From positions 78,220 to 142,219 of the forward strand of contig CAZRKP010000002.1 of NCBI GenBank assembly GCA_964600895.1: a DNA stretch of 64,000 bases. Direction: 5' to 3'. Both the position numbers and the translations under genes were made by a program. How positions within the stretch are numbered: position 1 is the stretch's first letter; every line of letters starts with the position of its first letter. The DNA comes from an uncultured Victivallis sp. Lineage in GTDB: Bacteria > Verrucomicrobiota > Lentisphaeria > Victivallales > GWF2-50-93. The notes beneath the pieces are model-generated. The model saw only the letters and a program-made list of their open reading frames with translations. It made no database searches and was not told the DNA's origin. Of this stretch, positions 1 to 64,000 are shown one piece after another.

Positions 1-64
1 TCGCAGATTCGATGTGCAAGGAACTGAAGGATTTGTCTGTCAAACAGAAATAACGGGGGAACCA

Positions 65-523
65 ATGAAACTTAAAAAGATACTTTCCGAGAAGAGAAGA
101 AGCAATCATGTATATTCCATACGGGCGAATGCAAGCATCAAGGAGGCGGCGGAGAAGATGACCGAGCACAATGTCGGATGCCTTCTCGTGACGGATCCAG
201 GCAATCCTGAGAAGTTCATCGGCATAATTGCGCAGACGGACATAATAAGGAAATGCGCGACCGATGAAAATTTCCGCGAAGTGGAGGTCCATACGGTCAT
301 GACCCGGGAAATGATCGTTGCGACCGGCGAGGACGAGGTGGAGTATATCGTCAAGGTAATGAACAGGCATAAGATCCATCATATCCCGGTGATTGAAAAG
401 GGCAGGATATGCGGGATCATTTCAATAACCGACATAGTCGGCTCCATGCATGAGGAGGATGAGATCAAGATCCGCTACCTCAGCGATTACATGGGGGGAA
501 CCTACGGAAGCAATGTCTATTGA
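65..523 (+). CDS. CBS-pair domain protein
   Basis: The ORF is 14..523. It has two CBS-like modules (HNVGCLLVTD..., HHIPVIEKGRICGIISITDIV). The ATG at 65 follows a GGGGGA RBS and is more plausible than the GTG at 14. Confidence 0.75.
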   Translation: MKLKKILSEKRRSNHVYSIRANASIKEAAEKMTEHNVGCLLVTDPGNPEKFIGIIAQTDIIRKCATDENFREVEVHTVMTREMIVATGEDEVEYIVKVMNRHKIHHIPVIEKGRICGIISITDIVGSMHEEDEIKIRYLSDYMGGTYGSNVY

Positions 524-1079
524 AAAAAGTCCTGCTTCAGGATCCCGCATGTCAAGAACTTCAAAAATAGGGCTTCCTCGTCCTAAGATACTCATTTCTG
601 AAAGACGTATCCGCAGGAGGATCTCTGTTCTCGGCAGGCGTATCACCAAGGACTTCATGGGTGGAGAACTTACGGTGATCTATGTCACCAACGGTGCTCT
701 CATCTTCTCGGCCGACCTTGTCAGGCAGATAAAACTTCCCATAAAGATTGAAAACATCAGCGCCTCCTCCTATTCATCAAACAAGAATACAGGCAGACTG
801 AAGATACGGTTGCCAGCCGCTCTTAATGTAAAGGGCAGGCATGTGCTTGTTGTAGATGACATCCTTGACAGCGGGAAGACGCTTGCAAAGATAGCCGGAA
901 GGCTCAAGAGACAGAGACCTGCCAGTATAAAAATCTGCGTCCTTCTTGAAAAGGACATTGGCTTCAGGAGCGGTATCAAGGCGGATTATGTTGGTTTCAA
1001 GATACCTTGTTTCTTCGTCTATGGATACGGTCTCGACTACAAGGATTACTGCAGGAACATCCCATATCTCGCCAGATAA
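513..1079 (+). CDS. hpt: hypoxanthine phosphoribosyltransferase
   Basis: It has the PRPP-binding motif VLVVDDILDSGKT and a C-terminal YVGFKIP..FVYGYGLDY typical of HPRT. The ORF-track start at 450 overlaps the CBS gene. Likely starts are ATG 513 or ATG 549. Confidence 0.85.
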   Translation: MSIEKSPASGSRMSRTSKIGLPRPKILISERRIRRRISVLGRRITKDFMGGELTVIYVTNGALIFSADLVRQIKLPIKIENISASSYSSNKNTGRLKIRLPAALNVKGRHVLVVDDILDSGKTLAKIAGRLKRQRPASIKICVLLEKDIGFRSGIKADYVGFKIPCFFVYGYGLDYKDYCRNIPYLAR

Positions 1080-1214
1080 TATAAAGTGCCTGTCAGGCAA
1101 TGAGTTGAGCGGAAAGTGATTTGTAGACAATTGTAAAAGAGAGTACCCTCTGTATCTTTGACGGCTTCAAGAACAAAAATATGCCATAAAGGCGTATTAA
1201 AAGGAGAAAGAAAA

Positions 1215-1454
1215 ATGAAGAAAATGATGATCGCCGCACTGGTCGCCGTCGCAATGTCAATGGGAGTCTATGCAGAGGAAGCAAAGGCTGAAGCAAAGGC
1301 CGATGCCAAGGCTGCTGATGCCAAGGTTGTCTGCGCAGAATGCGCAAAGCTTGCCAAGGAGGCAAAAGAAGGCGAGAAGGCAAAGCTCTGTCCTGCCTGC
1401 CAGAAAAAGGCTGATGAAGCTGCTGCTGCCGCCAAGAAGGAAGAGGCCAAATAA
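1215..1454 (+). CDS. small secreted Lys/Ala/Glu-rich protein with two CxxC motifs
   Basis: AAAGGAGA RBS lies upstream of ATG 1215. The signal peptide is MKKMMIAALVAVAMSMGVYA|EE. The mature ~59 aa carry CAEC...CPAC. The gene has its own rho-independent terminator. Confidence 0.8.
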   Translation: MKKMMIAALVAVAMSMGVYAEEAKAEAKADAKAADAKVVCAECAKLAKEAKEGEKAKLCPACQKKADEAAAAAKKEEAK

Positions 1455-1483
1455 CTGAATTAAATTTCAGTTTGAATCATAAG

Positions 1484-1518
1484 CGCGCCAGATGCAAAAA
1501 CGTCTGGCGCGTTTTTTA
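1484..1518 (+). terminator. rho-independent terminator
   Basis: A GC-rich hairpin cgcgccaga-N-tctggcgcg is followed by TTTTTT. Confidence 0.8.
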
Positions 1519-1593
1519 TTGCATGCAATGTTGAAAAAAAGTGTTTTTGACCTACTTTAGCGCCGATAAAAAACCATAAAAAGGAGAGAGACA

Positions 1594-1878
1594 ATGAAGA
1601 AACTGATGACCATCGCCCTGGTTGCCGTCGCAATGTCAATGGGAGTTTACGCTGAGGAAGCAAAGGCCGAGGCAAAGGCAGAAGCGAAGCCGTGCGACAA
1701 GGCCGCTGTCAAGATGGAATGCAAAGGTGAAATGAAGGCATGCGAGGGTTGCGCGAAGCTGAACAAGGATCTCAAGGAAGGCGAACAGCCCAAATACTGC
1801 TGCGACGCATGCAAGAAGAAGGCTGAAGAGGCCGCCGCCAAGAAGGCAGCTGAAGCCAAGAAGGAAGAAGCAAAATAA
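1594..1878 (+). CDS. small secreted Lys/Ala/Glu/Cys-rich protein, paralogue of 1215..1454
   Basis: AAAGGAGAGAG RBS is present. The signal peptide is nearly identical (MKKLMTIALVAVAMSMGVYA|EEAKAEAK). The conserved core is C-x-G-C-AKL-x-K-x-x-KEGE-x4-C-C-x-x-C. Confidence 0.8.
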   Translation: MKKLMTIALVAVAMSMGVYAEEAKAEAKAEAKPCDKAAVKMECKGEMKACEGCAKLNKDLKEGEQPKYCCDACKKKAEEAAAKKAAEAKKEEAK

Positions 1879-1904
1879 CTTATCCTTTCATCTTATAAGT
1901 TAAA

Positions 1905-1940
1905 ACGCGCCAAGTGTTCAAACACATGGCGCGTTTTTTT
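1905..1940 (+). terminator. rho-independent terminator, possibly shared with the convergent GH4 gene
   Basis: A hairpin cgcgccaagtgtt-caa-acacatggcgcg is followed by a T7 run. Confidence 0.8.
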
Positions 1941-1952
1941 CTGAACAGTTAA

Positions 1953-3440
1953 TTATTTCTTAGATGTCTTCCTTACCTTGAGCCGTGCCGCCCCCTTGTA
2001 TCCTTTTCTGGTAGGAAGCTGTTTTCCTTTGGAAAGACGTTGCTTTGCCTCCGCTATGGCCCTCTTGTACTGTGGCAGCCATTTTGCTTCAGCGACAAGC
2101 ATCTCGTCCGTCATCTGCCAGATCTCCGGAGGATTGCACACAGCACCTACCAGAGGATCCATCATCATTGCCTGCCTGAGGAGGGTGTCGTTGCCGTTCA
2201 CTGCCGCTTCGACGGACAACCTCTGCACTGATATGCTCGCATTGCATACGGCTGCGCATCCAAGGGGAAGATCGCCAACCTTTGGGATGCTGATGCCGTT
2301 CCTGTCTGCATAGCAGGGAACTTCCACGATCGCATCATCCGGGAGGTTGGAGATGCAGCCATTGTTGACGATATTGAAATGGCCACGGTAGACTCTTCCT
2401 GTTTCAAGCCCTTCAATAATGAAAGAACCGTGTTCATGGCTACGCTTTTCTTCGACATATGCCATTGCCGGTTCCTTCATCCATTTCGGAAAGTCAGTCT
2501 CGAACCAGTTCCTGCCTTCGGTGCAGACCCTGAGATATCCGCCTGTCTCTCCATCTATCCATGATGACATGCTGATCCAGTTCTTGATCTCCTTCTCGCG
2601 TTTGCGGTACCAGGCCACATATTCTGAAAGATGCCCGTTCGATTCGGTACTGAAATAACCGAAACGCCTGATCATGTCGATACGGACCTTCTCATTCTTA
2701 CTGTAATCAGGATGAAGTTCAAATCCCTCGAGCATCCTGCCGGTCCAGTCCTGACCTTTGTAATTTATCCTTATGTACCAGGTTTGGTGGTTGATGCCTG
2801 CGCAGATGATGTCAACATCCTTCTGGGACACTTTCTCATAGCCCTTGTCGCCTTTCTCTGTGCCTTTGTCCTTGTTGACAAGGAGTTCAATGACCTTTGA
2901 GATCATCCCGTGCCCTCCCTGGACTCCGTGACAGAGGCCCAGCGTGCGGACCCTGCCATACTTGTTCGCCGCCCAGGTGATCATGGCGTTGGGATTTGCA
3001 TAATTTAGGAGAAGCGCATCAGGGGCGCAAACCTCCCGGATATCCTTGCAGAAATCAAGGACTGCCGCGATTCCACGCTGGCCGTACATGATTCCTCCTG
3101 CGCACAGGGTGTCGCCAACGCACTGGTCGACACCATATTTCAGGGGAATGTCGACATCCAGCGCGAATGCCTCGAGTCCACCGATCCTGACGACATTCAC
3201 AATATATTTGGCATCCTTGAGAGCCTGTCGCCGGTTCGTTGTGGCCTCTATCTTGATTTTTAGTCCGTTCGACTCGATGTCACGCTGGCAGAGCTTTGCA
3301 ACCATTTCGAGATTCTTTGCATTGATGTCCGTGAACGAGATCCTGATGTCCTTGAACTCGGGGACCGTCAGGATGTCGGAGAGCAGCTTTCTCGTGAAAC
3401 CCAAGCTTCCAGCTCCGATGAATGCAATCTTGAAAGACAT
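1953..3440 (-). CDS. glycoside hydrolase family 4 (MelA/AglA-like alpha-galactosidase or alpha-glucosidase)
   Basis: The N-terminal NAD fold is KIAFIGAGSLGF. Motifs LCHGVQG, CAGINHQTW and the NLPDD..VEVPC region closely resemble E. coli MelA. A GGAGG RBS precedes the ATG at 3440; the ORF track starts 12 nt upstream at 3452. Confidence 0.85.
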   Translation of the reverse strand: MSFKIAFIGAGSLGFTRKLLSDILTVPEFKDIRISFTDINAKNLEMVAKLCQRDIESNGLKIKIEATTNRRQALKDAKYIVNVVRIGGLEAFALDVDIPLKYGVDQCVGDTLCAGGIMYGQRGIAAVLDFCKDIREVCAPDALLLNYANPNAMITWAANKYGRVRTLGLCHGVQGGHGMISKVIELLVNKDKGTEKGDKGYEKVSQKDVDIICAGINHQTWYIRINYKGQDWTGRMLEGFELHPDYSKNEKVRIDMIRRFGYFSTESNGHLSEYVAWYRKREKEIKNWISMSSWIDGETGGYLRVCTEGRNWFETDFPKWMKEPAMAYVEEKRSHEHGSFIIEGLETGRVYRGHFNIVNNGCISNLPDDAIVEVPCYADRNGISIPKVGDLPLGCAAVCNASISVQRLSVEAAVNGNDTLLRQAMMMDPLVGAVCNPPEIWQMTDEMLVAEAKWLPQYKRAIAEAKQRLSKGKQLPTRKGYKGAARLKVRKTSKK

Positions 3441-3511
3441 TTTTTCCTCCATTAATTTCTCTTTTGAAATAAAAAATATATTTATTATGCTGTATATTTT
3501 AAGATGCTATT

Positions 3512-4420
3512 ATGAATAGTAAATATGACAAAGATGCTATGAATGGTAAAATCATGCTAAAAGAGATGACGAGGCTTCCATTGAAAGAGATGAGTCTCGT
3601 CTTTCCGGCAAGGACCGTACCTCTGCACTCGATGCTGACAAGCTGCGGACATTCACGGAGGAACTCGACCGAATACAACTGGCATGGATTGAAGCGTGGC
3701 AGAACAGAATTTGTACTCTGGCAGTATACCATCTCCGGACTTGGCAGGCTCGAATATGAAGGCAAGTCCTTCGATATGACGCCTGGAAGAGGCATGCTGT
3801 TGCATATTCCCCATGATCACAGATATTATTTCCCGGAAGAGTCGGATGGATGGGAGTTCATCTATATCTGTTTCCACGGGCGCGAGGTCATACGTGTGTG
3901 CAATGACATTATAAAAAAAGCAGGACCAGTGAATGTGTTTGAAGTTCCGGGAAGGACGATTGAGACTGCAGTCGATATCCTGGGAATGGCATTTGAAGGA
4001 CAAATTTCAACACCATACATGTCATCATCGCTTGCTTACCGGCTCTCGATGTCCCTGACAGACGATCTCCTGCCTGAAAGCTCAATGAAGGGTGAAACGC
4101 CCGGTTTCCTCCAGAGGATCAATGATTACTGCCGTGATAATCCTGAAAAGGATCTTGATGTCGGGGAACTTGCGAGGATCGCAGGTTACAGCCGCTACCA
4201 TTTCACAAGGCTCTTTACTGAGAAACGCGGAATCTCTCCTGGTGCTTTCATCAGGGAGCGCAGGCTTGCACGCTCAGTCAAAATGCTTCAGTCAGGCAAT
4301 CTTCCGATCAAAGAGGTGTCTTCGGCATGCGGTTTCGAGGATGCAAGTTACTTTTGCAAGGCGTTCCGCAAGGCTTACGGTGTATCCCCGGCAAAGTTCA
4401 GGAATTCCGGAATGTATTGA
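3512..4420 (+). CDS. AraC family transcriptional regulator
   Basis: It has an N-terminal cupin-like sensor and a C-terminal double HTH (ELARIAGYSRYHFTRLF...VSSACGFEDASYFCKAFRKAYG). It is divergent from the GH4 gene. Confidence 0.85.
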   Translation: MNSKYDKDAMNGKIMLKEMTRLPLKEMSLVFPARTVPLHSMLTSCGHSRRNSTEYNWHGLKRGRTEFVLWQYTISGLGRLEYEGKSFDMTPGRGMLLHIPHDHRYYFPEESDGWEFIYICFHGREVIRVCNDIIKKAGPVNVFEVPGRTIETAVDILGMAFEGQISTPYMSSSLAYRLSMSLTDDLLPESSMKGETPGFLQRINDYCRDNPEKDLDVGELARIAGYSRYHFTRLFTEKRGISPGAFIRERRLARSVKMLQSGNLPIKEVSSACGFEDASYFCKAFRKAYGVSPAKFRNSGMY

Positions 4421-4528
4421 TAACCGATCCTGCCTGTACTTGATTTTCCGCGAAAAGACATTATTTTTCCGCCCTTGGGCTGAAATGATCAAAATAGGAA
4501 TCTTAATATAATAAATAGGAGTGGAACC

Positions 4529-5824
4529 GTGTCCCTTAATCCTCAGGCAGTCGAACTGAACGATGCTATCAAGGCATGCAATCCACACGTCTATGACATG
4601 CTCTGCGAGCGCGGAAGGAAGATATATTTCCCGAAACGCGGAATACTTGCCCAGTCAGCGGAAGCGAACGGCAAGCAGGTGAATGCAACTATAGGAACTG
4701 CATTGGAGGACAACGGCCAGTCCATGGCCCTGAAATCACTTACAGGCCAGCTTTCAGGGGTTCCGGTGTCCGCATTCGGTTATGCGCCGAGTCCGGGAAG
4801 ACCGGAATTCAGGAAGATGTGGGGTGAGATGCTTTCCAAGAAGAATCCGTCGATGAAAGGTGCAGCTGTCAGTCTTCCGGTCGTAACCAGCGCCCTTACT
4901 CATGGACTGTCCATGGCCGGATACCTTTTTACCGATGAGAATGACACTGTAATAATCCCCGATCTATATTGGGAGAACTATGATCTTATTTTCAATCTCG
5001 CATATGGCGCTAAGATTGAAACTTATCCAACTTTCGCAGGCAAAGGGTACAATATCGAAGGATTGAGGAAATCCTTGAACGCAGGTCCCGTAGGCAAGAA
5101 GGTCCTGATATTGAATTTCCCGAACAATCCTACCGGTTATACGATAACCGACACCGAGGCGGTCCAGATCAGGGATATGATTGTTGAGTGTGCGAAAAAG
5201 GGCAATAATATAGTGGCGCTGATCGATGACGCGTATTTTGGACTTGTGTTTGAGAAAGGGATATTCACCGAGTCGCTGTTTGCCTATCTTGCAAACGCCC
5301 ATGAGCGTATCCTGGCAATGAAGCTTGACGGTCCCACCAAGGAGGACTACGTATGGGGATTCCGTGTCGGATTTGCGACATTCGGATGCGCGAAGAACGA
5401 TGCCAAGATGTATGCTGCACTCGAAGGCAAGCTTGCCGGTGCGATCAGGGGGAACATCTCCAACGTCAATAATCTCGGGCAGACCATGCTCCTCAACGCA
5501 TATTCGCATACAGGATATGCCGCCGAGAAGAAGGAGAAGTTCGACATCCTCGAGGCACGCTTCAAGAAGATCAGGGAGATCCTGGCGAAGCATCCCGAGT
5601 ATTCAGAGGTCTTTGAAGCTCTTCCGTTCAACTCCGGATATTTCATGTGCGTCCAGTTCAAGAAGGACGCCGAACCAGTACGCCAGCTGCTTCTCTCAAA
5701 ATACAGTGCCGGGACAATTGTCTTTGGCAAGGTCATGCGACTGGCATTCTCAGCAACCCCGCTGGGCAAGCTTGAAGGACTCTTTGATGCGGTCTACAAG
5801 GCCGGCAAGGAAGCGCTTGGATAA
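4529..5824 (+). CDS. class I/II PLP-dependent aminotransferase
   Basis: GTG start. Motifs NFPNNPTGY and LIDDAYFGL are typical of fold-type I aminotransferases. Substrate is unknown. Confidence 0.75.
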   Translation: MSLNPQAVELNDAIKACNPHVYDMLCERGRKIYFPKRGILAQSAEANGKQVNATIGTALEDNGQSMALKSLTGQLSGVPVSAFGYAPSPGRPEFRKMWGEMLSKKNPSMKGAAVSLPVVTSALTHGLSMAGYLFTDENDTVIIPDLYWENYDLIFNLAYGAKIETYPTFAGKGYNIEGLRKSLNAGPVGKKVLILNFPNNPTGYTITDTEAVQIRDMIVECAKKGNNIVALIDDAYFGLVFEKGIFTESLFAYLANAHERILAMKLDGPTKEDYVWGFRVGFATFGCAKNDAKMYAALEGKLAGAIRGNISNVNNLGQTMLLNAYSHTGYAAEKKEKFDILEARFKKIREILAKHPEYSEVFEALPFNSGYFMCVQFKKDAEPVRQLLLSKYSAGTIVFGKVMRLAFSATPLGKLEGLFDAVYKAGKEALG

Positions 5825-5862
5825 GCTTTGACCCAACATATGATTGACATCCGACGGGAAGA

Positions 5863-7131
5863 TTGAAAATGGATCCATCGAAAGACATTTCCAACTTGGA
5901 GAGTGAGAGGATGTCCGACATCCTCGACACCATTGGGAAGTTTCTGGAAAAGACCCCCATTCCGAATAAAACTGAACTCCTTAAAAGGGTTCAAGACCTT
6001 AAAGGATTCATCTTTGAGGGGAGAGCCCCGAGGATCATGATAATCGGCAGGAGAGGGGCTGGTAAATCATCATTGCTCAATGCCATCCTCGGTGAGAAGC
6101 TTGCTGGAACAGGTTCCGTCCTTTCGGAGACAGGGAATGCAAAATGGTATTCTCATGGAAGCTCGCTCGGTGAGATAGAAATTCTTGATACGAGGGGGCT
6201 TGGGGACAGTACAAGACCTGAAGCCTCTAAATTCAAAAGCTCCCTGGAAGACATAAAAGAGGAAATCAGGAAGTGCTGCCCTGACGCCGTTCTTTTCCTT
6301 TGCAAGGCCAAGGAGGTGGATGCGCATATCGGGGTGGATATTGGACAACTTTCAGAGATCAGGGATTTCATCAGGGACAAGCATTACTATGAAATTCCTG
6401 TAATCGCGGTAATTACCCAGGTGGATGAGCTTGATCCTGTAAGGGTCTCTGAACCGCCTTATGACGATCAGTGGAAAAAGGACAATATCGGATTGGCTGT
6501 AAGGACAGTTGAAAAGGCCCTTGACGCGAAGTTGCCAGGGCTTGTCAGGGCTTTTCCTGTATCCGCACTTGCAGAATATGATGATGAGGGAAAAAGGACT
6601 TATGAAAGGTTCTGGAACATAGATGTTCTTTCAAATTTTCTTCTTGATGTGCTTCCAAAGGAGACAAAGATGCAGTTTGCCAGGGCTTCGAGGATAAAGG
6701 GCGCACAGGTCAGGATCGCCCGCAACATGGTCAGAAGCGTCTCCATAGTATGTGCAGGGATAGCCGTTGAACCGATTCCAGTAGCCGACATGATACCTAT
6801 CACTTCTCTCCAGGTAGCCATGATAACGGGGATTGCCTACCTTTCTGGAAGGAAGCTGGACAAGAAGGGGGCGGTTGATTTTATGACTGCCGCCGGACTT
6901 AACCTTGGCGCTGCATATGGACTGAGGGAACTCGCCAGACAGCTTGTAAAGCTCATTCCTGTAGCGGGGAGCGTGATTTCACCCGCAATAGCATATGCCG
7001 GAACCTGGGCAATTGGCAATGCGGCCATCTCCTATTTCATCAAGGAAGAGAAAATGGAAAATATAAAGAAGGACATGAAGACTTCAAGGGAGGAGGCCGA
7101 AAAGGAATTCAGCAAGGGCATTGAAAAGTAA
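5863..7131 (+). CDS. membrane-associated GTPase with C-terminal DUF697-like domain
   Basis: P-loop GRRGAGKSSLLNAILG, G3 DTRGLGD and G4-like TQVD are present. The C-terminal ~130 aa are hydrophobic and Gly/Ala-rich (EPIPVADMIPITSLQ...IPVAGSVISPAIAYAGTWAIG), like DUF697. An alternative ATG lies at 5869. Confidence 0.7.
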   Translation: MKMDPSKDISNLESERMSDILDTIGKFLEKTPIPNKTELLKRVQDLKGFIFEGRAPRIMIIGRRGAGKSSLLNAILGEKLAGTGSVLSETGNAKWYSHGSSLGEIEILDTRGLGDSTRPEASKFKSSLEDIKEEIRKCCPDAVLFLCKAKEVDAHIGVDIGQLSEIRDFIRDKHYYEIPVIAVITQVDELDPVRVSEPPYDDQWKKDNIGLAVRTVEKALDAKLPGLVRAFPVSALAEYDDEGKRTYERFWNIDVLSNFLLDVLPKETKMQFARASRIKGAQVRIARNMVRSVSIVCAGIAVEPIPVADMIPITSLQVAMITGIAYLSGRKLDKKGAVDFMTAAGLNLGAAYGLRELARQLVKLIPVAGSVISPAIAYAGTWAIGNAAISYFIKEEKMENIKKDMKTSREEAEKEFSKGIEK

Positions 7132-7149
7132 AAACACCTTTCCTCGATT

Positions 7150-7473
7150 TCATCTTTCCCGTCTGCACTTGTGCTTGTCATGTTCATTCTTCCACTTGTG
7201 AGGGAAGTTTCTGCATTGGACAGGGCGTACTTCGTATATACTGCACTGAGGAGGATTGTCCGAGAAGAAGATACAAGTGCCGTCAGGATTTTCGTTGAGG
7301 GAAAGACCGCGCCTGTCTGCGGTTACAACGGTCATCTTATCTATGAATTCCAATACATCCAATCCCAAGTTTTCTGCGATGATATCCGCCTCCTCCTGCG
7401 AAATCCGCACATAGCCGTGCCATCTGCAGCAGTCGCCACAGCGGAGGCATTGAAATTTGATGTCTGCCATCAT
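7150..7473 (-). CDS. YkgJ/UPF0153 family cysteine-cluster (Zn/Fe-chelating) protein
   Basis: It has the CLRCGDCCRWHGYVRISQEEADII motif and a distal C..C pair. The TTG at 7512 used by the ORF track coincides with a TTGACA -35-like box, so the ATG at 7473 is preferred. Confidence 0.7.
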   Translation of the reverse strand: MMADIKFQCLRCGDCCRWHGYVRISQEEADIIAENLGLDVLEFIDKMTVVTADRRGLSLNENPDGTCIFFSDNPPQCSIYEVRPVQCRNFPHKWKNEHDKHKCRRER

Positions 7474-7482
7474 GATTGTCTT

Positions 7483-7512
7483 ATTTAAAATTACATAATC
7501 CCTAAATGTCAA
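7483..7512 (-). promoter_or_regulatory. putative sigma70-type promoter (TTGACA-N18-TTAAAT) for the YkgJ-like gene
   Basis: The minus strand reads TTGACATTTAGGGATTATGTAATTTTAAAT and ends 9 nt before ATG 7473. This was called by eye only. Confidence 0.3.
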
Positions 7513-7541
7513 GCATCATTGGAAAGGTGCTTAATTATGCA

Positions 7542-8039
7542 CTACCATCCCAAACTTGTGAAATAACCGCGATATAGCATTAATATGCCACAGAGAATAG
7601 CTAAAAACATAGGAGGAAATGCTATTAAAATTCTCCTTTTTTGAACAGGCAGACGAGTGTATAGTGCAAATGAAAGAAAGAATGTTAAAGGGACTAGTAT
7701 ATACTGAAGCAAACCTGCCGAACTTACAAATTCAAGTAAGGCGTTATTTGCCTTGGCGCCGGAGATTTCACATTCCATATGATATTTCTCGGAAGATGTT
7801 AATTCACGTTCTGCTGGCGAACCATCTTCATTGCGGGGTCCTCTGACTTGACGCCATCTTTTTTCGGTTGTTATTGGTGACTCACGCCATTTAACTGGAC
7901 CGTTATCTTGGTTATCATTGTAAAATTCGCGGTTGGGTAATCGATAACCGGATTCTCGATTTAGAATTTCTATTCTTATACATATAAAGCTCATTATCAG
8001 AGCAATAAGATATGTTATGACTGTTAATTTATATTTCAT
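7542..8039 (-). CDS. hypothetical membrane protein (AT-rich orphan)
   Basis: It has an N-terminal TM helix, a polar central region and two or three C-terminal TM helices. I recognised no motif. The local sequence is visibly AT-rich. Confidence 0.55.
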   Translation of the reverse strand: MKYKLTVITYLIALIMSFICIRIEILNRESGYRLPNREFYNDNQDNGPVKWRESPITTEKRWRQVRGPRNEDGSPAERELTSSEKYHMECEISGAKANNALLEFVSSAGLLQYILVPLTFFLSFALYTRLPVQKRRILIAFPPMFLAILCGILMLYRGYFTSLGW

Positions 8040-8194
8040 AGATGAATGTTTAGGTAAAATATTAACTTGGAATACAAACTTTAGTTTGTCCTGAATCTTT
8101 TTAAAGTCAAGTTGGCTAAAGCTTGTACTCCAATAATATCTCTAAAAGCAGTAAGTCATGTTGAGTTCTTGAGCCACGTGCATTTACTCACCTT

Positions 8195-9415
8195 TCAGAC
8201 ATTCACCTCCTTAGGTTCAAGTTCTCTAAAATTCTTTTTCCTTCCGCTGGAAAAAACATCCGTCCAGTTCGTTTTCGCGGTCACTTGCATGAGTATTGCA
8301 AGTGTAATGACAGAGCAGACCGCTACTGTCAGGCCGGTCAGTCCTTTGAAGAAGAAGCTGTATGAGAAAATCACGAGATAGAAGATTTGTCCGAGAGCCG
8401 CGAGCTTCCATGGGAAATCCTTGCCAAAAACCATGGAGAGATAGCTTGTGACAAGTGACACCGATATAACTGCGGATATAGCAAATGCGACATGGATGGA
8501 GATGATGTCCACCATATAGGCGAGAAGCAGATGGAAGGCAAAGAAACCGGCCGTCACGAAAAGGTAGTGCATCGGATGGATGTTGATCTCCCGTATGATT
8601 CCGATAGTGGCCACTATTATGAAGAAGAACAGCAGGCACACTGGCGCGAAATAGGTGATCCTCGATGCGACAGGTCCGGGATTGAGCTTTTCCGGTATCG
8701 TTATGCCGATGTCCTGGCTAGTGATAAGATCGTCGGCCTTCCATTCCATCGCCATTCCATCTGCAGTCTCCTTTGCCGTCATTGGAGACAATGTCCCTTC
8801 GGGATAATCGATGTTCTTGAAGTCCGTCCTGGCGGTGAGTGAAAGGCGTTGCACCCGGCCAGTGTTCTTATCCATGGAATAGCGCCATTCGTAGATACCA
8901 CGTGTCTTGTAGGTGATTCTGAACTCCCTGATGCCGCCCGGTGCTACATCTATGATCTCGTTGATCCCCTCATCTGTCCTTACTGGTGTCTTGACGTTTG
9001 CCCCGTCGATTACGAAAGTGAATTCGTCGTATGTTCCGCCCTTTGCCGGGAAGCTGAAATGCATGCGGACCTTCTGCGGAGTGCTTTCAGTATTCCTTAT
9101 CTTGTATCTGCCATCGAAGCTTGTGACATAGGTTGGATACCAGATCAGCCCTTTCTTCCGGTAGTCGGACCTGATAGATACCTTCACGTCGTTCTCCTCA
9201 GCCATGATCCAGCGCGGAGAGGTGCTCCCCGGGGGCTGGACCGATAATGATGGAGCTTCCTGGACAAGTCTGGATCCCCATAGGGATTCAACCGCGTTAC
9301 CGAGACGGCTGGAGAAACCGTCCGACCTTATCATTGTCGACGTCCCAAGGATGATCCATCCGGCACAACCGATCATATAGATCAGACCGATCGCCACTAT
9401 TCTCTTGATACTCAT
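8195..9415 (-). CDS. CreD-like inner-membrane protein
   Basis: The architecture is one N-terminal TM, a ~230 aa periplasmic region, then five TM helices beginning IHPMHYLFVTAGFFAFHLLLAYM, compared with E. coli CreD LHPMQYLLVGLSLVMFYLLLLAL. A GAAGGAGG RBS is present. Confidence 0.55.
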   Translation of the reverse strand: MSIKRIVAIGLIYMIGCAGWIILGTSTMIRSDGFSSRLGNAVESLWGSRLVQEAPSLSVQPPGSTSPRWIMAEENDVKVSIRSDYRKKGLIWYPTYVTSFDGRYKIRNTESTPQKVRMHFSFPAKGGTYDEFTFVIDGANVKTPVRTDEGINEIIDVAPGGIREFRITYKTRGIYEWRYSMDKNTGRVQRLSLTARTDFKNIDYPEGTLSPMTAKETADGMAMEWKADDLITSQDIGITIPEKLNPGPVASRITYFAPVCLLFFFIIVATIGIIREINIHPMHYLFVTAGFFAFHLLLAYMVDIISIHVAFAISAVISVSLVTSYLSMVFGKDFPWKLAALGQIFYLVIFSYSFFFKGLTGLTVAVCSVITLAILMQVTAKTNWTDVFSSGRKKNFRELEPKEVNV

Positions 9416-9504
9416 ATTGCACCTCCTTCATTCCTGTTTCTGGAAATACGGTATGGGAGTATTGTGAAGTCCTTGTGAAGCGAAGGTGAAATCGGGATGA
9501 AAAA

Positions 9505-11154
9505 TCAGAACATTCCGGTGATATTTCCTCTGGCGTCGATGTCGATCTTCTTGTAGGCCGGACTGCCGGGTAATCCAGGCATGCGCATTATATCGCCGGT
9601 TATCGGTATCAGGAATCCTGCACCAGAGGCGATCTCGATCTCCCTGACGGTGACGAGGAAGTCCTTTGGCCTTCCAAGAAGTTTTGGATTGTCCGAAAGC
9701 GAATTCTGCGTCTTGGCGATGCATACGGGAAGCTTTTCGAGTCCGAGCTTCCTGATGAGCTCGATATCCTTGTGCGCCTTGGGAAGATAATCGACCTTCT
9801 TTGCGCCATAAAGAATTCCGGCGATTGTCGATATCTTTTCTTCAAGCGGTATGTCGAGTGGATAGAGGGGGTGGGATTTCACATTGTTTGCAGATATCAG
9901 GGATACGACCTTCTCTGCAAGTTCCTGGGCACCAGCTCCGCCTTTCTCCCAGGCATTCGACCATGCGAATGGAATACCGTTTTCCCTGAGGAGGTCTGCA
10001 AGGGCCTTTTCCTCTTCCGGACTGTCTGATGAGAATTTGTTTATGGCGACCACGGCATTCGTGCCGAACTGCAGGATGTTCTCGTAATGCTTCTCGAGAT
10101 TTGAAAATCCCTTCTTGAGGGCGTCGATGTTCTTCTCGGTAATCTTCTTCAGATCCGCTCCGCCATGATACTTGAGAGCGCGGACCGTGGCGACGAGTAC
10201 TACGGCACTCACAGAGAATCCAGCCTTTCTCGCGACTATGTCGAAGAATTTTTCAGCTCCGAGTTCAAAGGCGAAACCGGCCTCGGTTATGGCATAATCC
10301 CCGAGCTTCAATGCGAGCCTTGTGGCGATGATGGAGTTTGCACCCTGCGCGATGTTGGCAAAGGGACCGCCGTGGATCAGTACCGGATTGTTCTCGATCG
10401 TCTGCACAAGGTTGGGACATAGGGCATCCTTGAGAAGTGCTGCAGCCGCACCGGCGACACCGAGATCTTTTGCAAAAACCGGATTGCCGGAGATATCCAG
10501 CCCAATGAGGATCTTTTCAATCTTTTCCTTCAGTTCCGAATAACCTTCTGAAAGGCAGAGTATTGCCATGATCTCGCTTGCGGCGGTTATGTCGAATCCG
10601 GTTTCGCGAGGATATCCGTTCTTTGTGCCACCGAGGCTTATGACGATTTCCCGTAGGGACCTGTCGTTCATGTCCATGGCGCGCTTCCAGCGGATGGACC
10701 TTGAATCAAGGTTGAGCTTCCCCCAGTGGAGTTCATTGTCGACTGCTGCTGCGATCAGGTTGTGAGCCCTTTCAACTGCCGGTATGTCCCCGGTGAAGTG
10801 CAGATTGATATCCTCCATAGGTGCGACCTGTGATTTACCTCCGCCCGTAGCCCCTCCCTTCATTCCGAACACAGGGCCGAGGGAAGGTTCGCGGATTGCA
10901 AGCACGGACTTGTGTCCGGATTTCCTCAGCGCATCATGAAGTCCGATCGAAGTGGTGGTCTTTCCTTCTCCTGCGGGAGTAGGGGTGATTGCGGAGACGA
11001 GGATCAAATTCCCCTCCTTTGAGCTTTTCATCTCATCTAGGAGGTTGAGTGATATTTTCGCCTTATAGTTTCCGTATCTCCAGAGATATTTTTCCGGTAT
11101 CCCTGCGGATTTTGCGATTGATGCTATGTCAGTGAGTTTTACGTTTGAACCCAT
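9505..11154 (-). CDS. fhs: formate--tetrahydrofolate ligase
   Basis: The PTPAGEGKTTTSIGL nucleotide-binding motif, the ~550 aa length and end-to-end Fhs-like sequence support the call. Confidence 0.95.
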   Translation of the reverse strand: MGSNVKLTDIASIAKSAGIPEKYLWRYGNYKAKISLNLLDEMKSSKEGNLILVSAITPTPAGEGKTTTSIGLHDALRKSGHKSVLAIREPSLGPVFGMKGGATGGGKSQVAPMEDINLHFTGDIPAVERAHNLIAAAVDNELHWGKLNLDSRSIRWKRAMDMNDRSLREIVISLGGTKNGYPRETGFDITAASEIMAILCLSEGYSELKEKIEKILIGLDISGNPVFAKDLGVAGAAAALLKDALCPNLVQTIENNPVLIHGGPFANIAQGANSIIATRLALKLGDYAITEAGFAFELGAEKFFDIVARKAGFSVSAVVLVATVRALKYHGGADLKKITEKNIDALKKGFSNLEKHYENILQFGTNAVVAINKFSSDSPEEEKALADLLRENGIPFAWSNAWEKGGAGAQELAEKVVSLISANNVKSHPLYPLDIPLEEKISTIAGILYGAKKVDYLPKAHKDIELIRKLGLEKLPVCIAKTQNSLSDNPKLLGRPKDFLVTVREIEIASGAGFLIPITGDIMRMPGLPGSPAYKKIDIDARGNITGMF

Positions 11155-11164
11155 AATTCCCTCA

Positions 11165-12091
11165 TTACTTTGATTTTATCGTGTTTAAATATTGGATCTG
11201 AATCTCATTTTTCAACATTTTGATCCTTTCAGCAAACGGCATTGGCAGGGGAAAGCCCATTGATAATATCCTGTTTATTCCAAGGTGGGCGTCGTGCGGA
11301 CGGCGTGCCTCCGTCTCAGGAGCCCTGTCGAGGCGTACGATGTTCTTCATGTTCCTTTCGAAGATTTCTGCGAATGTCGCAGTAATCCTGTAACGTGTGG
11401 TCTTGCATTGTCCGCTGAAGTGAAAAATGCCTGAGGCATTCCTTTCAAGAAGAAAGAAAACGGCTTTTGCGACATCGCCGGTGTAGGTGGGGTATCGGAC
11501 GATCGAATCCTCCATGTTCCATGGTTTAGCGGAATCGAGGGCCTTGAGAGTGCCGAAAAGGAGATCAGATCTTTCAAGCCCTGCGGCTATTCCATAGAGC
11601 AGGGGAACTCTGAGTATCAGGGGAGTCCTGCAGAACTTGAGGACGGCTTTCTCACCAAGAAACTTTGTTTCCCCGTAATAGTTCACAGGTGACGGGGTAT
11701 CATTTTCATTGTATGGAGGATTAGTTCCAGGGAAAACATAATCTGTGGAGATATAGAACATCTTTGCGTTGCGTCTTGTGGCTTCAATTGCGATCTGTTC
11801 AGTGGCCCAGGCATTGAGCATGAATGCGCCATTCCTGTCCTTTTCACACTGGTCGGGGCTTCTCCATGCGGCGGAGTGAATAACAGCGTCCCATTCTGCA
11901 GACCGGATTCTTGAGATTCCATCATCGGTGGTGATATCTGCGGCAAGGAATCCATCTATGTCCCGGCTGGCAATCCGGATGGCATGTGATATTCGCAGAC
12001 CGGAATCCGCATTGTTTGCAGGATATTTTCCTGAAAGCATTGAGATTTCCGAGCCCAGCAGGCCGCTTGCTCCAGTGATTAGTATTTTCAA
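11165..12091 (-). CDS. RmlD-like SDR (dTDP-4-dehydrorhamnose reductase family) oxidoreductase
   Basis: It has the Rossmann motif ILITGASGLLG and the STDYVF and YGETK catalytic region. Substrate is unknown. Confidence 0.65.
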   Translation of the reverse strand: MKILITGASGLLGSEISMLSGKYPANNADSGLRISHAIRIASRDIDGFLAADITTDDGISRIRSAEWDAVIHSAAWRSPDQCEKDRNGAFMLNAWATEQIAIEATRRNAKMFYISTDYVFPGTNPPYNENDTPSPVNYYGETKFLGEKAVLKFCRTPLILRVPLLYGIAAGLERSDLLFGTLKALDSAKPWNMEDSIVRYPTYTGDVAKAVFFLLERNASGIFHFSGQCKTTRYRITATFAEIFERNMKNIVRLDRAPETEARRPHDAHLGINRILSMGFPLPMPFAERIKMLKNEIQIQYLNTIKSK

Positions 12092-12301
12092 GTTCTGATT
12101 TCCGATTTTCGTATTGGTGATATTTGGGATGTAACTTTATCAAAACTAACATTTTACCTGTAATTTGCAACTTCTTCACACGGCAAGCTTGAATATTTTT
12201 CATGGTCATATACCGTATGCGGCGCTAAAACAAGTGACTAAGTGTCAGAGAGTTTTGAACTGAAGCTTTGACACATTGACATTAAGAACTAGGAGCTGAA
12301 A

Positions 12302-13309
12302 ATGAGCAAGGGATATAATGTTGCGATAGCCGGTGCAACCGGGGCCGTTGGAATTGACATGATGCTTACACTCGAGAAGAGGAACTTCCCCTTGAAGAGC
12401 CTCCGTCTTCTTGCTTCTGAGAGATCCGTCGGCAAGAAACTGAAGTTCAAGGGCGAGGATATTGTTGTACAGGAACTGAAGCATGATTCCTTCAAGGGAA
12501 TTGACATAGCACTTTTCAGCGCAGGCGCCGCAAGATCAAAGGAATTTGCGAAATCCGCAGTCGACGCGGGGGCCGTCATGATCGACAATTCAAGCGCGTT
12601 CAGGATGGACGAGGGCGTCCCTCTTGTGGTTCCTGAAGTCAACCCCGAGGACGTCAAGAAACACAAGGGGATTATTGCCAATCCCAACTGCTCAACCATC
12701 ATAATGGTAGTGGCCGTATATCCCTTGCACAAGGCAAAGAAGCTGAAAAGGCTTGTGGCCGCGACCTATCAGGCTGCGAGCGGAGCCGGTGCAAAAGCCA
12801 TGACCGAACTAGAAGAGCAGTCCAAGAAGGTTCTTTCAGGCGACATGAAGCTTTCGATCGCAGCTCTTCCTCAGAGGATCGCCTTCAATCTCTTCCCGCA
12901 TATCGATGTCTTTCTTGACAACGGATATACCAAGGAGGAGATGAAGATGACTTTCGAGGGCAGGAAGATCATGCATCATCCTGACCTGAAGGTTTCCTGC
13001 ACATGCGTACGTGTGCCGGTAATGCGCGCCCATTCCGAGGCGCTCAACATGGAGTTTGAGAATGATATCACTCCTGAAGAGGCCAGGAAGATCCTGTCAA
13101 AGGCTCCAGGTGTCCAGCTGCGCGATGATCCCGCGAACAAGATCTATCCGATGCCGATTGAAGCGTCCGGCATGTATGATGTGCTTGTAGGAAGGATCCG
13201 TCAGGACATCTCCAGGGACGACAAGCGCGGGATTGACATGTTTGTCAGCGGTGACCAGCTCCTGAAGGGCGCCGCACTCAATGCGGTGCAGATCGCAGAA
13301 ATTTTATAA
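12302..13309 (+). CDS. asd: aspartate-semialdehyde dehydrogenase
   Basis: Motifs AIAGATGAVG and the active-site NPNCSTI are present. Length is 335 aa. An AGGAG RBS precedes the start. Confidence 0.92.
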   Translation: MSKGYNVAIAGATGAVGIDMMLTLEKRNFPLKSLRLLASERSVGKKLKFKGEDIVVQELKHDSFKGIDIALFSAGAARSKEFAKSAVDAGAVMIDNSSAFRMDEGVPLVVPEVNPEDVKKHKGIIANPNCSTIIMVVAVYPLHKAKKLKRLVAATYQAASGAGAKAMTELEEQSKKVLSGDMKLSIAALPQRIAFNLFPHIDVFLDNGYTKEEMKMTFEGRKIMHHPDLKVSCTCVRVPVMRAHSEALNMEFENDITPEEARKILSKAPGVQLRDDPANKIYPMPIEASGMYDVLVGRIRQDISRDDKRGIDMFVSGDQLLKGAALNAVQIAEIL

Positions 13310-13325
13310 TATAATTGAACGTATT

Positions 13326-13361
13326 AAAGCCGGCAGGCCGTGGCTTGCCGGCTTTTTTTTT
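13326..13361 (+). terminator. rho-independent terminator of asd
   Basis: A hairpin aaagccggcagg-ccgtgg-cttgccggc is followed by a T9 run. Confidence 0.8.
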
Positions 13362-13420
13362 GAACTCGATCGGCTATGTGATATATTCAGCCCAACGCAA
13401 AAGTTCAATGGGGGAGTGGA

Positions 13421-14011
13421 ATGCTAACCGGAATACTTCTTGTCATGCTGACAGTGGGGCTATTCTTCTTTTCAGTCATATTTTTCATGACAGGATTACT
13501 CCTGATCTTCTTCAGAAGGCTGAAACTCTCTCTGATTATATTCGCAATTTCCTTTGTCATGGCGCTTAGCGGAGTGTCGTCGGGAGTTTTCATCATGTAT
13601 AAGTCCTTCAAGACCGTCAAAGGATGGATTCAATCATTTGCTTCGGAGAGGACGGGGATGGAGATTTTTTCAGCGACTGTGATGGAGAAGGTCCCCTCCA
13701 GCGTGAAAATCCTGCATAGCCAGGATGACTCAATACCCCTTGGATTCGATCCAATCTACTGGTTGCATTTCAGCATCATCCCGAAGGATTTCGAGAAAGT
13801 TTTGGCTCAACATCCCTATGCCAGGCTTGATAAGGGTGACGACATGTCCTTATGCAATCCTCCGGACTGGTGGAATCCTAAATTGCTGAGCAATGTTGAA
13901 TATTATCGATATGACAGAAATCATCCGGGATCTAATGTGCTTTGGGAATCAACAATTATCTGGGTAAATAGCGAGCATACGGAAGTCTATTTTTGTCTTG
14001 TATATTTTTAA
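13421..14011 (+). CDS. hypothetical membrane protein
   Basis: A GGGGGAG RBS is present. It has three N-terminal TM helices and a ~110 aa C-terminal domain with no motif I recognise. Confidence 0.6.
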   Translation: MLTGILLVMLTVGLFFFSVIFFMTGLLLIFFRRLKLSLIIFAISFVMALSGVSSGVFIMYKSFKTVKGWIQSFASERTGMEIFSATVMEKVPSSVKILHSQDDSIPLGFDPIYWLHFSIIPKDFEKVLAQHPYARLDKGDDMSLCNPPDWWNPKLLSNVEYYRYDRNHPGSNVLWESTIIWVNSEHTEVYFCLVYF

Positions 14012-14099
14012 TTCAAATCCTTGCCAGTGGCATGTTAGGGTGATAGATTAACTCTCCTTTCGCTATAATAAAAAAATATGGAAATAAGGGAGAAGGGAT

Positions 14100-15770
14100 A
14101 TGGAAATTTCAGTATTGCAAAAAGTCCGGGCCTCTTACGAGCCTAAGCTTCCACCTGCATTTGTAAATGGTGCGCTTGTAACGGTCTCAAAGAGCGATCC
14201 TACTGAATCCATAGGCGATCAGGAGAGCATCAAGAAGCTTTTTCCTGTGAACTACGGTAAGCCGATCCTTGATCTTTCGGCCGGAGGAGGAGAGCAGAAG
14301 AAGGCTCTAAAGCCGATCAATGTAGGTGTGATCCTTTCCGGCGGCCAGGCTCCCGGCGGTCATAACGTTATATCGGGACTTTTTGACGGGCTTAGATCGA
14401 TAAACGACAAGTGCAAGCTGTTTGGTTTCCTCGGTGGTCCGAGCGGACTTGTCGAGAACAAATCCATCGAGATCACTGCCGAAATTGTCAGCCAGTACCG
14501 CAACACCGGCGGGTTCGACATGATAGGTTCAGGACGTACCAAGCTTGAATCGACTGAACAGTTCGAGAAGGCTGCCAAGAACTGCAAGAAACTTGGCATC
14601 AATGCGCTTGTGATAATCGGCGGTGACGATTCGAACACAAATGCATGTCTTCTGGCAGAGCATTTCTGCATGAAGAAGATTCCGATACAGGTGATTGGTT
14701 GCCCCAAGACCATCGACGGCGACCTGAAAAACGAGTTCGTGGAAACCTCGTTCGGCTTTGACACTGCGTGCAAGGTCTACAGTGAACTCATTGGCAACAT
14801 CGCCAGGGATGCTGATTCTGCGAAGAAATACTGGCATTTCATAAGGCTGATGGGGCGCACAGCCTCGCATATAACTCTGGAATGTGCTCTGCAAACGCAT
14901 CCTAACATTGCCCTGATATCCGAAGAGATCGCAAAGGAGAAGCAGACCCTTGCCGACATCGTGGACGATATCACGAAGATCGTGTGCAAGCGAGGCAAGA
15001 AGGGCAGGAACTTCGGAGTGGCGCTGATCCCTGAAGGCCTTATTGAATTCATCCCCGAGATCAAGAAGCTCATTGGCGATCTCAACGAGATAATGACCAA
15101 GGATGAAGCCGCCCTCAACTTCCTGAAGACAGATGAGGAGAAGACAAGCTTCATAAGGGGCAAACTCGGTAACGAAACGGCCTCAGTCTATGTCTCGTTG
15201 CCCATGCAGATTCAGATTCAGCTCATCAAGGACAGGGATCCTCATGGAAACGTCCAGGTTTCGATGATAGAGACTGAAAAACTGCTTGCTCAGATGGTTG
15301 AGACAAAGATCAACCTTCTCAAATCGCAAGGCAAGTCCGAGGCGAAGGACGTAAAATTCAAGGCGCAGTGCCATTTCCTTGGTTATGAGGGAAGATGTGC
15401 AGCACCTTCGAACTTCGATGCGGACTACTGCTACAGCCTTGGTGCAACAGCCGCCGCCCTTATCGGTTGCGGAAGCACCGGATACATGGCTGCGGTAAGA
15501 AATCTTACCAAGCCTTCCGACCAGTGGTTGAGCTGCGGTATCCCGATAACAATGATGATGAACATGGAGAGAAGGCACGGCAAGGAGAAGCCGGTGATAC
15601 AGAAGTCGCTGGTCTATCTCCCAGACAGGCCATTTCAGGAGTTCGAGGAGAACCGCGACAAATGGGCAATAGAGACTGAATATCTATATCCGGGCCCGAT
15701 CCAGTACTTCGGCCCCTCTGAAGTAAGCGACCAGACCACGAAGACGCTTGCTCTCGAGCACAGCGAATAG
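14100..15770 (+). CDS. pfp: diphosphate--fructose-6-phosphate 1-phosphotransferase (PPi-PFK, long type)
   Basis: It has GGDDS (Asp, not Gly, which marks PPi-dependent enzymes) and PKTIDGD. Length is 556 aa. Confidence 0.9.
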   Translation: MEISVLQKVRASYEPKLPPAFVNGALVTVSKSDPTESIGDQESIKKLFPVNYGKPILDLSAGGGEQKKALKPINVGVILSGGQAPGGHNVISGLFDGLRSINDKCKLFGFLGGPSGLVENKSIEITAEIVSQYRNTGGFDMIGSGRTKLESTEQFEKAAKNCKKLGINALVIIGGDDSNTNACLLAEHFCMKKIPIQVIGCPKTIDGDLKNEFVETSFGFDTACKVYSELIGNIARDADSAKKYWHFIRLMGRTASHITLECALQTHPNIALISEEIAKEKQTLADIVDDITKIVCKRGKKGRNFGVALIPEGLIEFIPEIKKLIGDLNEIMTKDEAALNFLKTDEEKTSFIRGKLGNETASVYVSLPMQIQIQLIKDRDPHGNVQVSMIETEKLLAQMVETKINLLKSQGKSEAKDVKFKAQCHFLGYEGRCAAPSNFDADYCYSLGATAAALIGCGSTGYMAAVRNLTKPSDQWLSCGIPITMMMNMERRHGKEKPVIQKSLVYLPDRPFQEFEENRDKWAIETEYLYPGPIQYFGPSEVSDQTTKTLALEHSE

Positions 15771-15780
15771 TTGAAAGAAT

Positions 15781-16086
15781 ATGGAAAAGAAGATTATCGA
15801 CGTTAAATACGTTGCTGCACTTGCAAGGCTTGAGCTTGACGAAGATAAGGAGCAGCGTCTCCAGAAGGAAATGGAGACCATACTGAACTACGTCAATTCC
15901 CTTTCAGAGCTTGATGTTTCGGGAATCGAGCCTACCGCCCATGCGGTTCAGATGACCAACGTCCTGAGGAACGATGTTTCCTCCAGCACATTCCCAAGGG
16001 ATGTGATGCTTGCCAATGCTCCTGAGACGGTTGGTGGGGAACTCATAAAGGTTCCTGCTGTGATTCCCGGAGAAGAGGAGTCCTGA
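15781..16086 (+). CDS. gatC: Asp/Glu-tRNA amidotransferase subunit C
   Basis: GatC-like sequence of ~100 aa. It overlaps gatA by 1 nt (TGATG). Confidence 0.9.
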   Translation: MEKKIIDVKYVAALARLELDEDKEQRLQKEMETILNYVNSLSELDVSGIEPTAHAVQMTNVLRNDVSSSTFPRDVMLANAPETVGGELIKVPAVIPGEEES

Positions 16087-17555
16087 TGTCAATCAGCGTT
16101 GAAAATCTGACCATTCATGAATCCGCCAGCCTTCTTGCAGATAAGAAAATTTCCTCGGTGGAATTATGCAAGGCATATGTTGACCGTGCAAGGAAATTGG
16201 AACCAAAGATTAAGGCGTTCCTAAAGCTTAACGAGGAGGAGATATTTTCCCAGGCGAAGGCTTCAGATGAGAGAAGGGTTTCAGGCAAGAGTCTCAGCCC
16301 CTACGACGGTGTCCCAGTGGCGATCAAGGACAACATTACTGTTAAAGGCCAGTCATGCACATGTGCCTCGAAGATCCTTGAAGGCTTGAACTCCCCCTAC
16401 GATGCAACAGTGATAAAAAAGCTGAAGGAGAAAGGTTTCGTCCTTTATGGAAGGACGAACATGGACGAGTTTGCCATGGGCTCATCGTGTGAGAACAGTT
16501 CCTTCCAGAAGACTGCCAATCCCTGGGATACAAATTGTGTACCAGGAGGTTCCAGCGGAGGTTCGGCGGCTTCAGTCGCTGCTGGCGAGGTGACCGCCGC
16601 TCTTGGCTCAGACACAGGTGGCTCGATACGCCAGCCGGCATCGCTTTGTGGTGTCGTAGGGTTCAAGCCGACATATGGAAGGATATCAAGATACGGGCTG
16701 ATTGCTTTTGCATCCTCACTCGACCAGATTGGACCTATTACCAGAGATGTAGAGGATGCTGCAATCCTGACAGATGCGATGTATGGAAGGGATTCCATGG
16801 ATGCAACCTCGCTCCCATCCACCAATGAAAGTTTTGCCGAAGGACTGGGAAGCCTTAAGGATCTCAAGGGTGTAAGGATAGGACTACCCAAGGAATGCTT
16901 CGAGGTTGAGGGACTCGATGCAGGAGTCAGGAAAATCATGGACAAGTCGATCCAGGTCTTCAAGGATCTCGGAGCCGAGATGGTACAGGTCTCTCTACCT
17001 CATTCGAAATATGCAGTCGCTACATATTACGTCATCGCCACAGCCGAAGCAAGTGCGAACCTCGCAAGGTTCGACGGCATCCGCTACGGTAAACGCGTGA
17101 AGACAGACGGGCTTCTTGAGACTTATCTCGAGACGCGAGGAGCGGGATTTGGAGATGAGGTCAAGCGCAGGATCATCCTCGGAACTTTTGTCCTGAGCAG
17201 CGGATATTACGATGCCTATTACACAAAGGGACAGAAGGTCAGGACGCTAATCAGGAAGGATTTCCAAGAGGCATATAGGAAATGCGATGTCGTTCTTACG
17301 CCTGTTTCGCCGACGACAGCATTCAAGTTCAATGAGAAATCGGATCCTCTGCAGATGTACCTTGCGGACATTTTCACGATCTCAACAAATCTTGCCGGGA
17401 TATGCGGGATAAGCGTACCTGCCGATGTGCATGAGAACGGACTGCCTGTCGGGATACAGCTTGTAGGTCCGGACATGGGAGAGAAACAGCTTCTGCGGAT
17501 TTCGCATATTTTCGAGAGGAACAGGCCACGCAAGGAATTCATACCTGGGATTTAG
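16086..17555 (+). CDS. gatA: Asp/Glu-tRNA amidotransferase subunit A
   Basis: The amidase signature GGSSGGSAASVAAG is present. Length is 489 aa. Confidence 0.95.
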   Translation: MSISVENLTIHESASLLADKKISSVELCKAYVDRARKLEPKIKAFLKLNEEEIFSQAKASDERRVSGKSLSPYDGVPVAIKDNITVKGQSCTCASKILEGLNSPYDATVIKKLKEKGFVLYGRTNMDEFAMGSSCENSSFQKTANPWDTNCVPGGSSGGSAASVAAGEVTAALGSDTGGSIRQPASLCGVVGFKPTYGRISRYGLIAFASSLDQIGPITRDVEDAAILTDAMYGRDSMDATSLPSTNESFAEGLGSLKDLKGVRIGLPKECFEVEGLDAGVRKIMDKSIQVFKDLGAEMVQVSLPHSKYAVATYYVIATAEASANLARFDGIRYGKRVKTDGLLETYLETRGAGFGDEVKRRIILGTFVLSSGYYDAYYTKGQKVRTLIRKDFQEAYRKCDVVLTPVSPTTAFKFNEKSDPLQMYLADIFTISTNLAGICGISVPADVHENGLPVGIQLVGPDMGEKQLLRISHIFERNRPRKEFIPGI

Positions 17556-17558
17556 AAT

Positions 17559-19007
17559 ATGTCAAAATATGATGTTGTCATAGGATTGGAAGTGCATGTC
17601 CAGGTAAGGACGGACAGCAAGATGTTCTGTTCATGTCCGAACAGGTTCGGGCAGGAGCCGAACACCATGGTGTGTCCTGTCTGCATGGGACTGCCCGGGG
17701 TAATGCCTTATCCTAACAGGGAAGCGGTGAGAAAGACAGTGATGGCTGGGCTTATGTGCGGCTGTGAGATAGCGAAGTTCAGCAAATTTGACCGAAAGAG
17801 CTATTTCTATCCTGACATGCCGAAGAATTACCAGATCTCCCAGTACGACCTGCCGCTGTGCGGAAAAGGAAAACTGCATGTCTGCGGGAAAGGATTTTCA
17901 GGTGCAGAGCTTCCTGACAAGTCCATTGGGATCACGAGGATACACCTCGAGGAGGACGTGGGAAAGCTGAACCATTTTGCCGGTTACAGCGGAATCGACT
18001 TCAACAGGGCCGGTGTGCCCTTAATGGAGATAGTTAGTGAACCGGACATGAGTTCCGCCGATGAAGCCTATGCCTACCTCACTTCGCTGAAACAGATCAT
18101 GCAGTATGCCGACATCAGCGACTGCGATATGGAAAAAGGGCAGATGCGCTGCGATGTGAACATATCCTTGAAGCTGGCCGGTGCAAAAGAATTCGGCACC
18201 AAGGTGGAGATCAAGAATCTCAACAGCTTCCGTTCCGCACATCGTTCCATTGAGCATGAGATAATCCGACAGGCAGAGGTGCTTGATGCGGGAGGAAAGA
18301 TAACGCAGGAGACACGTGGATGGACGGATGATCGCGGTGAGACTTATCTGCTCAGGAGCAAGGAGAGTGCGCATGACTACAGGTATTTCCCTGAACCGGA
18401 TCTCCTGCCGATGACATTTTCGGATGAGGATATAGCAAAAATCAAATCGCAGCTTCCCGAGCTTCCAGAACAGAAGAGGGAAAGGTTTGTTGCGACTCTG
18501 GGATTGACTCCATATGATGCGCAGGTGCTTACCCTTGACAAGACGCTTTCGGACTACTTTGACGAAGGTGCGAAGCTTGCAAAGTCTCCCAAGATGCTTG
18601 CGAACTGGATCATCACTGAACTCCTCAGGGAACTTAACGACAGGAATATTCCTTTTGAGAATAATCCTGTTCCTGTAAGCCATCTTGTAGAACTGGTTGA
18701 ACTTGTAAGCGGTGGAACGATCACCGGCAAATCGGCCAAAGAAGTCTTTTCCGAGTTGTTCGCCGGTGGGAAGACACCGAAGCAGATCGTCTCTGAAAAA
18801 GGGCTTGTGCAGATCAGCGATGATTCCGCTATAGAGAAGTTCGTGATCACTGCCATAGAGCAGAATCCTACCCAGGTCAAGCAGTACAAGGAAGGCAAGA
18901 CGGCTGTAATGCAGTTCTTCGTAGGGCAGGTCATGAAACAGAGCAAGGGCAAAGCGAATCCGCAGATCGTCAACAAACTTCTCAGGGAAAAACTGGATCA
19001 GTGCTGA
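17559..19007 (+). CDS. gatB: Asp/Glu-tRNA amidotransferase subunit B
   Basis: Typical GatB N-terminus (YDVVIGLEVHVQ...) and a C-terminal YqeY-like tail. Confidence 0.95.
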   Translation: MSKYDVVIGLEVHVQVRTDSKMFCSCPNRFGQEPNTMVCPVCMGLPGVMPYPNREAVRKTVMAGLMCGCEIAKFSKFDRKSYFYPDMPKNYQISQYDLPLCGKGKLHVCGKGFSGAELPDKSIGITRIHLEEDVGKLNHFAGYSGIDFNRAGVPLMEIVSEPDMSSADEAYAYLTSLKQIMQYADISDCDMEKGQMRCDVNISLKLAGAKEFGTKVEIKNLNSFRSAHRSIEHEIIRQAEVLDAGGKITQETRGWTDDRGETYLLRSKESAHDYRYFPEPDLLPMTFSDEDIAKIKSQLPELPEQKRERFVATLGLTPYDAQVLTLDKTLSDYFDEGAKLAKSPKMLANWIITELLRELNDRNIPFENNPVPVSHLVELVELVSGGTITGKSAKEVFSELFAGGKTPKQIVSEKGLVQISDDSAIEKFVITAIEQNPTQVKQYKEGKTAVMQFFVGQVMKQSKGKANPQIVNKLLREKLDQC

Positions 19008-20866
19008 TCCTTTTTCACCTCATATATCTGGAAATACTCATAATCCCATATCTTCCTAAGGTTTCCATCCGAGGAAAGAGAGCCAATAGATTCAGCAAAG
19101 TTCCTAGTCCTTTCAAGATATTGCGGGAGCCTGTCGGGATCGTTCTCTGAAAGTCCGACGAGGACGTGGGTGATTTTGTTCTCTCTGAGGACTTTCATTA
19201 TCTGAGATTTATCAACGGTCTGTTCCGGCGGGGTGAAGAATTTCTCCTGGAAGAAAGGAGTAGCTATCACTGCATTCCTCTTGAAGTAGAATCCGCGGTT
19301 TTCAAAGATCATCATAAGCCTGGCATCCTTGGGAAGCTTGGTATTGACTATCTGTACGGCCTGAAGATAGCCGGGCCCTGTAGAAGAATAGAGGTAGTCC
19401 TCCTGCTTCATTGAGCCCAATACGCTTTTCCACGAGTATATGCAGTCCTTTACGATATTTAAAGGGACTGAGAAGATTGACAGTATTATGATGCTTGCCA
19501 GGATCACAATTCTAGGTTGCATGGGGATGTATTTCAGGGAAAATTTTGATAGAAAGACCATCAGGAACAGGGCAGGTATGAGGAATCTGGACTGTTGGGA
19601 GGAGAAGAACCAGAAGGAATATAGGATTAGCACGAGCAGGAAGTATGGCTTCAGGTGGAGGGAATCATTTTTCATGGCCATGAGCAGGGAAACAACTGAA
19701 AGGAGCAGTATGAAAGAAAATTGCCAGCCGAAAGACCCGTCGAACAAATTGGAGCTGAAACAGAGGAGGATGGGTGCTGAGAAGAAACCGTAGATACCGT
19801 CTGTCCCATATTTCAAACTGCCTATTGCATGGTGATACCTGCTCATTTCCAATGAGGCGGGGTTGTCGGAGAAGAAATTCTGGAAGTATGGATACATAGG
19901 ATTTCCAGTTTCCAGATATGGCCTTATATAAAAAGCGGATGAGATGATGATAAAAGTCGCGGTGAATACAAGGATGATTTTTAGAAAAACAGCAGGCTTG
20001 GCATTTTTCAGTTGCATGAAAAGTATCAGAGAAGCACCGATGATTAGTCCTGTGAGTTTGACTGAAGCTGCAATGCCGGCGAAGAAACCAGTGAGGATGA
20101 GCATTAAAAGGGTAGGAGTCTTCATGAAGTTCTGTCTTGCTGTCAGGAGAATCGCTGCGAAATTCGCAAGGATGAAGAGTTCCACGTATGCAGAGCCTGC
20201 TGAGATCAGGACTGCTGAGCAGATTCCGAAAGAGAGGGTAAGAATTACCGAAGCTGGTCTTGTAAGTCCGGGCTTAAGCAGGGACTGGAGTGATAACATC
20301 GACAAACCCCAGAGAGAGAGGATGAATATCCTAGGGGCAGCAGTCCCTCCAAGAATCAGCATCAAATAAAAATTTATTGATGCTGCAGAGGGAAAACCTG
20401 AATAGGGAATGTCAGGAATGAAGCATATTCTTCCGTTCTGAATCCATTTTGCTGGAACAGTCAACTGATAGGTGAGTTCATCCCAGCTGGTCGGGCTGGC
20501 AAGACTTCTACCGAGGATCAGGAGTCCCGGAAGAAGTATCAGCAGAATGGGGAGGAAGCGATATGCCTTGAGGAATGATTTCCTCTGTTTTGAGAAATAA
20601 GTTGCAAGACCCGAGCACATCAACGCAAAGAACACCATGAAAAATATAAATCTGATATTCAACCTGCTAATAAGACCGGACCAACCGAGGAGAAAGACTA
20701 TCACAGTCAGGATATCCATCCCTAAAACTGTCTTGACCGGAAATGAGCAGCGGAAACAGGTGTTTTTAAGGATCAGAGAGCCTATGTAATATGAAATGAC
20801 AAGATATACGCCTGTGGAAACAAGTGCCATTGCAATATCCGGACTGTTGAAGAGAGGAGCGTTCAT
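18998..20866 (-). CDS. polytopic membrane protein, GT-C-fold glycosyltransferase candidate (unclassified)
   Basis: It has at least 12 predicted TM helices, an acidic WDELTYQ motif in the first external loop, and a soluble ~150 aa C-terminal domain. It overlaps the next gene by 4 nt and the gatB 3' end by 10 nt (convergent). Confidence 0.5.
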   Translation of the reverse strand: MNAPLFNSPDIAMALVSTGVYLVISYYIGSLILKNTCFRCSFPVKTVLGMDILTVIVFLLGWSGLISRLNIRFIFFMVFFALMCSGLATYFSKQRKSFLKAYRFLPILLILLPGLLILGRSLASPTSWDELTYQLTVPAKWIQNGRICFIPDIPYSGFPSAASINFYLMLILGGTAAPRIFILSLWGLSMLSLQSLLKPGLTRPASVILTLSFGICSAVLISAGSAYVELFILANFAAILLTARQNFMKTPTLLMLILTGFFAGIAASVKLTGLIIGASLILFMQLKNAKPAVFLKIILVFTATFIIISSAFYIRPYLETGNPMYPYFQNFFSDNPASLEMSRYHHAIGSLKYGTDGIYGFFSAPILLCFSSNLFDGSFGWQFSFILLLSVVSLLMAMKNDSLHLKPYFLLVLILYSFWFFSSQQSRFLIPALFLMVFLSKFSLKYIPMQPRIVILASIIILSIFSVPLNIVKDCIYSWKSVLGSMKQEDYLYSSTGPGYLQAVQIVNTKLPKDARLMMIFENRGFYFKRNAVIATPFFQEKFFTPPEQTVDKSQIMKVLRENKITHVLVGLSENDPDRLPQYLERTRNFAESIGSLSSDGNLRKIWDYEYFQIYEVKKDQH

Positions 20867-22680
20867 TTTTTATTGTCAAGTTCCCTTAGTTCAACGAATT
20901 TATTCTCATAATATGGATTCTTGAGGATTTCAGGTATGTGTTTTTCTGTCAGCCCCATGTGCTTAAGTGCATTCATGAGCCTTAAAGTGGAGAATTCGGC
21001 ATTATTTGTTAGCCCGAGCTCCTTTTCAAGAGATATCTGCATGCAGAGAGATATGACAGATATGGGGAAGCATGTGGTGTCCTTCCTCATATATGAAAGT
21101 GCTTCCTCCTTCCTTCCCAGGGCCAGCAGGCATTCGGCTATATGCCTGTTGCTGTGTGCAATCTGCGGCAGGACGGAATCTTCCATTTTTCTGAAGAAAT
21201 ACAGGGACATTACTGGATCCCTGAAGAAGGAAGTTGAAATAACGGCACAATGGAAATAAGAAGCCGGAACTCTGTCTGTCTCTGACGCCATCTGGCTGAA
21301 CTTGAGAGCCCTTGAAGGGTTCTTCTGCGAATAAAGTGAAATGTCAGAATTGCGCAGGGCGTTTGAAGTGGAAAGACTGGCCATGACAAACAGCACTGCT
21401 TGGACAGCGAGAAAGATAGCGGTGATTGGTATTAAGACATATTTGACGGGGTCGTTCCTGTTCTGTATGTCAGTGGATTGTTCCAGAGGCCAGAATTCAT
21501 TCCAAATGAATCCAAGAAGGATACAAGCTATAAGATTGGTAGGCCATTGGAAAAGGACAAGGTCGAACATGGAATGAAGGATAAGGATTGAGAAGGATAA
21601 AATAATCAATCTCATTTTAAGATCAAGGTCTCTGAATCTTCTGTAAAGTCCAAAGACAGGATAGAGCCAAAGAAAGAGCCAGGCTGCTGCGCCAAGGATT
21701 CCGAAGCCGGCAAGGATGTAAAGGAACTCATTGTGCGGGTGGAGTGTCCTGAAGGCGAAATGGTGTTCCTTGATGAAATAGTCAATTGGTCGGTATGGGG
21801 CGTAGGCGCTTTCGAAGGATGGAAGGCTGACTCCGGCAAAGGGGTGTTCCAGGAAAAGGCTTACGGTGCTATGCCATAGGGAGAATCGAACATCTTTGAA
21901 AATTATATTGGCGACCTTTTCCCCATTGAACATCGCAACTGCCAGAAGTATGACAGCTCCGTATACTATTGCCCTGGCCAGCAATTTGTTTTTCAGAGAA
22001 GGGAAATAAATAGAGAGGGTGATAATGAGTACTATTGCAAGGGATAGCCAGGCACCTCGTGAATTGCAGAGGAAGACGAAATAGAGCGAAATCAGCACGA
22101 TCAGCGAGGAGGGAATGAATTGGATAAAAGGCTTCAACCTGTTTTTTGATATTTCATATGCAATATAAGCTGGGAATGGGACTGTAGCCAGTATCAGGGA
22201 TGCGTTCCAGTTGGTGTTTCCTGGAAGTCCGAGGCATTCTCCATTCCTGATGAATATCTGCCATATGCAATGAAGGATGTTGATTATCCAGACAATAGAA
22301 AGGAAGTGGATTATAAGGGGTTTTGAGGAATTTGAACAGAGGCTGATAGCCAATGGCAGGACCGCGAAGGCGATTGATGCATAGAAGAGACCCGCCGAAT
22401 ATCCGTTGATCTGTAGAAGATGTATTGATTCGATAAGGATTATTGCCAATATGGATAGTCCAGCCAAAGGATAAAGTTTTACAAATCCGGATAGCATTTC
22501 TCTTTTAGTCAATATTATAAGCAGGGAGACACAAGCGATTGTACTGGTGCTGAAGAGGCATATATATGAGGAATAAAGGAATTTGCCTGGAACCAGGAGC
22601 ACAATGGGATATGCGAATAGGACCAGTAGGCAGATGACACCGGCAAGCAAGGCGTTGGTTGACAGATGTCTGCTACTCAT
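20863..22680 (-). CDS. O-antigen ligase family (Wzy_C domain) membrane protein with C-terminal helical-repeat region
   Basis: Motifs NSRGAWLSL, RFSLW and HPHNEFLYILAGFGILG are typical of WaaL/PglL/PilO Wzy_C domains. The ~180 aa C-terminal region is TPR-like. Confidence 0.7.
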   Translation of the reverse strand: MSSRHLSTNALLAGVICLLVLFAYPIVLLVPGKFLYSSYICLFSTSTIACVSLLIILTKREMLSGFVKLYPLAGLSILAIILIESIHLLQINGYSAGLFYASIAFAVLPLAISLCSNSSKPLIIHFLSIVWIINILHCIWQIFIRNGECLGLPGNTNWNASLILATVPFPAYIAYEISKNRLKPFIQFIPSSLIVLISLYFVFLCNSRGAWLSLAIVLIITLSIYFPSLKNKLLARAIVYGAVILLAVAMFNGEKVANIIFKDVRFSLWHSTVSLFLEHPFAGVSLPSFESAYAPYRPIDYFIKEHHFAFRTLHPHNEFLYILAGFGILGAAAWLFLWLYPVFGLYRRFRDLDLKMRLIILSFSILILHSMFDLVLFQWPTNLIACILLGFIWNEFWPLEQSTDIQNRNDPVKYVLIPITAIFLAVQAVLFVMASLSTSNALRNSDISLYSQKNPSRALKFSQMASETDRVPASYFHCAVISTSFFRDPVMSLYFFRKMEDSVLPQIAHSNRHIAECLLALGRKEEALSYMRKDTTCFPISVISLCMQISLEKELGLTNNAEFSTLRLMNALKHMGLTEKHIPEILKNPYYENKFVELRELDNKK

Positions 22681-22743
22681 GTGATTCCTAAAAAGGATTC
22701 AAAATTTAATGATTCCTGTAAGGAAAGATACAACATTAAAGGC

Positions 22744-22776
22744 AAAAAAAAAGAGGGAGTTTTTCAACTCCCTCTT
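22744..22776 (-). terminator. rho-independent terminator of the pilin-like gene
   Basis: The minus strand reads gagggagt-tgaaaa-actccctc followed by a T9 run. Confidence 0.8.
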
Positions 22777-22804
22777 TAAGGGTCAAATCAAGTATGACCT
22801 GTTA

Positions 22805-23308
22805 TTACCAGGTGAATCCTGAACTTCCAACGTTACCATTGCTCCAGGTCGCTCCGGCGAAACCGGCGGCATGACCGTCGCAGAAGAGAACGTTACCATA
22901 CTTGGTATGGTTGCTGGGTCTGTCAATAGCAACAGCACTGTCAACCGATGTCGACTCATTGAGACCGCTGGCGTAGCTATATGATACGCTGGCGCCCGTA
23001 AGATCGTAGTTATCAGTGATCATGTCTGTTGTTGAAGGGCAATTGTACATTTTGACGTTTTCGAGATATCCGCCTGAACGCAGCATCTCAAATCCAGTTC
23101 TGCCACTAAAGCAGGGGAACCTTTCCTTGTACTCCTGAGAGTACATACGGATAGCAAGACCGATCTGCTTCAGATTGCTGGTACAGCTGATACGGCGAGC
23201 TTTTTCACGAGCTTGACTGAGAGCCGGAAGTAGCATTCCAGCCAGGATGGCTATGATCGCGATAACGACCAGCAGCTCAATCAGGGTGAATCCACGACTT
23301 TTCTTCAT
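22805..23308 (-). CDS. prepilin-type N-terminal cleavage/methylation domain protein, H-X9-DG (DUF1559-like) family
   Basis: The N-terminus is [30 protein letters not shown]. The C-terminal [13 protein letters not shown] matches H-X9-DG. Confidence 0.9.
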
Positions 23309-23496
23309 TTTCTTTACTCCTTTTTTAACTTTTTGACCCTTTTATTTCTTTTACTACGGAAACAATTGTATCAAAAAACAATTTAAAAAGCAATAGGGAA
23401 ACTGGGGATATTTCATTTTTTTTCATTATTTTTTTGATATGCCTTCCTCAAATTCATTTATTGGGTTGTATTTAGATTATAACAGTCTTATGGTAA

Positions 23497-25962
23497 ATGA
23501 ATTATATCATAAAAAATACATGGAGGGCTTTCTTCTTGCATAAGTTCTTGAAAATAAGCAAGAAAACATATAAAGCACTGCTTTTTATCCTGATATTTAT
23601 CATTTGTCTGATACTATTTGGAAAACTTCTGACAGGAAATACTGTTTATTCATCAGATATCCTTGCATATCAACTACCTGAGAAATATTTAATTAGAGAA
23701 TCTTTAATTAAAGGATATATACCCTTTCTAAATCCATTTATTTTATCAGGAACTTTGTTTTATTCCAATATTGATGCCGGAGTCATGAATCTGATGAATG
23801 TATTGTTACTCCTTGGTAATCAATTGAATGGGTTTAATTTGTTTATCTTTGTCCATTATTTTATAGCAATGCTGGCAATGTATTTTTTTCTCAGTAAGGG
23901 CTTAAGATATAATAAATGGATTGGATTGACTGGAGCTGTCGCATATGCCTCAGGATATCTTTGGAGCATGTCAGGTGTCGGTTTTTTTAGGTGTGGATAT
24001 CTTGTACCTCTCTTTTTTCTATCAATAATCAAGTATTTAGAATCTCTGGATGGAGATAACAAGGGATATTATAGGCGTATCGCCTTGCTGGCAAGCATGA
24101 TATCTTTATCCATGTTATTCTACTGTGGCAATTTTTTGGAAGCATACTTTTCAGTAATTTTTGCAGGAATATTGATTATTTTCCAGTTTTATCATCTATT
24201 CATAAAGGGAAAGATTAATGATGTTCGTATCTTATTGACTGATGGTGTTTTAGTATTGTTGATGGCATTTTTACTGGCGGCCCCCATACTTTTACCTGTA
24301 ATTTCTGCTTCACTTAGCTCTTACAGGAACTCAGGGATTCCGATTGTTGAGGCTCAACAATGGTCATTTCCTCCAATTCGGATAATTGAATATCTTGTTC
24401 CATTCTTTTACGGTGCCAGACATCTTGATGGGATATGGTATGGTGGCGTATATAATGTTGAGGAGACCTTTTCAAAGACCGGGCTTTCACCTTGGGCGGA
24501 TTTTATTTATGTCGGCATTCCTTTGCTGCTAGGATTTTACATCTTCTTACGTTCAAGAGATAAGGATTGGAAGGATAAATTCATAGTCTTTGCACTAATA
24601 TTTGCTTTTTTGCTGGCTTTAGGGAAGTTCATTCCGCTCTATAGATGCTTATACTATTGTTTGCCCGGTTTCAAGATGTTCAGGCATCCTGAAAAATTTC
24701 TTTTCTGGGTTAATTTCTGGCTGATCATAGGTGGATGTGCTGGCTTGAAGCTGATTATTTCAGATCGCGAGCGGGTATTGCTCCAGCTCTCCTTTTTGCT
24801 CAAGGTTCTTGCAGCAATACTTGGCTGCCTGCTCATTTGCCTTCTCTATCTGTTCCTATTCAAACAGGAGGCATTTGTAGCCTATATCCAGACAAGGGGT
24901 TCAATGCAGAACGGAGATGAAATTTTCCTCTGGGAAGGATTTGCGTTGGGACTTTCCCTGATTACAATTCTGAGCTTGCTGTCAATCATTTACTTCCTGA
25001 GGGATTTTCCATTACGCCTGCTTTTTGCATTTTTTATAGTTACCATAGTTAATTTCGCCATATGGCATCATGTGATAAGATGGACAATCCCTTCAAAGGA
25101 CCTTTTGAAAGTGGAAACCTGGGATGAAAATCTTCCAAGTTTTGATAAAAAGATATGGAGGATCTTCTCTACCGGAAAATTCCTATATCCGGTCAAAATT
25201 GACGACCCTTCTTCCATGGACGCCTTCCTTATAAGGAAACTTATGGAATATTCTACCCTCGACTGCAATACTCCAACTATTAAGCAGATACGGACAGTTT
25301 CTGGTTTCACTCCTGTTATGGATAAAAAATATGTTCAATATATGAATTTTGACAAGCATGATCCGGAGCGTGTTCTTGATCTGCTATCTGTCAGATATAT
25401 TGCAATCCATATGATTCCAGAGAGTTCATTGCCAGCGGGGACGCATATTATATGGAAAGATGAAGGGGGTGAATTTGTAATTTTGGAAAATACTGATGCT
25501 TTGCCTAGAATAGGAACTTATTCAGAATTTATTAAATCTGAAAAGAAAGATTCAGACATTCAAGTATTTGCCCCAAAAAGAAATATTCATTCCTGCTTCG
25601 TTCTCGAAGAACTGCCTTCTAATTATGATAATTCCATAAAAATTTCAGGGAATTCAATGGCGGAAATCTTTGATGAAAATACTAACCAGATTAAGGTAAA
25701 AGTCCAAAAAGGCCCATGCTGGGTGGTTGTAAGGGATTGGTTTAATCCCGGTTGGACCTGCCGGAGTGCTGATAAGAATCTGCCAATTGTCAAGGCTGAT
25801 GGTGGGCTCATGGCGGTATTCTGCAGTTCAAATGAAGCTGTCCTGGAATTCGAGTATTTCCCTCCAGGCTTGAAGCTTGGGCTCATCCTGATGTCAGTTG
25901 GGCTTGTCATGCTTCTTGCTTATTTCTTCTGGAGCATGCGCAAGCATGATTCAAAGATCTGA
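23497..25962 (+). CDS. very large polytopic membrane protein, YfhO-like GT-C glycosyltransferase candidate
   Basis: Length is 821 aa, with more than 12 TM helices, a ~280 aa extracytoplasmic C-terminal domain and a final TM. This size and topology fit YfhO. The gene is markedly AT-rich. The family call is by resemblance only. Confidence 0.4.
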   Translation: MNYIIKNTWRAFFLHKFLKISKKTYKALLFILIFIICLILFGKLLTGNTVYSSDILAYQLPEKYLIRESLIKGYIPFLNPFILSGTLFYSNIDAGVMNLMNVLLLLGNQLNGFNLFIFVHYFIAMLAMYFFLSKGLRYNKWIGLTGAVAYASGYLWSMSGVGFFRCGYLVPLFFLSIIKYLESLDGDNKGYYRRIALLASMISLSMLFYCGNFLEAYFSVIFAGILIIFQFYHLFIKGKINDVRILLTDGVLVLLMAFLLAAPILLPVISASLSSYRNSGIPIVEAQQWSFPPIRIIEYLVPFFYGARHLDGIWYGGVYNVEETFSKTGLSPWADFIYVGIPLLLGFYIFLRSRDKDWKDKFIVFALIFAFLLALGKFIPLYRCLYYCLPGFKMFRHPEKFLFWVNFWLIIGGCAGLKLIISDRERVLLQLSFLLKVLAAILGCLLICLLYLFLFKQEAFVAYIQTRGSMQNGDEIFLWEGFALGLSLITILSLLSIIYFLRDFPLRLLFAFFIVTIVNFAIWHHVIRWTIPSKDLLKVETWDENLPSFDKKIWRIFSTGKFLYPVKIDDPSSMDAFLIRKLMEYSTLDCNTPTIKQIRTVSGFTPVMDKKYVQYMNFDKHDPERVLDLLSVRYIAIHMIPESSLPAGTHIIWKDEGGEFVILENTDALPRIGTYSEFIKSEKKDSDIQVFAPKRNIHSCFVLEELPSNYDNSIKISGNSMAEIFDENTNQIKVKVQKGPCWVVVRDWFNPGWTCRSADKNLPIVKADGGLMAVFCSSNEAVLEFEYFPPGLKLGLILMSVGLVMLLAYFFWSMRKHDSKI

Positions 25963-25964
25963 AG

Positions 25965-27599
25965 TTATTTCTTATCCAGTGCTCCAAGCATTTCTGTAGC
26001 TGCCTTAAGTGAAGGTTCCTTGAGCAGCATAATCCTGAGGATTTCACGAGCCTCGTCGACTCTCCCGGTATTTGCCAGAACGATCGCGAGATTGATCTCC
26101 GCCTGTTGATTTTTGGGATTTAGCGAAAGGGCCTTCTTGAAATCCCTCTCTGCTTCATTATTCATGTCAAGACGGGTGAAGTAAGTGCCCCTTCTCAAAT
26201 ATAATGAAGAATCATCCGGCAGGATCTGGATTGCCTTGTCGCTTGCGGCCAGGGCATTGATGTATTGTCCAGACTCCTCGAACTGCACCGCAAGGTTTCC
26301 CCAGGTCTTGACGCTCATTGGAGATGTCTTTATTCCTGCAAGCGCCAAACTCATCCTGTCATGCCAATCGTAGCATCTCATGTTAGTGCGGAATGCAAAA
26401 GCTCCTACTATCAGCACTATCAGCAAAATCGTCGACATGCGAGGCAGCTTGCGTGTTAATATGACAATTGCCAGAGAAGCAAACGTGCAAGACCAGACTG
26501 TTGGCAGATAGAAAAGCCTTTCAGCGAATATTGTGCCCGCTGGAATGATGAAGTTTCCGGCAGGTATTACACATAGTGCATAGGCTAGCGTGAGGAAGAT
26601 TATGATCCTCCGTTTTTTGGGATATAGCATTCCAAGCAGAAGCGGGATTCCTGCGAATACCAGCAGAGTGAGCATGGCATAAGGATCGAATATGCTCCTT
26701 GAAGGAAGTATTTGTGCATATGAATAATCATGCGAAAGTGTGGCCGGCCATACAGATTTCCAGATAGCCATTCCTTGGATCCTTACGGCGCTTACTACAC
26801 GTTCTGGAAAAGGACACAGTGCCAGCTGGTTGTCAATGATGGCTTCATTGATGTCTTTTCCAGGGAAAACCGAATGAAGGGCGGAATATCTGGACAGACA
26901 GAAAATTCCAAAGAAAACAAGATATGTTGAATATTTTATCAGCATTGTCTTCCGGCTCGAGTTCTTGAAGACTATGTCGTAAAGGAGGCAAACCGGGATG
27001 AATGCGATCGCATGTTCCTTGGACCATAGGGAAAGCAGGAAGAAAAAGCCGGGCAGAACATAGGTTTTAAATACACTGCCCCTGCTGATATGCAGGAGGA
27101 ATGCCAGCAGGAAGAAGAAAGCACAGAGCAGTTCGGCTCTTCCAAAAGCTGGAACCACGGCCTCGGAGTGTAGCGGATGAACGGCGTATAAGAGGGCAGC
27201 GAGGGCACCATAAATCCTTCCAGGGATGATCTTGCTTGCAACGACATATAACAGGCATGATACTGCAATATGAAGAAGAAGGTTTACTATCCTGAATGAT
27301 GAGGAATCCATTCCGGAGGCTTTGGCGTTGAGCCAGTAGGAGAAGGTTGTCATCGGCCTGTATAGCCCACCACGTCCATCGGCCCAGAATCCACGGTCCC
27401 AGCACTTCAGTGGATTCGACTCGGACATGTAGAAGTTGTCGTTCTTAATAAGGACATTGTCGTCAAAAACAAAGTTTCCGTTCAATCCTCTGAAATATGA
27501 AAGCGCAGACAGGAGGAGGATAAGCGGTAATATGTTCCTTAGGATATTCCTGAGGATATTCCTGCCGGAGGATCCTGGGAAAGGATCGAGCTTGATCAT
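25965..27599 (-). CDS. TMTC/DUF1736-like membrane glycosyltransferase candidate with C-terminal TPR repeats (paralogue 1)
   Basis: Motifs are FVFDDNVL, LYRPMTTFSYWLN, HPLHSEAV and WSKEHAI, followed by TPR repeats. The ATG at 27599 overlaps the mtnP stop (ATGA). The track start at 27707 would run 112 nt into mtnP. Confidence 0.7.
   Translation of the reverse strand: MIKLDPFPGSSGRNILRNILRNILPLILLLSALSYFRGLNGNFVFDDNVLIKNDNFYMSESNPLKCWDRGFWADGRGGLYRPMTTFSYWLNAKASGMDSSSFRIVNLLLHIAVSCLLYVVASKIIPGRIYGALAALLYAVHPLHSEAVVPAFGRAELLCAFFFLLAFLLHISRGSVFKTYVLPGFFFLLSLWSKEHAIAFIPVCLLYDIVFKNSSRKTMLIKYSTYLVFFGIFCLSRYSALHSVFPGKDINEAIIDNQLALCPFPERVVSAVRIQGMAIWKSVWPATLSHDYSYAQILPSRSIFDPYAMLTLLVFAGIPLLLGMLYPKKRRIIIFLTLAYALCVIPAGNFIIPAGTIFAERLFYLPTVWSCTFASLAIVILTRKLPRMSTILLIVLIVGAFAFRTNMRCYDWHDRMSLALAGIKTSPMSVKTWGNLAVQFEESGQYINALAASDKAIQILPDDSSLYLRRGTYFTRLDMNNEAERDFKKALSLNPKNQQAEINLAIVLANTGRVDEAREILRIMLLKEPSLKAATEMLGALDKK
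27529..27564. repeat. 12-bp tandem repeat x3 (two perfect units and one degenerate) encoding RNIL-RNIL-RNIL
   Basis: The sequence reads aatatgttcctt aggatattcctg aggatattcctg. It lies within the N-terminal cytoplasmic tail of paralogue 1. Confidence 0.9.
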
Positions 27600-28489
27600 G
27601 ACTTCAGATATTTCCCTATTATCGGCGCAAGATCTGATTTGATCTTCTGTGGGATCATGTCCCTGTTGGTTATGATTGCCGATGCCAGAGCAGAACCGCA
27701 CTGGCATTTGCCCTTCAGCATCCCAGTAAGTTCAGGAATCCTGAGGATGATCTTCTTGGCGATGCTTGAATTTGCGATCAGGTTCTGGATGATCATGTCA
27801 ACGGTCACATGGTCATGATCCGGATGCCAGCAGTCGTAGTCGGTTACCATCGCGAGTGTGCAGTAACATATCTCCGCTTCCCGTGACAGCTTTGCCTCGC
27901 CAAGGTTTGTCATTCCGATAACATCCATTCCCCATTTCCTGTAAGTCTCGGATTCAGCCTTCGTGGAGAATGCGGGACCCTCCATGTTCAGATATATGCC
28001 TCCCTTGTGGACCTTCGGAGAATTCTTTTTCGAGCCATGGATCTCCTTGACGGAAAGTGATGCTGCCTTGTGTGCAAGCTCAAGAAGCTCCGGGCATACC
28101 GGATGGCCCATTGAGATGTGGGCGGCTATGCCACTGCCGAAGAATGTATGCTCGAGTCCCTTCTTTGTCCTGTCGAAATACTGGTCGACAACGACAATGT
28201 CGCGTGGCCTGTACTTGTTCTTCAGGCTTCCGACCGCGGAAATGCTTATGATGTGAGTGACACCGAGTTTCTTCATGGCGAAGATATTCGCCCGGTGGTT
28301 GAGTTCTCCAGGAAGGATCTTATGGCCCTTGGCGTGCCTTGGAAGGAATACGAAATCGAGTCCGCCAATTGTTCCCGTAGTGAACGTGTCTGATGGCGCA
28401 CCGAATGGAGTTACAACAGAGACCTCCTTCAGATCAGCTATGTTTCCCGCATCATAGACACCGCTTCCGCCAATTATTCCGAGTTTCAT
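27596..28489 (-). CDS. mtnP: S-methyl-5'-thioadenosine phosphorylase
   Basis: MKLGIIGGSGVYD at the N-terminus and PNP/MTAP family motifs throughout. Length is 297 aa. Confidence 0.85.
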   Translation of the reverse strand: MKLGIIGGSGVYDAGNIADLKEVSVVTPFGAPSDTFTTGTIGGLDFVFLPRHAKGHKILPGELNHRANIFAMKKLGVTHIISISAVGSLKNKYRPRDIVVVDQYFDRTKKGLEHTFFGSGIAAHISMGHPVCPELLELAHKAASLSVKEIHGSKKNSPKVHKGGIYLNMEGPAFSTKAESETYRKWGMDVIGMTNLGEAKLSREAEICYCTLAMVTDYDCWHPDHDHVTVDMIIQNLIANSSIAKKIILRIPELTGMLKGKCQCGSALASAIITNRDMIPQKIKSDLAPIIGKYLKS

Positions 28490-28592
28490 ATTATATCCTT
28501 TTTTTAATGCGCTTTGGAATTCGAAGTGGTTATTCTATCCCCCAAATGTATATTCTTCAAACATCACTGGCAATCTATGGGGAACTTGAATT

Positions 28593-29225
28593 ATGAATAT
28601 GAATACAGCCAAGGACGAAATCGCCTATTTCATGAGAAGATTGTACCAGCAAGGCCTGACGACAACATCCGGTGGCAACCTCTCAGTCCGGCTTCCTGGA
28701 AATAAAATCCTTCTAACGCCATCGGCATCCGACAAGGGGCGCATGAAAGGTTCTGAGATTGGCGTGATGGACATGGACGGGAAGATCCTTTCCAAGTTCA
28801 AACCGAGTATTGAGAGCTCGATGCATTTGATGATCTACAAGGTGAGGCCTGATGTCAACGCCGTCGTACATGCACATCCCGTTGTTGCCAGCACTTTTGC
28901 AGCAACGGACGCGGAGATAAACTGCAGACTGCTCGCGGAATCCTATGCGATTCTCGGGAAACCTGCTTACGCACCTTATCTGCTCATGGGCACGAAGGAG
29001 CTCGCAGAGACTGTCTCAAAAACTGCGAAATCCGCAAACTGCATAATCATGAGGAACCATGGCGTATTGACTGTCGGGAAATCTCTCCTCGAGGCCTTTG
29101 ACAGGCTCGAGGTTCTCGAGACCTGCGCGAAGATGACGCTGCTCTCGAACTCCTTTTTCCGGGGAAAGACAAAGCTTCTTGATAGGAATTCTCTTGAAGA
29201 TATTGATGTGCTTATGGGGAGATAA
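28593..29225 (+). CDS. class II aldolase/adducin-domain protein (FucA/MtnB-like)
   Basis: TSGGNLS, the metal-binding His cluster (VVHAHP) and NHGVLTVG are present. It is divergent from mtnP. Confidence 0.7.
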   Translation: MNMNTAKDEIAYFMRRLYQQGLTTTSGGNLSVRLPGNKILLTPSASDKGRMKGSEIGVMDMDGKILSKFKPSIESSMHLMIYKVRPDVNAVVHAHPVVASTFAATDAEINCRLLAESYAILGKPAYAPYLLMGTKELAETVSKTAKSANCIIMRNHGVLTVGKSLLEAFDRLEVLETCAKMTLLSNSFFRGKTKLLDRNSLEDIDVLMGR

Positions 29226-29233
29226 CGGGGATA

Positions 29234-30514
29234 ATGAAGAAAAATTCCGAATGGATACCGCTTATTTTCGCCTTCGGTTTCTTCCTTTCCAGCAGACTTG
29301 TCATAATATTCGGTTATAACACCTATATTTCAGATCTCAACCTGTTCAAGGTCGTTGCTGATTATGGCATGAAGAGCGGATATGTGGCCTACAGGGATTT
29401 CTGGTTTCCTTATCCTCCTTTAGCCCTTCCTCTGATATACATTCCATCCCTGCTGACGGAGAGCTTTGAAGGATTCAGGAAGTTATTCCAGCTTGAGATG
29501 TTCATGTTTGATGCCTTGACACTCTATTTAATGTTCCTTTTCCTTAAGGACAGGATGGGATGCAAGCCCTTGAAGATTGCTTTTGCAACAGTGCTCTATT
29601 CGATCATGGGGCTTTTCGTGGGGCATCTGATATATGACCGGTTTGACATGGCGATCGCAGCGACATTCATGGCATCGGTATATTTTTTTACCGGTGCTGC
29701 AAGATGGAAGACGATTTCTTTCGTGGTCTCATTCCTGGGGGCGATTGTAAAGCTTGTGCCTTTGTTCTGGTCTTTCTTGTTCATTATTTATGAGTCCGTA
29801 ACCGCGGATGGAATAAACTTCAGGAAAGCTCTAAAACCTGTGCTAATAATCTTCTTGGCCTTCACATTTTTCATGATATACTACGATTCGACAGTAAAGC
29901 ACAACCTTTTCAAGCTGATGGGTGAACAGGGAAAGAGGGGTATCCAGATTGAATCCGTATGGGGTGCGCCATGGATGCTTTACTATTCTATTGCGAAGAT
30001 TCCTGCATCTGAAAAACTTAACTCGGAATATGCAGCCCAGCATATCAATGATTCCGTGCTTCCAAAATACTATCTCATCGCTTCCAAGTATGCCGGATTC
30101 CTCATGCTGGGAATATTCCTGGCTGCGACAGCCCTTATGAAATGGAAGAGGAGAGTTTCGGATAAACCGGAACCTTGGACGTTTCTCCTGGGAATGCTGT
30201 TCGTGCTTGTGCTGCTGATATCAACCCAGCGGGTGCTGTCACCTCAGTATATGATATGGCTTATGCCAGGCCTGGCGACAGTTTCCTTTGGCCGCAGACC
30301 TGATATTCCACTAATTGCCATCTCAACTGCGATATTCGCACTTTCATGGCTCGGTTTCGACCTGGGATACTGGAAGTATGTCGAGTTGGACCTGAAGTTT
30401 GTCGCTATTGTAAATCTCAGGAACCTTCTGCTTCTCTTCCTATGCATAATTCTGCTCGGACGAATTTTTAAAAGTGAAAATGGGAAAGATGGAGGACATG
30501 CTGCAGATGCATAG
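29234..30514 (+). CDS. GT-C membrane glycosyltransferase candidate, DUF2029/GT87-like
   Basis: It has ~10 TM helices. The first-loop motif SDLNLF..Y..G..VAYRDFWFPYPPLAL resembles polyprenol-P-mannose-dependent GT87 mannosyltransferases. Confidence 0.5.
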   Translation: MKKNSEWIPLIFAFGFFLSSRLVIIFGYNTYISDLNLFKVVADYGMKSGYVAYRDFWFPYPPLALPLIYIPSLLTESFEGFRKLFQLEMFMFDALTLYLMFLFLKDRMGCKPLKIAFATVLYSIMGLFVGHLIYDRFDMAIAATFMASVYFFTGAARWKTISFVVSFLGAIVKLVPLFWSFLFIIYESVTADGINFRKALKPVLIIFLAFTFFMIYYDSTVKHNLFKLMGEQGKRGIQIESVWGAPWMLYYSIAKIPASEKLNSEYAAQHINDSVLPKYYLIASKYAGFLMLGIFLAATALMKWKRRVSDKPEPWTFLLGMLFVLVLLISTQRVLSPQYMIWLMPGLATVSFGRRPDIPLIAISTAIFALSWLGFDLGYWKYVELDLKFVAIVNLRNLLLLFLCIILLGRIFKSENGKDGGHAADA

Positions 30515-32135
30515 GTCTATTAGCAAATTTGTCCTTTGGTTTCTTCCATTTCTGCTGATTTCCATGGTTTATCTGCAGGTTGTCCGATTTGAATTCACAA
30601 ACTGGGACGATGAAAGCAATATCTCCAAGAATCCCTTTCTCCAGAAATTGAGCTTTGAAAATATCCGGGCAATCCTTTCCCCGGGCGACATGCCGGGAGA
30701 ACAGCTATATATCCCATTCACCTACTTCAGCTACCTTGTCGAATCTTCCATATTCGGAATGAAATCATCTGTCATGCACTTCGACAATCTCCTCCTTCAT
30801 ATCATCAATTCCATGCTTGTCTTTTCCCTTGCAATGATCTTTCTGAGAAACAAACTGGCATCCCTTTTATGTGCTCTTCTGTTCGCTCTTCATCCGCTGC
30901 AGGTTGAAGCCGTGGCCTGGTGCATGGGAAGAAAGGATCTTCTGATGGCTCTCTTCTCCCTCTTGTTCCTCCTGAAATTTTCCGATTTTGCCGCGACAAG
31001 ATCGAAGAAGGCTTATATGCTGTCCTTGGTTTTCTTTTTCATTGCGGTTTTCTCGAAACCTTCCGTCTTCGTCCTTCCGCTGCTCCTGCCGGCGTTCTTC
31101 TGGTATTATGACAGGAAGATTGAAAAAGAGGATATCATCAGGTTCCTGCCATTCTTTGTGATATCGGCAATAGCTTGCCTGATTAATTCGAAACTCGATA
31201 TGAACACCTTCGGGCACGAGATGAAATTTGTAATGTTCAGGATAGTCTTCATCCCGGTAGTAGCTGAGGACTGGCTTTCAAGGATTCTCCTTCTGCAGGA
31301 TCCGATTGCATACTATTCATGGTATGACTACTATGATGGAACCCGTATATCCATATGCGGATTGCTGATACTCCTCTCGTTTGTCACAGTTGGAGTTTTT
31401 GCATACATCCGAAGGCTCAAGATCGTGTTCATCGGGATACTCCTATCCCTCGTGTCCTTGCTTCCCGCGGCGATGCTTGTGTCATGGTCCTTCCGTGATT
31501 TCATTACCGCGGACAGATACGGATACTTCCCGATGATAGGGATTTTCCTGATCACCGCCTCTGCCCTTACGGCAACACCGCGGAAGCATCTTAAGCTGAT
31601 ATTGGCTTCTGCATTATCAGCGTTCACCATTTTTGCGGCCTGGAAATCATATCATCAGGTGGGAATCTGGCGGAATTCCGAGACGCTATGGTCATCTGTT
31701 GCAAAGGCACGACCTGATTCGTTCATCGCCCATTACAATCTTGGCAATTATTACTTCAAGGCAAAATATGACCTGAAATCGGCGGAGTCGCACTACAGGA
31801 AGGCAAATTGGATCACGCCCGACTCGGATGCATGGTTCAATACGGGAATAATATGCGAACTTACGGACCGCAAGGAGGAATCCGCCATTTGCTACTCGCG
31901 CGCCTTTGTTCTTAATCCGGGCTCTGCATATGTCCTGAAGAAATTCGCTCTGGCATGCTACGCCAGGGGCGAACTGGAAAAGGCACTGAGATGTTTCCTT
32001 AGGCTTACTGAACTTGCTCCGGATTCCCCGGACGCCTATCTCTACTGCGCAAGGATCTTCGATATGAAAGGGCAGAAGGAGATGGCCGCGCAGGCCTTCA
32101 TGTGCTACGAGAAGCTGAAAAAACAAAATAAATAG
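30474..32135 (+). CDS. TMTC/PMT-like membrane glycosyltransferase candidate with C-terminal TPR repeats (paralogue 2, divergent)
   Basis: Motifs are FTNWDDESN, LYIPFTYFSY and HPLQVEAVAW, followed by TPR repeats. Several in-frame starts (30474 GTG; ATGs at 30480, 30489, 30498 and 30507) overlap the end of the upstream gene. Confidence 0.65.
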   Translation: MKMGKMEDMLQMHRSISKFVLWFLPFLLISMVYLQVVRFEFTNWDDESNISKNPFLQKLSFENIRAILSPGDMPGEQLYIPFTYFSYLVESSIFGMKSSVMHFDNLLLHIINSMLVFSLAMIFLRNKLASLLCALLFALHPLQVEAVAWCMGRKDLLMALFSLLFLLKFSDFAATRSKKAYMLSLVFFFIAVFSKPSVFVLPLLLPAFFWYYDRKIEKEDIIRFLPFFVISAIACLINSKLDMNTFGHEMKFVMFRIVFIPVVAEDWLSRILLLQDPIAYYSWYDYYDGTRISICGLLILLSFVTVGVFAYIRRLKIVFIGILLSLVSLLPAAMLVSWSFRDFITADRYGYFPMIGIFLITASALTATPRKHLKLILASALSAFTIFAAWKSYHQVGIWRNSETLWSSVAKARPDSFIAHYNLGNYYFKAKYDLKSAESHYRKANWITPDSDAWFNTGIICELTDRKEESAICYSRAFVLNPGSAYVLKKFALACYARGELEKALRCFLRLTELAPDSPDAYLYCARIFDMKGQKEMAAQAFMCYEKLKKQNK

Positions 32136-32140
32136 GGAAA

Positions 32141-34114
32141 TTATTTATCTTCCAAAGCTTTTCCGACTTCTTCATCGCTCAAGCGGAAAACAAGTATTGA
32201 ATTGCCAATGATGGCATCTGGAATCCGGTTCTGGTTGTGCAGATAAAGACACAGCTTGAGGAACCTGAGATATTCATAGATCCTGTATTTTTTCTGTTGT
32301 TCCTCCGACAATCCTGATTTATTCCCAGTATTATGATATGCTTTTATTTCCGCGGAAAGATTCTCAAAATAACTGTCGTCCGCGGCTTCGAGCTTGTATC
32401 CTGTTTCGTTATAGCATGTCTCGGCAAGGTACACATACTGGTACATGGTCGCGCTTATGCAGTAGATGCCGCCTTTCAATTCGAACATCTCATCGCTCTT
32501 CTGTATGCGGTATGAGGGAAGCATCTTTGCCTTGATGCCATAATAACCGACATCCGAATTGCTGAAGCAGGAGAAGTAAACCTCGGATTTCTGGGTGTTG
32601 TTCTTATCGAGCCAGCTCTTCAACTCCTTGAGATCCTGGCCCCAGTCGAGGGAACTGTCGACAAGATGACTGTATCCGTTCTGCGGTCCACCGGCAATGA
32701 TGTTCATATAGGAAATGTAGTTTGGCCAGGCATATAGACATGAGATCGCTGTCAGACCGAGCAGGACTCCAACAGCCCATTTTACGAACTTCCTTCCCTC
32801 AAGGATGATGAAGTAAGTCCAGCCGCAGATGATGAAGAGGCATGGATAGATCGGAAGAAGATGCCTGTTGCCGATGTTCGAACGGTTACTTATCGCAAAA
32901 ATAAGGTAAATGGCAAGGAACACGGCGAACGGGATCAGGTCTCGGAATTTCCCGGATTCGAAAATCATCAATGGATTGTTCAGGCTCTTGTTCTTGACGT
33001 AAAGCGAAAAACCACAGAATAGCAGAAGCAGAAGGAAAGGGAAGGGGGTTTTGTAGAAGAATGAAACTATGAAATAGTGCCACCAGCCTTCCTCTGAAAT
33101 TTCTCCATCCAGGAACGCGTATCTTTTCTTTCCAAATTTCAGGAAGAATGAATATCCATAGAGGTAGGCTTCGGGAAGAAGCTTGTATTCCCTGGCCATT
33201 GAGATCAGCTTCCCAAAGGATCCGCTTTCCTTCAAAAATGCCGTGGTTGATTGTTCGATGGCTATCTTGTCAGGTCCCGATTCATCCCTTGCCATCGAAT
33301 ACTTGAAGCCACAGGCTCCCCATATGAAAACCACTATCACTATCGAATTGACAATCGCTGCACAAAGGATAGCAATGATTTTTTCCTTCTGATCGCGAAG
33401 TTCGCGGAGTTTTCCGAATCCCTTGACGACAAGAGGTTTCCTGGAGAATAATGTCACCAGTATCATGATAAGGTAGAATGGAATTATCACAGGGGCGGAA
33501 TGCTTTGTAACGAAAAGAAGGCCTAAAGTGAGTGAAGAAAAGATCAGTGTTGATGGATTAATCCCGTTAACGAGCTTCCAAATGGACCATACGGCTGCCA
33601 AAAGGACGAATGTCGAGATCATGTCAGTTGTGGCAAGGCTTCCATGTGCGAGGATTTCTGGAGAGAACACGAACAGCAAAAGCGAGATCAGGCCGCCGTA
33701 ATGCCCGAAGATGCTCCGTGAGACCAGATATACTGAAAGGCCGAAAAGGAGAGTCATTGAAATGACCAGCAGCCTTGTTCTTGAAAGCATCTTTTCGGTA
33801 TCGTTGCCTGAGCGGAAGAAGAAATCCCTGGTATTTTCCCATTCATTAACCTCGGAATAGAAGTTCTTGCCTTTGTAAGGGAATTTCAAATCCATTGGGA
33901 GCAGGGGGAGAGCAAGCATCGCTTCCGTGAAGAATCCACCTTCGGAACACATTGTCAGGTCACCGTTCTTCAGGTAGTTGTATCCGCCAGTCACATGGAA
34001 TGGTTCATCGAAGACAGCAGATTTCCTGAAGGTCGATCCGAGGGCTATCGCTAAAAATATGGCGAGCAGCAGCAATACCGCCAACGCCTCGGTTATGAAT
34101 TTCTTGTTCAGCAT
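32141..34114 (-). CDS. GT39/PMT_2-like (ArnT-type) polyprenyl-phosphate-sugar-dependent glycosyltransferase
   Basis: It has the first-loop FDEPFH acidic motif and SPEILAHGSLATTDM, more than 10 TM helices, and a ~200 aa C-terminal soluble domain. Confidence 0.6.
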   Translation of the reverse strand: MLNKKFITEALAVLLLLAIFLAIALGSTFRKSAVFDEPFHVTGGYNYLKNGDLTMCSEGGFFTEAMLALPLLPMDLKFPYKGKNFYSEVNEWENTRDFFFRSGNDTEKMLSRTRLLVISMTLLFGLSVYLVSRSIFGHYGGLISLLLFVFSPEILAHGSLATTDMISTFVLLAAVWSIWKLVNGINPSTLIFSSLTLGLLFVTKHSAPVIIPFYLIMILVTLFSRKPLVVKGFGKLRELRDQKEKIIAILCAAIVNSIVIVVFIWGACGFKYSMARDESGPDKIAIEQSTTAFLKESGSFGKLISMAREYKLLPEAYLYGYSFFLKFGKKRYAFLDGEISEEGWWHYFIVSFFYKTPFPFLLLLLFCGFSLYVKNKSLNNPLMIFESGKFRDLIPFAVFLAIYLIFAISNRSNIGNRHLLPIYPCLFIICGWTYFIILEGRKFVKWAVGVLLGLTAISCLYAWPNYISYMNIIAGGPQNGYSHLVDSSLDWGQDLKELKSWLDKNNTQKSEVYFSCFSNSDVGYYGIKAKMLPSYRIQKSDEMFELKGGIYCISATMYQYVYLAETCYNETGYKLEAADDSYFENLSAEIKAYHNTGNKSGLSEEQQKKYRIYEYLRFLKLCLYLHNQNRIPDAIIGNSILVFRLSDEEVGKALEDK

Positions 34115-34200
34115 GGCATTATTTTAACCTCACTCTGCGAATTCCGCAAACCGTAAGGAGATGATGGGCGATTGTCTTTGTCATATAACCTTTTAACTTC

Positions 34201-34229
34201 TTGAACTATATGCTGTAGCATATTATTTT
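34201..34229 (+). promoter_or_regulatory. putative promoter TTGAAC-N17-TATTTT with a perfect 7-2-7 palindrome (ATATGCTgtAGCATAT) in the spacer
   Basis: Read by eye in the divergent GT39 / PPM-synthase intergenic region. The palindrome spans 34208-34223. Confidence 0.3.
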
Positions 34230-34266
34230 GTTTGGATAAAGAATGTTTCCTAAAGGAAGAGGTAAT

Positions 34267-34989
34267 ATGCCTGTTTCATGTTCTGTAGTCATACCTACGT
34301 ACAATGAAAAGGAGAACATAGGTGTTCTTCTCGAAAGGCTTGTGAAGATCCTTGCCGGGCGTGAGTTCGAGATAATCGTCGCCGACGACGATTCTCCTGA
34401 CATGACCTGGCAGGTCGTTGAAGAACTCTCGAAAAAGGATCCTCGCATCCGGTGCATCAGGCGTACACATGACAAGGGACTCAGCCCAAGCATTGTCGAG
34501 GGATTTGATTCGGCGAAAGGGGAATATCTCTGCGTAATGGATGCCGATCTCCAGCATGATGAATCATTCCTGCCAAAAATGCTCGAGGAATGCGCGAAGT
34601 GCGATCTTGTCTTCGGAAGCCGTTATGCGCCAGGAGGAGGTATTGAGGGGGGATGGCCAATCCATAGGAGAATAATGAGCTGGGCTGCCACTGCCATGGC
34701 GAAAGGTTTCCTTGGAATCAAAACAAGCGATCCAATGTCTGGGTTCTTTGTAGTAAAGGCATTGTCTTACAAGAGGATCCGCCAGTACCTGAATCCTCGG
34801 GGATTCAAGATACTTCTCGAGATCATGTATCTGCTCCAGATCCATCCGGAAAAATCTGAGTTCAAGGAAGTGCCTATCTTTTTCAGGAAAAGAGTTGCTG
34901 GAGAGAGCAAACTGGGTATTGGAGTCATGAAGGATTATCTGGTTTCACTCTGGAAACTCTCAAAGGTCACTATTTCATCGAATAAATGA
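34267..34989 (+). CDS. polyprenol-phosphate mannose synthase (Dpm1/Ppm1-like GT2)
   Basis: VVIPTYNEKENI, IIVADDDSPD and VMDADLQHD (DXD) are present. An AGGAAGAGG RBS precedes the ATG at 34267; the track start is 34243. Confidence 0.85.
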   Translation: MPVSCSVVIPTYNEKENIGVLLERLVKILAGREFEIIVADDDSPDMTWQVVEELSKKDPRIRCIRRTHDKGLSPSIVEGFDSAKGEYLCVMDADLQHDESFLPKMLEECAKCDLVFGSRYAPGGGIEGGWPIHRRIMSWAATAMAKGFLGIKTSDPMSGFFVVKALSYKRIRQYLNPRGFKILLEIMYLLQIHPEKSEFKEVPIFFRKRVAGESKLGIGVMKDYLVSLWKLSKVTISSNK

Positions 34990-35009
34990 GCCGTGGAGGC
35001 TAATTTCTA

Positions 35010-37097
35010 ATGAGCAAGATAAGCTATGATTCAAGGGCCATCCTGATAGAAGGGAAGCGGATGATTCTTCTCAGTGGATCAATCCATTATCCGCGCAGTA
35101 CGCCGGGAATGTGGCCGGAATTGATGCGGAAAAGCCGAAAGGCAGGCCTTAATACGATAGAGACATATGTCTTCTGGAATCTACACGAAAAGATTCGCGG
35201 TATCTATGATTTCTCAGACAGGCTCGATCTGCGCCGTTACTGTGAGCTGGCCCAGTCCGAGGGGCTAAATCTCATTCTCCGTATTGGTCCATACATCTGT
35301 GCGGAGACGAATTTCGGAGGTCTTCCACCTTGGCTCAGGGACGTCCCTGGAATGACCATCCGCACCTTCAACAAGCCATTCATGGATGAAATGGAACGCT
35401 GGATGCGGATGCTAGTGGAGTATCTTAGGCCCTGCTTTGCCGGCAATGGTGGGCCGATAATCATGGCGCAGGTTGAAAATGAATATGACAACATAGGCAA
35501 ATATTACGGCGAAGGTGGTGAGAAATATTGCAAATGGGCAGTTGACCTTGGTGTTTCACTGAACCTCGGAGTCCCTTGGATAATGTGTTCCGGGAGCGCA
35601 CCTGGATCAATTGAGACAATCAATGGTTTTCTTGCACATCACGGATTGGAGAGGCAGTTCAAGGAACATCCCGACCAGCCGGCGATATGGACCGAGAACT
35701 GGCCTGGCTGGTACGATACCTGGGGCTACTCGCATCATGCACGCTCCCCGGAACATGTTGCATACGGTGTTGCCCGTTTCTTTGCGGGCGGAGGAACTGG
35801 AGTCAACTACTACATGTGGCATGGGGGGACCAACTTCGGTCGCGAGTCCATGTATTTGCAGACGACCTCCTACGATTTTGATGCTCCTCTCGATGAATAC
35901 GGAATGGAAACCCGCAAGAGCAGGCATCTTGCGAAACTACACAAAATCCTCGCCGATGCATCAGGAATACTCCTTCATCTTGACTCTCCTGAGATCCGAA
36001 AGATTGGGAACAAGGCATCGGCCTTCATTTACGATGGTAAATCGAAAGGGCGGCTTGTTTTTCTGTGCAACGACGATACTGGGGTCCCAGCATCCATCAG
36101 TTTTGAAGGACGCACATATGAGCTGAAACCTGCATCGGTGGTGATTATCCGCAACAATTCCCCCGTCCTGGATACTGCCGTACTGGAAGAATCAAAGTTA
36201 TCATGCAAGGCAAGGTGGACGGTTAAGTCTGTCCTCTCCAAATTCGAAACTTGGGAGGAACCAATTCCAGATGATGGGATATCATGTTCCGTCAGGTCGA
36301 AAACTCCAGTTGAACAATTATCACTGACACGCGATGATACCGATTATTGCTGGTATACCACGACGATGGAAGTTAAAGATGGACGACAGAAGAAAGGGTT
36401 TCTGTCATTGAAAGGTGTTGCCGACTACGTCTATGTCTTTATCGATGGCCAGTTGATGGCAAGCACGCCTGTCCCTCTCAAGGAGAACCGTGTTCTTGAG
36501 AACGACGAGGATTTTACTCAGGCATTTGAATTTTCCCTTAAGCCTGGTAGATATCGTCTCCAGATTCTTTGCTGTGCACTCGGTCTGATCAAGGGCGACT
36601 GGATGCTTGGATTCAAGAACATGGTGAAGGAAAGAAAGGGGCTTTGGGGCTCCACCTCATGGGATGGTAAGCTTTTGAAGGGAGATTGGACAATGTTTCC
36701 GGGGCTGCAGGGGGAAAGATTCCGCCTCTATGACGTTTTTGCATGCCAGCCGGAATGGTCATCCAAGCCGCGGAGTAAGCGTGCTTGCCTGCGCTGGTGG
36801 CGTACAAGTTTCCCACGCCCGAAAGGTAATTCTCCGATAGCCCTGGACCTCTCCAGCATGGGGAAGGGGCTTGCATGGATCAACGGGATTTGCATTGGCC
36901 GTTACTGGCTTGCGAAATCTGTTGGCAGGAATCCGATATCACCCCGTGACGCTTTCATTGACGCAAGCTTTACAGGCATGCCGACGCAGACCTTATACCA
37001 TGTACCGAGGGATTTTGTTAAAGACACCAACAGTCTTGTCATTTTTGAGGAGCAGGGGGGCGATCCCAATAAGATTCGCCTTATGCTAAGAAACTAA
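35010..37097 (+). CDS. glycoside hydrolase family 35 beta-galactosidase (no signal peptide)
   Basis: GSIHYPRSTPGMWPELM, ETYVFWNLHE, RIGPYICAETNFGG and the acid/base QVENEY strongly resemble plant-type GH35. Confidence 0.9.
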   Translation: MSKISYDSRAILIEGKRMILLSGSIHYPRSTPGMWPELMRKSRKAGLNTIETYVFWNLHEKIRGIYDFSDRLDLRRYCELAQSEGLNLILRIGPYICAETNFGGLPPWLRDVPGMTIRTFNKPFMDEMERWMRMLVEYLRPCFAGNGGPIIMAQVENEYDNIGKYYGEGGEKYCKWAVDLGVSLNLGVPWIMCSGSAPGSIETINGFLAHHGLERQFKEHPDQPAIWTENWPGWYDTWGYSHHARSPEHVAYGVARFFAGGGTGVNYYMWHGGTNFGRESMYLQTTSYDFDAPLDEYGMETRKSRHLAKLHKILADASGILLHLDSPEIRKIGNKASAFIYDGKSKGRLVFLCNDDTGVPASISFEGRTYELKPASVVIIRNNSPVLDTAVLEESKLSCKARWTVKSVLSKFETWEEPIPDDGISCSVRSKTPVEQLSLTRDDTDYCWYTTTMEVKDGRQKKGFLSLKGVADYVYVFIDGQLMASTPVPLKENRVLENDEDFTQAFEFSLKPGRYRLQILCCALGLIKGDWMLGFKNMVKERKGLWGSTSWDGKLLKGDWTMFPGLQGERFRLYDVFACQPEWSSKPRSKRACLRWWRTSFPRPKGNSPIALDLSSMGKGLAWINGICIGRYWLAKSVGRNPISPRDAFIDASFTGMPTQTLYHVPRDFVKDTNSLVIFEEQGGDPNKIRLMLRN

Positions 37098-38779
37098 TGT
37101 ATGATTCTTTCAACAAATTACTGAAGAATAAATACGCCGTATGCCTTATTCTCGCTGTAGTGGCTGCGGTCCCGTATCTTTCCTCTTTGAAAGGGGAATT
37201 CGTCTTCGATGACATACCCCTTCTGCAGGCGGATCCATTCTACCAGGCAGACCACTCATTCCTTGACTGCTGGAAACGCGACTACTGGATGGAACCGATG
37301 GCGCAGGGACTCTACAGGCCTCTCACGACTTTCTCATACTGGCTAAACTTCAAGATATGCGGACTTTATTCTCCCGCATTCAGAACTGTGAATCTGCTCC
37401 TGAATATTTTCGCCGTCATCATTGTCTTCTTCCTTGCATTGAATCTTAAAACAGGAAGGAAAGCAGCTTTTCTCTGTGCTGCAGTCTTCGCACTTCATCC
37501 GCTCCATACTGAGGCAGTGATCCCTGCCTTTGGTCGAGGAGAGGTTCTATGCGGCCTTTTTATTTTTCTTGGCCTGCTTTTCCATATTAAGTCAGTCAAG
37601 AAACCATTTATGTCCGTCCTGACAGCGATTTGCTTCATTCTTGCCTGCTGGTCTAAGGAGCATGGGGTCACCCTTCTGCCGTTGTGCGTGCTCTACGACA
37701 TCTATTCCGGACGCTTGAAGATGGAAAAAGTATCTTTCCTTTCAAATATGAAATTCTACGGCTTCTACATTGCAGCAGTGGCTGTCGTTGTGACGACAAG
37801 ATATGCCGCGATGGGAACGGTATTGCCAGCTATGACAAGATTTGATTCTTTTTTCGACAACCAGCTGGCCCTTTGCTCATATCCCGTAAGGGTGCTCAGC
37901 GCAATCAATATCCAGGGATATGCCCTGCTGCTGTTCATCTGGCCGAAGACATTGTCGCATGACTATTCCTTTGCACAGATGCTCCCATTGAAGTCCGCAA
38001 TAGACCCGATCGGTCTATTAGGTGCAGCAGTAGTCATTTCATTGCCTTTCATGCTCGCATGGATTTTTCCGAGGTCCAGGAAACAGATCATTTTCCTGTC
38101 AATTGCATATCTCATATGTATTCTGCCCGCAGCAAACATAATAACTCCTACCGGGACAATTTTCGCTGAAAGGCTTTATTATATTCCAAGCTTATGGTTA
38201 TGCATGCTGTTGGCCTGCATAGTTGTCAGGTATTCATATGGGATCGATAAGGGGCTGGTTCCAATACTGGTGTTGTCGATAATTCTTGTGCTTGCAGCTT
38301 TAGGGTTGAGGACGTTCGTTCGGTCGTTCGACTGGCAAAACCAGCTCAGCATTTCCCTGGCGGGTGTTGAGACCTCGCCGAAAAGCGCCAAGACTTGGAA
38401 CAATCTTGCCGTCCAATATGCCCATGAGGAAAAGCTCGATGACGCCATAAAGTTCTGTGGAGAGGCGATAAAGATTTATCCCAGTTTCAAGATGGCATAT
38501 ATCAACAGGGGATTCTACTTCATCAAGAAGGGCGATCTGAGGTCCGCAGAAAAGGATCTCCACAAGGTCATCGAACTGGGAACTGAGAATACAGAGGTAT
38601 ATAATAAGCTTGGTGCGATACTCGCAAACCTCGGCCGGGAAGAGGAGGCGATGAAATACTGGAAGATATCGCTTAAGCTTGACAGTTCCCAGACTATGAT
38701 GAAAAGGGCGGTGGAGGACCTGCAGAAGGATATAGATGGGAAAAATCCGAAGCTCGAACTCCGAAATTCGAAACAATGA
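37097..38779 (+). CDS. TMTC/DUF1736-like membrane glycosyltransferase candidate with TPR repeats (paralogue 3)
   Basis: Motifs are FVFDDIPL, LYRPLTTFSYWLN, HPLHTEAV and WSKEHGV, with a TPR tail. Its ATG shares one base with the GH35 stop (TAATG). Confidence 0.7.
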   Translation: MYDSFNKLLKNKYAVCLILAVVAAVPYLSSLKGEFVFDDIPLLQADPFYQADHSFLDCWKRDYWMEPMAQGLYRPLTTFSYWLNFKICGLYSPAFRTVNLLLNIFAVIIVFFLALNLKTGRKAAFLCAAVFALHPLHTEAVIPAFGRGEVLCGLFIFLGLLFHIKSVKKPFMSVLTAICFILACWSKEHGVTLLPLCVLYDIYSGRLKMEKVSFLSNMKFYGFYIAAVAVVVTTRYAAMGTVLPAMTRFDSFFDNQLALCSYPVRVLSAINIQGYALLLFIWPKTLSHDYSFAQMLPLKSAIDPIGLLGAAVVISLPFMLAWIFPRSRKQIIFLSIAYLICILPAANIITPTGTIFAERLYYIPSLWLCMLLACIVVRYSYGIDKGLVPILVLSIILVLAALGLRTFVRSFDWQNQLSISLAGVETSPKSAKTWNNLAVQYAHEEKLDDAIKFCGEAIKIYPSFKMAYINRGFYFIKKGDLRSAEKDLHKVIELGTENTEVYNKLGAILANLGREEEAMKYWKISLKLDSSQTMMKRAVEDLQKDIDGKNPKLELRNSKQ

Positions 38780-38803
38780 CAAATCCATGGGCAAAAAAGC
38801 TGA

Positions 38804-40522
38804 ATGAAGATAACATGCAATAGTCCAAAGCTCCTAAGAAAAGTATTTCCATACGCGGTCGTCCTCTGCATACTTGCGGCAGCCATTCCATATTTCTATT
38901 CCCTCTACGGGGAGTTTGTCTTCGATGACATTCCCCTCATCAAGAACGATCCGTTCTACGTCAAGGAGGCAAACCCTTTTAAATGCTGGAACCGCGATTT
39001 CTGGATGGAAAGCAAGAAGCAGGGGCTCTACAGGCCGGTCACATTGTTCACTTTCTGGCTCAACGCAAGATTCAAGGACGACAGCGGGAGGGCTATTTCA
39101 GCGATCTTCAGGACGACAAACCTCATAATCCATATACTTGTCACGCTTTTGGTCCTTAAACTGGCGCTTAGATTGAAGTTCGGACACTGGACTGCGATAT
39201 TCGCAGCTGCGATATTCGCAGTTCACCCGATACATACCGAAGCCGTGATTCCAGCATACGGGAGAGCGGAACTCCTCTGCGCCTTATTCACGCTCCTTGC
39301 CCTCATATTGCACACATATGTCGACAGGAACAAGCTTGCATGTGTATTTGCCGGGATCAGCTTTCTCTTCGCCTGCTGGTCCAAGGAGCATGGTGTGGCG
39401 GTACTCCCGCTTGTATTTCTTATGGATCTCTACCTCAAGAGGCCTGCCGGTTTGAAGCAAGCGGTTGAACTTGTCAAAGGCAGGATGTGGATTTACCTAT
39501 CCTATGTGGCGGTGCTCGGAATATTTTTTGCCTCGAGGTATTTTGCCACCGGTTCACTGTTGCCCAGCAAGGAATTCTTCGATCCTGCGATCGACAATCC
39601 GATAGCTCTCTGCCATTTCCCCTTGAACTTCATAAGCGCCCTTAAAGTCCAGGGTTTTGCTTTGTCGAAGTTCTTCTGGCCAGCGGTCCTCTCACATGAC
39701 TACTCCTATGCCCAGCTTCTCCCGTCCACTTCAGTCCTTGACTGGAAGGCATGGCTTACCGTAATTCTGTTTTTCGGAATCCCGCTTCTGATGTCATTTG
39801 CCTTCCGCGACCTTAGATACAAGCTTCTTTTCCTTCTGGCGGCCTATATGGTATGCATCCTTCCGTCCGGGAATTTCATTGTCATGACAGGAACGATCTT
39901 CGGGGAAAGGCTCCAGTATATCCCCAGCATAATGCTTTGCATCTTTGTGGCGCTGATAATCAAGGAACTGTTTGGAAGACTGGAATTCAGGACAGTTATT
40001 GCAGTCATGTTCGCGATCATCTTCCTGCTGTCATTGAGGACACGTGCAAGAGGCGAGGACTGGGACACTCAGATGAGCCTTGCTCTGGCCGGTGTAAGAA
40101 CTGCACCAATGAGCATAAAGACATGGAACAACCTTACCGTTGAACTGGGTGAAGCCGCCACGCTTGAGAAGGATCCTGCATTGAAGAGGAAGATGTACGA
40201 GGAGGCGGTATTATCATGCGACATGGCCCTGTCGATCTATCCGAAGTATATCACGGCCTATGCCAACAGGGGCATCTACAACTCCTATCTCGGGAACTAC
40301 AAGCAGGCCGAGTCCGACCTCAGGATGGCGATTTCCATGCATGCCAACCATTTCATGGCCAACTATACGCTCGGAGCACTTCTTGCGAACCAGGGGAGAT
40401 TCGAGGACGCCAGAGTGATATGGGAAAGGCTCCTGAAGACAAATCCTAATGACAGACTTCTCAAGGAGTCCTATTCTCGACTATTGAAGGATATGGCGAA
40501 AAAGTCCGGAAAGGAAAATTGA
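38804..40522 (+). CDS. TMTC/DUF1736-like membrane glycosyltransferase candidate with TPR repeats (paralogue 4)
   Basis: Motifs are FVFDDIPL, LYRPVTLFTFWLN, HPIHTEAV and WSKEHGV, with a TPR tail. Confidence 0.7.
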   Translation: MKITCNSPKLLRKVFPYAVVLCILAAAIPYFYSLYGEFVFDDIPLIKNDPFYVKEANPFKCWNRDFWMESKKQGLYRPVTLFTFWLNARFKDDSGRAISAIFRTTNLIIHILVTLLVLKLALRLKFGHWTAIFAAAIFAVHPIHTEAVIPAYGRAELLCALFTLLALILHTYVDRNKLACVFAGISFLFACWSKEHGVAVLPLVFLMDLYLKRPAGLKQAVELVKGRMWIYLSYVAVLGIFFASRYFATGSLLPSKEFFDPAIDNPIALCHFPLNFISALKVQGFALSKFFWPAVLSHDYSYAQLLPSTSVLDWKAWLTVILFFGIPLLMSFAFRDLRYKLLFLLAAYMVCILPSGNFIVMTGTIFGERLQYIPSIMLCIFVALIIKELFGRLEFRTVIAVMFAIIFLLSLRTRARGEDWDTQMSLALAGVRTAPMSIKTWNNLTVELGEAATLEKDPALKRKMYEEAVLSCDMALSIYPKYITAYANRGIYNSYLGNYKQAESDLRMAISMHANHFMANYTLGALLANQGRFEDARVIWERLLKTNPNDRLLKESYSRLLKDMAKKSGKEN

Positions 40523-40584
40523 CAAATCCCATATTTGAATTATTATTTCACCCCCACAATGACTATTAAGGACCTTTATTGACC

Positions 40585-41259
40585 ATGACAAAGAAGAACC
40601 ACGAAGAAAAAGATACGAAACAGGCTGATGACTCCGCAAATGGCGAAGTGAAGTCCGATAAGGACCTTGCTGCGCATTCCCCGGGAAACAATGCTCATTC
40701 AAGTTCTGACAAGCCCGTGGAACCCGAACTTTCCCCTGAAGACATCTTAAAACAGAAGATCGCCGAGCTTGAGCTCGAACTGCTTGGAACAAAGGACAAG
40801 CTTCTCTGGGCATATGCGGACTTCGACAACTTCCGCAAAAGGAACTACAGGGAGATGACCGACCTCAGGACAATGGTCAAAGCCGACACCATAACTCCGA
40901 TGCTCAATGTCTTCGACCATTTCAAACTTGCCCTCGAGGCCGCCGACAAGAAACCTGACTTCAAGATCCTGGATGAGGGCATGAAGATGATCCTTGCGGA
41001 ATTCAAGAAGGCAATGGACGATCTTGACATCGAGATCATAAATGTTCCGGAAAACACAGTGTTTGATCCGAACATCCATGACGCCGCGGGAAATGAACCC
41101 TCAGACAAGATAGCTGAGGGTAAAGTCATAAGACAGTGGCGCCAGGGATACAAGATGGGTGAGAGGATTTTAAGACCTGCTTCCGTCGTGGTCAGCAGCG
41201 GTCCTGCGAAGACCGAGGACAATAAGCCTGAAACTGAAGCGGAAAAGAAGAAAGACTGA
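40585..41259 (+). CDS. grpE: nucleotide exchange factor GrpE
   Basis: DFDNFRKR and a GrpE C-terminal beta domain are present. The ATG at 40585 is preferred over the TTG at 40579. Confidence 0.9.
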
Positions 41260-41264
41260 ACACT

Positions 41265-42446
41265 ATGTCGTCAAAACAGGATTTCTACGAGACACTTGGC
41301 GTTTCCAAGTCGGCCTCCCCCGAAGAGATAAAAAAGGCATACCGCAAACTTGCCATCAAGTACCACCCCGACAAGAATCCCGGCAACAAGGAGGCGGAGG
41401 AGAAATTCAAGGACATATCACACGCCTATGAAATCCTCAGCGACGAGAAGAAGAGGGCGCAGTATGACCAGCTTGGCCATGACGCCTTCACATCGCGCGG
41501 TTCTGCAGGTCCGGGAAGTTATGGAGGTTTTGAATTCCACGATCCATACGACATTTTCAGCCAGTTCTTTGGCGGAGGCATGGGTGGAGGAGGAGGATCC
41601 TCGATTTTCGAGGAGCTCTTTACAGGAGGCGGACGACGCTCCTCGACCGGTGCCAGGGACGGTTCCGATCTGCGTTTTGACATTGAGATAGATTTTGAGG
41701 AGGCGGTCTACGGCGCCGACAAGAAGATCAGGATTCCCAGGCTTGAAACCTGCGATGCCTGCAATGGCAGTGGATGCGAACCTGGTACCAGCAAGTCCAC
41801 CTGCTCAAAATGCCACGGTACAGGAAATATTTCGATGTCCCAGGGTTTCTTCAGCATCAGACAGACATGTCCCAACTGCCATGGAACAGGACAGGTGATC
41901 CAGAATCCCTGCCACAAGTGCGGAAGCGAAGGCAGGATGCGCGTAGAGAAGACCTTGAAGATCCATATCCCCCCTGGAGTTGATACAGGTTCGCGCCTAA
42001 GAGTCTCCGGAGAAGGTGAAAGCGGTCTCCGCGGTGGGCAGTCAGGTGATCTGTATGTCGTAATTCATGTCAGACCTCATGAGATATTCCAGCGTGATGG
42101 CCTCGATATCATCTGTGAACTACCAATAGACTTTGTAACGGCCGCACTCGGCGGACTTGTCGAGGTGCCGACTATCACTGGCAGGACCAAGCTCAAGATC
42201 CCCGAAGGCACCCAGAACGGGACCACTCTCAGGCTCAAGGGCAAGGGAATGCCTTCCCTGCGTGGAGGACAACGTGGTGACCAGCACATCAAGGTGTTCG
42301 TCGAGGTGCCCACGAACCTTACCCGTGATCAAAGGGATCTGCTTGCGAAGTTCAAGGACATCCAGCAGAACTCCAAGAACCATCCGCTGATCGATACCTT
42401 CATAAACAAGGCAAAACGCTTCTTCACCGGCGGTGACGAAGCCTGA
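41265..42446 (+). CDS. dnaJ: molecular chaperone DnaJ
   Basis: It has a J-domain with HPD, a G/F region and four CxxCxGxG zinc motifs. Confidence 0.95.
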
Positions 42447-42523
42447 AAAGAGATCGGCCACAGACTTTCATCCGCCTTCGTCAAAGCACTACGGCGCGAC
42501 ATGCAGACTGGAGAAAACAACTC

Positions 42524-43555
42524 TTACTTCAGTTTGATCCCAGTCGCCTTTGCAACTGCAGCGTAATTGGTTGTTGTCGGCTTGAGAGGCAGTTCAATGA
42601 CCTGTCGTTTCAATGCCGATTCATACCATGAATAGATGACTTCCGTGGCGCGCAGGGCACGCTTTACAGTAAGTTCAGGCACCTTGCCCTTGCTCAGTCC
42701 GTCCGTGATATCCTTCATCACCAGCTTCATGTGCTCATTGTCCGGACTACCGTGCAGATGTCCGGGGACCTTCACGACCTGCCAGGAGGATTTTCCCTTG
42801 GCACGGATTCGCAGACGAGGTTCTGATTCGAGGATCTCGATGTCACCGTCTGTCCCGTGCAGGCGGAATCCAAGGCTCATCTCCTTCTGGTCGCCGGATT
42901 GAATCACGGCAGTGACACCGTTGGTAAAAGTAATCCAGCCGATAGCCAGCTGTTCGAAGGGAATTCCAAACCATGATCCGCCTTCACGTGCGTCAATCTG
43001 ACCGAAGACACGCGTGGCCGGCACATCACCGTTCATTTTGAAGGTCATGTCAACGACATGAGTTCCCCAGTCAAGGATATTCTTCGGATTGAACGCCTCG
43101 ATCCGCAGAAGCTTGCCGATCTTGCCTTTCCTCACAAGTTCACGGGCCTTCCGGAATATGGGAAGCTTGCGGCGCTGATGGTTGAAGGTGAGTTGGACTT
43201 TGTTCCTTTCAATGGTCTGGGCAATCGACAATGCGGCTTTCCAGGAAGGCGCCATCGGCTTCTCGCAGTGGATCGCCGGAACCTTCGCTTTCGCGCAGTA
43301 CTTTACGACTTCCTCATGGAGCCCTGTCCAGAGGCAGACGCTGACGATGTCCGGCTTGATCTTGCGTAACATCTTTTTATAATCGGTGAAGATTTCAGCA
43401 TCGGTGAACCCGTGCTTCTCAGCAAACGCCTTGATGGCTTCAGCCTTGACATCAGTTAACGCGACAACTTTGCACTGTTTATTGAGCTTATAGCCGTCAG
43501 CATGTATGCTGGCTATCCGACCGCAGCCTATGAACGCAACACGATATGTTTTCAT
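42524..43555 (-). CDS. Gfo/Idh/MocA family oxidoreductase
   Basis: N-terminal Rossmann motif RVAFIGCGRIA, the EKP motif (HCEKPMA), and length 343 aa. Confidence 0.8.
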   Translation of the reverse strand: MKTYRVAFIGCGRIASIHADGYKLNKQCKVVALTDVKAEAIKAFAEKHGFTDAEIFTDYKKMLRKIKPDIVSVCLWTGLHEEVVKYCAKAKVPAIHCEKPMAPSWKAALSIAQTIERNKVQLTFNHQRRKLPIFRKARELVRKGKIGKLLRIEAFNPKNILDWGTHVVDMTFKMNGDVPATRVFGQIDAREGGSWFGIPFEQLAIGWITFTNGVTAVIQSGDQKEMSLGFRLHGTDGDIEILESEPRLRIRAKGKSSWQVVKVPGHLHGSPDNEHMKLVMKDITDGLSKGKVPELTVKRALRATEVIYSWYESALKRQVIELPLKPTTTNYAAVAKATGIKLK

Positions 43556-43716
43556 GGAAATCCTTTAATGATTATTGTAGCCAATGAGTATAATTCCAAG
43601 AACATGCCTTACGGCATTGACTACAAACGAATTATAAATACAATTAGGAATTTGTTCGTAGCCTGTCCTCCGTAGCTCTCTTGGCGAAGGAGGATTAAGC
43701 TCGCAAGAACTGTACT

Positions 43717-44514
43717 TTATTTCACCGATCCCTTACCGAGTTTGTTATCGACAAGATAGCGATAGCTTTTCTCTACGGCCTCGACCCGATCGCCTTCACA
43801 GCGGTCGATCTCCACGACTAACCATTTCAACACTTTCGGATCAGCCGCAGCGATAGCTCCCTTCACATTCACCTTGCCGGCCCCGACTGCCGACATCGGT
43901 CCGCCGAAAGGCTGGTCCTTCGGTCTTTCCATCATGCCGTCCTTGATGTGCAGGACAGGCACTCTGGCTTTGAAGTTCTTCACCTGTTCCGCGGCATCGT
44001 TCGCCATGAAGTTTGTTGCCCAGTATATGTCAATTTCGAATTTCACGTCCGGACACAGTTCTGCGATATATTCCTGGGCGATCTTGCCGTTGATGCGGTC
44101 GAACTCCCAGAAATGGTTGTGCAGGCAGAGCTGTAGCTTGTGGGGCTTGAGAGCTGTTGTCATCCGGTTGATTAGATCGGCAGTCTTGCGGATGCTGTCC
44201 ATCGTCTTGAATTCGTCCCATCCGAATCCTCCGAAGAGGTGCTTGAATCCGAATATATTCTTGAGCCTGGCGATCTCATCGATGTTTGAGAGATCGTGCT
44301 TCGGACCTGGACCTGTGATCATCTCCAGTCCGAGCTGATCGAGGAGCTCCTTATACTGTTCGGCAGTCATGCCGTATTTTATCGCTTCACCGAGACCGCC
44401 TTCAACGCCAACAAATCCGATTTCGGAGACGTGTTTCATCGTGGATATGAATTTTTCCTTGGATTCCCCGAGAAGTTCCCTGACCGTATACAGCTGCAGA
44501 CCGATAGGCTTCAT
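43717..44514 (-). CDS. sugar phosphate isomerase/epimerase (xylose-isomerase-like TIM barrel)
   Basis: IGLQLYTVRE at the N-terminus is typical of this family. An AAGGAGA RBS precedes the ATG at 44514; the track start at 44571 is less likely. Confidence 0.75.
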   Translation of the reverse strand: MKPIGLQLYTVRELLGESKEKFISTMKHVSEIGFVGVEGGLGEAIKYGMTAEQYKELLDQLGLEMITGPGPKHDLSNIDEIARLKNIFGFKHLFGGFGWDEFKTMDSIRKTADLINRMTTALKPHKLQLCLHNHFWEFDRINGKIAQEYIAELCPDVKFEIDIYWATNFMANDAAEQVKNFKARVPVLHIKDGMMERPKDQPFGGPMSAVGAGKVNVKGAIAAADPKVLKWLVVEIDRCEGDRVEAVEKSYRYLVDNKLGKGSVK

Positions 44515-44624
44515 CTTTTCTTTCTCCTTGAAAACAATTTTATTTTTCAGACGGGATAACAGGATTTTCATGATTCATTTAACTTGTATCATGCCAGCCC
44601 TGTTATCCTATCAAATAATTGTTT

Positions 44625-46145
44625 TCACAGCACCGCCTGCTCGGCGGTCTTCAGAGCATCGAAAAGTTCCGAGGACTTCTTTGCGTTCATCAGGCGGTCC
44701 GACAGGAATTCACTTTCCAACATCTGGGCAATATGTGAGAGGAGCACCTGGTGTATCCTCGGTATGTCAGCCGGGGTCAGAAGCAGGAATATCAGGTTGA
44801 CGGTCTCATTTGGGACAGGGGAGGGGATAGGTTCCTTGAGACGAGCCACAATCACGATTGGACGGGCAAGGCTCTTGAGTCGTGCATGTGGTATCGCAAT
44901 GTTCCTGCCGACATAGCTGCTGATAAGTTTTTCACGTTCCGCAACGGAGAGCATGATCGTCTGGACAGGCATCGGAAGTTCGTTCGGATTCAGGCGTTTC
45001 AATGCATTTTCCGCTACTGCCGTGATCGATTTGCCTTCAACGTCCAGCTGTACCCTGTCGGTGGTCAAAGTATCGGAAAGGTAGACAGGCACCTCGAGAG
45101 GGAATTCCTCCTCGATGGCACCGACAACTTCCTCGAGAAGGTCTTCCATCGTCACAAATCCTGTCCATGCGCCTTTCTTGTCGTATACCAGCGCCACATG
45201 GTTTCCACGCCTCTGCATTTCTGAAAGGAGCTGTTCTATGTTCTGTTCCTCCTTCGCCTTCAGGCATGTGCGTACATAGGGCTGTAGATCGTCGGTCGGC
45301 TTTCCTGCGAGCTTCGCAAGATAAAGATCCTTTATATGGATATATCCCATCGGGTTTTCCGGATCCTTGCCGATGAGGGGATATCGGGACTGCTTGAATT
45401 CCGAGATGATCTTGGTGTTTTCCTCCGGGGTGTTACTGGTCCTGAGAATATGCAGCCTTTCCCGGGAACGCATGGAGTTCCTGACGGTCAGAGTGCCCAT
45501 ATCGAGGACGTTCTCTATGTAGAGGAGACGCCGGAAGGTCATCATTCCGCTGGACTGGGAGTTGTCGAGGATGATCCTGATCTCATCTTCGGAATGACGT
45601 TCATGTTTCGGTGCCTTGGGTACCCTCAGCAAGAAAAGAATGGTATCTACCGACCAGTTCAGCAGCCAGAGAGGGATGAAGAATACGAAATAGAAGAAGT
45701 GCAGGGGGAAAGCAGTGTTGAGCGCGGCCTGTTCGACCTTGCGTATCGCGAAGATCTTGGGCACCTGTTCACCAAGCACGATGTGAAGATAGGAAATCAA
45801 TATGTATGATACGGAAATTGCGATCCCGTGGATTGTCGCATCGGGAATACCGTTCCCATATCCAGTCTTTTCCAGGAAATATGCGATTATCTTGGCGAAT
45901 CCTGGTTCGCCTACGAATCCCAATCCGATGCTGGCGAGTGTTATACCGACCTGGCAGACGGAAAGATACTGGTCCAGACGGGTCTGGATATGCTGCATCA
46001 TCTTCGCACGGATGTCCCCCTTTGCCGCAAGCACTTCCATGTGAGTAGGACGCGCCTTTACGGAAGCGAATTCCGCAAGTACGAAGAACGCATTCAACAG
46101 GAGGAGAAGAAGCGTCAGAAGCAGATATGTTATAATCACAGTCAT
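44625..46145 (-). CDS. CNNM/CorC-type transporter (DUF21 + CBS pair) fused to a PtsN-like PTS EIIA type-2 domain
   Basis: The N-terminus is DUF21 (LLLLNAFFVLAEFA..., four TM) followed by a CBS pair. The C-terminal 150 aa carry NIAIPHARL and VNLIFLLLTPAD, compared with E. coli PtsN GIAIPHGKL and VDLLFALLVPAD. Confidence 0.75.
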   Translation of the reverse strand: MTVIITYLLLTLLLLLLNAFFVLAEFASVKARPTHMEVLAAKGDIRAKMMQHIQTRLDQYLSVCQVGITLASIGLGFVGEPGFAKIIAYFLEKTGYGNGIPDATIHGIAISVSYILISYLHIVLGEQVPKIFAIRKVEQAALNTAFPLHFFYFVFFIPLWLLNWSVDTILFLLRVPKAPKHERHSEDEIRIILDNSQSSGMMTFRRLLYIENVLDMGTLTVRNSMRSRERLHILRTSNTPEENTKIISEFKQSRYPLIGKDPENPMGYIHIKDLYLAKLAGKPTDDLQPYVRTCLKAKEEQNIEQLLSEMQRRGNHVALVYDKKGAWTGFVTMEDLLEEVVGAIEEEFPLEVPVYLSDTLTTDRVQLDVEGKSITAVAENALKRLNPNELPMPVQTIMLSVAEREKLISSYVGRNIAIPHARLKSLARPIVIVARLKEPIPSPVPNETVNLIFLLLTPADIPRIHQVLLSHIAQMLESEFLSDRLMNAKKSSELFDALKTAEQAVL

Positions 46146-46196
46146 TATAGAATAATAATACTTAAAACCGCATATATTTCAAGTGGGGGCGGGGAA

Positions 46197-46892
46197 TCAG
46201 GTGCGGTGGTATTTTCCCGCTATGCCGACAAACCAGTTGAAAAACTTCCGCCTATGCCCTGGAAACTTTATCCTCTCCGGATGCCACTGAACACCCAATA
46301 TGATGTGCTTTCCAGTGCTCTCGACAGCCTCTATTGTCCCATCCGCGGAAATTGCTGCAACCTTCAATCCCCTGCCAAGATGCCCGGGATTGATAGCCTG
46401 ATGATGCGATGAATTCACACTGAGAAGGGTTTTGCCGAAAATTCCCTTCAGGATTCTACTTTCCATGCCAACCTTGATCTTGTGATAGATCTCGTCGGAA
46501 TGGCCTTCAAGATGCTGTATCAGTTTTCCGCCAAGGACAATGTTGAGAAGCTGGTGTCCTGCACAGACCCCAAGCAAGGGCTTTTCGGTCTTAAGCAGAA
46601 GTTCCGCAAGCATGAAATCCGTCTGATATCTCTTCTGGGGCAGCAGCTTTGTCTTTTCATGTTTCTTCTCCCCATAGTATTCCGGAGGATAATCCCTGCC
46701 GCCTATGAATATGAAGGCGTCAGCCTTGTTCACATATTCCGAGAGGAGCTTCCTGTCAGGAATACTCGGTACCAGCAGGGGTAGGCCACCGGCTTCGTGG
46801 ACTGCATCCACATAGTAGGATTTTATCCGGTAGGTCGGAGCATCTCTCTTCTCCCGGCAGTCTATGTTCAATCCTATGACTGGTCGATTCAT
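46197..46892 (-). CDS. peptidase C26 / class-I glutamine amidotransferase-like protein (PuuD family)
   Basis: The nucleophile motif is LGVCAGHQLLN and the His/Glu motif is GVQWHPE. Its ATG overlaps the murF stop (ATGA). Confidence 0.75.
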   Translation of the reverse strand: MNRPVIGLNIDCREKRDAPTYRIKSYYVDAVHEAGGLPLLVPSIPDRKLLSEYVNKADAFIFIGGRDYPPEYYGEKKHEKTKLLPQKRYQTDFMLAELLLKTEKPLLGVCAGHQLLNIVLGGKLIQHLEGHSDEIYHKIKVGMESRILKGIFGKTLLSVNSSHHQAINPGHLGRGLKVAAISADGTIEAVESTGKHIILGVQWHPERIKFPGHRRKFFNWFVGIAGKYHRT

Positions 46893-48367
46893 CTGGAAAA
46901 CATATTTTCGATCTTTTCGAGTTTCATGCCTCTGGAGCCCTTGAGGAAGATGATGTCGCCGCGCCGGAGTTTGGCTTTGACATATTTTGCCGCTTCGTCT
47001 GAATCCGGGAAATCCCTCATGGATATTTCGGTATTGGACCTGAGCCTGGCAGCGGCTCCTGCCATTATGGGTCCGACGACAATAAGCGAGGCTCCGGGGA
47101 GAGTCCCAGTAGTGAACTTCAAAAGTTCCTCGTGTGCTGAAGGACCGGACTTCCCCATTTCCAACATGTCACCGAGTATGATGATCACTCTGGAATTCCT
47201 GTCATCTGGCGACACAGTTGCTTCTTTGAGCCATTCGATGGCAGCCCTCATGCTGTCGGGATTTGCGTTATATGCGTCGTTTATCCAGGTTATTCCGTCA
47301 CGCTCCTGGATGCGCATCCTCATCCCTGGTATCTGGACACCCTTGTTCAGCGCATCAACCGCAGTGTCCGGTGAAACGCCAACTGCATTTGCAACGAGCA
47401 CTGCAGCACCGGCGTTCATAGCCTGGTGTCTGCCGGTCAGATGCCATGAGACCTTTTTGCGAAGTCCGCAACTTTTCCAGAACAGCTCGAAGGAGCTGCC
47501 CGTCATGCTTCCACCCAGATATTCCACCTGAAGGTCTGCGGATTTCGCGGATTCTGCACCGAACCGCATTGTTTTGAATTTTTGCGTGACTTTGTCCAAG
47601 ACCATTGTTCCGGGACCTTCGGCAGGTATCACCGCGGTGCCAGAATTCGACATATGTGCGAATATCGCAGATTTCTCCGTGGCCACTCCGTCCGTATCGC
47701 CAAAAAATTCGATGTGCGCATTCCCTATTGAAACAATAAGTCCGTGATCCGGTTCGGCGATCTTGCTTAATACGGCAATCTCCCCTGGATGATTCGTCCC
47801 CATCTCGATGATCGCATATTCGTGGTTCTTCCGGAAATTGAGGATATTCTGTGGGACACCGACATGGTTGTTCGTGTTACCATCTGTTGCATAAACCTTG
47901 TCATTCCCGAACGAGTGGACAAGTATGGCCTTCAGGATTTCCTTGGTGCCGGTCTTGCCGCTGCTGCCGGTAAGAGCGATGATCTTAAGCCCGAGACGCC
48001 TTCTGTGGAAGTTTGCAAGCGACTGGTATGCCTTGAGTGTGTCATTGACTACAAGCATAGGGATTTTTTCCGGAAGCCTTGTAGATGAAGCACGTTCCTT
48101 TGAGATACAGGCTGCGGAGGCGTTCATCGATGCGGCAGCATCAAGATAATCGTGCCCGTCGAGGGACTCCCCCCTGAGCGCAAAGAAGATCGTCCCTGTG
48201 CAGTCCTTCCGGCTGTCGGTGGAGATCGCAATTATACCCTTGTCGGGAGATGCGGAAAAGCCTTTCCAGATGCCTCCGGTTATCTTCTCAAGTTCGCCAT
48301 AGGTGAATAATATATCTTTCACTTTATTTATTTCCGTGTGTTCTGTGGTTTCAAGGTCTTCAGCCAA
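46889..48367 (-). CDS. murF: UDP-N-acetylmuramoyl-tripeptide--D-alanyl-D-alanine ligase
   Basis: Mur ligase P-loop ALTGSSGKTGTKE, plus its position after murE. Confidence 0.9.
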   Translation of the reverse strand: MAEDLETTEHTEINKVKDILFTYGELEKITGGIWKGFSASPDKGIIAISTDSRKDCTGTIFFALRGESLDGHDYLDAAASMNASAACISKERASSTRLPEKIPMLVVNDTLKAYQSLANFHRRRLGLKIIALTGSSGKTGTKEILKAILVHSFGNDKVYATDGNTNNHVGVPQNILNFRKNHEYAIIEMGTNHPGEIAVLSKIAEPDHGLIVSIGNAHIEFFGDTDGVATEKSAIFAHMSNSGTAVIPAEGPGTMVLDKVTQKFKTMRFGAESAKSADLQVEYLGGSMTGSSFELFWKSCGLRKKVSWHLTGRHQAMNAGAAVLVANAVGVSPDTAVDALNKGVQIPGMRMRIQERDGITWINDAYNANPDSMRAAIEWLKEATVSPDDRNSRVIIILGDMLEMGKSGPSAHEELLKFTTGTLPGASLIVVGPIMAGAAARLRSNTEISMRDFPDSDEAAKYVKAKLRRGDIIFLKGSRGMKLEKIENMFSR

Positions 48368-49826
48368 TGATCTTCCTGACCTCCTCGCAGTCGTCGAAAT
48401 GGTGCCTGACGCCCTTGATCTCCTGGTAGTCCTCGTGCCCTTTGCCGGCCAGCAGTACGATGTCGCCCGGCTCAGCCTCGCTTATGGCCTGCTTTATCGC
48501 CTCCCGTCTGTCCGGGACAGCTGCGAAATTCGCAGACGGCGGGATCCCCTTGATAATATCGGCGATGATGTCCTCGGGATTTTCCGATCTCGGATTGTCG
48601 CTGGTGACGATAGTCCTGTCGGCAAGTTTCGCCGAGACCGTACCCATTCTGGGGCGTTTTGTCCTGTCCCTGTCCCCTCCGCATCCGAAAAGGCATATGA
48701 TCCTTTTCCCGTTCAATTTTCTCAGGGCTTCAAGTACCCGTTGCAGGGCGTCATCGGAATGTGCGAAGTCGACAAAGATGCTGACATCGTTCTTTGTATG
48801 GAAGGCTTCAAGGCGTCCGGGGATAGATATCGGCTTTCCAAGCGTCGATTGTATTATCTCCGGACTGATTCCGAGTTTGTAGGCTATGATGGCGGCGCCG
48901 GTGATGTTGTAGGCGTTATGCTCGCCTATGAGAGGGGATGAGATCTTGAAGACCTTGCCCTCGAAGGAAAGCGTAAAATCCGTACCGGTGGGAGATATCT
49001 TCCCGATATTTATGACAGCTTCAGCATTGTCCTTGCCGAATCTCACGCAGTTTGCGCTCCTGAGATCAGCGAAAAGGCGTTTCCCGTAAGGATCATCGTT
49101 GTTGATCGCGGCAATGGCATCGACCGCGAGGTGGTCTTCGAAAAGAATCTTCTTTGCGTCATAATAGAAATCCATCGTCTTGTGGTAGTCGAGATGGTCT
49201 CCAGTAAGATTTGTGAATATGGTGCCAGAGAACTTCGCAGAACCGATCCTGTTCTGGTGGAGGGCATGGCTTGACACCTCCATCGCCACGTGCGAACATC
49301 CCGCTTCGAGCATCCTGGAGAACAACGATTGTATGTCCGAGGCTTCTGGCGTAGTTCTGGCGGCCGGTTCGGAATGACCGGGCCAGCCGTAGCAGACCGT
49401 AGTTATCAATCCGCATTTCAATCCTGCGGAACAGAGGAGCTCATTGAGCAGATATACGCTGCTTGTCTTGCCGTTGGTGCCAGTGACACCGAGGATCTTC
49501 ATCCTGCGGGAAGGATAGTCATAGAATGCTTCAACAAGACGCGCATAAGCGGAATAGGGGTCCGAAACCTTGATGTAGCTTATACCGTTCTTGTATGAGG
49601 AAATTTCCTTTCCATAGATCACGGCTTTCGCTCCGGCGGCGACCGCCGCATCGATGAAATCGTGTCCATCCCTGCCGCTGCCCTGTATCGCAATGAAGAC
49701 CGATGACGGGATTGAATTCCTGGAATCGTTGGTGATCAGGCTGACCGGGAAATCGCCGGCGGGCCTGCTGGACACCACAAGCTCCTCCAGGATGTCTATA
49801 TATTCTGAAAAATTCTTCTTCATCAT
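48360..49826 (-). CDS. murE: UDP-N-acetylmuramoyl-L-alanyl-D-glutamate--2,6-diaminopimelate ligase
   Basis: GVTGTNGKTS and the DNPR motif (meso-DAP type) are present. Confidence 0.9.
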   Translation of the reverse strand: MMKKNFSEYIDILEELVVSSRPAGDFPVSLITNDSRNSIPSSVFIAIQGSGRDGHDFIDAAVAAGAKAVIYGKEISSYKNGISYIKVSDPYSAYARLVEAFYDYPSRRMKILGVTGTNGKTSSVYLLNELLCSAGLKCGLITTVCYGWPGHSEPAARTTPEASDIQSLFSRMLEAGCSHVAMEVSSHALHQNRIGSAKFSGTIFTNLTGDHLDYHKTMDFYYDAKKILFEDHLAVDAIAAINNDDPYGKRLFADLRSANCVRFGKDNAEAVINIGKISPTGTDFTLSFEGKVFKISSPLIGEHNAYNITGAAIIAYKLGISPEIIQSTLGKPISIPGRLEAFHTKNDVSIFVDFAHSDDALQRVLEALRKLNGKRIICLFGCGGDRDRTKRPRMGTVSAKLADRTIVTSDNPRSENPEDIIADIIKGIPPSANFAAVPDRREAIKQAISEAEPGDIVLLAGKGHEDYQEIKGVRHHFDDCEEVRKIIG

Positions 49827-51607
49827 AGGTCGTCAGTCTCTTCCTCCTCTGGCACCTCATATTCGGGGGGAACGTTCAGGATCCTCAGCGCCTTCTTCGC
49901 TATGTGGCTGAATGCAGGTGCCGCCACAAGTCCGCCATAATACGCCTTCTTTGTGGGGTGATCGACGGTGACAAGCAGAACGAATGCAGGCTTGTCGGCC
50001 GGCACGAATCCCACGAAGGATGCGACATGTTCACTGTTGGAATATACTCCGTTGACGAGTTTCTGCGAGGTGCCGGTCTTTCCCGCTACGTAATATCCCT
50101 TGACGGCGGCCCTTTCGGCGGTTCCTCCCTTTTGGGTCACGAGCTTCATCATGTCGACGATCTTCTTGCGGGTTTCGGTGTTCCTGAATAATTTTGCCGA
50201 ATTTGGAAGTATCTCCATCTTGATCTCTTCGCCGGTGCCCGGATTCCTGTGCCTGTCTATGAGGCGCAGTTCGACAAGGTTTCCGCCGTTCGCAAGTGCA
50301 CAGTATGCCCTGACCATCTGGAGTGGGGAGACAGTCAATGTCTGCCCGATTGGATATCGTGTGATTGTAAGACCATCCCATTGTTCCGGCTTCTTCATCA
50401 TTCCAAGTGCTTCCGGCTTTATAGGGATACCGGTCTTCGAGCCGAATCCGAATCTCCGTATGGAGGCATATAAATTGTTCTTGCCCATCATGAGCGCGAT
50501 CTTGGCGGTTCCGATATTGCTCGAGACCTGGATTATCTGGGTGACTGAAAGTATGTCATGGCCATGCCCGGCCGCCTCATTCAGTACCTTGCCCGCGTAA
50601 AGCCAGTGGCCTCCCTCGCAGTCGATCATGGTGCTTGGCGTTACAACGCCCAGATCAAGCGCCGATGCGACGATGATGGATTTCATGATGGATCCCGGTT
50701 CGAATGTGTCCTCGGTGATCCTGTTCCTCCAGGCCTTCGGATCCATGTGAGTCCTGTCGTTCGGATCGAAGGTCGGGCGCTGTGCCATCGCCAGTATGTT
50801 GCCGGTGTTTGGTTCGACCATTACGGCATAGGCTGCGTCCGGTTCGAATTCCTTCATGATCCGTTCAAGTTCGTCCTCGACGATCATCTGCATGGGTTCG
50901 GAGATGGTCAGATACACATTGTTGCCGTCCTGTACGGCTTTCAGTTTGTCCTCCTCACCGGGCAGACGGAACCCCATCCTGCTGCGTTCGATCACCGAAA
51001 CGCTTTCGGTCGGGGTCATGTTTGTATTCACTGCCTTTTCAATTCCACCCTCCGGAGTTACCTTTCCACCATCCACACTGATGAATCCAAGTATATTTGC
51101 GAGAAGCTTGTTCTTCGGATAGAAACGCTTCGTCTTGTTCTCGAAGATCAGGCATCTGTACTTCTTCATCTTTGCTTCCTTGCGGATCTTTTCAGCGTCC
51201 TCCAGTTCGACATCCCTTTTGATGATCACATATTTTATATCTTTGCCTGTGGATTCGGAGGTCTTGATGGACAAGCGCCGAAGGATGGTGTCATAGTCAA
51301 GTCCGAGCGTCTTCTCGAAATATGAGGCAAGTTCGCGGCATTTCTTGTCATCACCGGCTTCCGAAGGATCGGCGGCGATATCCACGCAGGGCTTGTTGCC
51401 TACCAGGAGATTGCCGTTGATGTCATATATCTCGCCCCTCTTGCCTTCTTTCTTGACGGTGGAGGTATATATGTTCTTCGCCTTTTCGAACAGTTCATCG
51501 TGCCGCTGGATCTGGACATGGTACATCCTGAGCAGCAGGGCGATGAGCACGGTAAGCAGGATCACCGAGGCTATGATTATCCTTACGACAAAATATTTGC
51601 GTCCCAT
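49823..51607 (-). CDS. ftsI: class B penicillin-binding protein (FtsI/PBP3-like transpeptidase)
   Basis: It has an N-terminal TM anchor and motifs SIMK (SxxK), SSN and KTGT. Its dcw position also supports the call. Confidence 0.88.
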   Translation of the reverse strand: MGRKYFVVRIIIASVILLTVLIALLLRMYHVQIQRHDELFEKAKNIYTSTVKKEGKRGEIYDINGNLLVGNKPCVDIAADPSEAGDDKKCRELASYFEKTLGLDYDTILRRLSIKTSESTGKDIKYVIIKRDVELEDAEKIRKEAKMKKYRCLIFENKTKRFYPKNKLLANILGFISVDGGKVTPEGGIEKAVNTNMTPTESVSVIERSRMGFRLPGEEDKLKAVQDGNNVYLTISEPMQMIVEDELERIMKEFEPDAAYAVMVEPNTGNILAMAQRPTFDPNDRTHMDPKAWRNRITEDTFEPGSIMKSIIVASALDLGVVTPSTMIDCEGGHWLYAGKVLNEAAGHGHDILSVTQIIQVSSNIGTAKIALMMGKNNLYASIRRFGFGSKTGIPIKPEALGMMKKPEQWDGLTITRYPIGQTLTVSPLQMVRAYCALANGGNLVELRLIDRHRNPGTGEEIKMEILPNSAKLFRNTETRKKIVDMMKLVTQKGGTAERAAVKGYYVAGKTGTSQKLVNGVYSNSEHVASFVGFVPADKPAFVLLVTVDHPTKKAYYGGLVAAPAFSHIAKKALRILNVPPEYEVPEEEETDDL

Positions 51608-51682
51608 AACATCTCTTCCGTGGGTGGGTGATCATTGACACATGAAGGGTTCGCTGGAGCGCATGTTCCGGCGGATGATTCG

Positions 51683-52150
51683 TCAACGGTAATATTTCGC
51701 CGGAACATCTGTCTTTGCTCCGTTCTTCTGGCTGACAATGATAGGTTTTGCATTTGCAGGCTGCTTTACGACCGGTTCGCTCTTGACGACAGGGCTTGCC
51801 TTCGCAACTTCAAGCTTCTTGATCTGTCCAGGCTGCGGATAATGCAGGTCGAGATTGTATTTCTTAACCTGGGCGAGGATATCCTTCCCGCTCTTCTGCT
51901 CTATCCCGATGTTGAGGTTTGCAGTCTCCCTGTCGATGTCGTTGATCCTATTCTCAAGAGAGATGGATTCCTTGTTGATCGACTCCGCCTGGCTTGTCCA
52001 CATCACCCTCGTGATCGCCGCCGCGAAAAGCAGGCAGAACGGCACCGAAATCTTAAGTGTCGTGGCGAATATCCCCAGACTGTTGCTTGAGGACCTGGCC
52101 TTCCTCCTTCTCGGACCGTTGTAATTGTAGCTTGTTACGTTGATACCCAT
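51683..52150 (-). CDS. FtsL-like bitopic cell-division protein
   Basis: It has a basic N-terminus, a single TM helix and a coiled-coil-like segment. It sits in the canonical slot between rsmH and ftsI. The call rests on position and topology only. Confidence 0.55.
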   Translation of the reverse strand: MGINVTSYNYNGPRRRKARSSSNSLGIFATTLKISVPFCLLFAAAITRVMWTSQAESINKESISLENRINDIDRETANLNIGIEQKSGKDILAQVKKYNLDLHYPQPGQIKKLEVAKASPVVKSEPVVKQPANAKPIIVSQKNGAKTDVPAKYYR

Positions 52151-52170
52151 TTCCTTATATCCTTTATATA

Positions 52171-52248
52171 GTCGTCAGCCTTCAGTCGCCAGTCGTCAGT
52201 CTACTGATCACTGCTCGCTTATTACTTAATTACTTATTACTTATTACT
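52171..52248. repeat. simple intergenic repeats (GTCGTCAG/GTCGCCAG units, then TTATTAC x4)
   Basis: gtcgtcagccttcagtcgccagtcgtcagtc spans 52171-52201. ttattacttaattacttattacttattact spans 52219-52248. Confidence 0.85.
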
Positions 52249-52256
52249 GCCGTCTG

Positions 52257-53192
52257 TTATATCTTCTCCGCCACCCTCAGCTTCGCCGGTGCCGCCCTGC
52301 GGTTCTCCCTGACTTCCTCTTCTGTTGCAATAACCGGCTTCTTTGTTATTAGTTTTAAGCTCTGCCTGTGTCCGCATATACAAACCGGTAGACCGGGCGG
52401 ACACAGGCAGGAGCGAGCCATCATGTTGAAATACTGTTTTACCATCCTGTCCTCGAGGGAATGGAAGCTTATTACGGCCATCCTTCCTCCCGGGGCCAGC
52501 AGTTTCACCCCTTCTTCAAGAGCTTTCCTCAGTTCTCCAAGTTCGTCGTTCACGGCCATCCTCAGCGCCTGGAAGCAAAGTGATGGAGCAGGGGGACCGC
52601 TTCTCCTGACAATTCCCGGAATGGAGTTGCAGAGCTCTGCGAGTTCTGTCGTATACATCCATTCCTTGACCTTCCTCCTCTTTATTATCACATCTGCGAG
52701 CATCCTGCTCTTCCGGATCTCGCCGTATTCCCTGAATATCTTCTCAAGCGCCTCATACGAATAAGTATTTAGAATGCGGCTGGCGGTTTCGCGGGACTGG
52801 ACATCCATTCTCATGTCCAGGGGACCGTCCAGCCTGTATGAGAACCCCCTCCTCGGGTTATCAATTTGGGGAGATGAGACTCCCAGATCCAACAGCAAGG
52901 CGTCAACCGAGTGCCACCCCAGTCCGGCCGCGCATGCCGTCAGATTGCTGAAACTGTCCTTTGCCAGATGAACGCGATTCCCGGCGAAACTTAAAACTTT
53001 TTCCGCTGCTGCAAGCGCATCGCCATCGCGGTCAATTCCCAGCAAAACCGCCTCCACATTTTTTTTCATTATCAAAGAACTGTGTCCGCCGTAACCGACC
53101 GTCCCGTCGATCACCTTCATCGGTCCCGTTTTAACTATCAGCAGGTCCAAGACCTCCTTCTGCAGGACCGGGACATGTCCGAAATCATTCAA
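52257..53192 (-). CDS. rsmH: 16S rRNA (cytosine1402-N4)-methyltransferase
   Basis: HVPVL, GTVGYGGHS and a MraW-like sequence throughout. It follows mraZ. Confidence 0.92.
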   Translation of the reverse strand: MNDFGHVPVLQKEVLDLLIVKTGPMKVIDGTVGYGGHSSLIMKKNVEAVLLGIDRDGDALAAAEKVLSFAGNRVHLAKDSFSNLTACAAGLGWHSVDALLLDLGVSSPQIDNPRRGFSYRLDGPLDMRMDVQSRETASRILNTYSYEALEKIFREYGEIRKSRMLADVIIKRRKVKEWMYTTELAELCNSIPGIVRRSGPPAPSLCFQALRMAVNDELGELRKALEEGVKLLAPGGRMAVISFHSLEDRMVKQYFNMMARSCLCPPGLPVCICGHRQSLKLITKKPVIATEEEVRENRRAAPAKLRVAEKI

Positions 53193-53698
53193 GATCCGCT
53201 GAGCCCTTTCAGTATGTTCACCAGGTCATCTGGACGCTCACCGATCTTCTGTATCACGTCAAGTACGTCGTTCTGGTCGGATTTCTGGAAGAGGTTCCAG
53301 TTGACCTTCGACCATATCTGTATCGTCGTCACCGCTCCGACCAGGACGACCTGGTTCTTGAGCCCCGACTGCTCAATCAGCTTCTGGGGGATCGATATTC
53401 TGCCCTGGCTGTCGCATTCGCATTCCTGCGCGACCGAGCCGATGCGGACGAGTGCGAGCGAGGACGCTGCATCCGCGAACGATACCTTGCGGACCTTCGC
53501 GATGAACTCGTTGAAGATCGACGGCGGGATCAGTTGGAGAGCATTATGCCTTCCGGGCAGAAGGAAGAATTTTGTCTTCTTCTCCTTCCTCCAGTTGCTT
53601 GGGATGGCTATGCGCCTCTGCGGATCGAGGGAGTGTTCGAATTCCCCGAAGAAGAAATCTCCTGCCACCTGCACCTGACTATTCTTGCCTTGTTTCAC
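53189..53698 (-). CDS. mraZ: transcriptional regulator MraZ
   Basis: There are two SpoVT/AbrB-like repeats (FGEFEHSLDPQRRIAIPSNWR and ECDSQGRISIPQKL). GTG start; the true start may lie a few codons downstream. Confidence 0.85.
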   Translation of the reverse strand: MKQGKNSQVQVAGDFFFGEFEHSLDPQRRIAIPSNWRKEKKTKFFLLPGRHNALQLIPPSIFNEFIAKVRKVSFADAASSLALVRIGSVAQECECDSQGRISIPQKLIEQSGLKNQVVLVGAVTTIQIWSKVNWNLFQKSDQNDVLDVIQKIGERPDDLVNILKGLSGS

Positions 53699-53817
53699 CT
53701 AAAATCCCCTTTATTCACCTTTTTTCCCCAAAACAAGTTAGGCTCGGAAAAGGTCTTTTCAAGCGTCAAATAAAAAATAATCAAAATATTTTCAGAGGAA
53801 AAAGTGAAGTTTATCAG

Positions 53818-53841
53818 CCACAAAGGCACAGAGGCACAAAG
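53818..53841. repeat. solo copy of the CACAGAGGCACAAAG-type terminal repeat
   Basis: ccacaaaggcacagaggcacaaag is the reverse complement of the motif at 53981-53998 and 58990-59013. Confidence 0.8.
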
Positions 53842-53871
53842 TAATAATTTCTTCAATCGACTGGAGTTTTT

Positions 53872-53998
53872 AACCACAGAACACACAGGTTACACAGGGA
53901 AAAGTGAGAAAATTATATTTTGGGAATTATTTTTAAAAGAATTGGATTTGCAGATGATTTTCCTTCATTAATAAGGAAAGCTTTGTGCCTCTGTGGTT
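53872..53998. mobile_element. MITE-like 127-bp element with imperfect terminal inverted repeats AACCACAGA(A/G)(C/G)CACA
   Basis: The left end is aaccacagaacacacagg. The right end is ctttgtgcctctgtggtt (reverse complement aaccacagaggcacaaag). The core is AT-rich. A second copy of similar layout lies at 58878-59013. Confidence 0.55.
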
Positions 53999-54006
53999 GA
54001 GTTTCT

Positions 54007-54759
54007 TCAGATTCTCCCATGGCGGAACGCTCCGGGAGTCGTCCCGAGATGCTTCCGGAACATCCGAGAGAAATAATACTCGTCGCAGAATCCCGTCTCC
54101 ACGGCGATCTGCTTCAATGTCATCTCCGTGGTCACAAGAAGATTGCACGCCGACTCCAGACGCATCCGCAACAGGTCCTGTACCGGTGAGAGTCCGGAAT
54201 ACTTTCGGTATGTCCTTATGAAATGAAATTTGCTCATACCCGCGCGTTTTGCGAGCGAGGAGACGGAATGGTTTTCTGTGAGGGAGCCAGCAATGTGGTC
54301 GCGTATATGCGAGAGCGGAGAATTCGGGCGATCCTTCGAGAGTTTCTCCATTTCAAAGATCACAGCCTGTATGTATGCACCCAGTAATCTTTCACGCTTC
54401 TCAAAAGGCTTCTCGCGCTCTTCAGCAAGCCAGTGCGCAAGCGTGAGGAGCCTCCTGCCAGGATCCCTGACAAGCAGCTTGCTATTGATCTTGAAGGAAG
54501 CAGGTATGCTGAAAAAGATGAAGTCAGCCCCTTCCTTGGAATCGGCCTCCTCAAAGTGTTTCACGTTTGGCGCGTAGAAAAGCGCATCCCCTTTTTCTAC
54601 CTGGAATTCCTCTCCTCCTGCCCGGACACTGAGTTTCCCGCCAAGCATGACCATTATCTCATTGTGTCCGTGGGAGTGCATCCCGAACACAGCACGCCAT
54701 CCATGCTTCACCTTCAGCCTTCCGACGTAGGGAGTGCTTACTGCGACAGCTGGTTTCAT
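54007..54759 (-). CDS. AraC family transcriptional regulator with N-terminal cupin domain
   Basis: It has a cupin-like N-terminus (HSHGHNEIMVMLGG) and a C-terminal double HTH (LAKRAGMSKFHFIRTYRK...ETGFCDEYYFSRMFRKHLG). Confidence 0.85.
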   Translation of the reverse strand: MKPAVAVSTPYVGRLKVKHGWRAVFGMHSHGHNEIMVMLGGKLSVRAGGEEFQVEKGDALFYAPNVKHFEEADSKEGADFIFFSIPASFKINSKLLVRDPGRRLLTLAHWLAEEREKPFEKRERLLGAYIQAVIFEMEKLSKDRPNSPLSHIRDHIAGSLTENHSVSSLAKRAGMSKFHFIRTYRKYSGLSPVQDLLRMRLESACNLLVTTEMTLKQIAVETGFCDEYYFSRMFRKHLGTTPGAFRHGRI

Positions 54760-54780
54760 AAACGATCCCCTTTCTTCTGC

Positions 54781-54816
54781 TGGATGAATGGATGGCTGGA
54801 TGCATGGATGATTGGG
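54781..54816. repeat. GGATGG-type repeat, copy 1 (forward)
   Basis: The sequence is tggatgaatggatggctggatgcatggatgattggg. Confidence 0.85.
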
Positions 54817-54907
54817 TAAAAATAAACAATACTGACGCGACAGGATTTCTGAATAATTTTATCCATGACATTCAGGTACTTGTTGCTTGGTCATTTGTTT
54901 GATCATG

Positions 54908-54946
54908 CCCAGCCATCCAATAATCCATTCATCCAACCATCCATGG
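54908..54946. repeat. GGATGG-type repeat, copy 2 (inverted)
   Basis: The sequence is cccagccatccaataatccattcatccaaccatccatgg. Confidence 0.85.
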
Positions 54947-55060
54947 TATTACCGCAATATTACACAAAATATTAGCAATTATGTCAATTGTTAAGAAATA
55001 TATCACAATGTAATATGAAGGGCAAGTGATAAAATAGTATGGCAATATAATGCAATAATA

Positions 55061-55095
55061 AATGGATGAGTGGATGGCTGGATGATTGGGTGATG
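55061..55095. repeat. GGATGG-type repeat, copy 3 (forward)
   Basis: The sequence is aatggatgagtggatggctggatgattgggtgatg. It is near-identical to copy 1 apart from a ~9-nt gap. Confidence 0.85.
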
Positions 55096-55132
55096 TATTC
55101 GAAAGCAATATAAATATAACGGAGAAAGTGAT

Positions 55133-56176
55133 ATGAGTCCTGAATTTTCAGTTCCGAAGAGCAAGCTGATAAAAGGCTTCGAATGGCTGGGAGAGGGCAT
55201 CGGGTATCCTGAGAAAGACATCAAAGGCGACACTTTCCCCACGACCTGGGCTGATGACAACGAGATCTACACCTCTGCAGGCGACCCGCTCTGGGGCGAG
55301 ACCACCGGCGGACTCGATGTCGAGAAGTTCAGCGGCGGCCCTGAAGATTACAAAATCAGCAAGGTCAATCACATGAACGATTATATCGGCTGGGGCGGAG
55401 ATGGACCGAAACCCAGCGGGATGATCTGTGTCGATGGCGTCCTCTACTTCGCCTTCCAGAACATGCTGAAGTCGAAGAAAGCCCCGTACAGCATCATTTC
55501 ACAGCATGGCAGCGATGCACAGATAGTCTATTCAACCAATAAAGGCGGATTCTGGGTCCCGACGCTGAAGAATATTCCCTCGCCGATGTTCCCCGGACAC
55601 AAGTTTGGAGGTCCGGCATTTGTGAACTTCGGAAAGAACAATGATAACGCCAGGGACAATTTCGTCTATGCCGTGTCGAGCGACCAGTGGGACAATGGCA
55701 GCAATCTGAGGATAGGGCGCGTTCCGAATGACAGTATCGTGAAACGTGAAGCCTGGGAATTTCTGTCGGGATACGAGATCTCAGGGGAACCTGTCTGGAG
55801 CCGTGATCTCGACGAATCGATCCCAGTACTGAGCATGCATTGTTGGATCAGCATCCCGGAAATGGTTTATCTTGCAGGAATTAAAAGATACCTGCTCCTG
55901 ACCTGGCGATTTCACAAGGACTTTTCACCGACTGAAGGAACGGATCTTCTGATATTCGAATCGCCGGAACCTTGGGGACCTTTCTCTCTCGTCCATTTCG
56001 AGGAATACTGGCAGGGGAAGGAATTCAATCCGTATTGTCCGCGCATCCCGCTGAAATGGATGGAGTCCGACGGCGTTACCGGCTGGATGCAATTCTCCGG
56101 CAGTTGGGGGCCCGAAGCACAGAAGAAGGGATATTACAGGTCTAACGTCCGGAAGTTCAAGTTGAAGCTGAAGTAG
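55133..56176 (+). CDS. hypothetical protein, possibly a beta-propeller glycoside hydrolase (DUF4185-like)
   Basis: There is no signal peptide. It is rich in W/G/D turns (GDTFPTTWADDNEIYTSAGDPLWG). It sits next to a GH gene and a divergent AraC regulator. The family call is tentative. Confidence 0.4.
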   Translation: MSPEFSVPKSKLIKGFEWLGEGIGYPEKDIKGDTFPTTWADDNEIYTSAGDPLWGETTGGLDVEKFSGGPEDYKISKVNHMNDYIGWGGDGPKPSGMICVDGVLYFAFQNMLKSKKAPYSIISQHGSDAQIVYSTNKGGFWVPTLKNIPSPMFPGHKFGGPAFVNFGKNNDNARDNFVYAVSSDQWDNGSNLRIGRVPNDSIVKREAWEFLSGYEISGEPVWSRDLDESIPVLSMHCWISIPEMVYLAGIKRYLLLTWRFHKDFSPTEGTDLLIFESPEPWGPFSLVHFEEYWQGKEFNPYCPRIPLKWMESDGVTGWMQFSGSWGPEAQKKGYYRSNVRKFKLKLK

Positions 56177-56318
56177 ATTTTCAAATTGTAGATCATGAGT
56201 TACCAGATTGCTGCCGGGGTTTGACTATTACAGGATATATGTCGTATCGCCGGTGCTTCATAAGAACAGTATTACATAAAGCCTGATAATGACCGGATCG
56301 GTGCTTCATCGGTTCGGT

Positions 56319-56723
56319 CTATGATTTAGTTGGTATTGTATAATATAGTTTCTTAATTGATTTCTTTCTCCAAAAAGGAGAAATCAAACTCCCTGTCCTT
56401 GATAATGTAATGTCGTTATTGTCTTTGTTGATTTTATGTAATGAATGAGCAACAGGGAAATCTCCACGATACTTTACTAAAATATATGCTTTTCCGGAAA
56501 GCAAATCATCAAAAAAATCAATTGCGTCTTCATAACTGTTGTATTTTCCGAAATGTTCATGCCATGATTCAGTTGATATAATTATTTCTTTTCCAGAATC
56601 AGATACTCTAAATACTTCTTCAATTCCAATAATATTAAATCTAATAAGCTTACCATCCTCTAATATCGCGAGTGGATATTTAGATGTGAGTTTTGTCAAC
56701 AATGCTTTTGAGTTTTCATTCAT
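56319..56723 (-). CDS. hypothetical protein (AT-rich orphan)
   Basis: The ORF is 56319..56768. The first 15 codons are built from the REP-like sequence at 56760-56795, so the ATG at 56723 (MNENSK...) is preferred. I recognised no motif. Confidence 0.5.
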   Translation of the reverse strand: MNENSKALLTKLTSKYPLAILEDGKLIRFNIIGIEEVFRVSDSGKEIIISTESWHEHFGKYNSYEDAIDFFDDLLSGKAYILVKYRGDFPVAHSLHKINKDNNDITLSRTGSLISPFWRKKSIKKLYYTIPTKS

Positions 56724-56794
56724 TATTGTATGCCAATATGATGATAACTGACGACCCGTCTTCGCCATTTGAGCTACGCCGGGCAGGCCGACGC

Positions 56795-58204
56795 CTATTC
56801 AACATCAATTTTCCCTAAAACGTGCCAGTTGCCTGAGGTTTCGCCTTCAATGCCAAGTCTGATATCGGGAGTCTGTCGTTTGGGATCGGAGAAGAGTCCT
56901 ACTGCCAGGCGGTATGAGCCGGCCGGTGCAGTGAAATTGAGAGAAGATGTTTCGGAGATCTGTTTGCCATCTGGCGCCCATTTGTCCGGATGGCATCCCT
57001 TCGCCTCGCATTTGGTGACGACCTTACCATCCTTGTCGATAATCGCTGCAACGACTGTGCAAGGAATAAAAATGAATGCGAGTCCCTTGTTCTCCCATTT
57101 GAAGGAGGCTTCAAAGTCCGTACCGGACTTCACTTGGCGTGGAATCGTTATTTCATCAAGAAGGAAATGGTAGCCCATCATGTTGGTGAGCTTGTCGATG
57201 AATGGGCGTTTCTCCTTCACGAAGAGATCCTTGAAGTCGTATTGTCCGAGGTTCTGGTAGGTGAACGCACCCCGGACAGTGTCGTCAAGTATCCTGTCCT
57301 CGAGTTTATCGCCCCACGCATATCGTGATCCATCGTTCTTAATGTGCTCTTGATAGCTGGAGAACCATTCGCCGAATGAGGGGACCTTTCCCTTGCAACG
57401 TATTAGTTCCGAGCCGTTGGAATTACCGAGAACGCCGTCACGTCTTATTCCAACACCTTTGTCAACGGCCCAGTCATATACCGGGTTCAAAAAGGTTTCG
57501 CCCCAGGGGATCATGAGGCGTGTCTTCTTGAAGGCGTCCAAATGGATCTGGATATGCTTCTTGAGTCCGTCTGGCGTAAGTCTTACTGAGCCTTTGAGAT
57601 GACCGAGATGTCCTTCTCCCCACTGTCCGTAGGAACGGATGTCGATGCAGGAGATCCGTGGATCTCCGTCATATTTCTTCCCCATTGCATCAATGAAGTT
57701 CTTGAGCTTTTCCAGGAATATGGGATTGTCCCACTGTTTGAGGGCGACCTGTCCTTTGACCTTCCAGCCGTCATACTCTATTGAAGGCACGCCGAGGTCG
57801 AAGACCCATTTTGGCGTAGTGTATTTCATGTAGTTATGGAAGCTTTCGCACATCACGCCGAATCCGAACTGTTTCCCGGCGGCATCCCATTCCTTCAGCG
57901 CCTTTTCGAGCGGCTCCCAGTTGAATTTTCCTTCCTCGGGTTCGAGTTCGCTCCAGCAGAATCTGTTATAGGCGGAACTGCAGACATCCAATGCATCCTG
58001 GCAGTGGCTCTTCGGGAAGCCGCCATAGACAACCCAACCCTTGCCGGGATTGACGACAGGTTTCTCTGAAGCCTTGAATTTCAAGGTCTGGAGCTCATCT
58101 GCGGCCTTGGCGCTGATCGCGGATGAGATCCCAAGAAATGAAATTCCGGAAAAGGCGAGTGTGAACATGCGGAAAAATCTTGATTTGGAGGATAGAATTT
58201 TCAT
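56795..58204 (-). CDS. secreted glycoside hydrolase candidate (clan GH-A-like TIM barrel with DUF4832-like C-terminal domain)
   Basis: It has a signal peptide ending ISAKA|AD, and the motifs NPGKGW and WSELEPEEGKFNW typical of GH42/DUF4874-like barrels. The C-terminal beta domain is ~120 aa. Confidence 0.55.
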   Translation of the reverse strand: MKILSSKSRFFRMFTLAFSGISFLGISSAISAKAADELQTLKFKASEKPVVNPGKGWVVYGGFPKSHCQDALDVCSSAYNRFCWSELEPEEGKFNWEPLEKALKEWDAAGKQFGFGVMCESFHNYMKYTTPKWVFDLGVPSIEYDGWKVKGQVALKQWDNPIFLEKLKNFIDAMGKKYDGDPRISCIDIRSYGQWGEGHLGHLKGSVRLTPDGLKKHIQIHLDAFKKTRLMIPWGETFLNPVYDWAVDKGVGIRRDGVLGNSNGSELIRCKGKVPSFGEWFSSYQEHIKNDGSRYAWGDKLEDRILDDTVRGAFTYQNLGQYDFKDLFVKEKRPFIDKLTNMMGYHFLLDEITIPRQVKSGTDFEASFKWENKGLAFIFIPCTVVAAIIDKDGKVVTKCEAKGCHPDKWAPDGKQISETSSLNFTAPAGSYRLAVGLFSDPKRQTPDIRLGIEGETSGNWHVLGKIDVE

Positions 58205-58229
58205 GATTATTTATTCCTTAATTAAGACT

Positions 58230-58286
58230 GATGTAGGGTTCGTCGTCCCGGCGAAGAGCCTTGTCCGAGACGGACAACTCTACATC
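58230..58286. repeat. REP-like imperfect 57-bp palindrome
   Basis: The sequence is gatgtag-ggttcgtcgtcccggcgaagagccttgtccgagacggacaact-ctacatc. Confidence 0.6.
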
Positions 58287-58356
58287 TTTTGATCCACAAT
58301 CCGAAGGGCAGCAAATTCTTCTGCCTTCGTCAAAATTTTGGTCTCTATGAATTTTA

Positions 58357-58386
58357 ATCCACCCATCCATCCATCCAGATTATCCC
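58357..58386. repeat. GGATGG-type repeat, copy 4 (inverted)
   Basis: The sequence is atccacccatccatccatccagattatccc. Confidence 0.8.
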
Positions 58387-58400
58387 TTTAGAGGCACCCT

Positions 58401-58859
58401 TTATTTATAGAAATACGAATACCAGAACAAAAATGCCGCGATTACAGTGAACATCCAGTAGTCGACCGGCATGAAGATCAGCCAGCGGTGTCCATGCCAG
58501 GGAATGTCCTTTTTGTTGAATTTCTTCCATCCGTAATGTGGGTTTAGGATGAACCATAGGAAATCCTCAACAAGCCAGAATAGCATTATAGAGGCAAGGA
58601 CTCTGGCCTCCAGTTTCAGGGACCATTCAGCCTTCATGAAAAATACGAGGTGGAATATCAGTATCATGAAAGGAAAAACCCAGGCATGGTAACCGGTCAT
58701 GGGGCGTCCGCCCCAGAATACGTCGAGGAGCCAATGTTTCTCGATGCGCCAGGTGGGAAGACCGGAGGCCCAGCCCTGGTCCCCTTCGATATGGATCTCC
58801 ACCTTCGCGAAGAAGAAAGCGAGCAGGAAAACCCAAAATAATAGAAGCAACAAATTCAT
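58401..58859 (-). CDS. hypothetical integral membrane protein
   Basis: It has four or five Trp-rich TM helices. The ATG at 58859 (MNLLLLLFW) is preferred, because the track start at 58901 lies inside the repeat element. Confidence 0.6.
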   Translation of the reverse strand: MNLLLLLFWVFLLAFFFAKVEIHIEGDQGWASGLPTWRIEKHWLLDVFWGGRPMTGYHAWVFPFMILIFHLVFFMKAEWSLKLEARVLASIMLFWLVEDFLWFILNPHYGWKKFNKKDIPWHGHRWLIFMPVDYWMFTVIAAFLFWYSYFYK

Positions 58860-58877
58860 AAATTCCCAAAAATATTT

Positions 58878-59013
58878 AACTACAGAACACACAGAAGACA
58901 CAGAAATGAGTAATCGCGAAACTTGCGAATAACAATAAAATGAGGGATAATATTATACGGAAAAATCCTAAGATATTATTTTAAGTTAACTTTGTGCCTC
59001 TGTACCTTTGTGG
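58878..59013. mobile_element. MITE-like element, second copy (136 bp)
   Basis: The left end is aactacagaacacacagaagacacag. The right end is ctttgtgcctctgtacctttgtgg. The core is AT-rich. The right end overlaps the last 9 codons and the stop of the GT28 gene. Confidence 0.5.
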
Positions 59014-60137
59014 CTAAGAACTTCTTTCAGAATTTCAATTGCTGCATGCGGACGGCCTATCTTCGAGGCGTTCCTGCGCATTTCGCAGACTTTCGCCGGA
59101 TCCTCGAGGAGCTTCCGCAGCTTGAATTCCAGGACTGCCGCGTTGTGCGCCTTCACAGCCGCTCCGCTTTCAAGGAGGTGATCGCAGTTGCGCTCCTCCT
59201 GTCCGGGGATCGGTGATATGACTATCATAGGGAGGCCCATCGCGATGCATTCGGAGCTTGTGAGACCGCCTGGCTTGCTTATTGCAATGTCACTTGCAGC
59301 CATGTTCTTTTCTATTGTCGTTGTGAATCCAGTGGGAATCAGTTTTCCGGGGAATGATTTCGCCATCTTGTTCAGTTCCTCGAGCAGATCCTTGTTCTTT
59401 CCGGCGAGTGCGAACATCTGGAAGTCGCGGTCGATCCTGAGTAGCCTCTCAGCGACAAGATGGATTCCGCCGACGCCGAGGCCTCCGGACATTAGGAGGA
59501 TCGTGGTTTTATCAGGATTGACACCCAGTTCCTTCGCGCATTCCGTCCTGGAATGTTTTTTCGCGAAGACCGGCATTATCGGGATTCCGGTGACATGTAC
59601 GTTGTCAGGGCTGATCCCCTTGTCGATCATACGGCATGCGACTTCCGGGCTTGCGGCGAAATATCCGGCCATGTGAGGGTGCACCCAGAGGGAATGGATA
59701 TCGAAATCGGTGACCACGACCCATACCGGTGCTTTGAATTTACCTTTGGAGATCTTCCTTGAAAGCAGTTCGGCCGGAAGGAAATGGGTGCAGATCACGA
59801 TGTCCGGCTTGAGCTCATCTATCCTGTCGAAGAGAGATCTGGTGTTCAGCTTCTTTATACCTCGGAGAAGCTTGTTTGAAAGCGAATCTGTCTTCTCCTC
59901 CTTGTCTGTCTGCAAGTAGAGGAAGCCCCAGAGGGCAGGATTGCTGTCGACGACCTTGATGTAGGAGTCGGCGTAGATCTTCTTGAAAAGAGACGGGACG
60001 AACTCCATTACATCGAGATGAACTGCCTTGGTTCCGGGAAAGCTTTCCTCGGCGGTCTTTCTCAGGGCTTCGGCTGCACGGACATGGCCGGCTCCTGCGG
60101 ATACGCTCAGGATCAGGATGGTCTTGTCATGTTTCAT
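58986..60137 (-). CDS. GT28 MGDG-synthase/UgtP-like diacylglycerol glycosyltransferase
   Basis: The N-terminus ILILSVSAGAGHVRAAEAL and the layout (MGDG_synth-like N-domain plus Glyco_tran_28_C-like C-domain) resemble UgtP/MGDG synthases. Confidence 0.7.
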   Translation of the reverse strand: MKHDKTILILSVSAGAGHVRAAEALRKTAEESFPGTKAVHLDVMEFVPSLFKKIYADSYIKVVDSNPALWGFLYLQTDKEEKTDSLSNKLLRGIKKLNTRSLFDRIDELKPDIVICTHFLPAELLSRKISKGKFKAPVWVVVTDFDIHSLWVHPHMAGYFAASPEVACRMIDKGISPDNVHVTGIPIMPVFAKKHSRTECAKELGVNPDKTTILLMSGGLGVGGIHLVAERLLRIDRDFQMFALAGKNKDLLEELNKMAKSFPGKLIPTGFTTTIEKNMAASDIAISKPGGLTSSECIAMGLPMIVISPIPGQEERNCDHLLESGAAVKAHNAAVLEFKLRKLLEDPAKVCEMRRNASKIGRPHAAIEILKEVLSHKGTEAQS

Positions 60138-60305
60138 TGAATAGGTGTCCCCCTTTTCTTATGAGTTATTGAATATATCATGCTGGGGTGCATAGACAAC
60201 TCTGCAGGTCAGGATTTTCTTCCCGGAACATCAAAAAACAAGTTTGATTTTTTTATTTTGAGGTATATTTTCTATGAAACCTTAAAAGTATAGGAGGGGT
60301 AGGAC

Positions 60306-60491
60306 ATGAAGAAATTATTGGCGATGATGGCGATCGTAGGCCTCGTAGGATTCCTGGCCGGATGCGGCAAGGAAGAACCAGCTGCTCCAGCTGTTCCAAA
60401 GAGTGCTGAAAAGGCCGGTGCTGAGGCTGGCAAGGCCGTTGACAAAGCTGCTGCTGATGCAAAAGCTGCTGCTGAAAAAGCAACAAAATAA
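60306..60491 (+). CDS. small Ala/Lys-rich lipoprotein
   Basis: A TAGGAGGGG RBS is present. The lipobox is FLAGC|G. The mature ~41 aa are rich in A/K/E. A terminator follows. Confidence 0.75.
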   Translation: MKKLLAMMAIVGLVGFLAGCGKEEPAAPAVPKSAEKAGAEAGKAVDKAAADAKAAAEKATK

Positions 60492-60510
60492 TTGTATTAT
60501 TACAGTTATA

Positions 60511-60548
60511 AGCACCTTGGTTGAGCAATCCGCTAAGGTGCTTTTTTA
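60511..60548 (+). terminator. rho-independent terminator
   Basis: A hairpin agcacctt-N16-aaggtgct is followed by a T run. Confidence 0.75.
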
Positions 60549-60600
60549 TTACAACTGAATTTTATTACATCAAGTGTCACCATAATTAGGAGATCATCAA

Positions 60601-61773
60601 TTGCAGAATCCGGTACCAGCCAGGGAGACAGTCGTCAAGTCAGTCGGGCTTTCCAAGGAGTTCCGCGACTTCTGGAACCGTCCGAAGGCGAAGGCGGTGA
60701 ACGACATCGACTTCGAGGTATATGAAGGAGAGGTGCTTGGGTTGCTTGGACCTAACGGTTCGGGCAAATCGACCACGATAAAGATGCTGCTCGGTCTCCT
60801 ATATCCCACCTCCGGAACAATAGAGGTCTTCGGGGAGTCTCCGCGCAGCGTACGCACCAAGATGAGGATAGGCTATCTTCCCGAAGAATCATATCTCTAC
60901 AAGTATCTGACAGCAATGGAAACCCTGGACTTCTTCGGAGCGCTTTTTGATCTTCCCGCAGTGGAACGGAGGAGCAGGAGCGAACAGCTTCTGGAAATGG
61001 TCGGGCTCAGCCATGTGAGGAACCGTCCGGTCGGAGAGTTCTCCAAGGGAATGGCGCGCAGGATAGGGCTGGCCCAGGCGATGATCAACGATCCTGACCT
61101 GCTTATCCTCGATGAACCGACATCCGGACTCGATCCTATCGGCTGCAAGGAGATCAAGGATCTGATAACATTCCTCCAGAAACGTGGTAAGACGGTCATA
61201 GTCAGCAGTCATCTCCTGGGCGATGTCGAGGACATATGCAACAGGGTGCTGATCCTCTACGGAGGCGTCATCAGAGCTTCAGGAACGCTGGACGAACTGC
61301 TCACGATCTCCACGGCAAGCCGCATAACGACCCCACTGCTCGCTCCGGGGATCACCGAGAGGCTGGTCAAGATACTCAAGGACAACCTGAAGGGTGAGGA
61401 ATTCAAGATAGACCATCCGAGACGTTCGCTTGAGGACTTCTTCCTTGACGTCGTAAACAAAGCCAGGAGTGAAAGCCTGAAGACCTCAGGTGCGGAAGGC
61501 GGCGGAGAGATAGCGGGTTATCTCAAGGACGAGAGGGAGCGTGACGTGCTTAAGGAACTCACCGCGGACCATAAGGAGAGGAAGCCTGAGGAGCCTCCAG
61601 CCAGAAAAGTTGATGCTGTCCGGGAGGAGGAACAGGAAAAACAGGCTGAAAAGATCGAAAGCCTCCTGTCCCATGTACAAGAGAAGGAAAAGCCCGAACC
61701 TGAACCGGCTCCTTCAGATGATCGCGACGAGGTGAACAAGAAGCTTTCGCATCTTGTTTCCAAGAAGAAATGA
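60601..61773 (+). CDS. ABC transporter ATP-binding protein with ~150 aa charged C-terminal extension
   Basis: Walker A GPNGSGKST, signature-like FSKGMARR and Walker B LLILDEPTSGLD are present. TTG start. The tail is rich in K/E/P. Confidence 0.85.
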   Translation: MQNPVPARETVVKSVGLSKEFRDFWNRPKAKAVNDIDFEVYEGEVLGLLGPNGSGKSTTIKMLLGLLYPTSGTIEVFGESPRSVRTKMRIGYLPEESYLYKYLTAMETLDFFGALFDLPAVERRSRSEQLLEMVGLSHVRNRPVGEFSKGMARRIGLAQAMINDPDLLILDEPTSGLDPIGCKEIKDLITFLQKRGKTVIVSSHLLGDVEDICNRVLILYGGVIRASGTLDELLTISTASRITTPLLAPGITERLVKILKDNLKGEEFKIDHPRRSLEDFFLDVVNKARSESLKTSGAEGGGEIAGYLKDERERDVLKELTADHKERKPEEPPARKVDAVREEEQEKQAEKIESLLSHVQEKEKPEPEPAPSDDRDEVNKKLSHLVSKKK

Positions 61774-61807
61774 TAGGTATGGGCAAATCCACAACCGGTG
61801 CTGGACG

Positions 61808-63268
61808 ATGATATCTCTATGGGCAATAATCAAGCTCACGTGCAGGGCGTCGATAAGATCGCACATCTTCCATCTGCTGCTGGCGATACTCATCTTAACG
61901 ATAATCATACTTCCCAATACGGTACTTGGAGATGGTACGGCCTACGGATTCATACAGGTTTCCCTGAAATACTGCATAGGAGTGATAGGGTTCATCCTTT
62001 CACTTTCAACGATTTGGGTGGGTTGCTTTGTGATGTCCAGCGATCTTGAATCATACCAGATCCACATGGTGTTCACCAAGCCCATATCGAGGGTCAAGGT
62101 CTGGATCGGAAAATGGCTCGGTGTAGTTCTTATCCACGGCATCCTCCTCCTTTTTTCCACGAGTGTCGTCTATGGATTCATATTGTGGAAGTTCTACAGG
62201 AGTCCATTCACGAAGGCAGAGAAGGAGAGGATAAGCAATGAAGTCCTGGTCGGGAGGCGTGTGTATCTTCCGGATCAGCCTGATATCGACGCCAAGGTCA
62301 AGGAAGAATACAAGAAGAGGGTGGATTACCTCAAATCTGCACAGGCGGAGACGTTCGAGAAGCTTACCAATGCCGAGAAGAGGAAGATGCTGCGCGAGAT
62401 CCGCAAGCAGATCGTGGCCCAGCTTGGAGAAGTGAAGCCGGGACCGTCGAACCGCAAGCTCTGGGAATTCAAAGGGGTGCCGAATAATCTTGGCAAACCG
62501 CTTTATTTCAGGTATAGGATGTATATCGGCAAGATCTCCTCCAAGGACCAGCGCGAGACGGAAGGTATCTGGTTCTTCAAGGCGACCGTTCCCACGGAGG
62601 ATCCTTCAAAAAGGAAGCCAGGTGAGGAGGTCCAGATGACCGAGATCACCGTTTCCAAATCGCAGTATCCGGAAAGGCAGATGTGCGGTGTCTTCCATGA
62701 GATGCCACTGTTCCCGGAATTTGTTGACAAGGATGGTACCGTCTGGGTATCCTTTGCCAACTTCGACCGCGAGGGGAAGCCCCTGTATTTCCAGGCCGCG
62801 GACGGTCCCAAGCTCCTTGTCGAGGCTGGAAAGTTCTGGGAGAACTATCTGAGGGCTGTCTTCATCATATTCCTCAAGCTGCTGTTCCTGGCGGGACTTG
62901 CATGCACTGCAGGAGGACTTCTTTCGATGCCTACCGCCGTATTTTTCGTGTTCTCATATCTCTTCATAGGGATCTGCGCCTCATATATAATCAACATCGA
63001 GACAGAGTTCGGCGACGAGGATGAGCTAATCCAATATGAGGCCTGGCATGAGACCGCCAGCAGGATCGTCAGCCATGCCATTCTCTGGGGTGTAATACCC
63101 ATGCAGAAGTTCGAGGTCTCCGATTCTGTCGCGAGAGGGGAACTGATTGAAATTTCGGTGATGGCCAGGATCATATTTGAGTTCCTGATACTGAGAGGTG
63201 TTCCTATATTCCTCCTGGGGATACTGATATACAGAATAAGGGAAATGGGGCTTATAATAAGAAAATGA
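61808..63268 (+). CDS. ABC-2-type permease-like membrane protein with large extracytoplasmic insert
   Basis: It has four TM helices, a ~200 aa soluble insert and two or three more TM helices. It lies directly downstream of the ATPase. The ATG at 61808 is preferred over the TTG at 61754. Confidence 0.6.
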   Translation: MISLWAIIKLTCRASIRSHIFHLLLAILILTIIILPNTVLGDGTAYGFIQVSLKYCIGVIGFILSLSTIWVGCFVMSSDLESYQIHMVFTKPISRVKVWIGKWLGVVLIHGILLLFSTSVVYGFILWKFYRSPFTKAEKERISNEVLVGRRVYLPDQPDIDAKVKEEYKKRVDYLKSAQAETFEKLTNAEKRKMLREIRKQIVAQLGEVKPGPSNRKLWEFKGVPNNLGKPLYFRYRMYIGKISSKDQRETEGIWFFKATVPTEDPSKRKPGEEVQMTEITVSKSQYPERQMCGVFHEMPLFPEFVDKDGTVWVSFANFDREGKPLYFQAADGPKLLVEAGKFWENYLRAVFIIFLKLLFLAGLACTAGGLLSMPTAVFFVFSYLFIGICASYIINIETEFGDEDELIQYEAWHETASRIVSHAILWGVIPMQKFEVSDSVARGELIEISVMARIIFEFLILRGVPIFLLGILIYRIREMGLIIRK

Positions 63269-64000
63269 GCGTGATAAGAAAAATCATCGGGCCTTTACTG
63301 CTGTTCCTGTTCATAACGGCGGTTTTCGTCGTTGTTACTAACCGGCTCCAGTATAAGATAAATTCTCTGAAGAAGACTGAGAAGCTGACTGACACCGATC
63401 CGGTGGATAACGCGCCTCCGATAGTTGCGTTCACCACAGTCGCACTCGGAAGTTTCAGGGGATTGCTCGCGGACCTCCTGTGGCTCAGGACGATCGCCCT
63501 GCAGGACAAAGGCCAGTATTTCGAGATGGTCCAGCTCGCTTCCTGGATCACCAAGCTCCAACCACGCTTTACAGGAGCTACGGCCTACCTTGCCTGGAAC
63601 ATGGCATATAATATTTCCGTGACATGTTCCTCGCCGGAGGACAGATGGAGATGGGTTAGGAGGGGCATAGAGCTCATCAGGGATGAAGCGCTCAACTACA
63701 ATCCCGGGGATCCCGTCCTATACAAGGAGCTCGGATGGATCTACCAGCACAAGGTCGGCAACATCATGGATGATGCCAACCTTTACTACAAGAACCAAAT
63801 GGCCATCGAACTCATGGATGCCTTCGGCGGACCGGAACCGGACTGGGAATATCTTGCCATCATGCCGGACAATGCTGATGGTTTCTTGAAGCTGTTGAAT
63901 GAAAAATATTCACAGATGAAAGGGCTTCAGAAGAAACTGGTGGAATATGCTACAGCTGCTGCACTCTCGGTTCTCGAAAAGAAATTCCTGGAGAAGGACA
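63265..64000 (+). CDS. hypothetical membrane-anchored protein (5' partial view; runs off the window)
   Basis: The frame is open from ATG 63265, which overlaps the upstream stop (ATGA), to the window end. It has an N-terminal TM (IIGPLLLFLFITAVFVVV). The rest is helical and unrecognised. It is not in the ORF track because no stop codon is reached. Confidence 0.6.
   Translation, partial: MSVIRKIIGPLLLFLFITAVFVVVTNRLQYKINSLKKTEKLTDTDPVDNAPPIVAFTTVALGSFRGLLADLLWLRTIALQDKGQYFEMVQLASWITKLQPRFTGATAYLAWNMAYNISVTCSSPEDRWRWVRRGIELIRDEALNYNPGDPVLYKELGWIYQHKVGNIMDDANLYYKNQMAIELMDAFGGPEPDWEYLAIMPDNADGFLKLLNEKYSQMKGLQKKLVEYATAAALSVLEKKFLEKD

What the first reader, a model, noticed from the sequence alone, without database searches (positions are those of the whole stretch)
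18998..40522. 21.5-kb supercluster of nine GT-C-type membrane glycosyltransferase candidates plus a polyprenyl-P-mannose synthase: candidate novel periplasmic O-glycosylation system
Fourteen consecutive genes include nine very large polytopic membrane proteins of 426-821 aa. Each has an acidic motif in its first extracytoplasmic loop (WDELTYQ, FVFDD x3, NWDDE, FDEPFH, SDLN..Y). This is the hallmark of lipid-phosphate-sugar-dependent GT-C enzymes. The only soluble transferase in the block is a Dpm1/Ppm1-like GT2 (34267-34989), which would make the polyprenyl-P-mannose donor. I saw no Wzx/Wzy polymerase pair, Wzz, initiating phosphoglycosyltransferase or nucleotide-sugar biosynthesis genes. So this does not look like an ordinary O-antigen or EPS locus. 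Five of the nine carry TPR or helical-repeat domains, which are protein-interaction modules. That points to protein substrates. This density of paralogous and heterologous GT-C enzymes around one donor synthase is unusual and, to my knowledge, functionally undescribed in bacteria.
Basis: partly seen in the sequence, partly recalled or inferred. Interest (0 to 1): 0.8.

Follow-up and report, generated by a model that had tools for sequence, protein, structure and literature searches.

The report
Lentisphaerota membrane glycosyltransferase gene island
A 21.5-kb stretch of an uncultured Lentisphaerota genome really does hold nine lipid-sugar-dependent membrane glycosyltransferases and one donor-making enzyme. 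It looks like several modules of a known kind of periplasmic glycosylation, including a widespread, undescribed pilin + ligase-like + new glycosyltransferase trio, not a wholly new system.

Summary
Window 18998-40522 carries 14 genes, nine of them polytopic membrane proteins, and all nine fall in GT-C-type families:
- three close TMTC-like TPR paralogs (g5, g13, g14) and a divergent fourth (g9)
- a PMT_2 protein with a PMT-like VFDE loop (g10)
- a divergent GT87 (g8)
- a YfhO protein (g4)
- a Wzy_C protein (g2)
- a DUF8201 protein (g1). Its confident AlphaFold model matches AglB, ArnT, STT3, DPY19 and ALG9/12.

The GT2 (g11) matches Pyrococcus dolichol-P-mannose synthase at 3.9e-49. The cluster is conserved in at least five related Lentisphaerota contigs.

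- The scheme (GT2 donor synthase plus periplasmic GT-C enzymes) is already known in bacteria, including for proteins.
- Three genes (MTAP, a class II aldolase, GH35) are probably passengers.
- Protein substrates are inferred, not shown.

The new result is a conserved module: short DUF1559 pilin, then Wzy_C, then DUF8201. It recurs across metagenomes and exists as natural Wzy_C-DUF8201 fusions. It resembles pilA-tfpO/tfpW pilin glycosylation.

Verdict: new variant of a known kind, moderate interest.

The parts
18998..20866 (-). g1, 622 aa. DUF8201 (PF26626) family GT-C_A-fold membrane glycosyltransferase with a C-terminal periplasmic alpha/beta domain. The conserved WDE motif has D129 invariant.
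   Evidence: No hit in the local Pfam or NCBIfam copies. Homologs carry PF26626 = DUF8201. AlphaFold2 gives pLDDT 89.9 and pTM 0.91. Top Foldseek PDB hits are AglB 5e-6, ArnT 5f15 (TMq 0.53, TMt 0.60), DPY19, STT3, ALG9/12, PglB and Pmt4, and the C-terminal domain hits the AglB globular domain 3vu0. One homolog hits PMT_2 at 4.7e-8. There is an ATGA overlap with g2.
20863..22680 (-). g2, 605 aa. Wzy_C-domain protein (O-antigen ligase / PglL / TfpO family), about 12 TM helices plus a roughly 170-aa C-terminal helical (TPR-like) domain.
   Evidence: Pfam Wzy_C 1.5e-16, 60.9 bits against a 31.7 cutoff. Weak match to WaaL 7tpg (0.019) and TPR-like hits at residues 512-546. Natural fusions with DUF8201 exist, P0307 and P0320.
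22750..22777 (-). Terminator/attenuator-like hairpin (12-bp stem followed by T7) between the pilin gene g3 and g2.
   Evidence: Consensus scan. It is the strongest terminator-like site in the region, but it is only a pattern match.
22805..23308 (-). g3, 167 aa. Short prepilin-type protein (N_methyl + DUF1559 N-terminus, HX9DG-like C-terminal core) with Ser/Thr/Gly-rich variable segments. Candidate glycosylation target.
   Evidence: Pfam N_methyl 1.8e-10 and SBP_bac_10 6.3e-13. NCBIfam pilin/pseudopilin N-terminal hits. It is the only prepilin motif in the 64-kb window. Orthologs at 54-83% identity sit upstream of Wzy_C in relatives.
23497..25962 (+). g4, 821 aa (possibly 808 aa from 23536). 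YfhO-family GT-C. It lies in a low-GC stretch and is an accessory member of the island.
   Evidence: Pfam YfhO 4.3e-7 over the C-terminal 50 residues only. 21 of 27 homologs carry PF09586. GC is 0.396 at 22-26 kb against 0.45-0.50 in the adjoining blocks. The gene is absent from two relatives and present in two.
25965..27707 (-). g5, 580 aa as an ORF (probably 544 aa from 27599). TMTC-like GT-C with C-terminal TPR.
   Evidence: Weak PMT_2 (8.5e-5) and TMTC_DUF1736 (0.003) hits plus strong TPR hits. About 41% identical to g13 and g14. The DD, YRP, HPLHSEAV, KE, HDY and ERxxY motifs are present.
27596..28489 (-). g6, 297 aa. S-methyl-5'-thioadenosine phosphorylase (MTAP). Probably a salvage gene, translationally coupled to g5.
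   Evidence: PNP_UDP_1 5.2e-36. TIGR01694 MTAP 277.4 bits against a 274.85 cutoff. ATGA overlap with g5 M37.
28593..29225 (+). g7, 210 aa. Class II aldolase (FucA/MtnB-like). Probably the salvage partner of g6, and first gene of the g7-g8-g9 unit.
   Evidence: Aldolase_II 6.5e-48. NCBIfam FucA_Meth 7.8e-41 and MtnB 4.6e-27, all below their cutoffs.
29234..30514 (+). g8, 426 aa. Divergent GT87-like GT-C (PimE / Rv2181-type polyprenyl-P-mannose-dependent family).
   Evidence: No direct Pfam hit. Many homologs at E 1e-16 to 1e-6 carry PF09594 GT87. D34 is nearly invariant. A g11-like GT2 lies adjacent in other phyla (L007, L026).
30474..32135 (+). g9, 553 aa. Divergent TMTC-like GT-C with C-terminal TPR.
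   Evidence: TPR Pfam hits. BLASTP to g13 2.5e-16 and to g5 1.6e-13 over about 500 aa. WDDE, HPLQVEAV, RKD and DRxxY motifs align with those of the paralogs.
32141..34114 (-). g10, 657 aa. PMT_2-family GT-C with a VFDEPFH loop-1 motif after TM1. Highly conserved (81% identical in a relative).
   Evidence: PMT_2 1.2e-8, 35.8 bits against a 26.1 cutoff. Weak Agl23 hit. 80.8% identity to the ortholog in Lentisphaerae bacterium GWF2_49_21.
34243..34989 (+). g11, 248 aa (or 240 aa from 34267). Soluble DPMS/Dpm1-like GT2, the presumed polyprenyl-phosphate-hexose (probably mannose) synthase.
   Evidence: Glycos_transf_2 2.4e-35. Best PDB match is P. furiosus dolichol-P-mannose synthase 5mlz at 3.9e-49 over residues 12-241, against about 1e-10 for ArnC and GtrB. 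DADLQH motif present. No TM segment.
35010..37097 (+). g12, 695 aa. GH35 beta-galactosidase without a signal peptide. Accessory or passenger gene inside the g11-g14 operon.
   Evidence: Glyco_hydro_35 1.8e-101 starting at residue 11. N-terminus read. Absent from the ERZ1426830 relative. TAATG overlap with g13.
37097..38779 (+). g13, 560 aa. TMTC-like GT-C with 11 predicted TM helices and a C-terminal TPR domain.
   Evidence: TPR hits and weak TMTC_DUF1736 (0.006). DD, YRP, HPLHTEAV, KEHGVT, HDY and ERLYY motifs. The AlphaFold model is poor (pLDDT 63) but shows 11 TM helices plus TPR, and the TM part hits PglB 6gxc.
38804..40522 (+). g14, 572 aa. TMTC-like GT-C with C-terminal TPR.
   Evidence: TPR hits plus weak PMT_2 (0.006) and TMTC_DUF1736 (0.004). 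41.6% identical to g13. Motifs.

Best explanation
The region is a conserved Lentisphaerota island for periplasmic glycosylation of the cell envelope. It is built from at least two modules of a known mechanistic kind.

Module A (g11 with g4, g5, g8, g9, g10, g13, g14). The cytoplasmic DPMS-like GT2 g11 loads a hexose, most likely mannose, onto polyprenyl phosphate. The lipid-linked sugar is then flipped by a flippase that is not recognisable in the window. A battery of GT-C_A enzymes transfers it to acceptors on the periplasmic face. The four TMTC-like enzymes present a periplasmic TPR domain and most likely O-glycosylate specific envelope or secreted proteins. The GT87-like, PMT_2 and YfhO enzymes act on proteins or on glycans/lipoglycans.

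Module B (g3, g2, g1; one operon with g2 and g1 translationally coupled). A conserved short DUF1559 pilin is made together with a Wzy_C-family transferase (PglL/TfpO-like, Und-PP-glycan donor) and a DUF8201 GT-C. The two enzymes work as a pair, most likely to glycosylate the pilin or extend its glycan.

Shown here: family and fold assignments, motif conservation, synteny, gene fusions and gene overlaps.

Inferred: the sugar, the donor-sharing between modules, the topology of the TPR domains, and every acceptor.

g6/g7 (MTA salvage) and g12 (GH35) are probably passengers.
For: GT-C status:
- g2 Wzy_C 1.5e-16, g10 PMT_2 1.2e-8, g4 YfhO 4.3e-7.
- Homologs of g4 carry PF09586 and homologs of g8 carry GT87 PF09594.
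- The g1 model (pLDDT 89.9) hits only GT-C_A enzymes at the top of the list.
- g5, g13 and g14 are about 41% identical to each other, and g9 is related to g13 at 2.5e-16. They keep TMTC motifs M1 (DD), part of M2 (YRP), M4 (KExxxT) and M7 (ERxxY), plus the HP(I/L)HTEAV segment that matches human TMTC3 FAVHPIHT.

Donor synthase: g11 matches PfDPMS at 3.9e-49, against about 1e-10 for ArnC and GtrB.

Link between g8 and g11: a g11-like GT2 lies next to g8-like genes in unrelated phyla (L007 at 44.7% identity, and L026).

Conservation of the island: ERZ1426830, GWF2_49_21 next to gatCAB, JGI 3300059473, and L042/L043.

Module B:
- The triad is found in the window and in relatives down to 33% identity, including one contig where it stands alone (L037).
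- In a metagenome sample, 19 of 44 evaluable DUF8201 loci have Wzy_C directly upstream. 14 of 16 such loci with enough sequence also carry the short pilin. 29 of 37 have a prepilin gene within 4 kb, against one prepilin gene in the whole 64-kb window.
- Two independent natural Wzy_C-DUF8201 fusion proteins exist.
- g2 and g1 share an ATGA overlap.

Precedents: PgfS/PgfM1 and GtrB/PgtC2 O-glycosylate Ser/Thr-rich protein regions (PMC12041528). TfpW, and TfpO beside pilA, glycosylate pilin (10.1101/2020.04.19.049825; 10.1101/150227). PglL homologs often lie next to their targets (PMC3643930).
Against: - There are no experimental data, and no acceptor is identified.
- TMTC_DUF1736 and PMT_2 hits for g5, g13 and g14 are below Pfam gathering scores. 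TMTC motifs M2 (the H/K residues), M5 (DW becomes DY) and M6 (PxxP) are not kept. The g13 model is low-confidence.
- No flippase, GDP-mannose pathway gene, Wzx or initiating phosphoglycosyltransferase is in the window. The Und-PP-glycan needed by a PglL-like g2 is therefore unaccounted for.
- All characterised GT87 enzymes that I know of act on glycolipids or glycans, not proteins.
- The GT-C complement differs between relatives, and g8-type genes usually occur alone elsewhere. 'One system' may therefore be too strong.
- Sequence cannot distinguish a Wzy_C ligase or polymerase from an O-oligosaccharyltransferase.
Confidence: 0.6

Rival explanations
1. The island assembles or decorates a glycan, not proteins. 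A periplasmic mannan-type lipoglycan, an exopolysaccharide, or LPS core/O-antigen would be built or modified by the GT87, PMT_2, YfhO and DUF8201 enzymes using polyprenyl-P-mannose, as in actinobacterial LM/LAM synthesis. g2 would act as the ligase or polymerase. The TPR domains would mediate assembly of the machinery rather than substrate choice.
For: g8 belongs to the GT87 neighbourhood. g2 is in the WaaL/Wzy family and matches WaaL 7tpg weakly. YfhO and Gtr-type GT-Cs classically modify teichoic acids and O-antigens (PMC11127046, PMC8035078). A Kiritimatiellota g8 homolog sits among GH130, GT4 and GDP-mannose-dehydratase-like genes, a mannan-type context. rmlD lies 7 kb upstream in the window.
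Against: The four TMTC-like enzymes are most similar, by motifs and architecture, to protein O-mannosyltransferases. The pilin-Wzy_C-DUF8201 association is specific and widespread. No backbone polysaccharide synthesis or export genes are in the island.
Confidence: 0.28
2. The region is not one system. It would be a syntenic hot-spot where independent GT-C genes, each with its own donor and acceptor, have accumulated by duplication and insertion between housekeeping genes (gatCAB, MTAP/aldolase, grpE-dnaJ). g11 would serve only some of them.
For: There are six or more transcription units on both strands. The GT-C complement varies between relatives, with g4 and g12 absent from some and extra PMT_2 genes in ERZ1426830. 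The g3-g4 stretch has low GC (0.396). A transposase lies inside one relative's cluster. The triad stands alone elsewhere, and g8-type genes stand alone elsewhere.
Against: The core order is kept at 50-88% protein identity across several genomes. Each cluster variant seen has only one polyprenyl-P-sugar synthase. Translational coupling exists within units.
Confidence: 0.25
3. The donor is a methylthio-pentose. MTAP (g6) and the class II aldolase/epimerase-family protein (g7) would be part of the pathway, converting 5'-methylthioadenosine into a lipid-linked 5-methylthio-pentose that a GT-C transfers. This would parallel the MTX cap of M. tuberculosis lipoarabinomannan (MtxS GT2 + MtxT GT-C).
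For: g6 is a bona fide MTAP. It is translationally coupled to the TMTC-like g5, and g7 heads the g7-g8-g9 unit. The MTAP/aldolase pair sits in the middle of the island in all three relatives examined. [quoted passage not shown]
Against: MTAP plus a FucA-like aldolase is the standard MTA/5'-deoxyadenosine salvage pair, which is a sufficient housekeeping explanation (my knowledge; NCBIfam hits). No nucleotidyltransferase or epimerase of the MTX type was seen. g11 resembles DPMS strongly. I could not compare g11 with MtxS.
Confidence: 0.07

Closest known systems
Eukaryotic TMTC1-4 protein O-mannosyltransferases (GT-C/PMT clan; PMC7801869)
   Same: g5, g13 and g14 (and g9 more loosely) share the architecture of about 11 TM helices plus a C-terminal TPR domain. 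They also share DD in loop 1, YRP...LN, HP(I/L)HTEAV, KExxxT and ERxxY. A Dpm1-like donor synthase is encoded nearby.
   Different: The host is bacterial and the site is the periplasm. TPR arrays are much shorter. The Pfam DUF1736 match is sub-threshold. The M2 His/Lys, M5 Trp and M6 PxxP residues are not conserved. No activity or substrate is known. Prokaryotic homologs were only mentioned in passing in that paper.
Three-component periplasmic glycosylation systems (GtrA/GtrB/Gtr*, CsbB/GtcA/YfhO, ArnC/ArnEF/ArnT; PMC11127046, PMC8035078)
   Same: A cytoplasmic GT2 makes a polyprenyl-P-monosaccharide, and a GT-C transfers it outside the cytoplasm. g4 is itself a YfhO-family protein.
   Different: Here one synthase faces up to eight GT-C_A candidates. 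No GtrA-, MATE- or SMR-type flippase is recognisable. g11 lacks TM helices and is closer to DPMS than to GtrB or ArnC. The acceptors are unknown.
Streptococcal Pgf and GtrB/PgtC2 protein O-glycosylation (PMC12041528)
   Same: A GT2 (PgfS is the top NCBIfam hit of g11, though far below its cutoff) works with YfhO-type GT-C enzymes to O-glycosylate extracytoplasmic Ser/Thr-rich protein regions. Several GT-C paralogs occur in one locus.
   Different: That system is Gram-positive and uses HexNAc or Glc donors. It has no TPR-bearing GT-Cs, no Wzy_C partner and no pilin.
Pilin glycosylation loci of P. aeruginosa (pilA-tfpO/pilO and pilA-tfpW-tfpX) and PglL-type O-oligosaccharyltransferases (10.1101/2020.04.19.049825; 10.1101/150227; PMC3643930)
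   Same: The gene order is pilin followed by a membrane transferase. TfpO/PglL are Wzy_C proteins. TfpW is a large polytopic membrane transferase (GT-C by my own recollection) with a periplasmic loop 1 and a big periplasmic C-terminal domain, like g1.
   Different: Here both enzyme types occur together, coupled or even fused. The pilin is a PVC-specific DUF1559/HX9DG type of unknown fibre. No Und-PP-glycan or arabinose pathway genes are nearby. The PglL-specific HMMs were not tested.
Actinobacterial Ppm1 with Pmt, PimE (GT87), MptA/B/C and Emb/Aft GT-Cs (LM/LAM and protein O-mannosylation)
   Same: One polyprenyl-P-mannose synthase supplies many periplasmic GT-C enzymes of different families, including a GT87 and a PMT-type enzyme. 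This is the only known bacterial setting with comparable GT-C richness.
   Different: In Actinobacteria these genes are scattered rather than in one island. The phylum and envelope differ. The TMTC-like, Wzy_C and DUF8201 components have no actinobacterial counterpart in that pathway.

Membership tests
GT-C fold glycosyltransferases (GT-C_A) | Polytopic membrane protein whose fold matches solved GT-C enzymes (conserved N-terminal TM module with juxtamembrane helices in the first long external loop). | tested here: met
   g1: the AF2 model (pLDDT 89.9) has the top 21 Foldseek PDB hits with E <= 1e-3, all GT-C_A enzymes or complexes containing them. g10 reaches PMT_2 above its Pfam cutoff and g4 reaches YfhO above its cutoff. 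g8 is assigned through GT87-annotated homologs. g13: the model is poor and only a PglB hit was obtained, so for g5, g9, g13 and g14 the fold rests on motifs and weak Pfam hits.
GT-C fold glycosyltransferases (GT-C_A) | Conserved acidic catalytic residue(s) in an extracytoplasmic loop near the N-terminus. | tested here: met
   g1 D129 invariant and E130 in >=90% of sequences. g8 D34 in >=90%. DD invariant in g5, g9, g13 and g14. g10 has VFDEPFH after TM1. The periplasmic location is inferred from topology, not measured.
GT-C fold glycosyltransferases (GT-C_A) | Uses a polyprenyl-phosphate-linked sugar donor. | not testable with these tools
   The only support is indirect: a DPMS-like GT2 in the island.
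TMTC (protein O-mannosyltransferases with TPR) | Pfam TMTC_DUF1736 loop above the gathering score. | tested here: not met
   g5 18.0, g13 17.0 and g14 17.6 bits against a cutoff of 27. g9 has no hit.
TMTC (protein O-mannosyltransferases with TPR) | Seven conserved motifs M1-M7 of PMC7801869 (DD, SHKSYRP, RxD, KE(T/Q)xxT, DW, PxxP, ERxxY). | tested here: inconclusive
   M1 is present in all four. M2 is partial (YRP only; YIP in g9). M3 is RxE in g5, g13 and g14 and RxD in g9. M4 is KEHGVT in g13, KE only in g5 and g14, and K only in g9. M5 is DY, not DW. M6 was not found. M7 is ERxxY in three and DRxxY in g9.
TMTC (protein O-mannosyltransferases with TPR) | 11 TM helices followed by a lumenal/periplasmic C-terminal TPR domain. 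| tested here: met
   The g13 model shows 11 long helices before TPR helices at residues 431-547 (low confidence). TPR Pfam hits are found in g5, g9, g13 and g14. Sidedness is inferred.
Wzy_C family (WaaL ligase / PglL-TfpO O-OTase / Wzy polymerase) | Pfam Wzy_C domain in a polytopic protein with a large periplasmic loop. | tested here: met
   g2: 60.9 bits against a 31.7 cutoff, residues 194-335. About 12 hydrophobic segments.
Wzy_C family (WaaL ligase / PglL-TfpO O-OTase / Wzy polymerase) | Assignment to the protein-targeting (PglL/TfpO) subgroup rather than to ligase or polymerase. | not tested
   The PglL-specific HMMs of PMC3643930 were not available. Only context supports it: an adjacent conserved pilin.
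Dolichol/polyprenol-phosphate mannose synthase (Dpm1/Ppm1, GT2) | GT2 catalytic domain with a DxD/DADLQH signature and closest similarity to characterised DPMS. | tested here: met
   g11: Glycos_transf_2 2.4e-35. PfDPMS 5mlz 3.9e-49 over the whole catalytic domain. VMDADLQHD read.
Dolichol/polyprenol-phosphate mannose synthase (Dpm1/Ppm1, GT2) | GDP-mannose as the substrate (sugar specificity). | not testable with these tools
   No NCBIfam equivalog reached its cutoff. Related enzymes make polyprenyl-P-Glc, -GlcNAc or -GalNAc.
Three-component periplasmic glycosylation system | A dedicated flippase (GtrA, SMR or MATE type) encoded with the GT2 and the GT-C. | tested here: not met
   No such family is found among the window's ORFs. 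The only small multi-TM ORFs (7542-8039, 13421-14011, 58401-58901) lie outside the island and match no flippase family.
GT87 (PimE/Rv2181-type mannosyltransferases) | Match to Pfam PF09594. | tested here: inconclusive
   g8 itself has no Pfam hit even at E <= 10. It is linked only through homologs that carry PF09594. The closest subfamily (E <= 1e-36) mostly lacks the annotation.

The most novel reading that the evidence does not exclude
Two linked novelties are not excluded.

(1) The trio of short DUF1559 pilin, Wzy_C and DUF8201 is a new, widespread PVC-type pilin or fibre glycosylation machine. In it a PglL/TfpO-like transferase and a previously uncharacterised GT-C family act as an obligate pair, sometimes as one polypeptide. 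The family has thousands of 50%-identity clusters.

(2) The TMTC-like paralogs are genuine bacterial, TPR-guided, substrate-specific protein O-mannosyltransferases. They would be prokaryotic counterparts of metazoan TMTC1-4, giving a tractable model for an enzyme class whose activity has been hard to show directly.
Probability: 0.3. Interest if true: 0.75.

Novelty: new variant of a known kind. Interest (0 to 1): 0.55.

Why it matters
If the reading is right, Lentisphaerota (including gut and rumen relatives) devote a conserved island to periplasmic glycosylation, with an unusually diverse set of lipid-sugar-dependent transferases.

It would give bacterial, genetically compact models for TMTC-type, TPR-guided protein O-mannosylation. 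It would assign a first function to DUF8201, a very large uncharacterised GT-C family. It would also show a coupled Wzy_C + GT-C enzyme pair acting on a PVC-specific pilin.

Pilin glycosylation is known to block phage attachment in Pseudomonas. The same logic could apply to the enigmatic DUF1559 pilin-like proteins that are massively expanded in PVC bacteria.

Tried and rejected
- Direct Pfam and NCBIfam scans of g1 and g8 gave nothing, even at E <= 10.
- A profile of g1 homologs against PDB sequences found nothing. Only structure prediction plus Foldseek resolved the fold.
- phmmer of g13 against PDB returned only TPR proteins. phmmer of g10 returned nothing useful.
- The AlphaFold model of g13 from a 4-sequence alignment was poor (pLDDT 63), and its fold search was dominated by TPR hits.
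- The genome-contig scan seeded with g8 showed that the g8 subfamily is spread over many phyla and is mostly not clustered with the other genes. It therefore says little about conservation of the island. The source genome and its close relatives were not in that collection.
- Literature searches for bacterial TMTC-like enzymes, DUF1559 glycosylation or Lentisphaerae glycosylation found no characterisation.
- The MTX biosynthesis paper (PMC5357196) and a related review (PMC5831173) are not held, so the MTX comparison rests on secondary citations.
- I considered and rejected the idea that the big proteins are transporters. Only GT-C enzymes reach significance in the g1 fold search; transporters appear only at E > 0.2 with probability <= 0.1.
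- I considered and set aside GH35 as a periplasmic trimming enzyme, because it has no signal peptide.

Full report
**1. What is there**

The ORF map shows 14 consecutive genes between 18998 and 40522. They are flanked by housekeeping genes: gatA/gatB upstream and grpE/dnaJ downstream.

I call them g1 to g14:
- g1: 18998-20866, minus strand, 622 aa
- g2: 20863-22680, minus, 605 aa
- g3: 22805-23308, minus, 167 aa
- g4: 23497-25962, plus, 821 aa
- g5: 25965-27707, minus, 580 aa
- g6: 27596-28489, minus, 297 aa
- g7: 28593-29225, plus, 210 aa
- g8: 29234-30514, plus, 426 aa
- g9: 30474-32135, plus, 553 aa
- g10: 32141-34114, minus, 657 aa
- g11: 34243-34989, plus, 248 aa
- g12: 35010-37097, plus, 695 aa
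- g13: 37097-38779, plus, 560 aa
- g14: 38804-40522, plus, 572 aa

A hydropathy scan finds 7-13 hydrophobic segments in each of the nine large proteins. It finds none in g6, g7, g11 or g12.

**2. Family assignments**

Pfam gives:
- g2: Wzy_C, 1.5e-16
- g3: N_methyl + DUF1559 (a prepilin-type protein typical of PVC bacteria)
- g4: YfhO, 4.3e-7, C-terminal 50 residues only
- g5, g13, g14: strong TPR plus sub-threshold PMT_2 and/or TMTC_DUF1736
- g9: TPR only
- g10: PMT_2, 1.2e-8
- g11: GT2, 2.4e-35
- g12: GH35 beta-galactosidase, 1.8e-101
- g6: PNP_UDP_1
- g7: class II aldolase
- g1 and g8: no hit, even at E <= 10

BLASTP among the window's own proteins shows that g5, g13 and g14 are about 41% identical paralogs. 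g9 is a distant relative of them (2.5e-16 to g13).

Homolog searches settled the remaining assignments:
- g8 is a divergent relative of GT87. Dozens of homologs at 1e-16 to 1e-6 carry PF09594.
- g4's homologs carry PF09586 YfhO.
- g1 belongs to PF26626 = DUF8201. One homolog reaches PMT_2 at 4.7e-8.

The names attached to homologs place the organism in Lentisphaerota. It is known only from metagenome contigs.

**3. Structure of g1**

An AlphaFold2 model built from 27 homologs is confident (pLDDT 89.9, pTM 0.91). In a Foldseek search of the PDB, all 21 hits at E <= 1e-3 are GT-C_A enzymes or complexes containing them. They include AglB (5e-6), ArnT 5f15 (TMq 0.53, TMt 0.60), the C-mannosyltransferase DPY19, STT3, ALG9, ALG12 and PglB; Pmt4 follows at 3.2e-3.

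The C-terminal alpha/beta domain matches the globular domain of AglB (3vu0). So g1 is a GT-C with an oligosaccharyltransferase-like layout.

The WDE motif (D129 invariant) follows the fourth helix of the model.

A profile of the family finds 4,445 representative clusters at E <= 1e-30 and 12,773 at E <= 1e-10. This is a very large uncharacterised family.

**4. The TMTC-like proteins**

I compared them with the seven TMTC motifs defined in PMC7801869. g5, g13 and g14 keep:
- DD in loop 1
- YRP...F..WLN (part of M2)
- RxE (M3 is RxD)
- KEHGVT / KEH (M4)
- HDY (M5 is DW)
- ERxxY (M7)

They also carry HP(L/I)HTEAV, which matches the human TMTC3 segment FAVHPIHT quoted in that paper.

M6, and the His/Lys residues of M2, are not kept. 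The DUF1736 hits are below the Pfam cutoff. I therefore call these proteins TMTC-like, not TMTC members.

The g13 model, built from only four sequences, is poor (pLDDT 63). It does show 11 long helices followed by a TPR domain, and its TM part hits PglB.

That paper notes prokaryotic TMTC homologs only in passing. I found no paper that characterises one.

**5. The donor synthase**

g11 matches Pyrococcus furiosus dolichol-phosphate-mannose synthase (5mlz) at 3.9e-49 over its whole catalytic domain. It matches ArnC and GtrB only at about 1e-10. It carries the DADLQH signature and has no TM segment.

Mannose specificity cannot be proven from sequence.

A g11-like GT2 sits next to g8-like genes in an Elusimicrobiota MAG (44.7% identity) and in a Polyangiales MAG. 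This supports a functional pairing of g8 and g11.

**6. Conservation of the island**

The island recurs in relatives:
- ERZ1426830 contig (66.8 kb): g1 | Wzy_C | pilin | TMTC-like | MTAP | aldolase | TPR-PMT_2 | g8 | four further membrane proteins, three of them with PMT_2 hits | GT2 | TPR proteins.
- Lentisphaerae bacterium GWF2_49_21: the same core, again next to gatCAB. Protein identities are 53-88%, with g10 at 81% and g3 at 83%.
- JGI 3300059473, and the metagenome contigs L042 and L043.

g4 (YfhO) and g12 (GH35) come and go between relatives. g4 lies in a low-GC stretch (0.396).

Outside this clade, g8-type genes occur in many phyla, usually without the other genes.

The island is therefore a clade-level feature with a variable GT-C complement.

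**7. The pilin - Wzy_C - DUF8201 trio**

This is the most informative result. The three genes form one minus-strand unit. A strong hairpin followed by seven T residues lies after the pilin gene (22777-22750). g2 and g1 share an ATGA overlap.

The same trio occurs in all close relatives. It also occurs in a contig whose g1 homolog is only 33% identical, where it stands alone (L037). In these more distant contigs (L037, L038) the pilin is 54-63% identical, while Wzy_C is only 28-30% identical.

I scanned metagenome contigs with the g1 profile and then searched their six-frame ORFs with the window's proteins:
- Of 44 loci with at least 2 kb upstream, 19 have a g2-like Wzy_C directly upstream on the same strand.
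- Of 37 loci with at least 2.8 kb upstream, 16 have Wzy_C, and 14 of those also have one or two short g3-type pilin genes.
- 29 of those 37 have some prepilin gene within 4 kb.

For comparison, the whole 64-kb window holds only one prepilin motif, which gives a chance expectation of roughly 13%.

Two representative proteins, P0307 (1209 aa) and P0320 (1180 aa), are natural fusions of Wzy_C with DUF8201. P0307 aligns with g2 over residues 13-535 (5e-23) and with g1 over residues 684-1166 (2e-38).

Gene order, translational coupling and fusion together argue that g2 and g1 act as a pair. The conserved pilin upstream is the obvious candidate acceptor.

The pilins share an invariant CPS[ST]T motif and have Ser/Thr/Gly-rich variable segments and tails.

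The closest precedents are:
- P. aeruginosa pilA-tfpO, where TfpO is a Wzy_C enzyme.
- P. aeruginosa pilA-tfpW, where TfpW is a large membrane transferase with a periplasmic loop 1 and C-terminal domain (10.1101/2020.04.19.049825). Both modifications protect against pilus-specific phages (10.1101/150227).
- PglL homologs, which are often adjacent to their targets (PMC3643930).

**8. Genes that probably do not belong**

g6 is a bona fide MTAP (TIGR01694 above its cutoff). g7 is a FucA/MtnB-like class II aldolase. From my own knowledge, together they look like the MTA/5'-deoxyadenosine salvage pair.

g12 is a GH35 enzyme without a signal peptide.

One caveat applies. g6 is translationally coupled to g5 if g5 starts at M37, and g7 heads the g7-g8-g9 unit. 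Also, the M. tuberculosis methylthioxylose cap pathway starts from MTA and uses a GT2 (MtxS) and a GT-C (MtxT) (PMC11127046, PMC8780516). I keep a methylthio-pentose donor as a low-probability rival.

**9. What is missing**

The window holds no recognisable flippase (GtrA, MATE or Wzx), no initiating phosphoglycosyltransferase and no GDP-mannose genes. The only nucleotide-sugar gene is rmlD at 11165-12091.

The Und-PP-glycan that a PglL-like g2 would need must therefore be made elsewhere in the genome.

**10. Mechanism and comparison**

The best-supported reading has two parts.

First, a DPMS-like GT2 feeds a battery of periplasmic GT-C_A enzymes. The four TPR-bearing TMTC-like enzymes most plausibly act on proteins.

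Second, a separate pilin-directed Wzy_C/DUF8201 pair operates beside them.

This is the same mechanistic kind as several known systems:
- three-component systems (PMC11127046)
- streptococcal Pgf and GtrB-PgtC2 protein O-glycosylation (PMC12041528)
- actinobacterial Ppm1/Pmt/PimE (my knowledge)
- pilin glycosylation in Pseudomonas

It differs from them in four ways: the number and diversity of GT-C families gathered in one island, the presence of bacterial TMTC-like enzymes, the coupled Wzy_C-DUF8201 pair, and the DUF1559 pilin.

The main rivals are glycan or lipoglycan assembly, and a loose collection of independent enzymes. Sequence alone does not exclude either.

**11. Verdict**

I rate this a new variant of a known kind, with interest 0.55.

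The trio and the TMTC-like paralogs are real, testable leads.

Noticed in passing
window 27596-29225 (g6, g7): An MTAP gene and a FucA/MtnB-like class II aldolase sit divergently in the middle of the glycosyltransferase island in every relative examined. MTAP is ATGA-coupled to the TMTC-like g5, and the aldolase heads the g7-g8-g9 unit. They are probably salvage genes. The arrangement does echo the MTA-derived methylthioxylose (MtxS/MtxT) pathway of M. tuberculosis.
   Followed up: partly
proteins P0307 (1209 aa) and P0320 (1180 aa) from the representative search: These are natural single-polypeptide fusions of a Wzy_C domain protein with a DUF8201 GT-C, in the same order as g2 then g1. Their genomic origin could not be looked up.
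   Followed up: partly
proteins P0173 and P0177 (1357 aa), homologs of g4: A YfhO-like region is fused to a Wzx/MATE-type polysaccharide flippase (PF01943, PF01554, PF13440). This hints that flippase and GT-C can be a single protein in some bacteria.
   Followed up: no
window 22001-26000: GC drops to 0.396, against 0.45-0.50 in the adjoining blocks, across g3 and g4. g4 (YfhO) is missing from two relatives, so it may be a later insertion.
   Followed up: partly
window 22750-22777 (minus strand): A 12-bp-stem hairpin followed by seven T residues lies right after the pilin gene and before g2. This fits a highly expressed pilin with partial read-through into the transferase genes.
   Followed up: no
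L002/L013 (Kiritimatiellota contig), 1762-11374: A g8-type GT87-like gene lies beside two GH130 genes, a GT4, HAD phosphatases and a GDP-mannose-dehydratase-like epimerase. This is a mannoside-themed neighbourhood quite unlike the Lentisphaerota island.
   Followed up: no
L007 (Elusimicrobiota MAG), 3719-5790: A g8-like gene (38% identity) is directly followed or overlapped by a g11-like GT2 (44.7% identity). This is a minimal GT87 + polyprenyl-P-sugar synthase pair.
   Followed up: partly
L038 (ERZ28669879 contig), 5979-10884: A DUF8201 gene is flanked by a g10-like PMT_2 gene (34% identity over 643 aa) and a PTPS_related (PF10131) membrane protein. A pilin + Wzy_C pair lies 7 kb downstream. 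The modules are shuffled but stay near each other.
   Followed up: no
L071, L073-L075, L117 (metagenome contigs; L073 is titled human gut metagenome): These triads carry two tandem short-pilin genes, each with a long Ser/Thr/Gly/Glu-rich C-terminal tail, upstream of Wzy_C and DUF8201.
   Followed up: partly
window 46889-53192: Part of a dcw-type cell-wall cluster is present (mraW, PBP3-type transpeptidase, two Mur ligases). The organism therefore makes peptidoglycan.
   Followed up: no
window 55133-60137: Further carbohydrate genes lie outside the finding: a DUF4185 protein, a DUF4832/GH42-like protein, and an MGDG-synthase-like GT28/GT1 next to an unassigned 166-aa, 5-TM protein (58401-58901).
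   Followed up: no
window 25965-27707 and 23497-25962: The mechanical ORF starts are probably too far upstream. g5 likely starts at M37 (27599). g4 is called as 808 aa in the JGI record, with a start near 23536.
   Followed up: partly

Follow-up and report, generated by a model that had tools for sequence, protein, structure and literature searches.

Four genes in a 64-kb stretch of DNA of an uncultured, Lentisphaerae-type bacterium (the window, meaning the whole stretch analysed) encode membrane proteins that end in TPRs. On balance, we lean towards the reading that three of them, A, C and D, form a bacterial TMTC branch (GT105, DUF1736-type) of the GT-C glycosyltransferases with B in a sister family, and that they act by a proposed mechanism of protein O-mannosylation from polyprenyl-phosphate-mannose. 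The observations behind it are homology, shared motifs, fold, parity of topology and gene neighbourhood. All four ORFs lie where a preliminary description had placed them, and no fifth copy is found within the 64-kb window.

25965..27599, (-) strand: A, TMTC-type GT-C glycosyltransferase, 544 aa; membrane core residues 1-410, TPR domain residues 411-544
30474..32135, (+) strand: B, sister TPR/GT-C family member, 553 aa from GTG
37097..38779, (+) strand: C, TMTC-type GT-C glycosyltransferase, 560 aa
37097..38329, (+) strand: C membrane core, residues 1-411, 11 TM helices, GT-C fold (AF2 models, Foldseek PDB, positive-inside analysis)
38330..38779, (+) strand: C periplasmic TPR domain, residues 412-560, ~4 repeats (Pfam TPR, PDB TPR matches, AF2 helix pattern)
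38804..40522, (+) strand: D, TMTC-type GT-C glycosyltransferase, 572 aa

Although the ORF of A could be extended to 27707, starting at the ATG at 27599 gives a 4-nt overlap with the stop of the gene upstream, and A orthologues are likewise 544 aa long. Database gene calls start B 2-5 codons downstream (551 or 548 aa). C and D are neighbours on one strand, separated by 24 nt. Identity among A, C and D is 40-44% by alignment (A-C 40%, A-D 43%, C-D ~44%), while B shares 21-23% with the three (A-B 23%). With the first 415 residues, tblastn gave E-values of 1e-93 to 1e-105 for pairs of A, C and D and of 1e-6 to 1e-18 for B against them. Judged by these alignments, the likeness of the four proteins is one of homology, far beyond chance.

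In animals, TMTC1-4 are ER protein O-mannosyltransferases acting on cadherins and protocadherins. Kinship with these enzymes had been proposed for all four proteins, and each of them matches human TMTC1-4 by phmmer and hhalign. The membrane cores of A, C and D reach E-values of 1e-17 to 1e-32 (1e-20 to 1e-29 by phmmer). By BLASTP, 11 of the 12 pairs align at 25-28% identity across 380-455 aa, the remaining one, A with TMTC2, over 188 aa only at 32%. A profile of the A/C/D family matches TMTC1-4 at a probability of 100% (E 2.5e-63, 387 columns; hhalign). B gave 1e-9 to 1e-11 by phmmer and its family profile 99.8% (E 6.1e-29), and an ArnT control profile 0.1-0.4%. The human N-domain sequences were those of Additional file 1 of PMC7801869. 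Pfam models for PMT and DUF1736, a match to which had been expected, scored below threshold (PMT_2 23.4 bits against a cut-off of 26.1; DUF1736 17-18 against 27). As the direct comparison with TMTC1-4 settles homology, A, C and D are nonetheless true homologues of the animal proteins.

The motifs of A, C and D lie at the following positions:

A, (-) strand: FVFDD 27459-27473 (residues 43-47); GLYRP 27354-27368; HPLHSEAVVPAFGRAE 27132-27179; WSKEH 27012-27026; LSHDYS 26721-26738; FAERLFY 26508-26528
C, (+) strand: FVFDD 37199-37213 (residues 35-39; D38, D39); GLYRP 37307-37321; HPLHTEAVIPAFGRGE 37496-37543; WSKEH 37649-37663 (K187, E188); LSHDYS 37952-37969 (D289); FAERLYY 38162-38182 (E358, R359, Y362)
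D, (+) strand: FVFDD 38915-38929 (residues 38-42); GLYRP 39023-39037; HPIHTEAVIPAYGRAE 39224-39271; WSKEH 39377-39391; LSHDYS 39689-39706; FGERLQY 39899-39919

The ordered set reported earlier for these three proteins holds for FVFDD, GLYRP(M/L/V)T, HP(L/I)H(S/T)EAV(V/I)PA(F/Y)GR and (L/C)WSKEH, but A reads W-D-R-G-F-W where W-x-R-D-(F/Y)-W had been given. Two further shared motifs had been missed, namely LSHDYS in the long TM7-TM8 loop and (A/G)ERLxY before TM10. Of the seven TMTC motifs M1-M7 published in PMC7801869, six align with A, C and D, in the same order for M1-M5 and M7, while M6 (PxxP) does so in part only. The aligned residues of C are D38/D39, Y73-R74-P75, R147-x-E149, K187-E188, D289-Y290 and E358-R359-x-x-Y362, and the motif residues of the A/C/D family are invariant or near-invariant across 124 homologues. 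Differences exist as well. GLYRP replaces the SHKSYRP of M2 in animals, whose His-Lys is absent here, and M5 has D-Y instead of D-W.

As expected, structure prediction recovers a GT-C/PMT-like membrane core with TPRs behind it, on the non-cytoplasmic side. The full-length AF2 model of C (pLDDT 94.8, pTM 0.92) consists of 11 TM helices plus TPRs, with 8-9 helices past the final TM helix corresponding to ~4 TPRs. The C-terminal TPRs are confirmed in all four proteins by Pfam matches in the final ~130-150 residues. When the membrane core of C alone was modelled (pLDDT 87.5) and compared with the PDB by Foldseek, its best 32 matches comprised 29 GT-C glycosyltransferases and 3 GPI-transamidase subunit chains. 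The GT-C matches include STT3, CtPmt4 (TMq 0.58), PglB, ArnT (TMq 0.50) and Pmt1/2, as well as AglB, AftD, Emb, ALG3 and DPY19. The PMT/POMT enzymes (GT39, including actinobacterial PMT), with Pmt4 and Pmt1/2 among the best structural matches, share the GT-C fold and an acidic loop-1 motif, and use a polyprenyl- or dolichyl-phosphate-mannose donor and Ser/Thr acceptors as proposed here. Instead of their MIR domain A-D carry TPRs, and sequence similarity to them was undetectable when HMMs were compared with PDB sequences. The density of K+R is 0.28 in predicted cytoplasmic loops versus 0.07 in periplasmic loops, a charge bias that assigns the periplasmic side to the DD loop and the TPRs alike; the FVFDD loop, whose side had been singled out for checking, is thus predicted to be periplasmic rather than cytoplasmic. 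Like TMTC1-4, A, C and D have a homologous 11-TM core, an N-terminus inside, non-cytoplasmic TPRs and several paralogues per genome. Because the organism is bacterial, they would face the periplasm instead of the ER lumen, and a bacterial polyprenol would serve as lipid carrier. Their TPR domain is also much shorter, with ~4 repeats in 134-154 aa, whereas the animal enzymes have ~8-10 or more TPRs.

B had been described as keeping a degenerate version of the motif set. NWDDE, LYIPF and HPLQVEAV are indeed present, but these variants make up a signature that hardly varies across a separate family:

B, (+) strand: NWDDE 30600-30614; LYIPF 30705-30719; HPLQVEAVAWCMGRKD 30891-30938; FSKPS 31050-31064; ADRYGY 31509-31526

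Like widespread bacterial ‘TPR + PMT_2’ proteins, B has NWDD, Y-(I/H)-P, HPx(Q/H)VE..W, RKD, SKP and ADRYxY together with C-terminal TPRs. The TM7-TM8 loop of its family is shorter than that of A, C, D and TMTC and has no DNP...LSxDYS, and Pro stands in place of the M4 Glu and I/H in place of the M2 Arg. By this signature, B is a member of a separate, widespread TPR/GT-C family that does without the DUF1736-loop motifs, and is not degenerate. Its different loop-1, loop-3 and loop-4 signature would probably mean another donor or acceptor.

Three neighbouring genes bear on function:

22805-23308: prepilin-type (DUF1559) gene, 167-aa protein, the sole prepilin-type gene of the window
32141..34114, (-) strand: GT-C-type membrane protein, PMT_2/ArnT-like, not a TMTC paralogue, 657 aa; Pfam PMT_2 35.8 bits, above cut-off
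34243..34989, (+) strand: GT2, dolichol/polyprenol-phosphate-mannose synthase-like, 248 aa, no TM domain; Pfam Glycos_transf_2

GT2 aligns with the DPMS of Pyrococcus furiosus (5mlz) at E 3.9e-49 over residues 12-241, DADLQH included, its next-best PDB matches reaching only ~1e-10 to 1e-12. The alignment covers the whole catalytic and interface region of this DPM1/Ppm1 type; the four C-terminal TM helices of PfDPMS have no counterpart in GT2, whose mannose specificity is putative. In three of the four related loci with upstream sequence (L001, L007 and L010), a GT2 gene immediately precedes the C orthologue, and in L001 and L007 it runs into the called start of C. It is absent from the L006 locus, and no GT2 neighbour occurs beside the distant bacterial TMTC-like genes examined. 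Its position upstream of C suggests polyprenyl-phosphate-mannose as donor and GT2 as the candidate maker of this lipid-linked sugar.

Under the favoured reading, each protein would be an enzyme of the inner membrane. Its N-terminus would lie in the cytoplasm, its core of 11 TM helices would be followed by a periplasmic domain of ~4 TPRs, and its catalytic site would face the periplasm. Loop 1 would contribute the DD motif as well as the Y-R-P helix to this site (C numbering), which would further comprise the R-x-E after HPxHxEAV, the K-E of loop 3, the D-Y of the long TM7-TM8 loop and the E-R-x-x-Y before TM10. GT2 would load mannose on polyprenyl phosphate at the cytoplasmic face and a putative flippase, for which no gene was identified, would carry the lipid-linked sugar to the periplasmic leaflet. 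From there A, C and D may pass it to Ser/Thr of exported proteins chosen by their TPR domains. The sugar, the acceptors and the division of labour among paralogues are what we infer. The bacterial family is huge (>10,000 clusters) and already catalogued, and A-D are real, old and conserved members of it. As anticipated, the annotation of bacterial members goes no further than TPR or hypothetical protein, with no substrate assigned, and the literature searched holds no experiment on any of them.

The surroundings count against protein O-mannosylation. The conserved cluster also encodes a Wzy_C/O-antigen-ligase family protein, YfhO and one or two PMT_2/ArnT-like proteins (the one above is kept in L001, L006, L007 and L010), and clusters of such polytopic glycan-type enzymes usually decorate envelope glycans rather than proteins. 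It is therefore conceivable, though we think it unlikely, that enzymes of the same fold and family act on an envelope glycan or lipid (LPS/lipid A, capsule/EPS or peptidoglycan), the TPRs serving to dock onto other envelope machinery or to bind polymer. ArnT is among the structural matches of the C core, and bacterial three-component systems (polyprenyl-phosphate-sugar GT2, flippase and GT-C) typically modify glycans (PMC11127046). However, hhalign ties the sequences specifically to TMTC (100%), which O-mannosylates proteins, and not to ArnT (0.1%), and a TPR domain goes with protein acceptors in TMTC, TMEM260, OGT and TfpW. TMEM260 (GT117), a protein-specific O-mannosyltransferase with distant bacterial homologues, likewise joins a GT-C core to a C-terminal TPR-like region; it belongs to a different sequence family, with no similarity to A-D seen in this analysis.

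[quoted passage not shown] As proposed for A, C and D, TfpW uses a lipid-linked sugar and a protein acceptor, which in its case is the pilin encoded next door. By analogy, the four proteins could glycosylate proteins of the prepilin type (DUF1559), perhaps using a sugar that is not mannose, and the prepilin-type gene indeed lies inside the cluster and directly beside the A orthologue in L006. We regard this as rather improbable. In the window that gene adjoins the Wzy_C gene, with YfhO between it and A, and C and D are 14 kb away. TfpW, whose gene is directly linked to pilA, transfers D-Araf from decaprenyl-P-Araf, not mannose, whereas the locus has a DPMS-like GT2 and no arabinose pathway.

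The tandem of C and D, with its 24-nt gap on one strand, had been read as a sign of recent duplication, and the motif residues absent from B could likewise mark a decaying copy. This account is highly improbable and is refuted by orthologue clades, identities, synteny and the B signature. C and D are only ~44% identical, and A, C and D each fall into a distinct orthologue clade in the tree, with A closer to D than C is. Paralogues share 42-44% (core) and 38-39% (TPR) and orthologues 58-71% and 62-70%, respectively. The order C-D-grpE-dnaJ is kept in five other, related loci, in which C and D orthologues are ~57-73% identical, and A orthologues are present in L001, L006 and L010. As for B, 95-121 of the 121 family members, spread over many phyla, keep the variant residues, and B orthologues are 62-66% identical in three related loci. 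On this comparative evidence A, C and D appear as ancient, maintained paralogues. Substrate diversification among them is a reasonable inference: being ancient and separately conserved, they most likely differ in their acceptors, or else C and D function jointly. The three arose independently of the animal TMTC1-4 radiation.

Three of the four membrane paralogues with tetratricopeptide repeats (TPRs) in the window, A, C and D, are very probably periplasmic GT-C glycosyltransferases of the TMTC family. All four open reading frames lie where the preliminary description had placed them:

25965-27599 (-): A, 544 aa, the same length in its orthologues
30474-32135 (+): B, 553 aa from a GTG start, 548-551 aa in database gene calls
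37097-38779 (+): C, 560 aa
38804-40522 (+): D, 572 aa

A longer reading frame for A, up to 27707, runs into the upstream MTAP-like gene, while the ATG at 27599 overlaps the stop of that gene by 4 nt. In a four-way alignment C and D are 40% and 43% identical to A, and B is 23% identical. When the first 415 residues were searched against the window (tblastn), A, C and D matched one another at E 1e-93 to 1e-105 and B at E 1e-6 to 1e-18, and no fifth paralogue was found. The four motifs described earlier are all present in the order proposed, but at the second of them A carries W-D-R-G-F-W rather than W-x-R-D-(F/Y)-W.

Above threshold, Pfam recognizes TPR families alone, across the C-terminal ~130-150 residues, and NCBIfam returns nothing for the paralogues beyond generic sub-threshold TPR matches. 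The TMTC_DUF1736 model (PF08409) gives 17-18 bits for A, C and D against a gathering score of 27, and no match for B. Similarly, PMT_2 (PF13231) gives 23.4 bits for A and 17.3 for D against a gathering score of 26.1, and does not match B or C. PF08409 is carried by more distant bacterial homologues, 30-34% identical to C, and PMT_2 by A and B orthologues from other genomes. Formally, the profile match to PMT or DUF1736 models on which the preliminary description had staked its reading thus fails at the Pfam cut-offs, and the relationship to TMTC was therefore compared directly.

TMTCs are animal protein O-mannosyltransferases classed as CAZy GT105, whose enzymatic activity was without direct demonstration as of 2021 (PMC7801869). 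Eisenhaber et al. (2021) define for them seven motifs, M1 to M7 (DD; SHKSYRP; RxD; KE(T/Q)xxT; DW; PxxP; ERxxY), and a topology of 11 TM helices in which the N-terminus is inside and the TPRs are lumenal (PMC7801869). The N-terminal domain sequences of human TMTC1-4, aligned in Additional file 1 of that paper, match A, C and D at E 1e-20 to 1e-29 (phmmer). In BLASTP, 11 of 12 pairs share 25-28% identity across 380-455 aa, and the remaining one, A with TMTC2, aligns over 188 aa at 32%. Profile comparison (hhalign) joins the A/C/D family to TMTC1-4 with 100% probability (E 2.5e-63, 387 columns), while ArnT, included as a control, reaches 0.1-0.4%. The suspected kinship with metazoan TMTCs is therefore upheld for A, C and D over the length of the membrane domain.

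The motifs of the preliminary description correspond in large part to the published set. FVFDD is M1, GLYRP is M2 and the KE of WSKEH is M4; HPxHxEAV is a TM3 segment, after which M3 follows as RxE. In addition, A, C and D contain M5, in the DUF1736 loop, as LSHDYS and M7 as (A/G)ERLxY, and match M6 partially (LPAAN...P). The aligned motif residues are invariant or nearly so among 124 homologues.

The AlphaFold2 model of full-length C, built on a 62-sequence alignment, is of high confidence (pLDDT 94.8, pTM 0.92). It contains 11 membrane helices with long loops after TM1 and TM7, and ends in 8-9 helices that make about four TPRs. A fold search of the PDB with this model returned TPR proteins alone, so the membrane core was modelled and searched separately (pLDDT 87.5, pTM 0.90). 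Its best 32 Foldseek matches in the PDB comprise 29 GT-C glycosyltransferases and three GPI-transamidase subunit chains, with probabilities of 0.99-1.00 in the top 25 and 0.75-1.00 in the others. The GT-C matches include STT3, Chaetomium Pmt4 (TMq 0.58, the highest), PglB, ArnT (TMq 0.50), Pmt1/Pmt2 and AglB, as well as AftD, AftA, EmbA/B/C, ALG3 and DPY19, and the modelled core accordingly falls within the GT-C fold superfamily. Searched by sequence and profile, the core has no similar chain in the PDB, which suggests that the copy searched holds no TMTC structure.

As modelled, likeness to the GT39 enzymes (PMT/POMT) is confined to the level of the fold. Pfam finds no MIR domain in the proteins, and Pmt1, Pmt2 and Pmt4 all stay unmatched in HMM searches of PDB sequences. 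The predicted topology is that of TMTCs, with 11 TM helices and a cytoplasmic N-terminus. Lysine and arginine make up 0.28 of short predicted-cytoplasmic loops vs 0.07 of long loops, and the bias is the same family-wide. Because one TM helix precedes the DD loop and 11 precede the TPR domain, both are predicted to be periplasmic; a cytoplasmic FVFDD loop, which would have told against the earlier reading, is thus not what TM count and charge bias indicate.

Paralogue B represents a separate lineage. It aligns with TMTC over part of the domain, mainly residues ~76-193 and also 30-156 against TMTC1 (BLASTP). The B-family profile nevertheless matches TMTC1-4 (99.8% probability, E 6.1e-29, 332 columns) and the A/C/D-family profile (E 2.2e-47) in hhalign. 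In place of the TMTC motifs it has YIP, RKD, KP and DRYxY, and M5 is absent; in its family the TM7-TM8 loop is shorter and without DNP...LSxDYS motifs. A search with the B core gathered 458 proteins spread over many phyla (among others Omnitrophota, Planctomycetota, Bacteroidia, Myxococcota and Peregrinibacteria), with many matches to PMT_2 and none to DUF1736. In a tree with human TMTC1-4 this family splits from the clade of TMTC and DUF1736-type bacterial proteins in 50/50 bootstraps. B had been called degenerate. Its variant residues are instead conserved as a signature of its own across 121 sequences: N-W-D-D (D45 in 120, D46 in 118), Y-(I/H)-P (P81 in 120), H-P-x-(Q/H)-V-E...W (119-121), R-K-D (116, 114 and 98), S-K-P (K195 in 121, P196 in 95) and A-D-R-Y-x-Y (109-120). 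A decaying copy is thereby ruled out.

The tandem position of C and D had been taken to imply recent duplication. However, a neighbour-joining tree of 124 membrane cores separates A, C and D into three clades, each filled by orthologues from Victivallales/Lentisphaeria MAGs, with the clade of A closer to that of D than the clade of C is. Paralogues share 42-44% identity over their cores and 38-39% over their TPR domains, vs 58-71% and 62-70% for orthologues. Gene order was compared with five related loci, two of them from the nearest GTDB representatives, Lentisphaerae bacterium GWF2_50_93 (L001/L009) and GWF2_49_21 (L007/L008), and three others (L006, L010, L011). The order C-D-grpE-dnaJ is kept in all five, A-MTAP-aldolase in three and B in three. 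Separate clades, identities and gene order together rule out a recent event and indicate that the C-D tandem is ancient and maintained. Human TMTC1-4 are monophyletic in 50/50 bootstraps of the tree with bacterial families; the three bacterial paralogues thus arose independently of the animal ones. C and D overlap by 4-17 nt in L001, L006, L007, L010 and L011, which suggests translational coupling there, and lie 24 nt apart in the window (38779-38804). By analogy with Pmt1-Pmt2, a C-D heteromer is conceivable.

The paralogues sit in a stretch, 18998-40522, between gatA/gatB and grpE/dnaJ that is dense in polytopic genes of envelope-glycosylation type. The cluster runs 622-aa protein, Wzy_C, YfhO-like, A, 426-aa protein, B, PMT_2/ArnT-like, GT2, C, D, and its other features are:

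18998-20866 (-): polytopic membrane protein, 622 aa; unmatched in both Pfam and NCBIfam, even at E<=1
20863-23308 (-): pair of a Wzy_C/O-antigen-ligase-family membrane protein, 605 aa, and a prepilin-type gene
22805-23308 (-): the prepilin-type gene, 167 aa, N_methyl and DUF1559; the sole one in the 64-kb window
27596-29225: divergent pair of an MTAP-like phosphorylase (PNP_UDP_1) and a class II aldolase
29234-30514 (+): polytopic membrane protein, 426 aa; unmatched in both Pfam and NCBIfam, even at E<=1
34243-34989 (+): GT2, similar to dolichol-phosphate-mannose synthase (DPMS)
35010-37097 (+): GH35 beta-galactosidase (E 1.8e-101)

GT2 aligns with Pyrococcus furiosus DPMS (5mlz) at E 3.9e-49, residues 12-241 to 24-248, across the whole catalytic and interface region and with DADLQH kept, whereas ArnC and GtrB, other polyprenyl-phosphate glycosyltransferases, reach only ~1e-10 to 1e-11. 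Judged by its sequence, with catalytic similarity over the full length and a DxD metal site, GT2 is a probable DPM1/DPMS-type enzyme. Of the four related loci whose sequence extends upstream of C, three have GT2 as the gene immediately before C. At three distant bacterial TMTC-like loci (L003-L005) a donor-synthase neighbour was sought and none was found, so the linkage is particular to the Victivallales locus.

The DPMS-like gene upstream of C is indirect evidence that A, C and D may transfer mannose from polyprenyl-phosphate-mannose to Ser/Thr of proteins. In the model with the best support GT2 would form polyprenyl-phosphate-mannose at the cytoplasmic face and a putative flippase would carry it over the membrane; at the periplasmic face A, C and D would then hand the sugar on to acceptors picked by their TPR domains. 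The conserved DD, K-E, D and E-R-x-x-Y may serve as metal, phosphate and catalytic-base sites, as modelled for TMTCs. The computations show homology, motifs, fold, topology and gene linkage; which sugar is used, which proteins accept it and how the paralogues share the work are inferred. The chances that the three are protein O-mannosyltransferases are about even. Glycans or lipids are suggested as acceptors instead by the glycan-type neighbour genes and by what bacterial systems of a GT2 and a GT-C enzyme usually do. A further rival draws on Pseudomonas aeruginosa TfpW, which has 11 TM helices, the N-terminus inside, a DDX in periplasmic loop 1 and periplasmic TPRs, and which glycosylates the pilin encoded alongside (10.1101/2020.04.19.049825). 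Compared by architecture alone the paralogues resemble TfpW and might act likewise on pilin-type proteins. The one prepilin-type gene that the window contains falls within the cluster, and in L006 (1-2106) its pair with Wzy_C directly adjoins the A orthologue, but in the window it is near A without adjoining it.

More tentative than O-mannosylation itself is the possibility that the Victivallales locus encodes a complete protein O-mannosylation system for the periplasm, unrelated to the actinobacterial GT39 pathway. It would comprise GT2, three TMTC orthologues of ancient divergence and a TPR/GT-C enzyme of the sister family, with one class of exported protein for each enzyme or with C and D as an obligate pair like Pmt1-Pmt2. 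Such a system would serve as a tractable model in bacteria for the pathway that O-mannosylates animal cadherins, and might be an evolutionary relative of it.

The paralogues belong to an already known and very large family and do not constitute a new kind of system. Clustered at 50% identity, the family counts 38,677 clusters at E<=1e-3, 10,342 at E<=1e-10 and 461 at E<=1e-30, and some members are automatically named 'DUF1736 domain-containing protein' or 'protein O-mannosyl-transferase'. Prokaryotic TMTC homologues have been mentioned before (PMC7801869), and a literature search turned up no bacterial DUF1736 or TMTC-like protein that has been characterised. A specific and testable lead is that several paralogues share a conserved locus with the gene of a DPMS-like synthase. 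The bacterial homologues have short TPR domains, catalytic motifs that are conserved and a donor-synthase gene linked to them, so that expression, crystallisation and assay would be less difficult than with the ER enzymes. Were proteins of the periplasm or surface indeed their O-mannosylation targets, they would constitute a second widespread bacterial route beside actinobacterial PMT, with more than 10,000 clusters at E<=1e-10, and would lend a function to thousands of 'TPR repeat protein' annotations.

Several other features of the locus were noted. The 622-aa protein has 'SWDELTY' in its N-terminal loop (residues ~137-143), GT-C-like in appearance, and the gene for the 426-aa protein is not present in the related loci. 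The 605-aa Wzy_C protein matches WaaL (7tpg) weakly and may have a TPR at its C-terminus; its arrangement with the prepilin-type gene resembles the gene pairs of pilin and O-oligosaccharyltransferase (pilA-pilO/tfpO, pilA-tfpW). The GH35 gene, whose product has no obvious signal peptide by eye, separates GT2 from C in the window's genome alone, and GT2 abuts C in L001, L007 and L010. The MTAP/aldolase pair, which L001, L006, L007 and L010 also keep amid their GT-C genes, resembles chemistry of the methionine-salvage type, and nothing evident ties it to glycosylation. The relatives carry a second PMT_2-type gene (~675 aa; L001 7167-9194, L006 7884-9905, L007 7196-9223), which the window lacks, between the 657-aa PMT_2 homologue and GT2 or C. 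A promoter and terminator scan of 34000-41000 performed at chance level and is therefore uninformative on operon structure; within it, an 11/12 match to the sigma-70 consensus (TTGACA-16-TATTAT) at 40519-40546 (+) covers the final codons of D, a short way before grpE.
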